Notes under the pieces: model-generated
Told to the model about the DNA's origin: nothing
The model's input: only the letters and a program-made list of their open reading frames with translations
The model's database searches: none
From: an uncultured Thiotrichaceae bacterium
Lineage (GTDB): Bacteria > Pseudomonadota > Gammaproteobacteria > SZUA-229
Direction: 5' to 3'
Length of the DNA: 33,812 nucleotides
Assembly (NCBI GenBank): GCA_964485705.1
Contig: CAZALW010000004.1
Coordinates: forward strand, 1 to 33,812
In this document: positions 1 to 33,812 of the stretch, in pieces
Numbering within the stretch: position 1 is the stretch's first letter
How the letters are laid out: every line of letters begins with the position of its first letter
Made by a program: the position numbers and the translations under genes

Positions 1-52
1 GGACGGATAAACTTTCTTTTACTTTTTGTTATAGATAGAAAAGAGAAAACCC

Positions 53-1489
53 ATGGCCGACCATTTCAAACTTCTCATCCCCGGCGCAACAGTAGCAGGC
101 ACCATCAATGTGACTGCGCCTTATGATGGCGCACACATTGCCACTATCGAAACCGGTGATGCCACAGCGGTCGAAACCGCTTTAAACACTGCGCACAAAT
201 TATTTAGCAACAAACAAAACTGGCTAGCTGCCGAACAACGCATAAACATTCTGCAAAAAGCGGCTAGCATCATGCAGTCACGGTTTGATGAACTGGCAAT
301 TGAAGCCGCACGTGAAGGCGGCAAACCGCTGATTGATTCCAAAGTGGAGGTAACACGTGCTATTGATGGTTTGAAAAACTGCGCCGAAATCATTCGTAAT
401 GAACACGGTAAAGAAATCCCCATGCAAAAAAATGCAGCCTCGATGAACCGGTTAGCATTTACTACTCACGAACCGATAGGCGTTGTGGTTGCTGTCAGCG
501 CATTTAATCACCCACTTAATCTTGCCGTGCATCAGATTGGCCCGGCTGTTGCCACTGGTTGCCCGGTTATCATCAAACCTGCTGAAGATACCCCGCTCTC
601 CTGTTTTCGTTTAATAAACATTCTTTATGAAGCAGGATTACCTGAACCATGGTGCCAGGGCATTGTGACCACTGACCATGATGCAGCTACAAAACTGGTG
701 ACTGATAACCGTGTTGCCTTTTTCAGCTTTATCGGCAGTGCCAGAGTTGGCTGGATGTTACGCTCAAAACTGGCTAATGGTACGCGATGCGCACTGGAAC
801 ATGGCGGCGTTGCTCCAGTCATCGTTGCTGCCGATGCGGACATAGACGATACCGTAACCTTGCTATCCAAAGCCGGTTTTTATCACGCCGGTCAGGTTTG
901 TGTTTCCGTGCAACGGGTTTATGCAGAAAAATCTATCGCTCGACAACTGGCAGAAAAAATAGCCGCTGCCGGCAACAAAATGAAAATTGGCGACCCCACT
1001 TTAGAAAGCACAGAAATCGGCCCGCTGATACGCCACGGCGAAACAAAGCGCATCGATGAATGGGTGCAAGATGCTATTAACAAAGGAGGCAAACTCATCT
1101 CAGGCGGAAGAAAAATTTCAGATAGCTGTTATCAGGCAACCGTATTATTCAACCCACCAGAAGATGCTATCATTTCACAGAACGAAATTTTTGGCCCGGT
1201 TATCTGCATATATGAATACCAAGACATTGATGATGCCATCACCCGAGCAAACAGTTTAGATGTCGCCTTTCAGGCAGCGGTTTTTTCAAAGAACATCGAC
1301 ACCTGCATGCATGCCTTCAAACAACTTGATGCTTCAGCCGTCATGGTAAACGACCACACCGCTTTTCGAGTAGACTGGATGCCATTTGCCGGTTTAAAAC
1401 AGTCCGGTTTTGGCGTTGGCGGCATACTACACACATTCAAAGACATGCAAATAGAAAAAATGATGGTGATACGATCACCGTCACTATAA
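53..1489 (+). CDS. NAD(P)-dependent aldehyde dehydrogenase family protein
   Basis: 478 aa with ALDH motifs: AFNHP, IIKPAEDTP, FIGS, catalytic Glu (LEHGG), catalytic Cys (GQVCVS), EIFGP, PFAGLKQSG. Substrate cannot be assigned. Confidence 0.95.
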   Translation: MADHFKLLIPGATVAGTINVTAPYDGAHIATIETGDATAVETALNTAHKLFSNKQNWLAAEQRINILQKAASIMQSRFDELAIEAAREGGKPLIDSKVEVTRAIDGLKNCAEIIRNEHGKEIPMQKNAASMNRLAFTTHEPIGVVVAVSAFNHPLNLAVHQIGPAVATGCPVIIKPAEDTPLSCFRLINILYEAGLPEPWCQGIVTTDHDAATKLVTDNRVAFFSFIGSARVGWMLRSKLANGTRCALEHGGVAPVIVAADADIDDTVTLLSKAGFYHAGQVCVSVQRVYAEKSIARQLAEKIAAAGNKMKIGDPTLESTEIGPLIRHGETKRIDEWVQDAINKGGKLISGGRKISDSCYQATVLFNPPEDAIISQNEIFGPVICIYEYQDIDDAITRANSLDVAFQAAVFSKNIDTCMHAFKQLDASAVMVNDHTAFRVDWMPFAGLKQSGFGVGGILHTFKDMQIEKMMVIRSPSL

Positions 1490-1492
1490 AGC

Positions 1493-1614
1493 GTTGCATA
1501 GGTATTCGCAGTGTGTGCTTTTGAAACACGCCGTAAATATGTCCCTATAGGCTTGACGGTAGCATCCATGCTACCGACAGTTTAAAAAGCGCACACTGCG
1601 AATACTTATGCAAC
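1493..1614. repeat. Palindromic intergenic repeat (REP/ERIC/MITE-like hairpin element)
   Basis: 35-bp arms at 1493-1527 and 1580-1614 are reverse complements at 32/35 positions. Internal perfect hairpin cggtagcat-cc-atgctaccg at 1557-1576. Starts 3 bp after the ALDH stop codon. Confidence 0.75.
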
Positions 1615-1643
1615 CATTAATATAAGGAGCATATTGTTAAATA

Positions 1644-2060
1644 ATGAACATAGAGAACATAATGAGTAAAACCATTGTCACTGTTGAAATGGACGACTCA
1701 CTAAAAACAATAAAAGAGATATTTGAGCAGGTTAAATTTCACCACGTTCTCATCGTTGAATCAGGAAAACTGTTTGGTCTTATTTCAAAAACAGATCTCT
1801 ACAAATCGTTAAGCCCTCACATCGGCACCATTTCAGAAACAAACTCAGATGCTGCTCTGCTTAATGTAAAGGCGCATCAAATAATGACCAGAAGACCACT
1901 TACTTTAAAAACCAATGCTGAAGCCCATGATGCAATTAAGCTTTTTAACAACAATAATATTTCCATCATCCCGGTTATAAATGATGATGGCGAACCTGTT
2001 GGCATCATCTCGTGGCGTGACATATTAAAAACCATTGAGCCGGGAAAAGAAAAACAATGA
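1644..2060 (+). CDS. CBS-domain pair protein
   Basis: 138 aa with two CBS repeats (IENIMSK...LFGLIS; QIMTRRP...IIPVINDDGEPVGIISWRDIL). AAGGAG lies upstream. Confidence 0.92.
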   Translation: MNIENIMSKTIVTVEMDDSLKTIKEIFEQVKFHHVLIVESGKLFGLISKTDLYKSLSPHIGTISETNSDAALLNVKAHQIMTRRPLTLKTNAEAHDAIKLFNNNNISIIPVINDDGEPVGIISWRDILKTIEPGKEKQ

Positions 2061-2124
2061 CACTTTATACCCAAATATTTCAGAGTGATCTTTGCTACTG
2101 CCAGGCTTAAAAAATTACTACAAC

Positions 2125-2529
2125 TTAATGCATCTTACCAAACAGGTCATTAACTGCCTGAATCAGATCATTACGCTCAAAAGGCTTGGTAAATACCATA
2201 TCAGCACCGGCTTCTTTTGCAGCAGCAAGGTAAGCTGTTGTTGTTATTGCTTCAGGAACATACTCGTTCGGCTGCACACTGCCTCCTCCTGAAATAGCAA
2301 TAATCCTGATGCCAGGAAACTCCTGTCTAATTTCTTTTATAGTGTTAACCCCATCCTTTCCCGGCATAATAATATCGGAGATAATTAAATCCGCCGGCTC
2401 CCCACGTTGAAGCTCTACTGCCTCATTACCATTAGATGCAACCTTTACATCATGACCAACACTTTCCAATATCATTTGTAATGCATCCCGGATATCTTCC
2501 TCATCATCTATAATCAGAATACTACCCAT
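2125..2529 (-). CDS. Single-domain response regulator (REC)
   Basis: ILIIDDE, phosphoacceptor in SDIIMPGKDG, IIAISG, FTKPF. No output domain. RBS AAGGGG upstream. Confidence 0.93.
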   Translation of the reverse strand: MGSILIIDDEEDIRDALQMILESVGHDVKVASNGNEAVELQRGEPADLIISDIIMPGKDGVNTIKEIRQEFPGIRIIAISGGGSVQPNEYVPEAITTTAYLAAAKEAGADMVFTKPFERNDLIQAVNDLFGKMH

Positions 2530-2737
2530 ATTAATTTCCCCTTATCCGATGTTGTTCATGCACTATATTTTCAGCACGCTGTTTTTCAGGCCTCTGACTT
2601 CTTGATACTTTGCACTAGTGTAATAGTTATAAGCTATTTAATAACATTAAGCCGCATCTTACCCATATGCGTTAGATCTTGCCAATAATATCCTGCTCAG
2701 ATTTTCTCATCCAACGGTGCCAGCTTGCAGTCGGTTT

Positions 2738-4249
2738 TTAATCATGGTCAGAGATGAGTTCACCATCCTGCACAGTCTCCGGTATATAGACATAAAATGT
2801 GGTTCCTTTTCCTGATTCACTTTTGACAGAGATCTCCCCCTTGTGAGACATGGCAATGCCATGGACAACCGACAGACCCAAACCCGTTCCTTGACCCACC
2901 GTACGCGTGGTATAAAATGGCTCAAAAATCCGTTCAAGATGATGCTGATCTATACCATGCCCGGTATCCTGCACACTAAATCTTATATATTTTCCTGCCC
3001 GAAGATGTTGCTGATTTTGAGAATGCTGCTTGCCAATAATAAACTTGTCAAGAGAGACAGTAATAGAACCACCGCTATCTTCAAGTGCCTGGTATGCATT
3101 GCTACAGAGATTCATGACTAACTGATGTATCTGATTTCGGTCGCCCAGCACCATACATGCATCATCTACCAGCACTTTACGTAGCGCTACTGTTGATGGG
3201 ATCAACGCCCGCAATAATTCAAGTGCTTCCTCAACAATCAATTTTACATCAACCGGTTTATATTCCTGTCTATCAGTCTGGCGACTAAATGCCAGAATCT
3301 GTTGGATCAGACTTTTAGCACGTTTTGCAGATTTTAATATACGCTTAAGGTGATTTTGAATTGGACTCTGCTCAGGTAAATCATGTATCGCTTGTTCTGT
3401 GTACAAAAAAATGGGAAGCAAGATATTGTTGAATTCGTGCGCCATGCCCCCTGCCAAAACACCAACCGTTTCTAACTTTTGTGCTTGCCGAAGCTTACTT
3501 TCCACTTCTTCTCGTCTAATGCCAGCTAATTCTTTTTCAGCAATTTCCTGCCTTAACGATGCATTAATACCTACCAGCTCATGACGCATGGTTTCCAGGT
3601 CATCGGCCAATTCACTTATCTCAGTTAGTTGGCTATCAACATGCAGATTTTGATTATACTGCCCCTTTGCTATTTGCCGAGAGGCATGTTGCAAGATTCG
3701 TAATGGTCGAATTATCCACGTACTTAGCAAAACCAATACAATTATTGACACTATAAGATACGCAAGAAGCACAACCAGCATTCGTTGCTTCGCTAATTTT
3801 ACCTGTTCGATTGTTGGACGCTCATCAAACCCCATGCGCAAAATAACCTGACGGTCAGAAAGGCTGAGTGGAACCGACAAGTAATAAACATAATCATTAT
3901 GTTGTCCAAAGGCAAAATCCTCCTTATATTGATCCACCGAATCACTTTGTAATAAACTACTTTGCTGGCGAATGCCCCCTTCTATTAACTCAGAAAAAAC
4001 ACCACCACTACCGAGCAATGCGCTATCCAGTAAATGCACAGTCCGTGTTTCATTTAGCTTTGCGCCATCCAGTTCAAAAGCGTCAGCGATAAAACGACTA
4101 TATTTGCGCACATCGTTAATGAATCGTTCCTCATGACTCTGTTCAACAATGTACAGCATGCCATAAAACAGCAGTGGCAAAAGCACAGCATGGATTACCA
4201 GACCAATGAGAGCAAATCGCGCCGCAAGTGTGTTCAGTTTTGACGCCAT
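2738..4249 (-). CDS. Membrane sensor histidine kinase (2 TM, HAMP, HisKA, HATPase_c)
   Basis: Two hydrophobic segments, HAMP (IRPLRILQ...EISELA), H-box GGMAHEFNNIL, N-box MNLCSNAYQA, G1 DTGHGI, F-box FEPFYTT, G2 GTGLGLS. Confidence 0.95.
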   Translation of the reverse strand: MASKLNTLAARFALIGLVIHAVLLPLLFYGMLYIVEQSHEERFINDVRKYSRFIADAFELDGAKLNETRTVHLLDSALLGSGGVFSELIEGGIRQQSSLLQSDSVDQYKEDFAFGQHNDYVYYLSVPLSLSDRQVILRMGFDERPTIEQVKLAKQRMLVVLLAYLIVSIIVLVLLSTWIIRPLRILQHASRQIAKGQYNQNLHVDSQLTEISELADDLETMRHELVGINASLRQEIAEKELAGIRREEVESKLRQAQKLETVGVLAGGMAHEFNNILLPIFLYTEQAIHDLPEQSPIQNHLKRILKSAKRAKSLIQQILAFSRQTDRQEYKPVDVKLIVEEALELLRALIPSTVALRKVLVDDACMVLGDRNQIHQLVMNLCSNAYQALEDSGGSITVSLDKFIIGKQHSQNQQHLRAGKYIRFSVQDTGHGIDQHHLERIFEPFYTTRTVGQGTGLGLSVVHGIAMSHKGEISVKSESGKGTTFYVYIPETVQDGELISDHD

Positions 4250-4680
4250 AATACTCTGATTATCTTTAGCTCTGATGATCTAACCGCATCCTCTTTCCAC
4301 ATATAACTTACGCTATATGGCATGGTTGACAGTGCGTCCAACAAATCTTCAAACTTGTCATATTCGGCAGGTCGCGGCGTGCCCTGCCTTAAGGTTACAG
4401 ACAGAAGCCGGTTTTCATAGGATTTTTCCGACATGGCAACCACTGTTTGAAGAAAAATGCTGTTGAGGTTTGTATCTTCGGTGTTACGTAAACCTTTTAC
4501 TATTCTGCCGTCTCGCTTAACGATAAAACCCAGGTAAATTTTTCGTAGTTCAAGTGAGTTAAGATTATGTAGTGGACTTGTCGAAGCAGCGACCAAAACA
4601 ACCTGCCGACCTGCCGTCATTGCTCCCATGCATAACATCATCCCAATGCAACATAGCAGCAACACTTTCACTGCATTCAT
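4234..4680 (-). CDS. Small secreted periplasmic-binding-protein-like protein (often annotated phosphate ABC substrate-binding-like)
   Basis: Signal peptide followed by VVLVAA...LNSLELRKIYLG...VSYM...KIIRVL. Start moved to ATG 4680, which overlaps the upstream stop (ATGA). Overlaps the kinase start by 16 nt. Confidence 0.65.
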   Translation of the reverse strand: MNAVKVLLLCCIGMMLCMGAMTAGRQVVLVAASTSPLHNLNSLELRKIYLGFIVKRDGRIVKGLRNTEDTNLNSIFLQTVVAMSEKSYENRLLSVTLRQGTPRPAEYDKFEDLLDALSTMPYSVSYMWKEDAVRSSELKIIRVLWRQN

Positions 4681-5762
4681 GGCAAAACAGCACTCCACTG
4701 CAGCCAGGCCTGATTAAAATCAGCCGTCTGGGTTTTAACATTTGAAAGCTCTAATGTCAGTGCATGATTTTTGTAGAAATCAAAACGTAAACCAATCATT
4801 TCTCGTTGTATTACAGCGTTTGGGAAAAGGGCGAGGTACTCAGAATTATCAATGCCCGCTGTGTCTTCAATACGTCCAAAAACTTTCCAGTCCTGATTAA
4901 GGTCATATTCAGCCTGAAAATATGCTGCAGTAAAGGCATCTGTCTGATTTTGCACCTGCTTTTTCATTTGATTAGAAACATAAGTCAGGTTGGCTAATAC
5001 CCTCCAGTCCTGACTGCGCCAGTCAACATACGCACCAACAATGCTTTGCTTAACTCGTTGCAATCCTTGTTGTTGCGCTATGTCGTTACCGTCAACCACA
5101 ATGTCTGACCAGTTAAAAATCAGACCAAACTGATTTTCATCTAACTGATCTGGCAAATAGGCAAGTCGAATATCAACGGCAGCGTTGTGTTTGGAGCTGG
5201 AATCCAGTAAATCAAAGGGAGCGAGTTCGTGATCACCGATAACAGAGGTCGCGCCAAATGACAACACTGTTTGAAAACCATCAGCACTTTGCCGTTTATG
5301 AAACGTTTCTAACATTACCCCTGTTACATGACTTGGAACTATGCCGCCTTCATCTTCAAACTTTTCAATCAGCGGTCGTGTGATACTTGTCTGTAAATAC
5401 TGCCCGTGATGATAGGCAGAGTTCCAATAACGCCCGGGAGAATGAAATCGACCTAGCCAACCCAGGTTACCTTCATCAATTTGCCAGCCTAACTGAAACC
5501 GTTCTAGCTCTGATTCTTCAGTAGATAAAATGTATTCTGTAAGAAACCGAAAATCACTTTTTTGATAACCATATACAAGGTCAGCACCCAGAACAAAATC
5601 ATTTTCCTGTTTACCACCTTCCGAAGAAATTTGATGATAAACGGGGCCCCCACTCAAAAAAAACAATAACTCCTGCTGACCTTTGGACTTAGCTTGTAGA
5701 ACACTAAAAGGTACTATCAGTGCAATCGCTAAAGTAATCCATAAACGCGTATGAGTAATCAT
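4677..5762 (-). CDS. Outer-membrane beta-barrel / porin-like protein
   Basis: Signal peptide, alternating amphipathic strands, GRFHSPGRYWN...HHG..LQTSITRP, aromatic C-terminal strand (QAWLQWSAVLP). Start moved to ATG 5762, which follows AGAGGA. Confidence 0.75.
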   Translation of the reverse strand: MITHTRLWITLAIALIVPFSVLQAKSKGQQELLFFLSGGPVYHQISSEGGKQENDFVLGADLVYGYQKSDFRFLTEYILSTEESELERFQLGWQIDEGNLGWLGRFHSPGRYWNSAYHHGQYLQTSITRPLIEKFEDEGGIVPSHVTGVMLETFHKRQSADGFQTVLSFGATSVIGDHELAPFDLLDSSSKHNAAVDIRLAYLPDQLDENQFGLIFNWSDIVVDGNDIAQQQGLQRVKQSIVGAYVDWRSQDWRVLANLTYVSNQMKKQVQNQTDAFTAAYFQAEYDLNQDWKVFGRIEDTAGIDNSEYLALFPNAVIQREMIGLRFDFYKNHALTLELSNVKTQTADFNQAWLQWSAVLP

Positions 5763-6041
5763 ATGAAAACGGCTTCCTCTTGTTGTCTGGCACCATGCCT
5801 TCATGTAAAAAATATCGACACTATAACTATACATAGCTAATAATTTGTTTTTTATCACAATATATCTTCTAACTATATGAGATAACTAAAAAAAACTTTA
5901 TTGATTAAAGCAAAAATATTAGCTAAACCTCTAAATACACTGTCACTTTATTTTACAAAACTATACACAAGCCATAAAAAAATATTGCATTTAAACAAAA
6001 ATACATTCTAACCGGCTGATTTATAATAGGTATAAATAAAA

Positions 6042-6057
6042 TGGCATATTATTTGCT
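6042..6057 (+). promoter_or_regulatory. Candidate sigma-54 (-24/-12) promoter
   Basis: TGGCATATTATTTGCT matches TGGCAC-N5-TTGCW with exact GG-N10-GC spacing, about 130 bp upstream of the 6185 kinase ORF. AT-rich context makes a chance match possible. Confidence 0.4.
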
Positions 6058-6184
6058 GTCTTACTTATAACAATGCTCAAATTTTCATGTTTGGCACAAC
6101 ATTTGAGTTTTTTAAACAGGTTTCTACATTGCAATAGCGTACCTGTACATTATTTTCTGAAATTAATTACCTGGCTTTAAAAAT

Positions 6185-7894
6185 ATGTCATCTGCCACTT
6201 ACCGGGCTATTAAATCTACAAATAGCACACTTCCTGCATCGAAGAGCAATGCCAGCAAAACAGGGGACAGCGGGCAGCTATTTCAGTCACATGCGAATTC
6301 TGTTGCCAACAAAAACACAGAACTCAAAAAAAAGCCTCGAATTAATGACACCCTGTCAACTACCCGGGCAAAAACTTCAGCAGATGAAGATAGTTATGAT
6401 AAATCATATCCTGCTTCTCAATTTGTAGATAGCTTAATAGAAAAGCCAGGCGTTAGTGATATAAAAAACAGGCATTACTTCCTTAAATTTGCAATTCCAA
6501 CGGCACTTTCATTTTGGCTTTTCGACTCTCTTATTCATTATTACTGGTACGATGAATTAAAGTTTGAAATTATACCTTCAGATGCAAATGATTTATGGAT
6601 GAGAATTTCAATATTTTTACTGCTTATTACTTTTAGTTTATTTGCTGACTATAAATTAAAAAAATCTCTCAACAGATCCATTAAAAAGAATCAGTTAAAT
6701 AACATTTCCAGAGCAAAGAAACAATGGGAAATGGTAATTGATACATTGCCGCAACTTGTTATAGCCATGGATGACAATGCAAGAATTACTCGCGTTAACA
6801 GAACGGTAGAAACATGGGGCATAGGAAAGGTTAATAAAGTAGATGGCATATATGTCCTGGATTTTCTTAAATGCCTCAATGACAATTGTGCTGACGACTC
6901 CTGGACTTCTAACTGGCCTTCAATCTGGCAACAGATTAAAAATCAGGGCACGATAGTAAAAAAAGTAGAAAAAGAACATATTTCCAGGACTTATCAATAT
7001 ACCCTGAAAAAAGCTTATGATTATGATTTCAGTAACGATCACTGTTATGCAGTATTAATAATCGATGACATTACCGCACGCCAGGCTGTAGAAAAGTCAT
7101 TGAAATCCCATGCTACAGGGCTTGAACAACTGGTAAATAATAGAACAAAAGAGCTTAAACATGCGAACAGCCAGCTGGAGCACGAACTTCAAGCTAAAAA
7201 AGAGACAAATAAAAAATTAAAAGAATCACAGAATTGTCGCCTGGCTCTATTACGCGAAATATTCACAACACAGGAAAAAGAAAGAAAACGCATAGCCTGT
7301 GAATTACATGACTCAGTCGGTCAAAGTCTTGGTGCGACTAAATTTAAACTTGAGGAATTACTGATAAGAAAACAGGATATTTTTAACGCTGATTATGACG
7401 AATTCACTGACGTAGTAAAAAGTTTACAATTCATAATACAGGAGATTCGTCACATATCAATGGATTTAAGACCGGCCATGCTGGACGACCTTGGCATTCT
7501 CGTGACCCTGAACTGGTTCTGTAGAGAATTTGGAAACACGTATACTAACTTATCAATTAAAAAAATCATTAATGCAGACGAATCTAATATATCTGAAGAC
7601 AATAAAGTTGTTATATTCCGCATTATTCAGGAAGCGATGAACAATATCGTTAAACATGCTAATGCGACAAACATAACAATTGAGCTCAGTCATTCTGATG
7701 CGGGCTTAACAATAAGCATCAGTGATGATGGTTGTGGCTTTAAAAAACATAAATCAAATAAAGATAACGATGCACCGAAATGCCACTTTGGGCTAAGTAG
7801 CATGCGCGAGCGTGCGGAATCTACAAACGGTGATTTTTTTATTGAGACTATTCCTAACGTGGGAACTCGTATTAGTGTATTTTGGGAAAATTAA
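6185..7894 (+). CDS. NarX/UhpB-type (HisKA_3) sensor histidine kinase with 2 TM and a PAS-like domain
   Basis: H-box ERKRIACELHDSVGQSL, LRPAMLDDLG, N-box FRIIQEAMNNIVKHANA, DDGCGF, FGLSSMRERA. PAS-like segment WEMVIDTLPQLVIAMDDNARITRVN. True start uncertain because the first ~90 aa are low complexity. Confidence 0.92.
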   Translation: MSSATYRAIKSTNSTLPASKSNASKTGDSGQLFQSHANSVANKNTELKKKPRINDTLSTTRAKTSADEDSYDKSYPASQFVDSLIEKPGVSDIKNRHYFLKFAIPTALSFWLFDSLIHYYWYDELKFEIIPSDANDLWMRISIFLLLITFSLFADYKLKKSLNRSIKKNQLNNISRAKKQWEMVIDTLPQLVIAMDDNARITRVNRTVETWGIGKVNKVDGIYVLDFLKCLNDNCADDSWTSNWPSIWQQIKNQGTIVKKVEKEHISRTYQYTLKKAYDYDFSNDHCYAVLIIDDITARQAVEKSLKSHATGLEQLVNNRTKELKHANSQLEHELQAKKETNKKLKESQNCRLALLREIFTTQEKERKRIACELHDSVGQSLGATKFKLEELLIRKQDIFNADYDEFTDVVKSLQFIIQEIRHISMDLRPAMLDDLGILVTLNWFCREFGNTYTNLSIKKIINADESNISEDNKVVIFRIIQEAMNNIVKHANATNITIELSHSDAGLTISISDDGCGFKKHKSNKDNDAPKCHFGLSSMRERAESTNGDFFIETIPNVGTRISVFWEN

Positions 7895-8066
7895 ATCCAG
7901 TTTTATTTATATTTTTTTACAAATACAATATGTGTCCCGCAATCCATTATTTTATATATTAATCTGTGTAAGCAGATAACTGGTCACCCAGACTTCCCCC
8001 TCGTTACAACCAACATGCCTAAGTGTCGAGTCAAATTTTAATACCATTCAACAGCAGCATGTAATT

Positions 8067-11000
8067 TTACGGCGTAATTTGTGGTGAGATGTTTCCACTT
8101 GCAAATACGCCAGAGCGCGCACCTATCTCGATTTCATATTCACTGGTGTCAAGTTTAATCGATGAGGACTCGATTAGTGAAAGCGGCTGAAGAAGATCGA
8201 GGTTAATGGTAACACCATTATTATGGACATTAACGGCCAATGAGATATCAATACCTTCCTGTATATCAATAGTTATCGTCAGCGCCGCAATGTCCGTACC
8301 ATAACCGGGAATACTTAGATCGGTAAATTGTCCAGAACCTCCAGCAAAATCACCTGCTACATAACTCCAGGTGAACGAGCCTGTTATCTGTTCGCCTTCA
8401 TTTCCATTCACATTATCCAGCATAATCAAATTATCCAATGAATAAACCATCTGAATCATCGGTATAACGTAAGCAAGGGAAATACGGGTAAAGATTACGT
8501 TTTCACCAACAGAGTCAGACAGGGTCAACATATCGTCAACAACTGTTGCTGAAAATCCGGAAACACTTAATGAAGAGTTGTCATGGAGACCACAACCCGC
8601 GTTGGAATCTATACTTAATGTAGCAGTTAAATCATTCGTATTGGCCTGATCCCAGACGTAAGTACCGTACTCAAAGCCAGATACAGAATCTGTTGTGCAG
8701 TCTTGCGAAAGCGCAAACGTTGTATCGTCCAGTACAGTAAGAATCGTATGTGCCTCACCCGAATCCTGAATATTACCGAGCAACCAGCTACCAACAATCG
8801 GATTTAACGTAGCCAATAATCGATTATAAATGATATCAGCAAAACCAGCCTCACTCAGTGTCAACACATCACCATTAACCGCCAGTGTTTTATTACCCTG
8901 TGCAGGACCACATAATCCCTGTGTGGCTATTTGCGCACTGGCGATTATATTAGCTGTAGAACTATTCAATGATATCGTGCCATATTCCATGCCCGTACTA
9001 CCATCAAGCTCACAGCTTCCGGATGATTCATAATTAGCATTAGCAAATATGTGTATCAATGTTGGATCACCACTTGCCGAAACAACAGAGCTTACCCATG
9101 TTCCTGTCAATTCTGTCAAACCCGGTATTACCGGTGCACTAAAATTAGCCAGTATGTCGCTTAATGCATTACCATTAAAATGGTTCTCACTAAATTCAAC
9201 ATCACCGACTGCATGTTTCAGACCTTGTCGTACAAAACCGTTTTGCACAGTAAGGAAATAATTGGGGTCACCACTTAAATCATCCGAAAATTGTGTGATA
9301 AATGATGCAGGAACCTGGAAATGAATCATTTCTACACCAGAGGCCGTATTCTGAATCCAGTTAGCACCAGCAACCGCATTAGCAACAAATGCAACAGCAT
9401 TTGTATTACCCCAATCCACTTCATAATAGTTGGTCGCCCCACCGTTAACTAACTGCACCATAAGTGTTTTGCTGGTTACATTATTGGTAGCAATAGTTAC
9501 CGCACCGGGTGGTGTTGAAGAACCATCATTCGGATCAACCCAGACGGTTGCGGCAACAACATCACTCAGTAACTGTGCGTAATTTGTAGCATTAATTGCG
9601 ACATCGACAGCAACCGAATTACAATTACCGCCCAGATCACTAAATTTCGTCGTAGCATCTCTCTGACACGAACTATCCTGCGCTAATACATGAGATTCAA
9701 CCAGGGTCTCAAACCGATAATCCGTTATCAGTTTAGCGCCCAGTTGAAATGTTGCATTTGGATTAACCATCGCACCTTGCCATTGAGTATTCAGGTAGTC
9801 TCTAATTTGAAGATTATTTAGATTCAGCTGACGAGCCGTCAGTTTAAAGCTTGCGACTTCAACGCTAACATTGTTTGCGTCAAGTATTGTGAGATCCAAA
9901 CCACCATTACCATCGTCAGTTCCAATGATGTCACCCTCTGGTACCCATTGAGTGCCACTCAACAATAAATCACCATTATTCACAACGGTATCAAACACAC
10001 CCGTCAAGTGGTTAAACACTTTGTCTTCAGCTAAAAATATTGCACCTGACAGGTCATAGTTGTCTGTCCAGTAGGCATACACATTGGTTTCGGCATTTTC
10101 AATACCGGCAACACCACCTTCTGTGGCGCTCATTAAAGTAACGATATCAATCGGCGTTCCAGGAGGTGTGACAGTGATTGTTACTGTACCTACAGCTGTA
10201 GCCGCTGTATCCGTTACGGCATAGGTGAAACTGTCTGCGCCTAGAAAACCGGTATTCGGTGTGTATGTAAAGGTTCCGTTGCCATTATAGATAAGCGAAC
10301 CATTTGCAGGTGTTGTATTTGGTGTCGGTAACGATACAAATAATACGTCACCATCCACATCCGTATCATTATCCAGGACATTAAAGAAAAAAGTTGTATC
10401 TACCGTGGTTGCTACATTATCATCGCTCGCCACAGGTGGTGTGTTTGGTATATTCGCAATAATATTCATTGTTACATTTATACCTGTAACAATTGTTGCA
10501 CCATCAGTTACATCATAGGTAAATGTTTCTGAACCTGTAGTATTATTAATATCAGTAAATGTTACAGTTGAGCCATTATGAGTCACCGTACTACCCAGGC
10601 TACCCTGAGAAACATTTGATATGGTTAACGTACCATCAACATCCGTATCATTAGCAAGAACATCCAGCACTGTTGCCGTTGTTGTACCTACTGTGAAGTT
10701 ATCAGCATTGCCAACAGGTAAATCATTAATAGCGTTAACTGTAATATTTACAGTACCTGTAGAGATGCCCGCGTTTCCATCACTTAAGGTATAGGTAAAA
10801 CTGTCCGTACCATTAAAGTTAGCATCCGGTGTATAGGTGAAGGTGCCATCATTATGATTAACCACAACACCATTTGTAGCGACTGGATCACCTGGTACAA
10901 CAAACAACGTATCACCATCCACATCGGCATCATTAGCCAACACATTTTTGGTGATGACTGCAAAATCTTCATTGGTTGACTCTGCATCATCAGTCGCCAC

Positions 11001-13031
11001 CGGGCTATCGTTAACGGCTACGATAGTAACAGTAACAAAACCCTGTGATGAGGAATTGCCATCCGTTACTGTATAGGAGAAGTTATCTGTTCCATTAGCA
11101 TTGGCAACAGGCGTATATTCGATGCTGTTACCATTAATAGCCACAGCCCCCAAACTCGAATTATTGGCAGCAAAAGCCGTCAACGTTACGCTATCGTCAA
11201 TATCATTTGCTGTTACATCAATTAAAAATGCCGCCGCATCTTCATTGACCGTTTTCATGTCATCATGGGTAATCGGTGCAAAGTTTATTGTCACATTGGG
11301 ATCGACTGGATCAGCATCAACACTATCTAAAACGCCATCACCATCACAGTCCTGTAGTAATGAACATGGCTCTCCACCAGGTAACGGACTAAAGCCTGTA
11401 TCCAGGGTATCAATAACAGCATCATTATCATCATCAGGATCTGTATTATTACCAATACCATCACCATCAGTATCAATAGTTTCTGTTGTATCAAATGGGA
11501 AGGCATCGTTGGCGTTCAACGCACCGTCACCATCTATGTCCGGGTCGCAAGCATCGCCTGTGCCATCTGCATCTGTATCTATTTGGGATGGGTTAGCATT
11601 TATTGGACAATTATCAACGCCATCATTCGGCACACCATCGCCATCAGAATCAGCATCACAAACATCACCCAGACCATTTGTATTTGCATCTGACTGATCT
11701 GGATTTGGATTTAGCGGGCAGTTATCCAAACCATTGGCAACTGTGTCACTGTCTCTATCTAATGCAGGATCAAGAAATCGGGTAGCGTCTAGTGGGAAAT
11801 CATCCTCTATGTCTAACCAGCTATCATTATCATCATCCGCATCACTTAAAGCCGTGGTGTCTATCACAGCAGGAATCAGTCGATCATCTAAACCGTCAAC
11901 ATTACTATCATTACCTGTATCAGCCAGATAAATAACATCTGGCAAACCATCACCATCGGTATCGGTATCAGCCAGCGGGCTATTCGGGAAAGCATCATCT
12001 ACATTGAGTACACCGTCAGCGTCAGCATCTACAACAATTTTTGCAGGTACAGGCTGAGTAACAATAGTGCCATCAAGCAGTTCAGTCGTTGCTGTAGTTG
12101 AACCTGTGATAGCAGTTTCAGCAGCTAAAATAGCCTGAACATCTGCAACCGTTTGCCCTGGTGAAGTATTAGGAATAAATAATAAAGATGGGTTTTGCTG
12201 TAACACCTGCAAGGTGTTTACATTCAAAGTACTGCCACTACTCCCGTCGATGATATTGTTATCAGCCAGATCAGCAGCAAAATCTGCTAACACGATATCT
12301 GCAGTCGCACCTGCCGATTGCTGACTTATCTGATAGACAATAGCCGTAATTGCTTCAATCGCTGTACGATACCCGGCAACATTTGCTTGTTCAGAAGTAC
12401 TGATAGTAATGTTATTAATCAAAGGTGCTGTGTCGAAAATATCAACCGAACTGTCTAAACCAAAACCAAACGTCGACATTACTTTTGACGCAGCCAGCAG
12501 CAGTGCTGCTTCAAACTCATCCACCTGAATACCAGCAGTGCCATTGGTGTCAGTTACATTCATCACAGCAATATCGACAGCTAAAGTGGTTAAAGGCGTT
12601 GCATAGATATCTTTACCACTACTCAGTAATGCCTGCGTAATAACAGTACGCATAACCGTGATGACAGGTGAGACACCTGTTGTAATATCGATAGTTGTAC
12701 CTGGCACACTGGTGAACTCCATAATGTACGGAGGGTTTAATGGCAATGACAGGTTTAACCCCGTAATTGCTGAGCTGCTATTCGTAGAAGCTGTGGTTAC
12801 TACAGAACCCTTAAATCCAGGTTGAGTAGCATCAAAAGCAAAAACAGTCACAACCGCATTGGCTAACGGCCCCTTAACGCCAGCACCAGTGATAACGTGA
12901 GAAGATGGACTGCTAACCGGGGGATTTTGCTGTGGCGCAGAGTCACCACCGCTGCCACAACCTGACAACCCAAGGGTCAATAAAAACACGAAAACAAGCT
13001 CGTATAAAACCTTAGCTGAACAGTCTCTCAT
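8067..13031 (-). CDS. Giant surface lipoprotein with TSP3 Ca-binding repeats and four cadherin-like/Ig (Big_9/tandem-95-type) repeats
   Basis: Lipobox LSGC followed by GSGGDS. Many DxDxDG...D(A/N)(F/C)P repeats (about 11290-12030). Four N-x-x-P-(V/I)-x-x-x-D ... DxFxYxxxD repeats (about 10170-11290). C-terminal beta-rich domains. Confidence 0.85.
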   Translation of the reverse strand: MRDCSAKVLYELVFVFLLTLGLSGCGSGGDSAPQQNPPVSSPSSHVITGAGVKGPLANAVVTVFAFDATQPGFKGSVVTTASTNSSSAITGLNLSLPLNPPYIMEFTSVPGTTIDITTGVSPVITVMRTVITQALLSSGKDIYATPLTTLAVDIAVMNVTDTNGTAGIQVDEFEAALLLAASKVMSTFGFGLDSSVDIFDTAPLINNITISTSEQANVAGYRTAIEAITAIVYQISQQSAGATADIVLADFAADLADNNIIDGSSGSTLNVNTLQVLQQNPSLLFIPNTSPGQTVADVQAILAAETAITGSTTATTELLDGTIVTQPVPAKIVVDADADGVLNVDDAFPNSPLADTDTDGDGLPDVIYLADTGNDSNVDGLDDRLIPAVIDTTALSDADDDNDSWLDIEDDFPLDATRFLDPALDRDSDTVANGLDNCPLNPNPDQSDANTNGLGDVCDADSDGDGVPNDGVDNCPINANPSQIDTDADGTGDACDPDIDGDGALNANDAFPFDTTETIDTDGDGIGNNTDPDDDNDAVIDTLDTGFSPLPGGEPCSLLQDCDGDGVLDSVDADPVDPNVTINFAPITHDDMKTVNEDAAAFLIDVTANDIDDSVTLTAFAANNSSLGAVAINGNSIEYTPVANANGTDNFSYTVTDGNSSSQGFVTVTIVAVNDSPVATDDAESTNEDFAVITKNVLANDADVDGDTLFVVPGDPVATNGVVVNHNDGTFTYTPDANFNGTDSFTYTLSDGNAGISTGTVNITVNAINDLPVGNADNFTVGTTTATVLDVLANDTDVDGTLTISNVSQGSLGSTVTHNGSTVTFTDINNTTGSETFTYDVTDGATIVTGINVTMNIIANIPNTPPVASDDNVATTVDTTFFFNVLDNDTDVDGDVLFVSLPTPNTTPANGSLIYNGNGTFTYTPNTGFLGADSFTYAVTDTAATAVGTVTITVTPPGTPIDIVTLMSATEGGVAGIENAETNVYAYWTDNYDLSGAIFLAEDKVFNHLTGVFDTVVNNGDLLLSGTQWVPEGDIIGTDDGNGGLDLTILDANNVSVEVASFKLTARQLNLNNLQIRDYLNTQWQGAMVNPNATFQLGAKLITDYRFETLVESHVLAQDSSCQRDATTKFSDLGGNCNSVAVDVAINATNYAQLLSDVVAATVWVDPNDGSSTPPGAVTIATNNVTSKTLMVQLVNGGATNYYEVDWGNTNAVAFVANAVAGANWIQNTASGVEMIHFQVPASFITQFSDDLSGDPNYFLTVQNGFVRQGLKHAVGDVEFSENHFNGNALSDILANFSAPVIPGLTELTGTWVSSVVSASGDPTLIHIFANANYESSGSCELDGSTGMEYGTISLNSSTANIIASAQIATQGLCGPAQGNKTLAVNGDVLTLSEAGFADIIYNRLLATLNPIVGSWLLGNIQDSGEAHTILTVLDDTTFALSQDCTTDSVSGFEYGTYVWDQANTNDLTATLSIDSNAGCGLHDNSSLSVSGFSATVVDDMLTLSDSVGENVIFTRISLAYVIPMIQMVYSLDNLIMLDNVNGNEGEQITGSFTWSYVAGDFAGGSGQFTDLSIPGYGTDIAALTITIDIQEGIDISLAVNVHNNGVTINLDLLQPLSLIESSSIKLDTSEYEIEIGARSGVFASGNISPQITP

Positions 13032-13195
13032 CTTTATTCTCTATTTTCATTCCTATGCAGAACACTAATTTCAATCATCAAAGATCCGACAAAAAAAATC
13101 TCTTTTGCTTTAATTCGTATCGACTATATTCAAAGGGACAAGACCTAATCGATCTTTCTTTACTCATACAATAGTACCGGAACGCCATCAACAAA

Positions 13196-13240
13196 AAACT
13201 AGGCAAAAGACCCTAGATAGGGGGTGGGGTTTATCTGACA
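13196..13240 (-). promoter_or_regulatory. Conserved 45-bp upstream element, copy 1 (probable transcription-factor site pair)
   Basis: 41/45 identical to 28355-28399. Contains the palindrome CTAGG-N8-CCTAG. A -10-like TACTAT lies on the minus strand at 13171-13176. Confidence 0.75.
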
Positions 13241-13436
13241 CAGCAGCAACATTGATTAATGTTTCGAAACCTGAATTGCGTCTGTAAAAACTTTTAAAAC
13301 TCTGCGCTCTAAAAAACCTACAAATCAAGTTAAAACAATAAGCAATTATTTCTGCCAGGCACTATAATGATATAAGCTCACAAAAAAACATTTAATCCAA
13401 TTTACAATAACTTCTTCTACATAAGCAGGAAACATC

Positions 13437-14105
13437 ATGTCACAAAAAAATAAACAAATTTTGTCCGGTGCCACCCGGTTTTTTTATGTTTTTTTATGTT
13501 TTTCACTAACCGCTTTCACTACACAGTCAATCGCTATCTCATCAGCAGACACCGGTTCAACAACTGCCGAAGACCCACATGCACACCACCGAATGATGAT
13601 GCAGAACAACGACAACTATAACCGGTCATATTCTTCATACAGACTTCCTCCCAAGGTACTAAAAGACAAAAACGGTAACGATGTTAACCTGCACGATTTC
13701 CTGCATGATGACAGACCGTTTATTATGAGTTTTATCTTTACTACCTGCACAACAATCTGCCCGGTATTAACCGCTACTCTCTCGTCTGCGCAGAACGACT
13801 TAATGACATCCCAGATAAAACCCGTGCTGATATCAATCAGCATAGATCCGGAAGTAGACACGCCAGACAAATTAACAGCATATGCGAAAAAGTTTAATGC
13901 TTCTGAGGACTGGATTTTTCTAACAGGTAAACTTGATGATATTATTGAAGTACAACGTTCACTCGGCATCTATCGTGGCAGTAAGTTAAACCATGAACCT
14001 GTTACGTTAATAAAAACTGCAGGTAAAAAGTGGCTGGTTTTAAATGGTTTCACCAGCGCAAATGATCTGGTTAATGAGTACAGATCATACAGCAGTGATG
14101 ATTAA
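13437..14105 (+). CDS. SCO1/SenC family copper chaperone
   Basis: FIFTTCTTICP (CxxxC), ISIDPEVDTP, WIFLTG, conserved His (LNHEP). N-terminal signal/anchor and a His/Met-rich patch HAHHRMMM. Confidence 0.93.
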   Translation: MSQKNKQILSGATRFFYVFLCFSLTAFTTQSIAISSADTGSTTAEDPHAHHRMMMQNNDNYNRSYSSYRLPPKVLKDKNGNDVNLHDFLHDDRPFIMSFIFTTCTTICPVLTATLSSAQNDLMTSQIKPVLISISIDPEVDTPDKLTAYAKKFNASEDWIFLTGKLDDIIEVQRSLGIYRGSKLNHEPVTLIKTAGKKWLVLNGFTSANDLVNEYRSYSSDD

Positions 14106-15837
14106 AGATCAGATGCCTGCACGCTCTGCCAATATTGCCAGGAACGCAGTACGAAAAGCCACCTGTTACTCTGCAATTAGCCTTATTACAATACTGCTAT
14201 CGTCAACCAGCACATTTGCCAGTTATATAAATCAAGATGCAATACTGGCAGGTAAAAATATATACCTACATGGCAAACTTTCATCTGGTGAAAATGTTAT
14301 TGCCACCATCGTTGATGATGTTCTGTTAACCGGCAAACAGGCTGCGTGCGTTAACTGTCATCGACACAGTGGCCTGGGGTCCAATGAAGGCTCGAGCACT
14401 GCACCGGCGATAACAGGTGAGATTCTTTTTTTTGAAAAAAAAATCAAGGCGCACCGTTTCATATCAAACCCGACTAAAACACCTTCTAAACTTGATCGAC
14501 CCGCATATACAAAAAACAGCTTAAAAAACACACTATTGACAGGTGTAGATATAAACGGCAAGCCACTTGATAGATTAATGCCTCGTTATACATTTGCAGA
14601 AAATGATTATAACCATCTACATGCTTACCTCAATTCCTTATCAATTAATAATGCAGGCGTTACGGATACTACCTTACACATCGCCACCATTATAGATGAA
14701 AGAGTTAGCACAGATAAAATTGATACCCTACTCAACACATTAAAAGAATATATCTCAGACCTAAATTCTGGAACAAGACATGAGGTAAAAAGAGCCGCAC
14801 AGGCACCAATACAAAAAGAATGGTCATACCAGGGTTATAGAAAATACAAGTTGCATGTATGGCGGCTCACAGATGAGCCTGACTCATGGCAGAAACAACT
14901 GGACAGTTATTATGATAAAACACCCGTGTTTGCCGTTGTTTCCGGTATAAGTAAAGACAGCTGGAAAAATATAGATAAATTCTGTAACGCCAGGGAAGTA
15001 CCATGCATACTGCCAAATACAAAAACACCCGGTTATTCAAATAAAAACTTTTATACCCTGTATTACAATTCCGGGCCGTATAACGATGCATCGGTTATTG
15101 CACGATATTTCAACGATAAAACAATAGTTAATAATGAAGTGAATAGCATTGTACAGCTATATGATAATTCAAGTTATAGTGAAGTAGCAAGAAACACACT
15201 GCATAAAGAAATCTCATTAAACAAAAAATATAATATCACTAGTGTGTCAGTCGACACGATCAGCAATAAACATAACATTGATAAATATATAATAAACAGT
15301 AAAACAACGATCATTATCTGGTCTGATAAAATTGATACCTCCCTGATAGAGGCATTAACCAGTCATAAAAACAAAATACAATCTATTTTTATTCCTTACT
15401 ATTTAGCAACATCAAACGAAACCAGACAAAAACTTAAAAACATTGACGTTGATATTTTGACTTCATACCCATACGTAAAACCTTCTAGTGAGCCACGAGC
15501 CACAATAAGATCAAGCGTATGGGGAAGATCCAGAAAAATTGATATGACTGAAAAAGCCATATTCACAAACACGTTTACCGCAATAAAATTATTAATGAAT
15601 GCGATCAAACATGCAAGAAGTCACTTTAACCGTGCTTACATAATCGAGCTTCTGGAACATAAGCTCGACAAGGCATTATTAACCGGGATGTACCCCAAAT
15701 TAACTATCGGCCCTAATCAACGTTATGCTTCCAGAGGCGGTTATATTATGAAAGTACCTGATGATGCATCTTCACCACTGCAACCGGTAAGCCAATGGCT
15801 GCTACCTGAAAAACAGGTTAAACTTACTCAACAGTAA
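14098..15837 (+). CDS. Monoheme cytochrome c fused to a type-I periplasmic-binding-protein-like domain
   Basis: Signal peptide, heme motif CVNCH, candidate distal Met in LMPRY, then a long alpha/beta region (PVFAVVSG, EVPCILP, LTIGPNQRYASRGGYI). Start placed at ATG 14098 overlapping the SCO end; exact start uncertain. Confidence 0.8.
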   Translation: MIKDQMPARSANIARNAVRKATCYSAISLITILLSSTSTFASYINQDAILAGKNIYLHGKLSSGENVIATIVDDVLLTGKQAACVNCHRHSGLGSNEGSSTAPAITGEILFFEKKIKAHRFISNPTKTPSKLDRPAYTKNSLKNTLLTGVDINGKPLDRLMPRYTFAENDYNHLHAYLNSLSINNAGVTDTTLHIATIIDERVSTDKIDTLLNTLKEYISDLNSGTRHEVKRAAQAPIQKEWSYQGYRKYKLHVWRLTDEPDSWQKQLDSYYDKTPVFAVVSGISKDSWKNIDKFCNAREVPCILPNTKTPGYSNKNFYTLYYNSGPYNDASVIARYFNDKTIVNNEVNSIVQLYDNSSYSEVARNTLHKEISLNKKYNITSVSVDTISNKHNIDKYIINSKTTIIIWSDKIDTSLIEALTSHKNKIQSIFIPYYLATSNETRQKLKNIDVDILTSYPYVKPSSEPRATIRSSVWGRSRKIDMTEKAIFTNTFTAIKLLMNAIKHARSHFNRAYIIELLEHKLDKALLTGMYPKLTIGPNQRYASRGGYIMKVPDDASSPLQPVSQWLLPEKQVKLTQQ

Positions 15838-16888
15838 GGTGTTCAACCCTGAAATCCCCGATCACAAGTGTTAATCTGTCGCCTGTTTTAATCCTTTTAC
15901 CCGGATTGGCGATCATCAAAAAGTAGTCCTTGTTTTCCTTTATGTAACCAGGTGCCTGCCTTAAAAAACCCACTTTAGGTGATGCAGGTACGCCATATCT
16001 AACGTCTGATGCTTCTTCGATTATGAAGGGACGAAGCTTTCTGTCAAATAGAGGTTTGGCTTTTTCACTGTCAACAACACGATAACTAATATTCAGCATG
16101 TAACCAGCCGATGACTGCCGAACCCTGAAATTATCCACGCCCCATTTATTTGTTATAGATTCAGTAGTTTTATCTTTTATCGTTTTAGCACTTTGCTGAA
16201 CCTTGCCAGAGCCCTGGGTATTATCATCAGTGACAGTTATAGGTATCGCACCCGAGCCTGAGGGAAGGAAAAACTGTCTATCATTTTGGCTACTGTCAGC
16301 ACCCTGATTTTTACCAGCAATATTAGCTGAAACAACCGCATTATCATTGGTATTGTGTATCGTTGTTTGTTCTGTCATTTGCGCTGACAAATGTTCTGGT
16401 TTTTTGTCAACGGATTGCTCTGCAAGCTGAACATTATATGCAAATAAATTATTAATGATGAAGGAAACGACCTGCCCATTGGCATCACTAAGCGGGTTTT
16501 TTAGTGATTTTGTTACAGAAAAATCGGTATCACCATTAGCAATAACTTCCAGCTGAATTATCGCAACATCCAGCTCCCCTTCGACCGTATCAAAACTGGC
16601 AAATAGTATCTCATCAATGCGGCCTTCAGTATTATTGATAACACCAGATCTGTTGGCCAAACTCCAGATATGATTGATGACAACGGATTGTGCCTGTAAT
16701 ACATCTGGATTAAAGCGAATATTCAGACCACCGCCAAATATTTTTGGTGACTCAGAGAGTGTGACAAAAAGTAAAATGGTATCACCAACCTGGTAATTAG
16801 CCTGATTCGGCGTGATATTGACAACAGCGTTTGCCTGCGCACCAAAAGAAAATATAAAGACCAATAAACCCAGAGCCAAACACTTCAT
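15824..16888 (-). CDS. Secreted protein: N-terminal cohesin-like domain, low-complexity linker, C-terminal domain of unknown function
   Basis: Signal peptide ending AQA/ANA. YQVGDTILLFVTL...GGGLNIRFNPDVLQ...INNTEGRI...GELDVAIIQLEVIANGDT is the typical cohesin strand pattern. C-terminal domain WGVDNFRVRQSSAGYMLNISYRVVD...GDRLTLVIGDFRVEHLTVE. Confidence 0.75.
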   Translation of the reverse strand: MKCLALGLLVFIFSFGAQANAVVNITPNQANYQVGDTILLFVTLSESPKIFGGGLNIRFNPDVLQAQSVVINHIWSLANRSGVINNTEGRIDEILFASFDTVEGELDVAIIQLEVIANGDTDFSVTKSLKNPLSDANGQVVSFIINNLFAYNVQLAEQSVDKKPEHLSAQMTEQTTIHNTNDNAVVSANIAGKNQGADSSQNDRQFFLPSGSGAIPITVTDDNTQGSGKVQQSAKTIKDKTTESITNKWGVDNFRVRQSSAGYMLNISYRVVDSEKAKPLFDRKLRPFIIEEASDVRYGVPASPKVGFLRQAPGYIKENKDYFLMIANPGKRIKTGDRLTLVIGDFRVEHLTVE

Positions 16889-17080
16889 AATTTAATCCCA
16901 CACACAAAATAATTATTGGAAAATCAGAAAAATAAATAAGAATAATAAACAGTAAAAAGAATTTGAAAAACTAATACATAAGATTAAGGTATATAAAAAA
17001 ACAAGCTGACAAAACAGAAGTATTCATAGTGCTTACAATACCATAATCGTTAAAACCTATCGTTAATTCACCAGCTAATA

Positions 17081-17385
17081 TTAATTGTTAATATCATTTA
17101 GTCTACGATACCAGATGGCCCCGGTGGACCGCCAAACATTACTCTGAAAATTGAAAAATCGCTGAAGCCTACTAGACCATTGCCATCGAAGTCAGCATCA
17201 GGATCAGTTGTACCAAATGAAACTCTGAACAGGCTAAAGTCACTAAAACCAACCAGACCATCGTTATTGAGATCCGCATCACAGATATTGCCATAACCAT
17301 CGGCATCTGTATCCACCTGTAATTTGTTACTGGCTGTAATACAATTATCACAGGCATCATACCAACCATCACCATCACTATCCGT
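17081..17385 (-). repeat. TSP3 + dockerin-like C-terminal cassette, copy 3 (subtilase)
   Basis: Encodes DSDGDGWYDACDNC...DADLNNDGLVGFSDFSLFRVSFG...DADFDGNGLVGFSDFSIFRVMFG..PGPSGI. DNA is visibly similar to the other two copies, including 17 nt beyond the stop. Confidence 0.88.
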
Positions 17386-18834
17386 TGTACCAGCTGGACA
17401 TCTCAATTTTAATAACGCCTGGTAAGCATCAACCAGACCATATCCAGTAACGTCATCAGGGCCAGGTGAACCAAGATCTAGTGCCGCGTCATATAAAGCA
17501 TTTCTAATATCATTATGGCTCGCGGTCGGTACTGCACTTTTAAGTAATGCAATAATTCCGGTAATATGCGGCGCAGCGAATGAGGTTCCTTGAACCATTG
17601 TATAAGGATCCAAAGCAGTACCCTGACCAAATGATAAATCTGAGGTGTATATTCCCACACCAGGTGCAGCCAGGTTAGGATAAAAACCATCAGAACAGCT
17701 TGATGCTCCTCGACTACTGGTATTAGCCACAGCCATCGATTCATCAACTGAAGCTACGGATACCACTTCAGCATAATCTGCCGGACTATATAAAGTTTGC
17801 TCAACGGGACCGCCATTTCCAGCAGCAAAAACAACCTCAATACCCGCCTGTTTTAGTGCATCAATATCTGCATGAAATTCAGTGTCACAAGTTGATGACG
17901 AACTTGTTGAACCCCATGAATTATTAACAATATCAGGCGCATCATCTGTAGATGGATCATCATCCGGGTCTAATAACCATTGAAAGCCACTGTGGATTGC
18001 ACTTAAGGTTGCCGTGGCATTATCTCTAAAGATCTTTACTGAAATCCAGTGAGCACCCGGTGCAACACCTATATTATTGCCTGAAGCATCACCACCAACC
18101 ATTACACCCATCACCTGGGTGCCATGACCCATGCCATCATGAGGCTGTGGATATTCTGAGTAAGGATCAAACCAGCTATTTGTACCACCTCTCCAGCTAG
18201 AAACCAGATCAGGATGCTGTGCATCAACACCGGTGTCCATTGAAGCAATTACTATGCCCTCACCAGTAATACCGTCATTCCATAAACTGGCCGACTTAAC
18301 CATATCAAGATTCCATGTTGGCATGCTATTACTGGTACTAACATTATGGTTTGCCAGTTTTATAACTGAATCAAGATTAATGCGATCTACCTGGGGATGA
18401 TTTAAAAAGATATTAATGAGATGCGGCGGCAATTTAACGGCCATTGCATTAATCAGCCATAATTCACGATCAATGTTCTTTTTGTATGACTTTAATAGCC
18501 TTTTGAATTGCTTGCTTGAAATGTCAGCATCTGACTTCATAAACTGGATGTGCATCCTGCGCATTTCTTTTCTAGCTTTTTTATAAGCTTTTATATAGGT
18601 TTTTTTATCCTTAAAATCCGAACGTTTGATCTTTTTCAACTTGTCGCTAGCATTCCTCTTATTGACATTCCTGTTGTCAGCATTTCTAGCAGGTTGGCTA
18701 TTAAAATAAATAATTACCGATATTTTATCGCCAGGCTGGCTGCTATTTATTTTTTCCTGCAGATTTTCCCCCAGATAACCAGCCAAACAGTTAACAGGGG
18801 AAACAAGCAGCAAAATAATAAACAGCAAACGCAC
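17098..18834 (-). CDS. Secreted S8 (subtilisin-like) serine peptidase with prodomain and C-terminal TSP3 + dockerin-like module
   Basis: Catalytic Asp (SMDTGVD), His (GHGTQVMG), oxyanion Asn (AAGNGG), Ser (QGTSFAAPH). I9-like propeptide. GTG start after AAGGA. Confidence 0.93.
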   Translation of the reverse strand: MRLLFIILLLVSPVNCLAGYLGENLQEKINSSQPGDKISVIIYFNSQPARNADNRNVNKRNASDKLKKIKRSDFKDKKTYIKAYKKARKEMRRMHIQFMKSDADISSKQFKRLLKSYKKNIDRELWLINAMAVKLPPHLINIFLNHPQVDRINLDSVIKLANHNVSTSNSMPTWNLDMVKSASLWNDGITGEGIVIASMDTGVDAQHPDLVSSWRGGTNSWFDPYSEYPQPHDGMGHGTQVMGVMVGGDASGNNIGVAPGAHWISVKIFRDNATATLSAIHSGFQWLLDPDDDPSTDDAPDIVNNSWGSTSSSSTCDTEFHADIDALKQAGIEVVFAAGNGGPVEQTLYSPADYAEVVSVASVDESMAVANTSSRGASSCSDGFYPNLAAPGVGIYTSDLSFGQGTALDPYTMVQGTSFAAPHITGIIALLKSAVPTASHNDIRNALYDAALDLGSPGPDDVTGYGLVDAYQALLKLRCPAGTTDSDGDGWYDACDNCITASNKLQVDTDADGYGNICDADLNNDGLVGFSDFSLFRVSFGTTDPDADFDGNGLVGFSDFSIFRVMFGGPPGPSGIVD

Positions 18835-18847
18835 TAAATATCCTTAA

Positions 18848-19150
18848 TTAATTTTTAATATCATTCAATTTGCAATACCGGATGGTCCCGGTGATTTTCC
18901 AAACATCACTCTAAACAGGCTAAAGTCACTAAAACCAACCTGGCCACTACCATCGAAGTCAGCATCAGCATCAGTTGTGCCGAATGAGACTCTGAACAGG
19001 CTAAAATCGCTAAAACCAACCTGGCCATCGTTATTGAGATCCGCGTCACAGATATTGCCAAAACCATCTCCGTTGCTATCACGCTGATCTGAATTAGCGA
19101 TTAAGGTACAGTTATCCAGATGATCCAGTACCGTATCTGAATCTGAATCG
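18848..19150 (-). repeat. TSP3 + dockerin-like C-terminal cassette, copy 2 (cupredoxin subunit C)
   Basis: Encodes DSDSDTVLDHLDNC...QRDSNGDGFGNICDADLNNDGQVGFSDFSLFRVSFG...DADFDGSGQVGFSDFSLFRVMFGKSPGPSGIAN. Confidence 0.9.
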
Positions 19151-20190
19151 GTGCCTACCTGCAGGATAATCACTAAACTACCAGGTGAAGTAGGCATGCT
19201 TCCATTAGTAGCAGTGAGAGTAGTCAGATTCAACATACGATCAAACATCGTGTAATTACCTGCACTTTGCGGTGAAAACAGGACATCTCTTGTTTGACCT
19301 GCAGCAACCAACACAGAATACTGCGTTTTAGGGTTTTGATAGACATGCCCATCTTCTGCAATTATGACAAGGTCATTACCGTGCAGCGTAGGCATATGTG
19401 ATTTCAGCCCCATGTTAATAAAACGTATTAATATATCCTGCCCTGGTGCACCCACGACAGGTGCACCTGTTGATGAATCATCACCATTCACCAGAAAATA
19501 TTGCGGATTATAATCCATGGTACTGGTCATTCCTGCAGGTGTACCATATACACCACTGGCAACCTGATTATGTAACACTGTGTCTATTTCACTATAGAAC
19601 ACTGTTGTTTCACTATCATATGTTGTTGCGATATTGGCATAAGCCTGACCCGGTGCTGCGTTTTTAGTCAGCGCGCCATATAAACCCATCTGTACCTGTA
19701 GCGCAGGATGAGTGCCGCTTTGATAGGCAAAAGTGCCCGGTTTCACGTTAGTCCAGGAATAAACCTGATCCTTTGAGCCATCTGTAGCCGTGGCAACACT
19801 GTCCGTTTCATGGGTAAACGACCTTACCCGAGTATTATCGGATGGCAGCATCACAGGAACCATGGTTGTTGAGTTCTGCCCGGGTATGACAATGGATACC
19901 GGCTCGGACAGACCAATATTTCTCACATGGATATTCAATACCGAATCAGTATCAGCCACGGTTAAAGCCGGTCCGGGCACCTGAATTGAGGCTGAACAGT
20001 CATCCGCAAAATCTGCACTGTCTGGCGCAAACCCCCACATCGGCACCACAACACCATCAGACATGGTGATGTTTTCCTGCTTTGCACACAGATAGTAATC
20101 TACTGCAAATGTTGCACCACTATAACTTGCTGATATTAAGCTCAATGCGATGGTACTTGCGAGAGCATTTTTTGTAAATTTGATTTTCAT
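18865..20190 (-). CDS. Secreted two-domain cupredoxin (MCO-like) protein lacking canonical Cu ligands, with C-terminal TSP3 + dockerin-like module (subunit C)
   Basis: MCO fold landmarks (VPMWGF, VPGPALTV, PGTFAY, MGLYGAL, YFLVNG, LIRFINMG), but ligand positions read SIVIPG, YQSG, HMPTLHG and MFDR. Confidence 0.8.
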   Translation of the reverse strand: MKIKFTKNALASTIALSLISASYSGATFAVDYYLCAKQENITMSDGVVVPMWGFAPDSADFADDCSASIQVPGPALTVADTDSVLNIHVRNIGLSEPVSIVIPGQNSTTMVPVMLPSDNTRVRSFTHETDSVATATDGSKDQVYSWTNVKPGTFAYQSGTHPALQVQMGLYGALTKNAAPGQAYANIATTYDSETTVFYSEIDTVLHNQVASGVYGTPAGMTSTMDYNPQYFLVNGDDSSTGAPVVGAPGQDILIRFINMGLKSHMPTLHGNDLVIIAEDGHVYQNPKTQYSVLVAAGQTRDVLFSPQSAGNYTMFDRMLNLTTLTATNGSMPTSPGSLVIILQVGTDSDSDTVLDHLDNCTLIANSDQRDSNGDGFGNICDADLNNDGQVGFSDFSLFRVSFGTTDADADFDGSGQVGFSDFSLFRVMFGKSPGPSGIAN

Positions 20191-20222
20191 TTTAATTACT
20201 CCGTTTAATCTTTGCTCTGCAA

Positions 20223-21563
20223 CTATTGAGGTGGATTAGGTTGACTAGGTGGCAATTCAACGTCATGTGATTCAACAATCATTTGCGTCAACATGCCGCC
20301 CGGGAAGATATCATCATTGGTTAACTCTTTTTCATTGTGTGAGTGCCACATGAAAAACAGACCACCATTCAGGTTCAAACCACCTTCACCCGGTGGCAAG
20401 TCAGCCAAAGCACCCAGGAACGGGCTACCGCTATAGAAACCACCAAAAGTGAGTTCCTGTGTTTCCGGCAATATCACCGGGATGGGTTTATCATGATCGG
20501 CACAATACTCATGCGTAACATCGTCGTAACCATCTACTGGACTGGTATCAACACAGTCATGTATTTGACCACCCGCATTAGTGCCATAGATATCAAAACC
20601 TAACTTATCACCGGTCCACGTCCAGATTGCATCATAAGTAGCACCAGGCATTACCTGTAAGGTATAGTCTGAAACAGAGAGATCAGCTGTCGCTCCTGTT
20701 GAACTTAACAAACGCCCATCACGTGCCAATAATGTAAAGTTATTACCATGTAAATGGAAAGGATGGGCTTCAAGACCACCACCAATAACTCTGACTAATA
20801 CATTTTCACCGGGGTGCATCTGCGCGATAGAGCCATAAGGCTGGTTTGGTAAAAACGGTGAATGATCAGGGAACAAGGTATCTGGCGCGAGGCGACCGTT
20901 AATAAACCATAACGTGCTGTTTGAAACCGTATTATCAATATCAGGCATTGCACCAAGCTCAATATTCTGATGAATAACCGGATCTATTTCAGATAATATG
21001 TATAGATATTCCCGGTCATACTTTGATGCCGGGTCATTGTATGCCTGAAAATCTGTAGCCGAACGCACAATAAGCGCGCCCATCAGACCCATCTCAATCT
21101 GCAAGCCTGGCTGAGTGCCACTGTAATACGTATAGGTTCCAGGCTTAGATGCAGTAAAGGTATAGGTTACTGTATTATCAGCAGCCCCCATTTCACTTTC
21201 TCTGGTGAACTGTCCTGCGCTGCCTCCCGTTGCCGTTACACTTCCCTGACCAGGAAATAATATGGATACCGGCATAGGAATACCGGTATTTATCAGATTC
21301 ACCGTTACCACATCACCCTGATTAACAATCATCGTCGGGCCTGGATACTGCATGGGAGAACCGGCAACGCCATATCCCCACATACGTACACTATTGCCAT
21401 CGGGTGTAGGGATATTTGAAAATGATGCTATCAAATCAAAAGTGGCTGCAGCTGTTGTTCGTGTGCCGGTGACACCACTAATGGCGGCATTTGCATTTGA
21501 TGCCCAGCCTAGAAACAAAACAATTAAAACAACTCGTTTAAAAAACCCTGATAATGAATACAT
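20223..21563 (-). CDS. Secreted two-domain cupredoxin (MCO-like) protein with T2/T3 His motifs in domain 2 only (subunit B)
   Basis: Domain 1 has SILFPG and YYSG in place of HxH and HCH. Domain 2 has HPFHLHG (20748-20765) and WHSH (20337-20348, no Cys). TAATG overlap with the upstream gene. Confidence 0.88.
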   Translation of the reverse strand: MYSLSGFFKRVVLIVLFLGWASNANAAISGVTGTRTTAAATFDLIASFSNIPTPDGNSVRMWGYGVAGSPMQYPGPTMIVNQGDVVTVNLINTGIPMPVSILFPGQGSVTATGGSAGQFTRESEMGAADNTVTYTFTASKPGTYTYYSGTQPGLQIEMGLMGALIVRSATDFQAYNDPASKYDREYLYILSEIDPVIHQNIELGAMPDIDNTVSNSTLWFINGRLAPDTLFPDHSPFLPNQPYGSIAQMHPGENVLVRVIGGGLEAHPFHLHGNNFTLLARDGRLLSSTGATADLSVSDYTLQVMPGATYDAIWTWTGDKLGFDIYGTNAGGQIHDCVDTSPVDGYDDVTHEYCADHDKPIPVILPETQELTFGGFYSGSPFLGALADLPPGEGGLNLNGGLFFMWHSHNEKELTNDDIFPGGMLTQMIVESHDVELPPSQPNPPQ

Positions 21564-22819
21564 TATGCACCTCCTGCTGCTGCGATTACTATTTCGGTCA
21601 TCAAGCCACCAAAATCTTCCGTATCATTACTCAGATGATTCAGGTTAGATGTATATAGAAAATATTTTCCTGGCGCCACATTTGTGGTATCAATGATGAC
21701 ATCGATAGCTTCACCACCACCCAGTGTTACTGTATTTGTCATATAAAAATGAGGTTCACCTGCAGCGGTACGTAACTGTTTTGCCCCCATACCAATAACC
21801 TGCATATCAAGCCCAAGTGTTTTTATGGAGTAAAAAAGAGTGGTGCTCACATTTGAAATGCGTAGCAGTACTTTTTGCCCCTGCTCGGCTGTGATCAGTG
21901 CGTTTTCCCCCTGCACAACCCGGTCATGCATATTTTGCACAGGCGTTGTTATTGGGCTTGTAGCCACAGTATCAGGATAGCCACGTCCGTTGATTAATGG
22001 ATAGGTATCAAGCATGTGTGCAAATGGCAGTGGTTGCGTATTCTGTGATGCATCATGAAACACCGGATCCATGGAAGTCAATTGAATTGGAAACTCAACA
22101 TCGTAATAGGTCGAACCATCGCCATCGTTATAGGCATACTGATTGCCTGTCTGATGAGTAAATCCATTTAAATCTGTGCCGTCCGGCAACTTATTCTGCG
22201 CAGCCTTAACGTAAAGATTACCCATCATGCCCATTTGCATATGTTCTGCCGCTTCAACATGACAGTGATATAAGAAAGTACCCGGTTCAGCAATATTGTA
22301 GTAATAAGTCAGGGATGAGCCCATATTGACTGAAATACTGTTATCAGGCACGCCATCAAAAATAGCTGAGGCATTGGGAAAACCATGAAAATGTACTGTG
22401 TGAGGGTCAAAAAGATCCGGTCTCATCACCATACCAACATTGGTTAAGGTGAGATAAACTTCCTGACCTTGCTCCAACACAATGGCAGGTGCTGGCAAGT
22501 TAGCATACAAGGTACCATCTGTTATCGCATCAGCCTCATCATAGCCGGTAATATCACCGAAACTAAAAACATACAGTTCTCTGCCATCTGCCATTTTTGC
22601 AAAACCGTCACCTGATGACAGGTGAATGCATTTCACATTCGGGTCATAGTCAGGGTCAGACATTTCTGGTATGCCATTGCTACCCGCAGTAACACCGTCA
22701 GACAATAAGTTATCCCCTGGACATTGAATAAAAGGAACGGCTATGGTACTGGATGAAAACACACCTATCCCTGTTGCTAACAACGCAATATATAGTTTAT
22801 GCAATTTAAAGTTTTTCAT
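21563..22819 (-). CDS. Secreted two-domain cupredoxin (MCO-like) protein with T1 and T2/T3 motifs in domain 1 only (subunit A)
   Basis: Domain 1 has PHTVHFHG (22385-22402) and YHCHVEAAEHMQMGM. Domain 2 reads FYSIKTLG and YFLYTSNLNH at the equivalent positions. Confidence 0.9.
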   Translation of the reverse strand: MKNFKLHKLYIALLATGIGVFSSSTIAVPFIQCPGDNLLSDGVTAGSNGIPEMSDPDYDPNVKCIHLSSGDGFAKMADGRELYVFSFGDITGYDEADAITDGTLYANLPAPAIVLEQGQEVYLTLTNVGMVMRPDLFDPHTVHFHGFPNASAIFDGVPDNSISVNMGSSLTYYYNIAEPGTFLYHCHVEAAEHMQMGMMGNLYVKAAQNKLPDGTDLNGFTHQTGNQYAYNDGDGSTYYDVEFPIQLTSMDPVFHDASQNTQPLPFAHMLDTYPLINGRGYPDTVATSPITTPVQNMHDRVVQGENALITAEQGQKVLLRISNVSTTLFYSIKTLGLDMQVIGMGAKQLRTAAGEPHFYMTNTVTLGGGEAIDVIIDTTNVAPGKYFLYTSNLNHLSNDTEDFGGLMTEIVIAAAGGA

Positions 22820-22835
22820 TTTTCATTTTCCTTTG

Positions 22836-23140
22836 TTAATTTTCAATATCATTTAGTTTGCAATACCAGATGGTCCCGGTGGTTTTCCAAACATCACTCT
22901 GAACAGACTAAAGTCACTAAAGCCAACCTGGCCACTACCATCGAAGTCAGCATCAGCATCATTTGAGCCAAATGAAACTCTAAACAGGCTAAAGTCACTA
23001 AAACCAACCTGGCCATTGTTATCGAGATCTGCATCACAGATATTGCCAAAACCATCTGCATTACTATCACGCTGATCCGGATTGATGATTAATATACAGT
23101 TATCCTGAGTATCAACCACACCATCACCATCTGTATCAGG
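22836..23140 (-). repeat. TSP3 + dockerin-like C-terminal cassette, copy 1 (1.8k-aa protein)
   Basis: Encodes DTDGDGVVDTQDNC...QRDSNADGFGNICDADLDNNGQVGFSDFSLFRVSFG...DADFDGSGQVGFSDFSLFRVMFGKPPGPSGIAN. Confidence 0.9.
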
Positions 23141-26100
23141 TGTGATTGCGACAACCACTTCATCGGCACCAATATCAAAGGGTGTTGTTCTTGCTTCACC
23201 ATCAATATCATCAACCAACTCAGCAATCATGCTGTCAACGCCACCATTAATCGCCGGAGAACTTGTTTTTAGATGATAGTTACCCGATATTGATAATGGA
23301 CCAAAGTGAATATCAACAAAGTTACCACCTTCATCAAGTGCCGCCGCAGAACCAATTTGGGTAACAATAGACTGCTCACCCTGAATGACTGTCTGTGAGC
23401 GGTCACCATTAAAGTAGTCAAGAATAAACTCAGGATTTGATGAACTATTGCTGGTATGCGTTCCTGATGCATCTGTCAGAATGGAGTGCCTTGGATCCAG
23501 GGCACCCGTGGTACCGATTACCGCCAGATCGCTGAACACTGCCACGCCGCCATTAACCACATCTGGCATCAGGCCGTAGGTAGCCGGAATTGTTGTTACA
23601 TCAATTTGCCAGCTAAATGTTCTGTTCTGCCAGATAATATTATTCCGCAGTTTCGGATTAGAAAATGTCTGAGCTGAATTAGCCGCCAGTACACCACTGT
23701 GTGCAAATGACACGATACCTGCCCCAGGCTGTGCAGTAGAGGTATTAGCATCGCTATCAAACACATTACCAACCGTTGCAGTCGCATCATTATGTGCAAT
23801 AGTATTGTTTATAATGCGTACTTTTGCCGCATCCTGCATGGCAATACCAGCACCGGTCCAGCCAGCATGGTTATTAACAATCATGTTGTCAAAAATATCA
23901 ATGCCGAACCACTGTGCTGAATCAGAAGTGTTATTAGCAACATCAACACCGTTGATTTCGGACAGAGTAATACCCGCACCAAAACCTGCTCCTGCAGAGT
24001 TACCCTGAATCAGGTTGGCCTCAACAACAACATCACCTGAACCTTCTGTTTCCTGCAGCGCCAGGCCAGGTTGACCACCGATGAACAAACCGGCACCGTG
24101 TACATTTTTACCCTGGTTAAAGTTCTGGTTAAAGGCAATCGTGTTATTCGAAATCACACCATTATCACTTAAACCCAGATGAGCGATACCGGCACCATTG
24201 TCCTGTGCGAAATTACCACAGATAAAGTTATGATTTATCGTGTAGTCATCACTACCGGTATACAAAGCGATACCACCACCGGAGCCAAATGTGGTTCCGT
24301 TTAACACGATCTCATTGTCATGGATATTAATAAAATCATTGTCAGAGTCGGTAGGCACAGCGCCATTATTCAACACTGTAATCAGCGTAGGGTTACCTAC
24401 ATGAATGCCACCACCATAGATACCTTCATTACCTTTGATTTTATTGTTGGAAATCGTCAGGTAGTCAACATAGGCATTAACAAAAATACCACCACCTGTG
24501 CTGGCACCAGTGATTTCGATACCATCAATACGTGGCTGGTGAGCCTCGATGAAGTTTCCAGTCGATTGACCAAGAACAATAATGCCAGGACCTTCTTCAG
24601 CCAGGAACTGCTTTTCCTGATTAGGCAGGTAGTCGTAAGTAATGCCATCACGGGCAATAATCTGCTGACGCCAGTCTTCAAGCTTTGAAGGTGGCGTTCT
24701 GATTGCTGAAATCCTGGTCACACCGGCACCCCATCCCTGTAACTGAACAGGTTTATCCATAATCACCAGCTCACTGTATGTACCGGGTGAGAGCAAAATC
24801 AGCTCACCGGGATCAGCCGCATCGATTGCATCCTGAATAGGAGTGGCAGGCAATAATGCAGGGGATACTGAATGTATACCTGCAGCAGGTAAATGCGTGG
24901 TCACAGTAACACCACGAGGTGATTTTACGCCTGTGCTGGTGGTTAGCAATAACTGACCGGTAGCCACATTGGCAGGAACCGTTACCTGAACAACTACATC
25001 ACTCCATGAAGTGACCGTTAGTTCATCATTACCGATAAACACTGTACCCTGTGTTGCGCCAAAGCCATAATTACGGGGTATGGTTATCGGTTCGCCCGCC
25101 ATACCAAACAGGTGGTTAGGCACATCAACCATTCCTTCAGAGAAGATTGTTAATTCTCTTGCAGTAGAGTCAGTTGCAATGACAGGGCCAGTTGAACCGC
25201 CAGGACCCGTTACATATTTAATCAGCGGCTTGTTATCAGGTATTGCACAATCTACCGGGGAATTACCGACAGAGGCAAAAGCTGCAACAGGAACGACCGG
25301 TGTATCCAGATAAGTTGTCGACCCCGGCATATACTGGAAGGTATAGCAGAAAGTACTAAACTGTGGATTGTAATTCGGGTCGTTAATAAATGGACTTGAC
25401 GAAGCATCAGTCGGATCATAATTAGGATTAGCAATCGGACTGGGGTCATTCATACAGGCAAACAGCATATTTGGCGCCATACCCGTAGCGCTGGCAATAT
25501 TAACCGTTGCAGTAGATGGCACCAGCGCTTCGAATTTACCAAACTCATCTGCATAGACTTTGATAACCTCCTTACCTGCCCAGTCATAAAATGCCACCGG
25601 CACCCATGATGGTGCAAATTTTTCACCAAAGTTAGGGTTGTTAGGGTCAAATTCATTACCCAGATCGTTAAGGATACCACCGACCAGGTGCGCAGCGATG
25701 GGCGCCTGAGTGAACATAAAGAAGTCTGCAGCAGCATTTTTACCAGCCGTCAGTGCAATATGTTTTCTGTCACAAAGTGGCCTTACCGTTACCGCTGCCG
25801 GATCATAAAAGGGTGAATTAATTAAATCAGCCGCAGCAATTCCAGGCAATGGATCCCCGGTACTACCTGTCTGAAAAGAGACAAATTCAGGAATAAGGTG
25901 ATCATCACCAACACAAACTGGCGGTAATAAGGCGGGGACAAATCCATCACCGAAATCGACATTTTTATCTTCTTCTTTCAGCAGGGTATAACCGACAGGC
26001 ACTGTCGATTCAACAATATAGAAACCTGCAACCAGCCCCGGTATCTCAGCACCGGTAGGCGCACCGTTTTCATCACGTGCTATACGCGAGGTAAAGGCAT

Positions 26101-28252
26101 AACCACCATCATAAACACCTTCACGCAACTGGTTAAAGTTTCTTAAACCGTCAAAACAATCGGTTGTTTTTTCGATAGCTGTACCTGGGTGAGCAACAAA
26201 TGTCTCACCTGCACAACCGGTTGGCAAACTGTCATCCCAGCTGTCGGTATATGTCACCTGAATGGCATCACCATAATCGAAGATGCCGTTACCATTTCTA
26301 TCAACATCTTCTGATCCCGGGAAATTACCCTGTGGTGCATTATCACTATCAGCCAGGGTAATACCCGGCACACCATCAACAAGATCATCAATAGTTTCAT
26401 CATTATCTGTATCACGATAAAGATTCATCTGGATACGAGGAATACCCGGCTCCCATTCTTCAGCACCGGCAAAACGCGGGTCATCTTCAGCACGTGTGAT
26501 AGCGTATATTGCCATGCCGCTAATACCTCCATTGCCGTAATCGAATTGACCGTCACCATCATAGTCAACATCTTCAATACCAGGGAAGTTGCCATAAGGC
26601 GCATCGTCAACATCCTGTGTGCCGTAAGACACTTTACCCCACTCAATGACATTGGTCTGACCAAGGAACATCTGCGTTGCCAGTGAGATTACCGGGCCGG
26701 TAAGTGTGGTTGATAAGTTATTACCCGTGTTTGGATTAACACTGTCCTGTAGCTGCGGGTTTAAAATATCAAAACTTGGCATATCCCATCCATTATCAGG
26801 AAGAATTTCGCCACCACCATCAACCACATAAGTCACACCCGTAGCCTTATAGCGAGCAAAGTCTACTTCAGCAACCAGCCAATGGAAGAACGGGAATATC
26901 TCATCATACGGGGCTTCACCACCCAGGTCTGTGGCGAATGCCTGATAAGGCGTGCCGTTTCTGAAACGCAAACCGGTTCCCTGCTCGGGTATGGCCACCT
27001 CGCCATTATCACGAAAACCATTTTCATTTAGATCTAAAAATACCCGCGCTTCCATTCTGGCAAACCAGCCAAATACCGGCACATCACCCAAAGCCAGTAC
27101 TGTATTAGCTCCTACATCAATCGTGCGTTTTGCAATGACAATATTCAGATTTTCATCCCAGACAACAATTTCATAAGTACCTTCAGGTATACCACTAATA
27201 GCAAAGGTACTGTCTTCATTACAGGGGGCGGCAAATAAAGCCTGGCCGCCTGCAGCAACGGTTTCATTCAGACCAACCCAGCAACCGCCAAATGCATTAC
27301 CGGAGAAAAAACCGACTTCAGGTGGGCGTGCCATGTGGTTATTAGTAATACGACCGGTAACAGAACCGTTACCAGCAGGGATCATATTAAATTGTTTGAC
27401 AAAACCAATGAAAACATGAGGACCCGGGGGACCAAATTCCACAAAGAATTCTGGCTCATTCGCCAGTACCCATGCATCAACTGTTTTACTACCTTCAATA
27501 GTAGATGTTTGAATCCAGCCTTCACCAGCAGGAGGTATCACGGTAATACCGTATTTAGCAGGTGGCATATTTTTGATATACACAAAACCTTCTGCATCAG
27601 GCGTTAAAATACCGTCACCCAACTGGGTCACCACACCTGGATTATTTGGATCATATTCTGTACCCAGCGGATTACCAAAAGCATCCTGAATGATGTCACC
27701 ACCGGTTTGACCATAACGCCCTCCCGCATCAGCTATGTGAACAGTGAATTGGCCAGTAGCAAGTGGCAAGCCCAGCTCTTCTGGATCATCCGGCGCACCA
27801 TTGATGGGGTGATTATCATGAAAAATACGAACCGTGACCTGCGCAGTAGGAATCGAATGTGTATGTACCGCAACGTTGACATCACTATCACTGCCTAAAA
27901 ACGTTTTACCGCCCATAGAATGCTCAACAAATGGCAACACCGTGATAAAATATTTTTTACCCGGATCAGTATCAATAGTACAGGATGATGACCCTGTTCC
28001 CGTACATTCCCCAGTAGCCACCAGCGGTGAATAACTATTATGGAAGGAAAGCGACAATGAGTCCTGCACCGGAACGCCGGGAATCACATCAAACTTCATA
28101 TTTTCTTCAAGTGTCCACTTAAAGCCATTAACGGGAGTATTGTTTTCATTAACCACCGTCAGATTAATTGCCGCATGCACTGCTGATGTAACAGTAATTA
28201 ATAACAACAATGTATAACTAATATATACAGACATTTTTGTGTAATTTTTCAT
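22853..28252 (-). CDS. Very large secreted protein: SdrD-B/prealbumin-like Ig domains, IPT/TIG-like domain, right-handed beta-helix, choice-of-anchor-Q-like tail, TSP3 + dockerin-like module
   Basis: Signal peptide ending VHA. VFLDLNENGFRDNGE (SdrD B-like); FGATQGTVFIG..LTVTSWSD (IPT-like); IQDAIDAADPGELILLSPGTYSE followed by repeated I-x-N-N-x-I-x-x-N / GGGI (beta-helix); YHLKTSSPAINGG...DIDGEAR...DIGADE. Start placed at MKNYTK (28252) after AGGGAAG; the ORF extends to 28276. Confidence 0.85.
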   Translation of the reverse strand: MKNYTKMSVYISYTLLLLITVTSAVHAAINLTVVNENNTPVNGFKWTLEENMKFDVIPGVPVQDSLSLSFHNSYSPLVATGECTGTGSSSCTIDTDPGKKYFITVLPFVEHSMGGKTFLGSDSDVNVAVHTHSIPTAQVTVRIFHDNHPINGAPDDPEELGLPLATGQFTVHIADAGGRYGQTGGDIIQDAFGNPLGTEYDPNNPGVVTQLGDGILTPDAEGFVYIKNMPPAKYGITVIPPAGEGWIQTSTIEGSKTVDAWVLANEPEFFVEFGPPGPHVFIGFVKQFNMIPAGNGSVTGRITNNHMARPPEVGFFSGNAFGGCWVGLNETVAAGGQALFAAPCNEDSTFAISGIPEGTYEIVVWDENLNIVIAKRTIDVGANTVLALGDVPVFGWFARMEARVFLDLNENGFRDNGEVAIPEQGTGLRFRNGTPYQAFATDLGGEAPYDEIFPFFHWLVAEVDFARYKATGVTYVVDGGGEILPDNGWDMPSFDILNPQLQDSVNPNTGNNLSTTLTGPVISLATQMFLGQTNVIEWGKVSYGTQDVDDAPYGNFPGIEDVDYDGDGQFDYGNGGISGMAIYAITRAEDDPRFAGAEEWEPGIPRIQMNLYRDTDNDETIDDLVDGVPGITLADSDNAPQGNFPGSEDVDRNGNGIFDYGDAIQVTYTDSWDDSLPTGCAGETFVAHPGTAIEKTTDCFDGLRNFNQLREGVYDGGYAFTSRIARDENGAPTGAEIPGLVAGFYIVESTVPVGYTLLKEEDKNVDFGDGFVPALLPPVCVGDDHLIPEFVSFQTGSTGDPLPGIAAADLINSPFYDPAAVTVRPLCDRKHIALTAGKNAAADFFMFTQAPIAAHLVGGILNDLGNEFDPNNPNFGEKFAPSWVPVAFYDWAGKEVIKVYADEFGKFEALVPSTATVNIASATGMAPNMLFACMNDPSPIANPNYDPTDASSSPFINDPNYNPQFSTFCYTFQYMPGSTTYLDTPVVPVAAFASVGNSPVDCAIPDNKPLIKYVTGPGGSTGPVIATDSTARELTIFSEGMVDVPNHLFGMAGEPITIPRNYGFGATQGTVFIGNDELTVTSWSDVVVQVTVPANVATGQLLLTTSTGVKSPRGVTVTTHLPAAGIHSVSPALLPATPIQDAIDAADPGELILLSPGTYSELVIMDKPVQLQGWGAGVTRISAIRTPPSKLEDWRQQIIARDGITYDYLPNQEKQFLAEEGPGIIVLGQSTGNFIEAHQPRIDGIEITGASTGGGIFVNAYVDYLTISNNKIKGNEGIYGGGIHVGNPTLITVLNNGAVPTDSDNDFINIHDNEIVLNGTTFGSGGGIALYTGSDDYTINHNFICGNFAQDNGAGIAHLGLSDNGVISNNTIAFNQNFNQGKNVHGAGLFIGGQPGLALQETEGSGDVVVEANLIQGNSAGAGFGAGITLSEINGVDVANNTSDSAQWFGIDIFDNMIVNNHAGWTGAGIAMQDAAKVRIINNTIAHNDATATVGNVFDSDANTSTAQPGAGIVSFAHSGVLAANSAQTFSNPKLRNNIIWQNRTFSWQIDVTTIPATYGLMPDVVNGGVAVFSDLAVIGTTGALDPRHSILTDASGTHTSNSSSNPEFILDYFNGDRSQTVIQGEQSIVTQIGSAAALDEGGNFVDIHFGPLSISGNYHLKTSSPAINGGVDSMIAELVDDIDGEARTTPFDIGADEVVVAITPDTDGDGVVDTQDNCILIINPDQRDSNADGFGNICDADLDNNGQVGFSDFSLFRVSFGSNDADADFDGSGQVGFSDFSLFRVMFGKPPGPSGIAN

Positions 28253-28354
28253 AACTTCTTCCCTTAATCCTGCCATTTAGGTTCATTTTTCAGTAGAGCA
28301 AGACCTCATCGATCTTTTTCCACGCTTAAACATTAACCAAGTGCTGTCAAAAAG

Positions 28355-28399
28355 AAACTAGGCAAAAGACCCTAGATAAGGGGTAGGGTTTACCTGATA
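28355..28399 (-). promoter_or_regulatory. Conserved 45-bp upstream element, copy 2
   Basis: aaactaggcaaaagaccctagataaggggtagggtttacctgata, 41/45 identical to 13196-13240. A -10-like TAATGT on the minus strand at 28330-28335 has the same spacing as in copy 1. Confidence 0.75.
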
Positions 28400-28659
28400 T
28401 GGCAGTTTAATGTGTGAAATAACACAATAAAAAATAGTAATCGCACCTAAGTTTGGCTGCTATTTTTGCTTTTCTGTGAACTAAATCATCCGGGAAAATT
28501 TTGAATGCAAACTATAAAGGGGAAATCACATGGGCGTGGGAAATACTCAGGAGCTTGTCCGTCCTTTGGTTCGTTAAAGGTACACCCATGTAGCATTACT
28601 GCGGGATTTATGTTGCTACGCAGGGAGTTGGCTAACAACAAACAGAATGTGAAGCATAA

Positions 28660-29043
28660 TTAATATGGCGTATACTGATTAACAATAACGAAATTTACAA
28701 AATCAAATATACTTTTAAGTGAGGCATTTTTAGAAAAAAAGCAATCAGCGCCATTTTTTTGCGCAACAGAACGATATTCAGGAACATCATGCTGACTGAG
28801 AATAACAACCACAATCTCAGGGCGTTCATATTTAATCTTTTTGGTCAGGTCGAGACCGCTTACGCCACATTTTAAATCGATATCCATGATAATCAGATCC
28901 GGATCGAACATATCAACAATATTTAACGCCTCACTTCCACCTGTCGCCTCTCTTGTTTCAAGATTATCAAATCGATGCAAAAGTGCACTTTTCAGTACAT
29001 CACGGTAATTCAAATTATCTTCAACAAGCAATGTTTTAAACAT
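28660..29043 (-). CDS. Single-domain response regulator (NarL-like REC, no output domain)
   Basis: TLLVEDN, LIIMDIDL, VSGLDL, VVILSQH, GADCFFSK. Start moved to ATG 29043 (MFKTLL). Confidence 0.88.
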   Translation of the reverse strand: MFKTLLVEDNLNYRDVLKSALLHRFDNLETREATGGSEALNIVDMFDPDLIIMDIDLKCGVSGLDLTKKIKYERPEIVVVILSQHDVPEYRSVAQKNGADCFFSKNASLKSIFDFVNFVIVNQYTPY

Positions 29044-29407
29044 TATTTTTTCATTTTTCCGCGACAATCTAATGCCTTTGCTTAATAAATAATTTCTTTT
29101 CTTTTTTGCTTCCTTACTTACATAAAAAAAACACCCACCACTTTCAGGCAATAATTTTGTACATGTATAATCAACATTGTACTTTTTATATAAATTCAGC
29201 TTATGTTATTATTGTTTAAATAATAAAATTACCCTATAAAGTAAAAACTTTATTTTTAATGTACACCTATATTCAAAAACTACATTAACGTGTATTAATA
29301 TTATTTACGGATTAGAATCAGGATTAAGGCATCTTTGATTAATTATTATCAATTCGAGCGATGCCTAATTTATATTTCTAACATAGTTAGAATAAGAGAA
29401 AATTGCT

Positions 29408-30064
29408 ATGAAATCACCCGTTCGAATACTCATCGCTGATGACCATACTATTCTAAGAGCCGGAATACGTTCTTTGCTCAACATGGTGACAGACTTTCAG
29501 GTTGTAGGGGAAGCAGACAATGGTAAAGATGCTATACGCCTGGCAGGAGAATTAAAGCCCGACTTATTACTGAGCGACCTGTCCATGCCTAAAACAAATG
29601 GTACAGAATCTATTCAGCGCATTAAAAGCCGCTACCCCAACATAAAAGTACTTGTCCTTACCGTTCACAAAACAGAAGAATATGTTCATGCTGCATTAAA
29701 AGCTGGCGCTGATGGCTATGTATTAAAAGACGACACCAGTGACGAATTAGTTAATGCCATTAACAATATAATGGCAGGCAAAACCTATTTAAGCCCAAGC
29801 ATCTGCAGTGAAGTGGTTATGGGCTATTTAGCAGACCCCAGCAAAGACAGAATATCCACCAGTCTTGATAAATTAACCACTCGTGAACGCGAAATCATGA
29901 AACTTATCGCTGAAGGAAGCCGAAATAAAGACATTGCCAAATACCTGTCGATTAGCCTGAAGACCGTTGAAAAACATCGTTCCAACATGATGAAAAAACT
30001 GGATCTACATAGTGCTAGCAGTATTACCAGTTACGCTATAAAGAATGGTCTTGCTGCACAATAA
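29408..30064 (+). CDS. NarL/FixJ-family DNA-binding response regulator (REC + LuxR HTH)
   Basis: ILIADDH, SDLSMPKTNG, GYVLKD, LTTREREIMKLIAEG.RNKDIA..L.IS.KTVEKHRSNMMKKL. Confidence 0.96.
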   Translation: MKSPVRILIADDHTILRAGIRSLLNMVTDFQVVGEADNGKDAIRLAGELKPDLLLSDLSMPKTNGTESIQRIKSRYPNIKVLVLTVHKTEEYVHAALKAGADGYVLKDDTSDELVNAINNIMAGKTYLSPSICSEVVMGYLADPSKDRISTSLDKLTTREREIMKLIAEGSRNKDIAKYLSISLKTVEKHRSNMMKKLDLHSASSITSYAIKNGLAAQ

Positions 30065-30278
30065 AAAAACATCACAGCCACAGCATGCATAGATAAAAGC
30101 ACGACCACAGGCAACCCGTAAGTTTTATGCACGTCTTTATGTATTCAGACTCTAAACTTAGTTGATTCGTATGTGTTCGGCAAACACCGGACTGCATTAA
30201 TAGAGCTACTGCTACAATAATTCAAATTATGTGACTGAATGAGTTAAGACAGTATCTGGATGACTCAAACACTTACAA

Positions 30279-30749
30279 TTATTTATCCTTTCTTAGCTTT
30301 TTAACCAACGCCTGTATATTTCCAGAGTTAGAAGCAAAATCTGCACGACCTGTGTGCGAGGCAGAGTGTATGTATAGTGATGATCGGCTTTCATCAATAT
30401 TCTTCACCTGAACATAAATCTTGTCCTTAAATAAAAAGACAGGGGAATACACAACAAAGTTTGTGTGCTTTTTTTCAGTATCATGTGCAAAAATAACCCA
30501 GCCTAATTCTACCGCTGCTGCCAGCACACGCTGGTATAACACCTCAACAGTCACATCAAATTCAGGGGTTCGTAGTTCTTTCAACTTATGATTATCAGCT
30601 GTTATTGCAGTATTAGTGGTTAAAAATATCCGTAACCTTTCACTAATACCGGGGTCGTCAAACAGGTTTGCACCATTTTTAAATAAGGTACCGAAGATAA
30701 TAGTAACGAGCAATATAATGACAAAAACCATTATTTTAATTATAGTCAT
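30279..30749 (-). CDS. DUF1499-like membrane-anchored protein
   Basis: N-terminal TM. VVYSPVFLFKDKIYVQV...LYIHSASHTGRADFASNSGNIQAL resembles the DUF1499 S-x-S-R-x-G-x-x-D-x-G-x-N signature. Confidence 0.75.
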   Translation of the reverse strand: MTIIKIMVFVIILLVTIIFGTLFKNGANLFDDPGISERLRIFLTTNTAITADNHKLKELRTPEFDVTVEVLYQRVLAAAVELGWVIFAHDTEKKHTNFVVYSPVFLFKDKIYVQVKNIDESRSSLYIHSASHTGRADFASNSGNIQALVKKLRKDK

Positions 30750-30983
30750 TTAAGATGTCCTGAATTTGAGCAACAAAAAATACTGCCATTATTATGACGG
30801 AATTTTTTATTAAACACTATTTAACCTAGAAAAGCACACTTTCACCAAGCCTTGCGAAGCCCACAAAAATAACCATAAGACTGCAAGCACACAAAACACT
30901 AGAATATCACAAGTACCCATAAATAATAGCCCAACACATTAATCCTTAACAGTTTTAAAGTACATTAGAAAAGGAAAACACAA

Positions 30984-31889
30984 GTGTCAGTACCCGTTTC
31001 ATATCTCTCGGTTATTCTAATCTGGAGTACAACACCGTTAGCCATTCAATGGAGCGGTCATGATATTGGTTTTCAGTTTGGTGTCGCTGCACGTATGGCA
31101 ATTGGATTAATTGCCTTGCTAATACTGCTGCGTTTAATGAAAATTGAATTACCCTGGCACAATAAAGCACGCCGTATATACCTTATCAGTGGCATAACAC
31201 TTTATATAGCGATGAGCTTTGTATATTGGGCAGCACAACAGATTCCCAGCGGCTGGATAGCAGTAGTTTTTGGTTTATCACCAATAATCACCAGCGTACT
31301 GGCAAGTGTAATATTAAAAGATTCACATTTGTCTGGCATACGTCTGGCCGGCATGTCAGTAGGTCTTCTCGGGTTAGTGTTTGTCTTTATCGAAGGCATA
31401 GCCATTTCGACTGCGACCTTACTTGGCATAGCAGCGGTTGTCATAAGCTCAACCACACAATCACTGGGCTCAGTATTAATAAAACAACAGCAACCTGACT
31501 TTCACCCTATTGCAATAACAGCAGGCAGTATTGTGGTCGCCCTGCCATTGTTTTTATTAAACTGCATAATTATGGGCAACTGGCCAGAAACGATTCCATT
31601 AAAGTCAGCCTTATCCATTTTGTACCTGGGGTTGATCGGTTCTGCAGTAGGCTTCCCATTATATTTTTACCTACTGAAAAACCTGACACCAGAACGTGTT
31701 GCCATAGTCACACTAATAACACCCGTAACGGCTTTGTTGTTAGGGGCATTCTTAAATGATGAAATAATCAGCAGTAAAGTCTGGGCAGGCACCGCATTAA
31801 TTCTTACAGGGCTAGCAATATATGAATACGGAAAACATCTGCCACATGTAAAAAAATGGAAAATACGCTGGCTGCAACGCCCGCTGTAA
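30984..31889 (+). CDS. EamA/DMT family transporter
   Basis: 301 aa with about 10 TM in two repeats; LIWSTTPLAI, LYLGLIGSAVGF, TLITPVTALLLG..LNDE. GTG start after AAGGA. Confidence 0.93.
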   Translation: MSVPVSYLSVILIWSTTPLAIQWSGHDIGFQFGVAARMAIGLIALLILLRLMKIELPWHNKARRIYLISGITLYIAMSFVYWAAQQIPSGWIAVVFGLSPIITSVLASVILKDSHLSGIRLAGMSVGLLGLVFVFIEGIAISTATLLGIAAVVISSTTQSLGSVLIKQQQPDFHPIAITAGSIVVALPLFLLNCIIMGNWPETIPLKSALSILYLGLIGSAVGFPLYFYLLKNLTPERVAIVTLITPVTALLLGAFLNDEIISSKVWAGTALILTGLAIYEYGKHLPHVKKWKIRWLQRPL

Positions 31890-31894
31890 TGCTC

Positions 31895-32117
31895 AATGAA
31901 TAATGAATAATGAATAATGAATTTTAAAGCAAGAATCCAATATAGTGCCAACGTTTTCTGTTTATATGTTGCTTTTTGTTTTTAACTACTCCATCCTTAG
32001 GTTCGTAATCGCACCGCCTTCCTGGCTCTTTGCGCCATAATTGCAAACATGGCCGTCCATCCATGGACATAATCGGCACATCCGTGTACCACTGCTCATT
32101 GTTCACTATTCATTGCT
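31895..32117. repeat. Intergenic element bounded by inverted 7-bp tandem repeats with internal TCC-loop hairpins
   Basis: (AATGAAT)x4 at 31895-31922. Four degenerate reverse-complement copies at 32090-32117. Internal gtccat-cc-atggac at 32055-32068. Confidence 0.65.
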
Positions 32118-32125
32118 TTTACACT

Positions 32126-33232
32126 ATGCCAGAACCACTAAAAAACCTTTATAACAAACAGTTAATTTCCAATCTCAGTGACGAGATTCATAATCGATAC
32201 TCCGCATTTGACCAAAAAGAATTTAATCTCTCCATATTTGATAAAAACTGGAACGACAAAGAGTTAAAACAGCGTATGCGTCATATAGCAGAATGTTTGC
32301 ATCTGTATTTACCTGCTGACTATAAAAAAGCAATTAATATACTCAAACCCGTGTCCGCACAATTCAACGGTTTTGAATACATGTTTTTTCAGGACTTTGT
32401 GGAATGTTACGGGCTGGATGATTTTGAAACATCCATGCCTGCTTTAGAACATTTTACAAAATTTTCATCATCAGAGTTTGCTGTACGGGTTTTCATTGTA
32501 CAACAGGAAAAACGCATGATGAAGCAAATGTTGCACTGGGCAAAATCAAATAACCACCATGTGCGCCGCCTTTCCTCAGAAGGCTGCCGCCCTCGTCTGC
32601 CCTGGGCGATGGCACTGCCTGCCTTCAAAAAAAACCCACAACCGGTTTTAACCATTTTAAAAACCCTGATGTTTGATGAAAGCGAATACGTGCGCCGCAG
32701 TGTTGCCAATAACTTAAATGACATATCCAAAGATAACCCCAATATCACTCTTGATTGGGCACAACAATGGCTGGGTAATAATGAGAACACAGACAGGATA
32801 ATCAAACACGCATGCCGCACCTTGTTAAAACAGGGAAATGCACAGGTGATGGCTCTATTTGGCTTTACCAGACCAAAACATATCACAATCAGTCAGTTTA
32901 AAGTACAAGCAGAAGTTATCCTGGGTGATAGCCTGGCATTTTCTTTTTCATTAAAAAGCAAAAATAATCCTGGCCATGGCGACACCAGTAACAGCAGTAT
33001 TGGCAAGTGCCGTATCGAGTTTGCCATTGATTTTGTTAAAGCCAATAGCAGTTTGAGTCGAAAAGTTTTTAAGATTTCAGAAGCAAATTATGCAGAAAAA
33101 GAAAAACAGATAACAAAAGTTTTTTCCTTCAAAAAAATATCCACCCGAAAATATTATGCTGGCAACCATCAGCTTACCGTTATTATTAATGGTGTAGATC
33201 AAATAGCTAAAACTTTTTATCTTGTTGTTTAA
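32126..33232 (+). CDS. DNA alkylation repair glycosylase, HEAT-like repeat AlkC/AlkD superfamily (AlkC-like, with C-terminal Ig-like domain)
   Basis: ELKQRMRHI, FSSSEFAVR, HVRRLSSEGCRPRLPW, YVRRSVANNLNDISKD, TRKYYAG.H....ING. Start moved to ATG 32126 (MPEPLK). Confidence 0.88.
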   Translation: MPEPLKNLYNKQLISNLSDEIHNRYSAFDQKEFNLSIFDKNWNDKELKQRMRHIAECLHLYLPADYKKAINILKPVSAQFNGFEYMFFQDFVECYGLDDFETSMPALEHFTKFSSSEFAVRVFIVQQEKRMMKQMLHWAKSNNHHVRRLSSEGCRPRLPWAMALPAFKKNPQPVLTILKTLMFDESEYVRRSVANNLNDISKDNPNITLDWAQQWLGNNENTDRIIKHACRTLLKQGNAQVMALFGFTRPKHITISQFKVQAEVILGDSLAFSFSLKSKNNPGHGDTSNSSIGKCRIEFAIDFVKANSSLSRKVFKISEANYAEKEKQITKVFSFKKISTRKYYAGNHQLTVIINGVDQIAKTFYLVV

Positions 33233-33363
33233 CCCTAAGCCCTTTAAATTTAACTGTAGCTAGTGCATGATAGTCGGATAGAATTCGATAAGAGACACAT
33301 GTCTGTTACCGTATTCCGGTAATTAACACCTGTGATTCATTAACCACAAAAGAGGGAAATATC

Positions 33364-33678
33364 ATGCATATAACAAACCAGATAGGTAAAATTTTAGTAA
33401 TAGCCTTGTTTTCTATACCGGTTAGCGCATATGCTGATGCATGGAGTTGCAGCAGTGAAAACAACGTACGTGAAATCAACATTGAATACCCCACCTCAGC
33501 ACCGCTGCCATGTCATGTGGAATACAAAAAACTAACCGAAGGTTTTGAGGATCCTCAAATACTCTGGACTGCACACCACGATGACACCTACTGCGAAGAA
33601 AAAGCAAAAGGCCTGGTTGAAACACTGGAGGAATCAGGCTGGGTATGTACTGAAACAATCAAAGCGACTATTCAATAA
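33364..33678 (+). CDS. Small secreted hypothetical protein with four Cys
   Basis: RBS AGAGGG, signal peptide ending AYA, pattern WSC...LPCHVEYKK...LWTA...YCEEKA..LV..L...GWVC. Confidence 0.75.
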   Translation: MHITNQIGKILVIALFSIPVSAYADAWSCSSENNVREINIEYPTSAPLPCHVEYKKLTEGFEDPQILWTAHHDDTYCEEKAKGLVETLEESGWVCTETIKATIQ

Positions 33679-33812
33679 AAACCGGTTCAGATTGTTTTTT
33701 GCTTACCGCTCCCGCCTTGTACTACAGGTTGGCGGTGAGCTTGCGAACCCCAATAATGAGGGCGTATAAGTCTTCATTTAATCTGACAGACAGCGGCAGA
33801 TATGGAATGGCT

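What the first reader, a model, noticed from the sequence alone, without database searches (positions are those of the whole stretch)
15824..28252. Cohesin-dockerin (cellulosome-style) assembly applied to an oxidase/protease complex
Seen: three secreted products of one gene run (the 1.8k-aa protein, cupredoxin C and the subtilase) end in a duplicated Ca-binding loop-helix, D-x-[ND]-x-[DNS]-G-x-V-G-F-S-D-F-S-x-F-R-V, and the last gene begins with a cohesin-like domain. Positions 10/11 (F,S) and 17/18 (R,V) are identical in both halves and in all three proteins. Known: these positions determine cohesin specificity in type I dockerins, internal symmetry allows dual-mode binding, and non-cellulosomal cohesins and dockerins exist but are mostly uncharacterised. 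Inference: the three proteins dock on the same cohesin, building an extracellular or periplasmic oxidase complex. Caveats: only one cohesin is visible, and the linker between the halves is very short, so this is a non-canonical dockerin.
Basis: partly seen in the sequence, partly recalled or inferred. Interest (0 to 1): 0.85.

Follow-up and report, generated by a model that had tools for sequence, protein, structure and literature searches.

The report
Cohesin-dockerin docking of secreted copper oxidase
A marine bacterium tags a copper oxidase subunit, a protease and a giant secreted protein with the same small calcium-binding "plug" (dockerin) and encodes the matching "socket" (cohesin) next door, a cellulosome-style docking system that looks widespread in its relatives for holding redox enzymes at the cell envelope, although binding itself is still untested.

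Summary
Three secreted proteins of one minus-strand gene run (1807 aa, MCO-like C, subtilase) end in a TSP3 repeat plus a duplicated Ca-loop/helix module. A fourth carrier, another multicopper oxidase, lies on contig C113.

- **Dockerin:** a profile of 14 such tails hits solved dockerins first (E 2e-10 to 2e-5). The window's own tails miss Pfam's Dockerin_1 cut-off.
- **Cohesin:** the N-domain of the 354-aa last gene is a Pfam cohesin (28.5 bits, cut-off 24.1).
- **Synteny:** in 97 genomes of the order, 33 of 40 cohesin-like matches lie within 5 kb of a tail gene, against about 0.4 expected. The pattern recurs in other families.
- **Anchors:** partner cohesins usually carry a VPLPA-CTERM (exosortase) signal or a C-terminal membrane helix.
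- **Selection:** dockerin helices are uniform within a genome and differ between genomes. Here they are kept by purifying selection.

The window's cohesin gene is a lineage-specific fusion without an anchor. Close relatives keep the tails but lack this cohesin. I rate it a new variant of a known kind.

The parts
22853..28276 (-). 1807-aa secreted protein: signal peptide, Ig-like/SdrD-like N-terminal part, right-handed beta-helix (NosD-like start), then TSP3 repeat plus dockerin-like tail
   Evidence: ORF. Pfam Beta_helix E 9.6e-8. NCBIfam NosD family 31.5 bits and choice_anch_Q 19.5 bits, both below cut-off. Tail.
22856..23041 (-). Dockerin-like module of the 1807-aa protein (last 62 residues)
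   Evidence: Member of alignment A7. The A7 profile hits solved dockerins at E 2e-10 to 2e-5. Genome scan with A7 gave 113.2 bits.
21563..22819 (-). Two-domain multicopper oxidase A (418 aa): HxH at 143 and HCH at 185, both in the first cupredoxin domain; no tail
   Evidence: Pfam Cu-oxidase_2/_3/Cu-oxidase. Best solved relatives are two-domain MCOs 3gdc, 3g5w and 2zwn and Cu nitrite reductases. Motifs.
20223..21563 (-). Two-domain multicopper oxidase B (446 aa): HxH at 270 and HSH at 407, both in the second half; no Cys of a type-1 site; no tail
   Evidence: Pfam Cu-oxidase_3/_2. PDB relatives are NirK, ascorbate oxidase and 2zwn. Motifs.
18865..20190 (-). MCO-like protein C (441 aa): cupredoxin fold signal but no HxH/HCH motif, then TSP3 repeat plus dockerin-like tail
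   Evidence: Pfam Cu-oxidase E 7.4e-10, TSP_3. PDB 2zwn second domain E 8e-6. No copper motifs in G000, G046 or G099.
18868..19053 (-). Dockerin-like module of protein C
   Evidence: A7 first row. Pfam Dockerin_1 16.3 bits (cut-off 22.9) and EF-hand_1 25.8 bits (cut-off 25.4).
17098..18834 (-). Subtilase (578 aa): signal peptide, I9 propeptide, S8 domain, TSP3 repeat plus dockerin-like tail
   Evidence: Pfam Peptidase_S8 E 2.4e-49, Inhibitor_I9 E 4e-5. NCBIfam dockerin_GC 22.7 bits, below the cut-off of 29.
17101..17286 (-). Dockerin-like module of the subtilase
   Evidence: 115.4 bits with the A7 profile.
15824..16888 (-). 354-aa protein: signal peptide, cohesin domain, low-complexity linker with the NDRQFFLPSG motif, C-terminal 115-aa domain of unknown family. 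It is a fusion of what are two adjacent genes in G046 and G099.
   Evidence: The frame is carried intact by contigs of two runs.
16475..16816 (-). Cohesin domain (residues 25-138 of the 354-aa protein)
   Evidence: Pfam PF00963 28.2 bits and 28.5 bits, E 2e-6, cut-off 24.1. A family profile of 81 relatives hits solved cohesins: 3l8q_A E 1e-10, 5g5d_A 4e-6.
15827..16177 (-). C-terminal domain of unknown function (KWGVDNFRV... to the end). It is a separate secreted 153-190-aa protein next to the membrane-anchored cohesin gene in G046 and G099.
   Evidence: No Pfam family at E<=5. No solved relative at E<=10.
13437..14105 (+). SCO1/SenC copper chaperone-like gene, convergent neighbour, conserved in the syntenic contigs L035 and L039
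   Evidence: Pfam SCO1-SenC E 1.1e-20. Synteny.
14044..15837 (+). 597-aa protein with one CxxCH motif and weak periplasmic-binding-protein signal, convergent on the cohesin gene, conserved in L035 and L039
   Evidence: Translation. Pfam Peripla_BP_6 E 0.0026, below cut-off. Synteny.

Best explanation
The gene run encodes a set of Sec-exported proteins, three of which carry the same short-linker, type-I-like dockerin. A dockerin here is two EF-hand-type Ca loops, each followed by a helix; in this family it is preceded by a TSP3 repeat and followed by PPGPSG.

The last gene carries a true cohesin domain. The most likely mechanism is Ca-dependent docking of these tails, and of a fourth on the C113 multicopper oxidase, onto the genome's two single-cohesin proteins. 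Those are the 354-aa protein of the window and the exosortase-sorted VPLPA-CTERM cohesin-like protein of contig C113. Docking would hold a copper oxidase, a giant beta-helix protein and a subtilase together at the cell envelope.

The oxidase itself is probably a heteromer. A supplies HxH plus HCH from its first domain and B supplies HxH plus HSH from its second, enough for one type-1 site and one trinuclear cluster. C has no copper ligands and would act as the dockerin-bearing carrier subunit.

The system is one case of a wider cohesin-dockerin display system in this order and class. In it, dockerin-tagged redox enzymes, proteases and adhesins are encoded directly beside small anchored cohesins, and each genome has its own recognition helix.

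Shown: domain homology, synteny, co-occurrence, and purifying selection on the helices. Inferred: actual binding, which cohesin is used, location (periplasm or surface), and the A/B/C heteromer.
For: **Dockerin homology**
- A profile of 14 tails hits solved dockerins as its top 17 matches: 2y3n_B 2.3e-10, 8x39_A 1.4e-9, CelS 1daq_A 4e-7, 1ohz_B 2e-5. The alignments run over both halves. Calmodulin-type EF hands score only 0.003 or worse.
- 12 of 14 tails match Pfam Dockerin_1 at E<=1, best 1.1e-8.
- Tails of relatives pass the Pfam cut-off in whole-protein scans at 30.7, 24.1 and 23.8 bits.

**Cohesin homology**
- PF00963 scores 28.5 and 28.2 bits against a cut-off of 24.1.
- 34 of 81 family members match Cohesin.
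- The family profile hits solved cohesins at E 1e-10 to 5e-5.

**Linkage within the order (97 genomes, 19 genera)**
- Tails occur in 26 genomes and cohesin-like genes in 21. Both occur in 17, tail only in 9, cohesin only in 4, neither in 67.
- 33 of 40 cohesin-like matches lie within 5 kb of a tail match and 24 within 1 kb, on 24 contigs, against about 0.43 expected by chance.

**Linkage outside the order (298 genomes at least 90% complete)**
- Both occur in 11, tail only in 12, cohesin only in 2, neither in 273.
- 10 of 16 cohesin matches lie within 5 kb of a tail.

**Own genome**
- The fourth tail-bearer (C113 MCO) lies 1.9 kb from a cohesin-like gene that carries a VPLPA-CTERM signal (31.9 and 35.9 bits against a cut-off of 25.35).
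- An exosortase is present (230.8 bits).

**The orthologous operon keeps cohesins**
- G046, of the same genus, has big-A-B-C, then a VPLPA cohesin, then the subtilase, then a membrane-anchored cohesin, then the C-domain gene.
- G099 has the equivalent arrangement, twice.

**A shared partner is implied**
- The G000 operon dockerins are 82-92% identical to each other. They are only 38-50% identical to dockerins on orthologous carriers of G046 and G099, whose bodies are 50-72% identical.
- The 13-residue helix segment shared by the C113 MCO and protein C differs at 10 synonymous and 1 non-synonymous codon in half 1, and at 7 and 1 in half 2. This indicates selection rather than recent gene conversion.

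**The module is not position-bound**
- In G021 it sits near the N-terminus (residues 73-130) of an MtrC-like cytochrome, next to a cohesin gene.

**Copper motifs**
- They are split between A and B and absent from C in 3 of 3 genomes looked at.
- The best solved relatives are two-domain MCOs and NirK, which are trimeric by recalled knowledge.
Against: - The window's own tails are below Pfam Dockerin_1 (16.3, 15.6, 11.1 and 12.5 bits against 22.9) and below NCBIfam dockerin_GC (22.7 and 19.2 against 29).
- The linker between the halves is 6-9 residues shorter than in solved dockerins.
- The 354-aa protein has neither the C-terminal membrane helix nor a VPLPA-CTERM signal that its relatives use, so what it would tether the cargo to is unknown.
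- Of 27 homologues of the 354-aa protein, only the window's own copy and 3 others hold the cohesin. This is based on 11 sequences read, with the rest judged by length and coverage.
- The closest syntenic contig, L039, keeps dockerin tails on C and on the subtilase, but its last gene has no cohesin.
- Tails occur without a detectable cohesin in 9 of 26 tail-positive genomes of the order and in 12 of 23 outside it. PF00963 found nothing in 5 of 5 such genomes. However, one of three such loci inspected did hold an overlooked divergent cohesin-like VPLPA gene.
- A 209-bp gap separates the subtilase gene from the cohesin gene. No terminator-like site was seen there, and promoter-like sites were no more frequent than in shuffles.
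- The C113 cohesin-like domain is only weakly cohesin by Pfam (18.5 bits). A profile of 19 VPLPA-type proteins hits solved cohesins only at E 0.009-0.08.
- Related genomes are not independent, so the Fisher p-values overstate the association.
Confidence: 0.68

Rival explanations
1. The tails are Ca-binding stabilising or adhesion modules (a TSP3 repeat plus an EF-hand pair) that act on their own, for example by binding calcium, polysaccharide or the outer membrane. They have no cohesin partner, and the cohesin-like proteins have an unrelated role.
For: Pfam scores EF-hand_1 (25.8 bits, just over its cut-off) above Dockerin_1 for the window's tail. Many tail-bearing genomes show no detectable cohesin (9 of 26 and 12 of 23). 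L039 keeps tails without a cohesin in the last gene.
Against: Cohesin-like genes are almost always beside tail genes (33 of 40 and 10 of 16 within 5 kb). The helices are homogenised within each genome and kept by purifying selection. The profile ranks dockerins well above EF hands. One 'tail-only' locus had a hidden cohesin-like gene.
Confidence: 0.13
2. The tail is a sorting or secretion tag read by an export or processing machine, such as exosortase, a type II secretion system or an unknown sorter. It would not be a docking module.
For: It is C-terminal on nearly all carriers and ends in a conserved PPGPSG. In the 1807-aa protein it follows a weak 'choice-of-anchor Q' match (19.5 bits, below cut-off), a domain type that by recalled knowledge precedes sorting signals. 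The genome has an exosortase.
Against: The tail has no hydrophobic helix or basic tail like the PEP-CTERM, LPXTG or GlyGly signals. In G021 the module is N-terminal, followed by 1,100 more residues. Its sequence homology is to dockerins. The exosortase signal is on the cohesin-like partners, not on the tail-bearers.
Confidence: 0.05
3. The tails do bind the cohesin-like proteins, but the small cohesins act as dedicated periplasmic chaperones or export escorts for dockerin-tagged cargo. The binding would be transient rather than forming a standing oxidase-protease complex.
For: Many loci have one small soluble cohesin (about 160-185 aa, no anchor) immediately after each dockerin gene, often followed by a second, anchored one. 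The window's own cohesin protein has no anchor.
Against: Most cohesin-like partners carry VPLPA-CTERM signals or membrane helices, which fits tethering. No chaperone-type family signal was found. This idea was not tested.
Confidence: 0.12

Closest known systems
Type I cohesin-dockerin pairs of clostridial cellulosomes (e.g. Acetivibrio/Clostridium thermocellum Xyn10B dockerin-CipA cohesin, PDB 1ohz; CelS dockerin 1daq)
   Same: The module has two tandem Ca-loop plus helix segments with near-perfect internal symmetry. The profile of the tails aligns over both halves of these solved dockerins. The partner is a Pfam cohesin. Helix residues are genome-specific, like the species-specific recognition recalled for cellulosomes.
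   Different: The cargo is a copper oxidase subunit, a subtilase and a beta-helix protein rather than glycoside hydrolases. The host is Gram-negative, judging from its exosortase and PEP-CTERM-type signals. No multi-cohesin scaffoldin was found in this genome. The inter-repeat linker is 6-9 residues shorter. A TSP3 repeat always precedes the module and PPGPSG follows it. The window's tails miss the Pfam cut-off.
Non-cellulosomal cohesin/dockerin modules: Peer et al. 2009 survey (known to me only from reference lists and recall); Clostridium perfringens NagH/NagJ toxin-complex dockerin (PDB 2jnk/2ozn); Archaeoglobus and ANME archaea
   Same: These are single cohesins and dockerins on non-cellulolytic proteins of unknown assembly role. 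The hyaluronidase dockerin 2jnk_A is hit at E 0.0017. ANME genomes carry many such domains beside extracellular redox proteins, with function stated as unclear (passages of PMC5244752 and PMC9012536).
   Different: Here the pairing is backed by a conserved dockerin-gene to cohesin-gene synteny across many genera. The cohesins carry exosortase-type anchors. I found no paper that combines these terms.
PEP-CTERM / VPLPA-CTERM exosortase sorting system (TIGR03370, PF09721)
   Same: The cohesin-like partner on C113 and its counterparts in G009, G010, G046, G099, G102 and others end in a VPLPA-CTERM signal above the model's cut-off. An exosortase gene is present.
   Different: I did not find exosortase substrates described as cohesin carriers that could display other proteins (0 papers). 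The window's own cohesin protein has no such signal.
Trimeric two-domain multicopper oxidases and Cu nitrite reductases (e.g. 3g5w, 2zwn, 3gdc; SLAC type)
   Same: A and B are two-cupredoxin-domain proteins whose best solved relatives are these enzymes. In those enzymes the trinuclear cluster lies between domain 1 of one chain and domain 2 of the next (recalled).
   Different: Here three different paralogues are encoded in a row. The ligand motifs are split so that only an A-B interface could be complete, and C has none. That would make a heteromer with a single active site and a dockerin handle, which is an inference and was not tested.

Membership tests
Cohesin (Pfam PF00963) | Sequence score above Pfam's gathering cut-off (24.1 bits) | tested here: met
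   28.5 bits, E 2e-6, residues 25-138, model positions 3-123 of 139. 28.2 bits in the genome scan. The whole-protein hmmscan missed it.
Cohesin (Pfam PF00963) | Nine-stranded beta-sandwich (jelly-roll) fold | not testable with these tools
Indirect support only: the family profile hits solved cohesins, 3l8q_A at E 1e-10, mostly over the first 45 residues or so.
Cohesin (Pfam PF00963) | Binds a dockerin in a Ca-dependent way | not testable with these tools
   Complex prediction unavailable. Synteny and co-occurrence only.
Dockerin type I (Pfam PF00404) | Sequence score above Pfam's gathering cut-off (22.9 bits) | tested here: not met
   The window's tails score 16.3, 15.6, 11.1 and 12.5 bits. 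Homologous tails in relatives do pass at 30.7, 24.1 and 23.8 bits; best of the 14 tails is E 1.1e-8.
Dockerin type I (Pfam PF00404) | Two tandem segments, each a 12-residue EF-hand-like loop (acidic or amide side chains at 1, 3, 5, 12) followed by a helix | tested here: met
   D1, N/D3, D/N/S5 and D12 are present in all six half-repeats of the window and both of C113.
Dockerin type I (Pfam PF00404) | Detectable homology to solved dockerins over both repeats | tested here: met
   A7 profile: the top 17 PDB matches are dockerins at E 2.3e-10 to 2e-5, aligned over profile positions 3-49.
Dockerin type I (Pfam PF00404) | Usual spacing of the two repeats | tested here: not met
   The repeats start 27 residues apart. 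Alignments to solved dockerins need 6-9 extra residues in the linker.
Cellulosome | Scaffoldin with several cohesins, and carbohydrate-active enzymes as cargo | tested here: not met
   Only two single-cohesin proteins were found in this 92%-complete genome. The cargo is MCO-like, a subtilase and a beta-helix protein.
VPLPA-CTERM exosortase substrates (TIGR03370) | C-terminal VPLPA motif, hydrophobic helix and basic tail above the model cut-off (25.35), with an exosortase in the genome | tested here: met
   Met for the C113 cohesin-like protein at 31.9 and 35.9 bits; exosortase at 230.8 bits. Not met for the window's 354-aa protein, which ends in an unknown domain.
Multicopper oxidase (single-chain) | Four copper-ligand motifs (HxH, HxH, HxxHxH, HCHxxxHxxxxM) in one polypeptide | tested here: not met
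   A has HxH plus HCH, B has HxH plus HSH, C has none. A complete set would need A and B together, which is an inference.

The most novel reading that the evidence does not exclude
Many marine Gram-negative bacteria of this class may run a so-far undescribed cohesin-dockerin display system. Single-cohesin proteins, anchored by exosortase (VPLPA-CTERM) signals or a membrane helix, would tether dockerin-tagged redox enzymes at the envelope: a heteromeric copper oxidase, MtrC-like cytochromes and MauG-like peroxidases, together with proteases and adhesins. Each genome would use a private recognition helix. The frequent pair of one soluble and one anchored cohesin after each dockerin gene may occupy the two symmetric faces of one dockerin at once.
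Probability: 0.35. Interest if true: 0.8.

Novelty: new variant of a known kind. Interest (0 to 1): 0.64.

Why it matters
Cohesin-dockerin pairs are well understood only in cellulosomes. The many non-cellulosomal copies seen in genomes have no assigned role, as stated in PMC5244752 and PMC9012536 (passages read).

This locus and its relatives offer a compact, testable case with four dockerins, two cohesins, defined cargo and clear anchors. It would link the module to envelope-bound oxidative and electron-transfer enzymes in uncultured marine bacteria, and to the exosortase sorting pathway.

It also offers a natural set of orthogonal, genome-specific docking pairs. In addition, it points to a possible heteromeric copper oxidase whose inactive third subunit serves as the handle.

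Tried and rejected
**Structure and complex**
Each retry came only after the stated wait of twenty other calls.
- No fold or binding evidence exists in this report.

**Other closed or failed tools**
- Protein comparison A8 against A5 failed internally, and a local hhalign run failed on input format.

**Searches that found nothing**
- The search for related loci in genome contigs found no relative of the 354-aa protein or of its N-domain.
- Single-sequence searches were too weak: phmmer of the N-domain against the PDB gave cohesins only at E 0.22-0.87, and against 40 relatives it gave nothing. Profiles were needed.
- The C-terminal domain has no Pfam family at E<=5, no NCBIfam family and no solved relative. 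Its role stays unknown.

**Expression and transcription**
- No RNA holder was listed for the stretch.
- Promoter and terminator scans were uninformative.

**Ideas considered and dropped**
- That the 354-aa frame is an assembly chimera. Contigs of two runs carry it unchanged, though these runs may be the source samples. About 20 metagenomic proteins share the same linker-to-C-domain junction.
- P0001 (259 aa, listed as the window's own) reads as a variant with 16 bases fewer after ...FRV. This is my reading, and it was not seen in the laid contigs.
- That the identical helices come from recent gene conversion alone. The codon test argues against this for the C113 copy. Within the operon the tails are 80-91% identical in DNA, so some conversion is possible.

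**Papers**
- Peer et al. 2009 is not held. I know it only from the reference lists of two papers and from recall.
- Supplementary files were not consulted. S4 Data of PMC9012536 may list comparable architectures.
Full report
**1. What is in the window**

The minus strand carries a tight run of six genes:

| Coordinates | Length | Identity |
|---|---|---|
| 28276-22853 | 1807 aa | beta-helix protein |
| 22819-21563 | 418 aa | oxidase A |
| 21563-20223 | 446 aa | oxidase B |
| 20190-18865 | 441 aa | MCO-like C |
| 18834-17098 | 578 aa | subtilase |
| 16888-15824 | 354 aa | cohesin protein |

- The gaps between the first five genes are 33 bases or less. A 209-base gap precedes the last gene.
- All six proteins start with a signal-peptide-like hydrophobic stretch (my reading).
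- Pfam names A and B as multicopper oxidases and C as a weaker Cu-oxidase match. The 578-aa protein is an S8 subtilase with an I9 propeptide. The 1807-aa protein holds a right-handed beta-helix.
- Convergent on the run lie a 597-aa protein with one CxxCH motif and an SCO1/SenC gene.
- The window is the whole of contig C4 of a 3.59-Mb assembly in 537 contigs, 92% complete.

**2. The observation**

- The 1807-aa protein, C and the subtilase end in DxDGDG(F/Y)GNICD followed by two copies of D-x-[ND]-x-[DNS]-G-x-V-G-F-S-D-F-S-x-F-R-V. F10, S11, R17 and V18 are the same in all six half-repeats.
- A pattern scan of all 22,458 open frames of 50 aa or more in the genome found the doubled motif in four frames only. 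They are these three and a 954-aa multicopper oxidase on contig C113.

**3. Are the tails dockerins?**

- Taken alone against Pfam, the window's tails are sub-threshold for Dockerin_1 (16.3, 15.6 and 11.1 bits; 12.5 bits in the genome scan; cut-off 22.9). They score slightly better as EF hands.
- NCBIfam's GC-type dockerin model is also sub-threshold.
- A profile of 14 tails from this genome, relatives and one metagenome contig (A7) finds solved dockerins as its top 17 PDB matches, at E 2.3e-10 to 2e-5. The alignments cover both halves. Calmodulin-type EF hands appear only from E 0.003.
- Twelve of the 14 tails match Dockerin_1 at E<=1, best 1.1e-8.
- In whole-protein scans, homologous tails of three relatives pass the Pfam cut-off.
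- The alignments to solved dockerins need 6-9 extra residues between the halves, so this is a short-linker variant.
- The TSP3 repeat before the module and the PPGPSG after it are constant features of the family.

**4. Is the last gene's N-domain a cohesin?**

- Yes, by sequence. Scanned alone, residues 25-138 match Pfam Cohesin at 28.5 bits against a cut-off of 24.1. The genome scan gave 28.2 bits. The whole-protein scan had listed nothing.
- An exhaustive phmmer search gave 242 relatives at E<=1e-3.
- Of 81 that I aligned (A5), 34 match Cohesin and 8 match PEP-CTERM.
- The A5 profile hits solved cohesins at E 1e-10 to 5e-5, mainly over the first 45 residues.
- The fold could not be checked.

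**5. The 354-aa protein is a fusion**

- Of its 27 homologues I read 11.
- Three (P0010-12) are signal peptide, cohesin, Thr/Gln-rich linker and C-terminal membrane helix.
- The short ones (about 200 aa) are signal peptide, a remnant of the first cohesin strand, the same linker motif and the C-terminal 115-aa domain.
- In G046 (same genus), the orthologous operon reads: big protein (tail), A, B, C (tail), a 230-aa VPLPA-CTERM cohesin, subtilase (tail), a 365-aa cohesin-linker-membrane-helix protein, and a separate 163-aa protein made of the C-domain.
- G099, of another genus, has the same operon twice. Its anchored-cohesin and C-domain gene pair lies 11-12 kb away on the same contig.
- So the window's gene joins the cohesin and linker of one gene to the C-domain of the next, losing the membrane anchor. 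The window also lacks the VPLPA cohesin between C and the subtilase, where the gap is only 30 bases.
- The fusion is not an obvious assembly error. Contigs of two public runs carry bases 15700-17300 with no difference or indel, though those runs may be the source.
- The closest syntenic metagenome contig (L039) has tails on C and on the subtilase, but its last gene has no cohesin.

**6. A second cohesin**

- On C113, the fourth tail-bearing oxidase is followed by an SCO1-cytochrome c fusion gene and then by a 208-aa frame.
- That frame consists of a signal peptide, a cohesin-like domain and a VPLPA-CTERM sorting signal.
  - Cohesin-like domain: A5 profile E 4.5e-13; Pfam Cohesin 18.5 bits, below cut-off.
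  - Sorting signal: 31.9 and 35.9 bits against a cut-off of 25.35.
- The genome has an exosortase and nine VPLPA-CTERM matches in all.

**7. Linkage across genomes**

| Sample | Tail-positive | Cohesin-positive | Both | Tail only | Cohesin only | Neither |
|---|---|---|---|---|---|---|
| Order: 97 genomes, one family, 19 genera (G000 included) | 26 | 21 | 17 | 9 | 4 | 67 |
| Rest of the class: 298 genomes at least 90% complete | 23 | 13 | 11 | 12 | 2 | 273 |

- In the order, 33 of 40 cohesin-like matches lie within 5 kb of a tail match and 24 within 1 kb, on 24 contigs. About 0.43 would be expected by chance.
- In the rest of the class, 10 of 16 cohesin matches lie within 5 kb of a tail. One search scored only nine candidates per genome, so those counts are a floor.
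- The usual unit is a dockerin-tagged gene followed at once by a small soluble cohesin, by a VPLPA-CTERM cohesin, or by both.
- The cargo includes multicopper oxidases, MauG/MbnH-like di-haem enzymes, an MtrC-like multihaem cytochrome, Ig/cadherin-type proteins and a lactonase-type propeller.
- In G021 the module lies near the N-terminus of its carrier. That speaks against a C-terminal sorting tag.
- Related genomes are not independent, so the p-values overstate the case. The repeated adjacency in many genera and families is the stronger argument.

**8. Evidence for a shared partner**

- Within G000, the three operon dockerins are 82-92% identical to one another and 61-66% identical to the C113 one.
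- Dockerins on the orthologous carriers of G046 and G099 are only 38-50% identical to them, although the carrier bodies are 50-72% identical.
- Each genome has its own helix motif: GFSDFSLFRV here, NTQDIPLF in G046, N(T/V)LDIGLF(R/K) in G099, with further types in other families.
- The 13-codon helix segment shared by the C113 oxidase and protein C differs at 10 synonymous and 1 non-synonymous codon in half 1, and at 7 and 1 in half 2. The same peptide is therefore kept by selection on unrelated carriers.
- This is what a common binding partner predicts.

**9. What speaks against the docking reading**

- No fold or binding test could be run.
- The window's tails miss the curated cut-offs.
- The window's cohesin protein has no anchor.
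- Most close homologues of that protein have lost the cohesin, while at least one relative (L039) keeps the tails.
- A third to a half of tail-positive genomes show no cohesin by my profile. Pfam Cohesin found none in five such genomes.
- Sensitivity is part of that last point. At one of three such loci inspected (G245), a 191-aa gene with a signal peptide, a weak cohesin-like match and a VPLPA-type ending follows three tail genes.

**10. The oxidase**

- A has HxH at 143 and HCH at 185, in its first domain. B has HxH at 270 and HSH at 407, in its second half. C has none. The pattern is the same in G046 and G099.
- The best solved relatives of A and B are two-domain multicopper oxidases and copper nitrite reductases. 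From recalled knowledge these are trimers with the trinuclear site between chains.
- I infer an A-B-C heteromer with one complete site at an A-B interface and C as the dockerin-bearing handle. This is an inference only.
- A's family is very large and carries only generic names, so the substrate is unknown.

**11. Comparison with what is known, and novelty**

- The modules are members (cohesin) or close relatives (dockerin) of the cellulosomal families, and the system works like a minimal cellulosome.
- It is not a cellulosome: there is no scaffoldin and no glycoside hydrolase.
- Non-cellulosomal cohesins and dockerins are known to be widespread and unexplained (passages of PMC5244752 and PMC9012536; Peer et al. 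2009 not seen).
- My searches found no paper that combines:
  - dockerin, cohesin and PEP-CTERM;
  - 'cohesin domain' and PEP-CTERM;
  - dockerin, Gammaproteobacteria and 'thrombospondin type 3'.
- Dockerin with exosortase gave only PMC5244752. By title and abstract, none of the six papers with dockerin, cohesin and multicopper oxidase concerns a natural dockerin-bearing oxidase.
- I file this as a new variant of a known kind.

**12. Verdict**

| Claim | Probability |
|---|---|
| Homology of both modules to cohesin and dockerin | about 0.95 |
| The tails dock on cohesin proteins of this genome | about 0.7 |
| The three window proteins use the window's own cohesin specifically | about 0.45 |

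Noticed in passing
window 18865-22819 (-): Three consecutive two-domain cupredoxin paralogues with complementary copper motifs: A has HxH plus HCH in domain 1, B has HxH plus HSH in domain 2, C has none. The pattern is conserved in G046 and G099. It suggests a heteromeric oxidase with a single active site.
   Followed up: partly
G000 contig C113:230-5512 (-): A second locus of the same system: a 954-aa multicopper oxidase with the same tail, an SCO1-cytochrome c fusion gene, then a 208-aa cohesin-like protein with a VPLPA-CTERM signal. Orthologous loci in G010 and G053 add a MauG/MbnH-like di-haem protein that also carries a tail.
   Followed up: partly
window 15827-16177 (-); L041:10179-10670; L044:936-1397: A conserved domain of about 115 aa (KWGV..F.VR.T.AGYML...) with no Pfam, NCBIfam or PDB relative. 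It is always encoded next to, or fused with, the anchored cohesin gene. Its function is unknown.
   Followed up: partly
window 16090-16120 (-): The protein collection lists a 259-aa version (P0001) of the cohesin gene as the window's own. It ends ...FRVVTC, which fits a variant 16 bases shorter at this point. The contigs of two runs that I laid show no such indel.
   Followed up: partly
window 8067-13031 (-): A 1654-aa lipoprotein-like protein with TSP3 repeats and four tandem-95/cadherin-like repeats. It is conserved next to the operon in contigs L035 and L039. It has no dockerin tail: only a chance-level match (E 0.21) to the TSP3 part of the query.
   Followed up: no
L030 (G021:C120) 291-4049 (-): A 1252-aa protein with MtrC/MtrF-like multihaem signal carries the TSP3-dockerin module near its N-terminus and sits next to a VPLPA-type cohesin-like gene.
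   Followed up: partly
window 6185-7894 (+), 28660-29151 (-), 29408-30064 (+): A HisKA_3-type histidine kinase and two response regulators, one of the NarL/LuxR type, flank the oxidase run. They are possible regulators, but this was not examined.
   Followed up: no
P0051, P0132: Among distant relatives of the cohesin domain are giant proteins with 12-17 matched stretches (1924 and 2724 aa). These are scaffoldin-like multi-cohesin proteins from unknown organisms. I did not fetch them.
   Followed up: no

What the first reader, a model, noticed from the sequence alone, without database searches (positions are those of the whole stretch)
18865..22819. Split, heterotrimeric multicopper oxidase: three two-domain paralogs with complementary copper ligands
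Seen: three tandem paralogous two-cupredoxin-domain genes, each with its own Sec-type signal peptide. A has H-x-x-HFH and HCH-x5-H-x4-M in domain 1 and no ligand motifs in domain 2. B has none in domain 1 but HPFHLH and WHSH in domain 2. C has no intact HxH or HCH motif. Known: two-domain MCOs are homotrimers whose trinuclear clusters sit between domain 1 of one chain and domain 2 of the next, and ceruloplasmin is a fused six-domain version with a single cluster. Inference: A(D1) and B(D2) give exactly eight His for one T2/T3 cluster wired through HCH to the single T1 site in A, while C closes the ring as a largely copper-free, dockerin-tagged subunit. That would be a three-gene counterpart of the six-domain architecture. 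I do not recall a characterised example, but novelty needs a literature check. The substrate (Mn(II), Fe(II), iodide, phenolics) is unknown.
Basis: partly seen in the sequence, partly recalled or inferred. Interest (0 to 1): 0.92.

Follow-up and report, generated by a model that had tools for sequence, protein, structure and literature searches.

The report
Three-gene split multicopper oxidase
Three neighbouring genes encode related copper-oxidase subunits: two each carry half of the residues needed for the oxygen-reducing copper cluster and the third carries none, so they most likely work only as one mixed complex, a form of this enzyme class that I did not find described.

Summary
A (21563-22819), B (20223-21563) and C (18865-20190), all on the minus strand, are two-cupredoxin-domain paralogs. 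A domain 1 has HTVHFH plus HCH-x5-H-x4-M. B domain 2 has HPFHLH plus WHSH. C has no HxH.

The split is ancient and strict. The A pattern holds in 119 of 120 A relatives and the B pattern in 119 of 120 B relatives. 131 of 137 C relatives have no HxH. A and B occur in the same 11 of 401 genomes and are always adjacent. C follows B in 30 of 31 metagenome loci with room.

An A+B model scored ipSAE 0.89 against 0.01 for the best control, with A's motif loop against B domain 2. This pass may be memory of solved homotrimers. C's place in the ring is inferred, not modelled.

The giant upstream protein is fused to A in some lineages and to C in others.

The cluster type was noticed in Sideroxydans lithotrophicus (He 2017; Keffer 2025, higher on magnetite). 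I found no heteromer reading in print.

Best reading: a heterotrimeric six-domain oxidase with one T1 copper and one trinuclear cluster. The substrate is unknown.

The parts
21563..22819 (-). A: two-domain MCO subunit. It carries the only T1 site and four trinuclear-cluster His, all in domain 1.
   Evidence: ORF. Pfam. Nearest solved chains are 3gdc (E 4.3e-14), 3g5w (2.5e-13) and 2zwn (2.5e-11), with the motifs aligned to 3g5w domain 1.
22385..22402 (-). A residues 140-145, HTVHFH. H140 is the T1 ligand. H143 and H145 are cluster ligands.
   Evidence: Translation. Conserved in 13 of 13 orthologs. H140, H143 and H145 are invariant in 71 rows.
22226..22267 (-). A residues 185-198, HCHVEAAEHMQMGM. 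C186, H193 and M198 belong to T1. H185 and H187 belong to the cluster.
   Evidence: Translation. Conserved in 13 of 13 orthologs. Invariant in 71 rows.
20223..21563 (-). B: two-domain MCO subunit. Domain 1 has no His. Domain 2 has four cluster His and no T1 Cys.
   Evidence: B's ATG overlaps A's TAA (TAATG), with AGGAGG 8 nt upstream.
20748..20765 (-). B residues 267-272, HPFHLH.
   Evidence: Translation. Conserved in 12 of 12 orthologs. Aligns to HamHsH of 2zwn domain 2, sub-threshold.
20337..20345 (-). B residues 407-409, HSH (part of WHSH).
   Evidence: Translation. Conserved in 11 of 11 orthologs that reach it. Aligns to fHdH of 2zwn, sub-threshold.
18865..20190 (-). C: two-domain MCO-fold subunit without copper ligands, with a TSP3/dockerin-like tail.
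   Evidence: Model of residues 29-336 has pLDDT 91.7. Best solved folds are 2zwn (E 1.5e-17, TM 0.69), 3gdc and 3g5w.
18868..19158 (-). C tail, residues 345-441. It is shared almost letter for letter with the tails of the 1807-aa protein and the S8 peptidase.
   Evidence: Family hits are sub-threshold.
22853..28276 (-). BIG: 1807-aa secreted protein with beta-sandwich repeats, a right-handed beta-helix and the same tail as C. It is the first gene of the operon.
   Evidence: Pfam. It lies upstream of A in 11 of 12 loci and in 27 of 31 metagenome loci with room. It is fused to A in L005 and L010 and to C in C. metallidurans.
17098..18834 (-). S8 subtilase with an I9 propeptide and the same tail, 30 nt after C.
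   Evidence: Pfam Peptidase_S8 at 2.4e-49. It recurs near the cluster.
15824..16888 (-). X: an N-terminal cohesin-like lead plus a conserved C-terminal domain of about 110 residues. That domain is a separate small secreted protein in other genomes.
   Evidence: The C-terminal domain is found in 7 of 12 loci and in 9 of the 12 loci fetched. In L024 it is split into two genes. Model pLDDT is above 90 for residues 240-354 only, with no solved fold match. The cohesin lead scored 0.83 in the Atlas.
13437..14105 (+). SCO1/SenC-type copper chaperone.
   Evidence: Pfam 1.1e-20. It recurs near the cluster in other genomes.
14044..15837 (+). MofC-like protein: one CxxCH haem motif (CVNCH) plus a periplasmic-binding-protein-like part. 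The real start is probably the ATG at 14113.
   Evidence: Sequence. Weak Pfam hits for Cytochrom_C and Peripla_BP_6. It recurs beside SCO1. The description matches MofC-like genes in He et al. 2017.
29408..30064 (+). LuxR-type response regulator that recurs beside the cluster.
   Evidence: Pfam. Relatives of 37-77% identity lie next to the cluster in L001, L002, L004 and L008 and in L014, L015 and L021.

Best explanation
A, B and C are subunits of one secreted, heteromeric multicopper oxidase built on the two-domain (type-C-like) plan. Each chain is exported by its own Sec signal and is incomplete on its own.

A domain 1 holds the single blue T1 copper (H140, C186, H193, M198) and four His of the trinuclear cluster (H143, H145, H185, H187). 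B domain 2 holds the other four (H270, H272, H407, H409). When A domain 1 packs against B domain 2, as neighbouring chains do in homotrimeric two-domain oxidases, one eight-His cluster forms. It is wired to T1 through H185-C186-H187. Electrons taken at T1 from an outside reductant then reduce O2 to water.

C has the same fold but no copper ligands. It most likely takes the third place of the six-domain ring. The holoenzyme hangs on the 1807-aa protein BIG.

SCO1 probably loads the copper. The S8 peptidase probably processes the secreted parts. The MofC-like cytochrome may give or take electrons.

Shown here: the ligand split, its conservation, the co-occurrence, and a confident A-B model.
Inferred: C in the ring, 1:1:1 stoichiometry, copper loading, and the substrate. 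The best substrate lead is reduced metal, including mineral-bound Fe(II).
For: (1) Ligand complementarity in the window, aligned to solved type-C two-domain oxidases.

(2) Conservation.
- Both A motifs are present in 13 of 13 orthologs. B's are present in 12 of 12 and 11 of 11. C has none conserved.
- 119 of 120 listed A relatives, and 119 of 120 longer A-containing proteins, have one HxxHxH followed by HCH-x5-H-x4-M.
- 119 of 120 B relatives have HPxHxH followed by HxH, and 0 of 120 have HCH.
- Of 137 C-type representatives aligned over 250 or more residues, 131 have no HxH and 0 have HCH.

(3) Co-occurrence.
- A is in 11 of 401 genomes of the class. B is in the same 11, directly downstream.
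- B follows A in 11 of 11, and C follows B in 10 of 10, genome loci with room.
- C follows B in 12 of 12 further loci.
- In metagenome loci, B follows A in 39 of 40 and a C-type gene follows B in 30 of 31.

(4) Tree. A, B and C are each one well-supported split (100/100, 99/97, 99/97). The inner pairs are congruent, so the triplet moves as a unit across phyla.

(5) Complex prediction on A(28-418)+B(27-440).
- ipSAE 0.89; best of 3 controls 0.01.
- The mark was reached by 58 of 80 solved complexes and by 2 of 110 mismatched pairs.
- The runs agree in at least 95% of contacts, and the partner's pLDDT is at least 91.
- The interface joins A 139, 145-153 and 189-195 to B 266-275 and 401-412. Every B contact is at residue 179 or later.

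(6) Fusions. BIG and A form one ORF in L005 (2775 aa) and L010 (2440 aa) and in database proteins such as P0134. C and BIG form one 2698-aa ORF in C. metallidurans CH34. These fusions link A and C through BIG.

(7) Translational coupling of A and B.

(8) C keeps the two-domain oxidase fold.

(9) SCO1 and a cytochrome recur beside the cluster.
Against: - C's place in the complex was never modelled. The three cores sum to about 1043-1065 residues, over the 1000 cap.
- The A-B pass may be memory of solved homotrimeric two-domain oxidases. The controls were unrelated proteins, so the test does not separate A-B from A-A or B-B.
- Only some of the eight His are named among the contacts: A H145, and B H270, H272 and H409. 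No coordinates were returned, so convergence of all eight was not measured.
- Exceptions to synteny exist. L031 has A with no B within 7 kb downstream. L042 has B followed by an unrelated convergent gene instead of C.
- One representative (P0465) is a tandem fusion of two ligand-free C-like units, so other ring make-ups are possible.
- 13 of 120 A relatives carry one extra HxH downstream of the T1 loop, which I did not map.
- In the S. lithotrophicus proteome table, the three proteins have unequal abundance percentiles, for example 79.3, 74.8 and 29.5 in one magnetite column. That neither supports nor excludes 1:1:1.
- There are no copper, activity or expression data for this organism.
Confidence: 0.7

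Rival explanations
1. A and B form the catalytic unit as a heterodimer or another A/B oligomer. C is not a ring subunit. It is an accessory protein, for example a surface anchor, an adhesin-like adaptor to BIG, or an assembly factor that reuses the cupredoxin fold.
For: - Only A+B was modelled, and it gave a confident interface without C.
- C evolves faster than A and B: its end branches are 0.5-1.1, against 0.04-0.7 for A.
- C carries lineage-specific tails of very different length, 404 to 927 aa in orthologs.
- C is fused to BIG in Burkholderiales.
- A tandem C-C fusion exists.
Against: - C keeps both cupredoxin domains at high model confidence, and its best matches are trimeric two-domain oxidases.
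- The segments that match the old copper loops stay conserved in C: VSIVIPGQ and QVQMGLYGAL.
- C follows B in 10 of 10, 12 of 12 and 30 of 31 loci with room.
- From recall, two-domain oxidases of this fold are known only as three-unit rings.
Confidence: 0.2
2. The three proteins work apart. A is a blue-copper electron carrier with a vestigial half-cluster. B binds some other metal at its His cluster. C is structural. No oxygen-reducing trinuclear cluster is formed.
For: - No chain has a full ligand set.
- No biochemical data exist.
- A-type units are found fused to many different partners: vanadium-chloroperoxidase/PAP2-like, alkaline phosphatase, and glucose/sorbosone dehydrogenase. That could suit a generic electron-carrier module.
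Against: - Exactly the eight canonical cluster His are kept under strong selection in two different chains, across phyla.
- A and B co-occur in the same 11 of 401 genomes.
- Even the PAP2-fused A genes are followed by B and C (L025-L028).
- A and B are translationally coupled.
- The model places the motif loops face to face.
Confidence: 0.07
3. The unit is a copper nitrite reductase-like enzyme, with T1 plus a single type-2 copper at a subunit interface, rather than an oxidase.
For: Nitrite reductases are among the better sequence matches of both A (E about 3e-8) and B (best hits 1.3e-8). They share the two-domain trimer plan.
Against: - A has His on both sides of the T1 Cys (HCH) and an HxH pair. 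B has two HxH pairs. That makes eight His, the oxidase pattern.
- From recall, a type-2 nitrite site uses three His, and the motifs differ.
- The best matches of A are oxidases: 3gdc, 3g5w and 2zwn.
Confidence: 0.03

Closest known systems
Type-C two-domain multicopper oxidases: Nitrosomonas europaea blue copper oxidase (PDB 3g5w), metagenome laccase mgLAC (2zwn), and 3gdc
   Same: - Two cupredoxin domains.
- T1 plus HxxHxH and HCH in domain 1.
- HxxHxH and HxH in domain 2.
- The cluster forms between domain 1 of one chain and domain 2 of the next.
- They are the best sequence matches of A and the best fold matches of C.
   Different: Those enzymes carry all ligands in one chain and form homotrimers with three clusters. 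The trimer state is from recall and from the abstract of PMC13151041 (listing). Here the domain-1 set and the domain-2 set lie in different genes, a third paralog has neither, and at most one cluster per three chains can form.
Six-domain multicopper oxidases (ceruloplasmin, hephaestin, bacterial MnxG)
   Same: Six cupredoxin domains in all, with a single trinuclear cluster (from recall).
   Different: - Those are one polypeptide. This is three genes.
- From recall, ceruloplasmin's cluster lies between its first and last domains, with the linked T1 in the last, and it keeps further T1 sites.
- Here the only T1 is in the first domain of its unit. The other four domains have no ligands.
Sideroxydans lithotrophicus ES-1 cluster Slit_1812-1818 (He et al. 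2017, PMC5566968, section 13 read; Keffer et al. 2025, PMC12016527, passages read)
   Same: - Three tandem secreted MCO or cupredoxin genes. Two have MCO motifs. The third lacks them and is larger, with adhesin-like and polysaccharide-lyase-like parts.
- SCO1/SenC, a MofC-like cytochrome and small hypothetical proteins lie alongside.
- The same architecture is seen here in C. metallidurans CH34.
- A's plasmid-collection relatives are in Paraburkholderia, Ralstonia and Cupriavidus. The paper names Paraburkholderia and Ralstonia.
   Different: - I could not fetch the Slit sequences, so orthology is inferred from architecture and from the Burkholderiales relatives.
- In that lineage BIG is fused behind C. 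In the window it is a separate gene ahead of A.
- The papers' main text calls two proteins canonical MCOs. It has no occurrence of 'trimer', 'heterotrimer' or 'AlphaFold'.
Mnx complex of Bacillus (MnxG with MnxE and MnxF; PMC5622069, search listing and abstract only)
   Same: A multisubunit multicopper oxidase whose accessory subunits are encoded next to the catalytic gene.
   Different: From recall, MnxG is a complete six-domain oxidase, and MnxE and MnxF are small proteins that are not MCO paralogs. No ligand set is split between chains.
Nmar_1354 of Nitrosopumilus maritimus (PMC11761707, passage read)
   Same: It is a two-domain oxidase described as an 'ααα′ heterotrimer'.
   Different: The three chains come from one gene and differ only by loss of an extra cupredoxin domain. 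Every chain has all ligands.
MofA/OmpB-type extracellular oxidase clusters (Leptothrix mofABC; Geobacter ompB; as described in PMC5566968)
   Same: The accessory genes match. The window has a cytochrome with a periplasmic-binding-like part (MofC-like) and SCO1/SenC. C. metallidurans also has a PPIase, as MofB is.
   Different: MofA and OmpB are single large oxidases. He et al. state that the three tandem MCOs are not homologous to these. I did not test this myself.

Membership tests
Multicopper oxidase superfamily (Pfam Cu-oxidase, Cu-oxidase_2, Cu-oxidase_3) | Cupredoxin domains that score above Pfam's gathering cut-offs. | tested here: met
   A 64.6, 51.7 and 36.2 bits. B 40.3, 33.3 and 21.9 bits. 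C 39.6 bits. Cut-offs are 20.4-21.
Two-domain MCO, type C | Two cupredoxin domains per chain. | tested here: met
   A and B match 3g5w and 2zwn over both domains. The C model matches 2zwn over 296 columns, TM 0.69.
Two-domain MCO, type C | A complete T1 site (His, Cys, His, Met) in domain 1. | tested here: met
   Met in A only (H140, C186, H193, M198). Not met in B or C.
Two-domain MCO, type C | All eight trinuclear-cluster His within one chain: four in domain 1 and four in domain 2. | tested here: not met
   A has only the domain-1 four. B has only the domain-2 four. C has none.
Two-domain MCO, type C | Homotrimer with three clusters. | not testable with these tools
   The ligand pattern excludes a cluster in any homo-oligomer of A, B or C. 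The oligomer state needs experiment.
Six-domain MCO (ceruloplasmin type) | Six cupredoxin domains in one polypeptide. | tested here: not met
   There are three separate ORFs with their own signal peptides. No A-B fusion was found among the 120 listed of 209 longer A relatives.
Six-domain MCO (ceruloplasmin type) | One trinuclear cluster per six domains. | tested here: inconclusive
   The ligand count allows exactly one cluster per A+B+C. The assembly of all three was not shown.
Slit_1812-1818-type cluster (three tandem secreted MCO genes + SCO1 + MofC-like cytochrome) | Three tandem cupredoxin genes, two with MCO motifs and one without. | tested here: met
   compared with the descriptions read.
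Slit_1812-1818-type cluster (three tandem secreted MCO genes + SCO1 + MofC-like cytochrome) | SCO1/SenC and a cytochrome c with a periplasmic-binding-like part in the same neighbourhood. | tested here: met
   SCO1 at 1.1e-20. CVNCH plus weak Cytochrom_C and Peripla_BP_6 hits. The pair recurs in other loci.
Slit_1812-1818-type cluster (three tandem secreted MCO genes + SCO1 + MofC-like cytochrome) | Sequence homology to the Sideroxydans proteins themselves. | not tested
   No Slit sequence was on hand. The link is indirect only. A matches Paraburkholderia, Ralstonia and Cupriavidus records at 38-41% identity, E 1e-92 to 1e-100. The paper names Paraburkholderia and Ralstonia as holders of similar clusters.
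Copper nitrite reductase (NirK) | T1 plus a three-His type-2 site, with no HCH and no paired HxH motifs (from recall). | tested here: not met
   A has HCH and HxH. B has two HxH. NCBIfam Cu_nitrite_red scores 32.8 and 36.4 bits against a cut-off of 296.3.
Cohesin-dockerin assembly | A dockerin module and a cohesin module that pass family thresholds. | tested here: inconclusive
   The tails score below cut-offs. X has no Pfam hit even at E 10 and an Atlas lead of 0.83 only. The model of its N-terminal part has low confidence, and there is no fold match.

The most novel reading that the evidence does not exclude
A, B and C form an obligate 1:1:1 ring of six cupredoxin domains, with one T1 copper and one trinuclear cluster at the A-domain-1/B-domain-2 joint. 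The ring is carried on a giant surface protein. This widespread, uncharacterised enzyme occurs in many phyla, largely in sediment, groundwater and marine metagenome bins. It would be a living intermediate between homotrimeric two-domain oxidases and single-chain six-domain oxidases. It may work as a cell-surface oxidase for solid or dissolved reduced metals, with Fe(II) minerals such as magnetite as the one experimental lead.
Probability: 0.45. Interest if true: 0.88.

Novelty: new variant of a known kind. Interest (0 to 1): 0.8.

Why it matters
In multicopper oxidases the oxygen-reducing cluster always lies between two cupredoxin domains. As far as my recall and my searches go, every described case either has all ligands in one chain or builds the site from identical chains.

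A family in which two different gene products each give half of the site, and a third paralog gives none, would show three things:
1. Gene duplication can lock paralogs into an obligate heteromer by complementary loss.
2. It would supply the long-assumed step between two-domain homotrimers (three clusters) and six-domain enzymes (one cluster).
3. It would warn annotators that thousands of 'multicopper oxidase' genes cannot be active alone.

The cluster was more abundant in the proteome of an iron oxidiser growing on magnetite (Keffer et al. 2025). Knowing that three genes must be expressed together makes its biochemistry directly testable.

Tried and rejected
Three-chain model. The conserved cores of A, B and C sum to about 1043-1065 residues. 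The shortest ortholog set (L007) sums to 1033. C's docking is untested.

Homo-oligomer controls (A+A, B+B).

B domain 2 alone against solved structures. Hits were only sub-threshold (2zwn E 0.28, 3g5w E 0.35). I used them solely to see which residues align.

NCBIfam. No specific family: all hits were far below cut-offs.

X protein.
- No Pfam hit at E up to 10.
- Atlas lead 'cohesin' at 0.83, which is a lead only.
- Model confident only for residues 240-354.
- Foldseek against PDB gave no match with E at or below 0.001; the best was 0.02, a generic beta-sandwich.
- The cohesin reading is neither confirmed nor rejected.

Promoter and terminator scans. 38 promoter-like sites against a shuffle mean of 36.8, and 11 terminator-like sites against 10.7. 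No information.

Expression. No RNA holder was listed. Two DNA runs of one seawater-metagenome study hold the stretch and may be its source.

Nitrite-reductase reading. Rejected on the ligand pattern.

Pseudogene or decay reading. Rejected, because all three genes are intact and conserved across phyla.

A-B fusion. None among the 120 listed of 209 longer A relatives. I checked all 120 by motif count and 12 by BLAST.

Literature.
- 0 papers.
- 1 paper, on a proteolytic 'heterotrimer' of one gene.
- nothing on heteromeric two-domain oxidases.
- led to the Sideroxydans papers.
- The claim 'not in print' rests on these searches of open-access text only. Supplements were closed. Fig. S4 and Table S1 of Keffer et al. 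2025, and the supplements of He et al. 2017, may bear on it.

Full report
WHAT IS THERE. Five genes lie head to tail on the minus strand with gaps of 30-33 nt or an overlap:
- BIG, a 1807-aa protein (22853-28276).
- A (21563-22819, 418 aa).
- B (20223-21563, 446 aa).
- C (18865-20190, 441 aa).
- An S8 subtilase (17098-18834).
A's TAA stop shares a base with B's ATG (TAATG), and AGGAGG lies 8 nt upstream of that ATG. This points to coupled translation.

A, B and C all pass Pfam's multicopper-oxidase cut-offs. They are paralogs: B-C 32% identity, E 3e-35; A-B 28%, E 3e-13; A-C 22%, E 1e-5. A's nearest solved relatives are the two-domain oxidases 3gdc, 3g5w (Nitrosomonas europaea blue copper oxidase) and 2zwn (metagenome laccase). 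A model of the C core (pLDDT 91.7, pTM 0.89) finds the same three among its best folds: 2zwn at E 1.5e-17 and TM 0.69.

THE LIGAND SPLIT. A has H140-T-V-H143-F-H145 and H185-C186-H187-x5-H193-x4-M198, and no other HxH. B has no His before residue 198, then H267-P-F-H270-L-H272 and W-H407-S-H409, and no HCH. C has no HxH. The alignment to 3g5w puts A's two motifs on that enzyme's domain-1 motifs. Sub-threshold local alignments put B's motifs on HamHsH and fHdH of 2zwn domain 2.

By the established motif rules of the family (HXHG, HXH, HXXHXH, HCHXXXHXXXXM; quoted in PMC7036934), A domain 1 gives a whole T1 site plus four cluster His, and B domain 2 gives the other four. [quoted passage not shown] I read this passage in a 2026 preprint on a type-B enzyme. 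So a cluster can form only where A domain 1 meets B domain 2.

IS IT MORE THAN ONE ODD GENOME? Yes.
- Genome loci. I fetched twelve, from Gammaproteobacteria, Holophagae, Nitrospirae, Deltaproteobacteria, Lentisphaerae, Desulfobacteraceae and Syntrophobacteraceae bins. B follows A in 11 of 11 loci with room, C follows B in 10 of 10, and BIG precedes A in 11 of 12.
- Motifs in these orthologs. A's are kept in 13 of 13 sequences. B's are kept in 12 of 12 and 11 of 11. The degenerate positions stay degenerate. The two His that the window's C retains are not conserved.
- Larger samples. 119 of 120 listed A relatives and 119 of 120 listed longer A-containing proteins have one HxxHxH followed by HCH-x5-H-x4-M. 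119 of 120 B relatives have HPxHxH followed by HxH, and none has HCH.
- C-type proteins. Of the 150 best 50%-identity representatives found with C, 139 hold a C core. Of the 137 aligned over 250 or more residues, 131 have no HxH, 6 have one, and none has HCH.
- Genome sample. In an even sample of 401 genomes of the window's class, A is found in 11 (own genome included). B is found in exactly the same 11, always directly downstream.
- Stretches fetched around these and two further hits. All twelve have a C-type gene after B. Two are cut inside C. One, L023, is the same contig as L001.
- Metagenome loci. I fetched 54 with a PAP2-fused A as query. 53 hold A. B is adjacent in 39 of 40 with room, a C-type gene is adjacent in 30 of 31, and BIG is upstream in 27 of 31.
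- The exceptions are real. L031 has no B within 7 kb after A. L042 has an unrelated convergent gene after B.
- Tree of 33 orthologs. I left out L009_A, L006_C and L002_B as fragments. A, B and C are each one split (100/100, 99/97, 99/97), B is sister to C, and the inner pairs repeat in all three. The triplication therefore predates the spread, and the three genes travel together.

DO A AND B TOUCH AS PREDICTED? I sent A(28-418) and B(27-440) to complex prediction, each with about 70 relatives. The score was ipSAE 0.89 (runs 0.88, 0.89, 0.89), and the best of three controls was 0.01. The mark was reached by 58 of 80 solved complexes and by 2 of 110 mismatched pairs. The runs agree in at least 95% of contacts, and the partner's pLDDT is at least 91.

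The interface joins A 139, 145-153, 155-177 and 189-195, plus A domain-2 loops (263-269, 325-329, 344-353, 365-370), to B 266-275, 288-303, 316-325, 361-381 and 401-421. Every B contact lies at residue 179 or later. So B's domain 2, not its domain 1, meets A's ligand loops. This is the orientation that builds the cluster.

Caveats: solved homotrimers of this fold exist, so the pass may be from memory. The controls do not separate A-B from A-A. No coordinates were returned, so His-to-His distances were not measured.

IS C PART OF IT? This step is inferred. The grounds are:
- The strict synteny and co-phylogeny described above.
- Retention of both domains and of the segments that match the former copper loops.
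- Two kinds of fusion. BIG and A are one ORF in L005 (2775 aa) and L010 (2440 aa), and in database proteins of about 2000 aa with Beta_helix, SdrD_B and MCO domains. In Cupriavidus metallidurans CH34, C and BIG are one 2698-aa ORF, in the order A, B, C~BIG. BIG is thus tied covalently to A in some lineages and to C in others. The simplest reading is that A, C and BIG sit in one assembly.
Against this, a tandem C-C fusion without ligands exists (P0465), and C evolves fastest.

THE WIDER UNIT. The following recur near the triplet:
- A small secreted protein, the C-terminal 110 residues of the window's 354-aa ORF X. In a same-genus genome it is a separate 163-aa gene next to a cohesin-like, membrane-anchored 365-aa gene.
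- The S8 peptidase.
- SCO1/SenC (13437-14105).
- A 597-aa protein with one CVNCH haem motif and a periplasmic-binding-like part (14044-15837).
- A LuxR-type response regulator.
In C. metallidurans the row continues with two LolA-like proteins, a cytochrome c, SCO1 and a PPIase.

In the window, BIG, C and the peptidase end in the same tail of about 95 residues, TSP3 plus dockerin-like. Family scores for it are sub-threshold. A cohesin in X is only a lead.

In other lineages, A-type units are fused to vanadium-chloroperoxidase/PAP2-like, alkaline-phosphatase or glucose/sorbosone-dehydrogenase domains. Where I could look (L025-L028), B, C, the small protein and S8 still follow.

WHAT IS KNOWN. 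He et al. [quoted passage not shown] They predicted the proteins to be extracellular and gave no functional clue.

Keffer et al. 2025 (PMC12016527, passages read) found Slit_1812-1818 more abundant on magnetite than on Fe(II)-citrate. They said that two of the three cupredoxin proteins have canonical MCO motifs and that the third lacks them and is larger. They named similar clusters in Paraburkholderia, Ralstonia, Anaeromyxobacter and Steroidobacteraceae. The words trimer, heterotrimer and AlphaFold do not occur in the main text.

My tblastn of A against the plasmid collection hit exactly 12 records: Paraburkholderia 6, Ralstonia 4 and Cupriavidus 2, at 38-41% identity. The CH34 locus has the described architecture. 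I therefore file the window's cluster with that type. I could not fetch the Slit sequences, so direct orthology is untested.

Searches for a heteromeric or split two-domain oxidase found nothing. The one 'heterotrimer' is a proteolysed product of a single gene. Supplements were closed.

MECHANISM, WITH STATUS.
- Sec export of three incomplete chains: signal peptides judged by eye.
- Pairing of A domain 1 with B domain 2 to form one eight-His cluster, linked to A's T1 through H185-C186-H187: supported by motifs, conservation, co-occurrence and the model.
- O2 reduction to water at that cluster: inferred from family knowledge.
- C as the third unit of the ring and BIG as carrier: inferred from synteny and fusions.
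- Copper delivery by SCO1 and processing by S8: inferred from neighbourhood.
- Electron donor: unknown. The only experimental lead is the magnetite response in Sideroxydans. The MofC-like cytochrome and the dehydrogenase fusions suggest that the T1 site may also take electrons from a protein partner.

VERDICT. The thing is a new variant of a known kind: a heteromeric, ligand-complementing form of the two-domain multicopper oxidase. It is widespread, and its gene cluster has been noted before but not understood. Confidence is 0.7 in the heteromer with one cluster. It is lower, about 0.45-0.6, for the full 1:1:1 ring with C. Interest 0.8.

Noticed in passing
window 15824-16888 (-); L024 9064-10161 and 10179-10670: The window's 354-aa ORF X joins a cohesin-like N-terminal part to a conserved C-terminal domain of about 110 residues. 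In a same-genus genome these are two genes: a 365-aa protein with a signal peptide, a Thr/Ser-rich linker and a C-terminal membrane helix, and a 163-aa secreted protein. With the dockerin-like tails on BIG, C and the S8 peptidase, this hints at a cohesin-dockerin-type surface assembly in a Gram-negative bacterium. It is unconfirmed.
   Followed up: partly
window 13437-15837 (+): SCO1/SenC is followed by a protein with one CxxCH motif and a periplasmic-binding-like part. This is the MofC-like/SCO1 pair described beside MofA/OmpB-type oxidase genes. The listed ORF start at 14044 overlaps SCO1 by 62 nt. An ATG at 14113 just before the signal peptide is the likelier start.
   Followed up: partly
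proteins P0126, P0163, P0127, P0134; loci L025-L028: A-type half-oxidase units are fused in other lineages to vanadium-chloroperoxidase/PAP2-like, alkaline-phosphatase, glucose/sorbosone-dehydrogenase plus laminin-G, or beta-helix domains. The PAP2-fused genes still sit between BIG and B-C-small protein-S8.
   Followed up: partly
protein P0465 (696 aa): A single chain holds two ligand-free C-like two-domain units in tandem (four cupredoxin domains, no HxH), ending in a dockerin-like segment. Its partners and context are unknown.
   Followed up: no
L079 15157-23253 (C. metallidurans CH34 chromid NC_007974.2); L022: In Burkholderiales the order is A, B, then C fused to BIG in one 2698-aa ORF. 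There follow the small protein, two LolA-like proteins, a cytochrome c, SCO1 and a PPIase. The PLSDB table carries no annotation for this stretch.
   Followed up: yes
window 8067-13031 (-): A 1654-aa protein with Big_9, cadherin-like and TSP3 repeats. Similar cadherin-like repeats form the C-terminal extensions of C orthologs, or the N-terminal part of A-containing ORFs, in other loci (L001, L003, L004, L005, L009, L010).
   Followed up: no
L027 1-5477: One metagenome contig carries B and C of one cluster directly followed by a PAP2-A and B of a second. That is two clusters in tandem.
   Followed up: no
window 29408-30064 (+), 28660-29151 (-), 6185-7894 (+): A LuxR-type response regulator, a lone receiver-domain protein and a HisKA_3 kinase flank the cluster. 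Their relatives flank it in several other genomes, suggesting two-component control.
   Followed up: no
The genome search: Besides the window's genome, only 2 of 33 genomes of its genus and 11 of 401 of its class hold the cluster, while close relatives occur in distant phyla. The distribution is patchy and fits horizontal transfer of the whole unit.
   Followed up: partly
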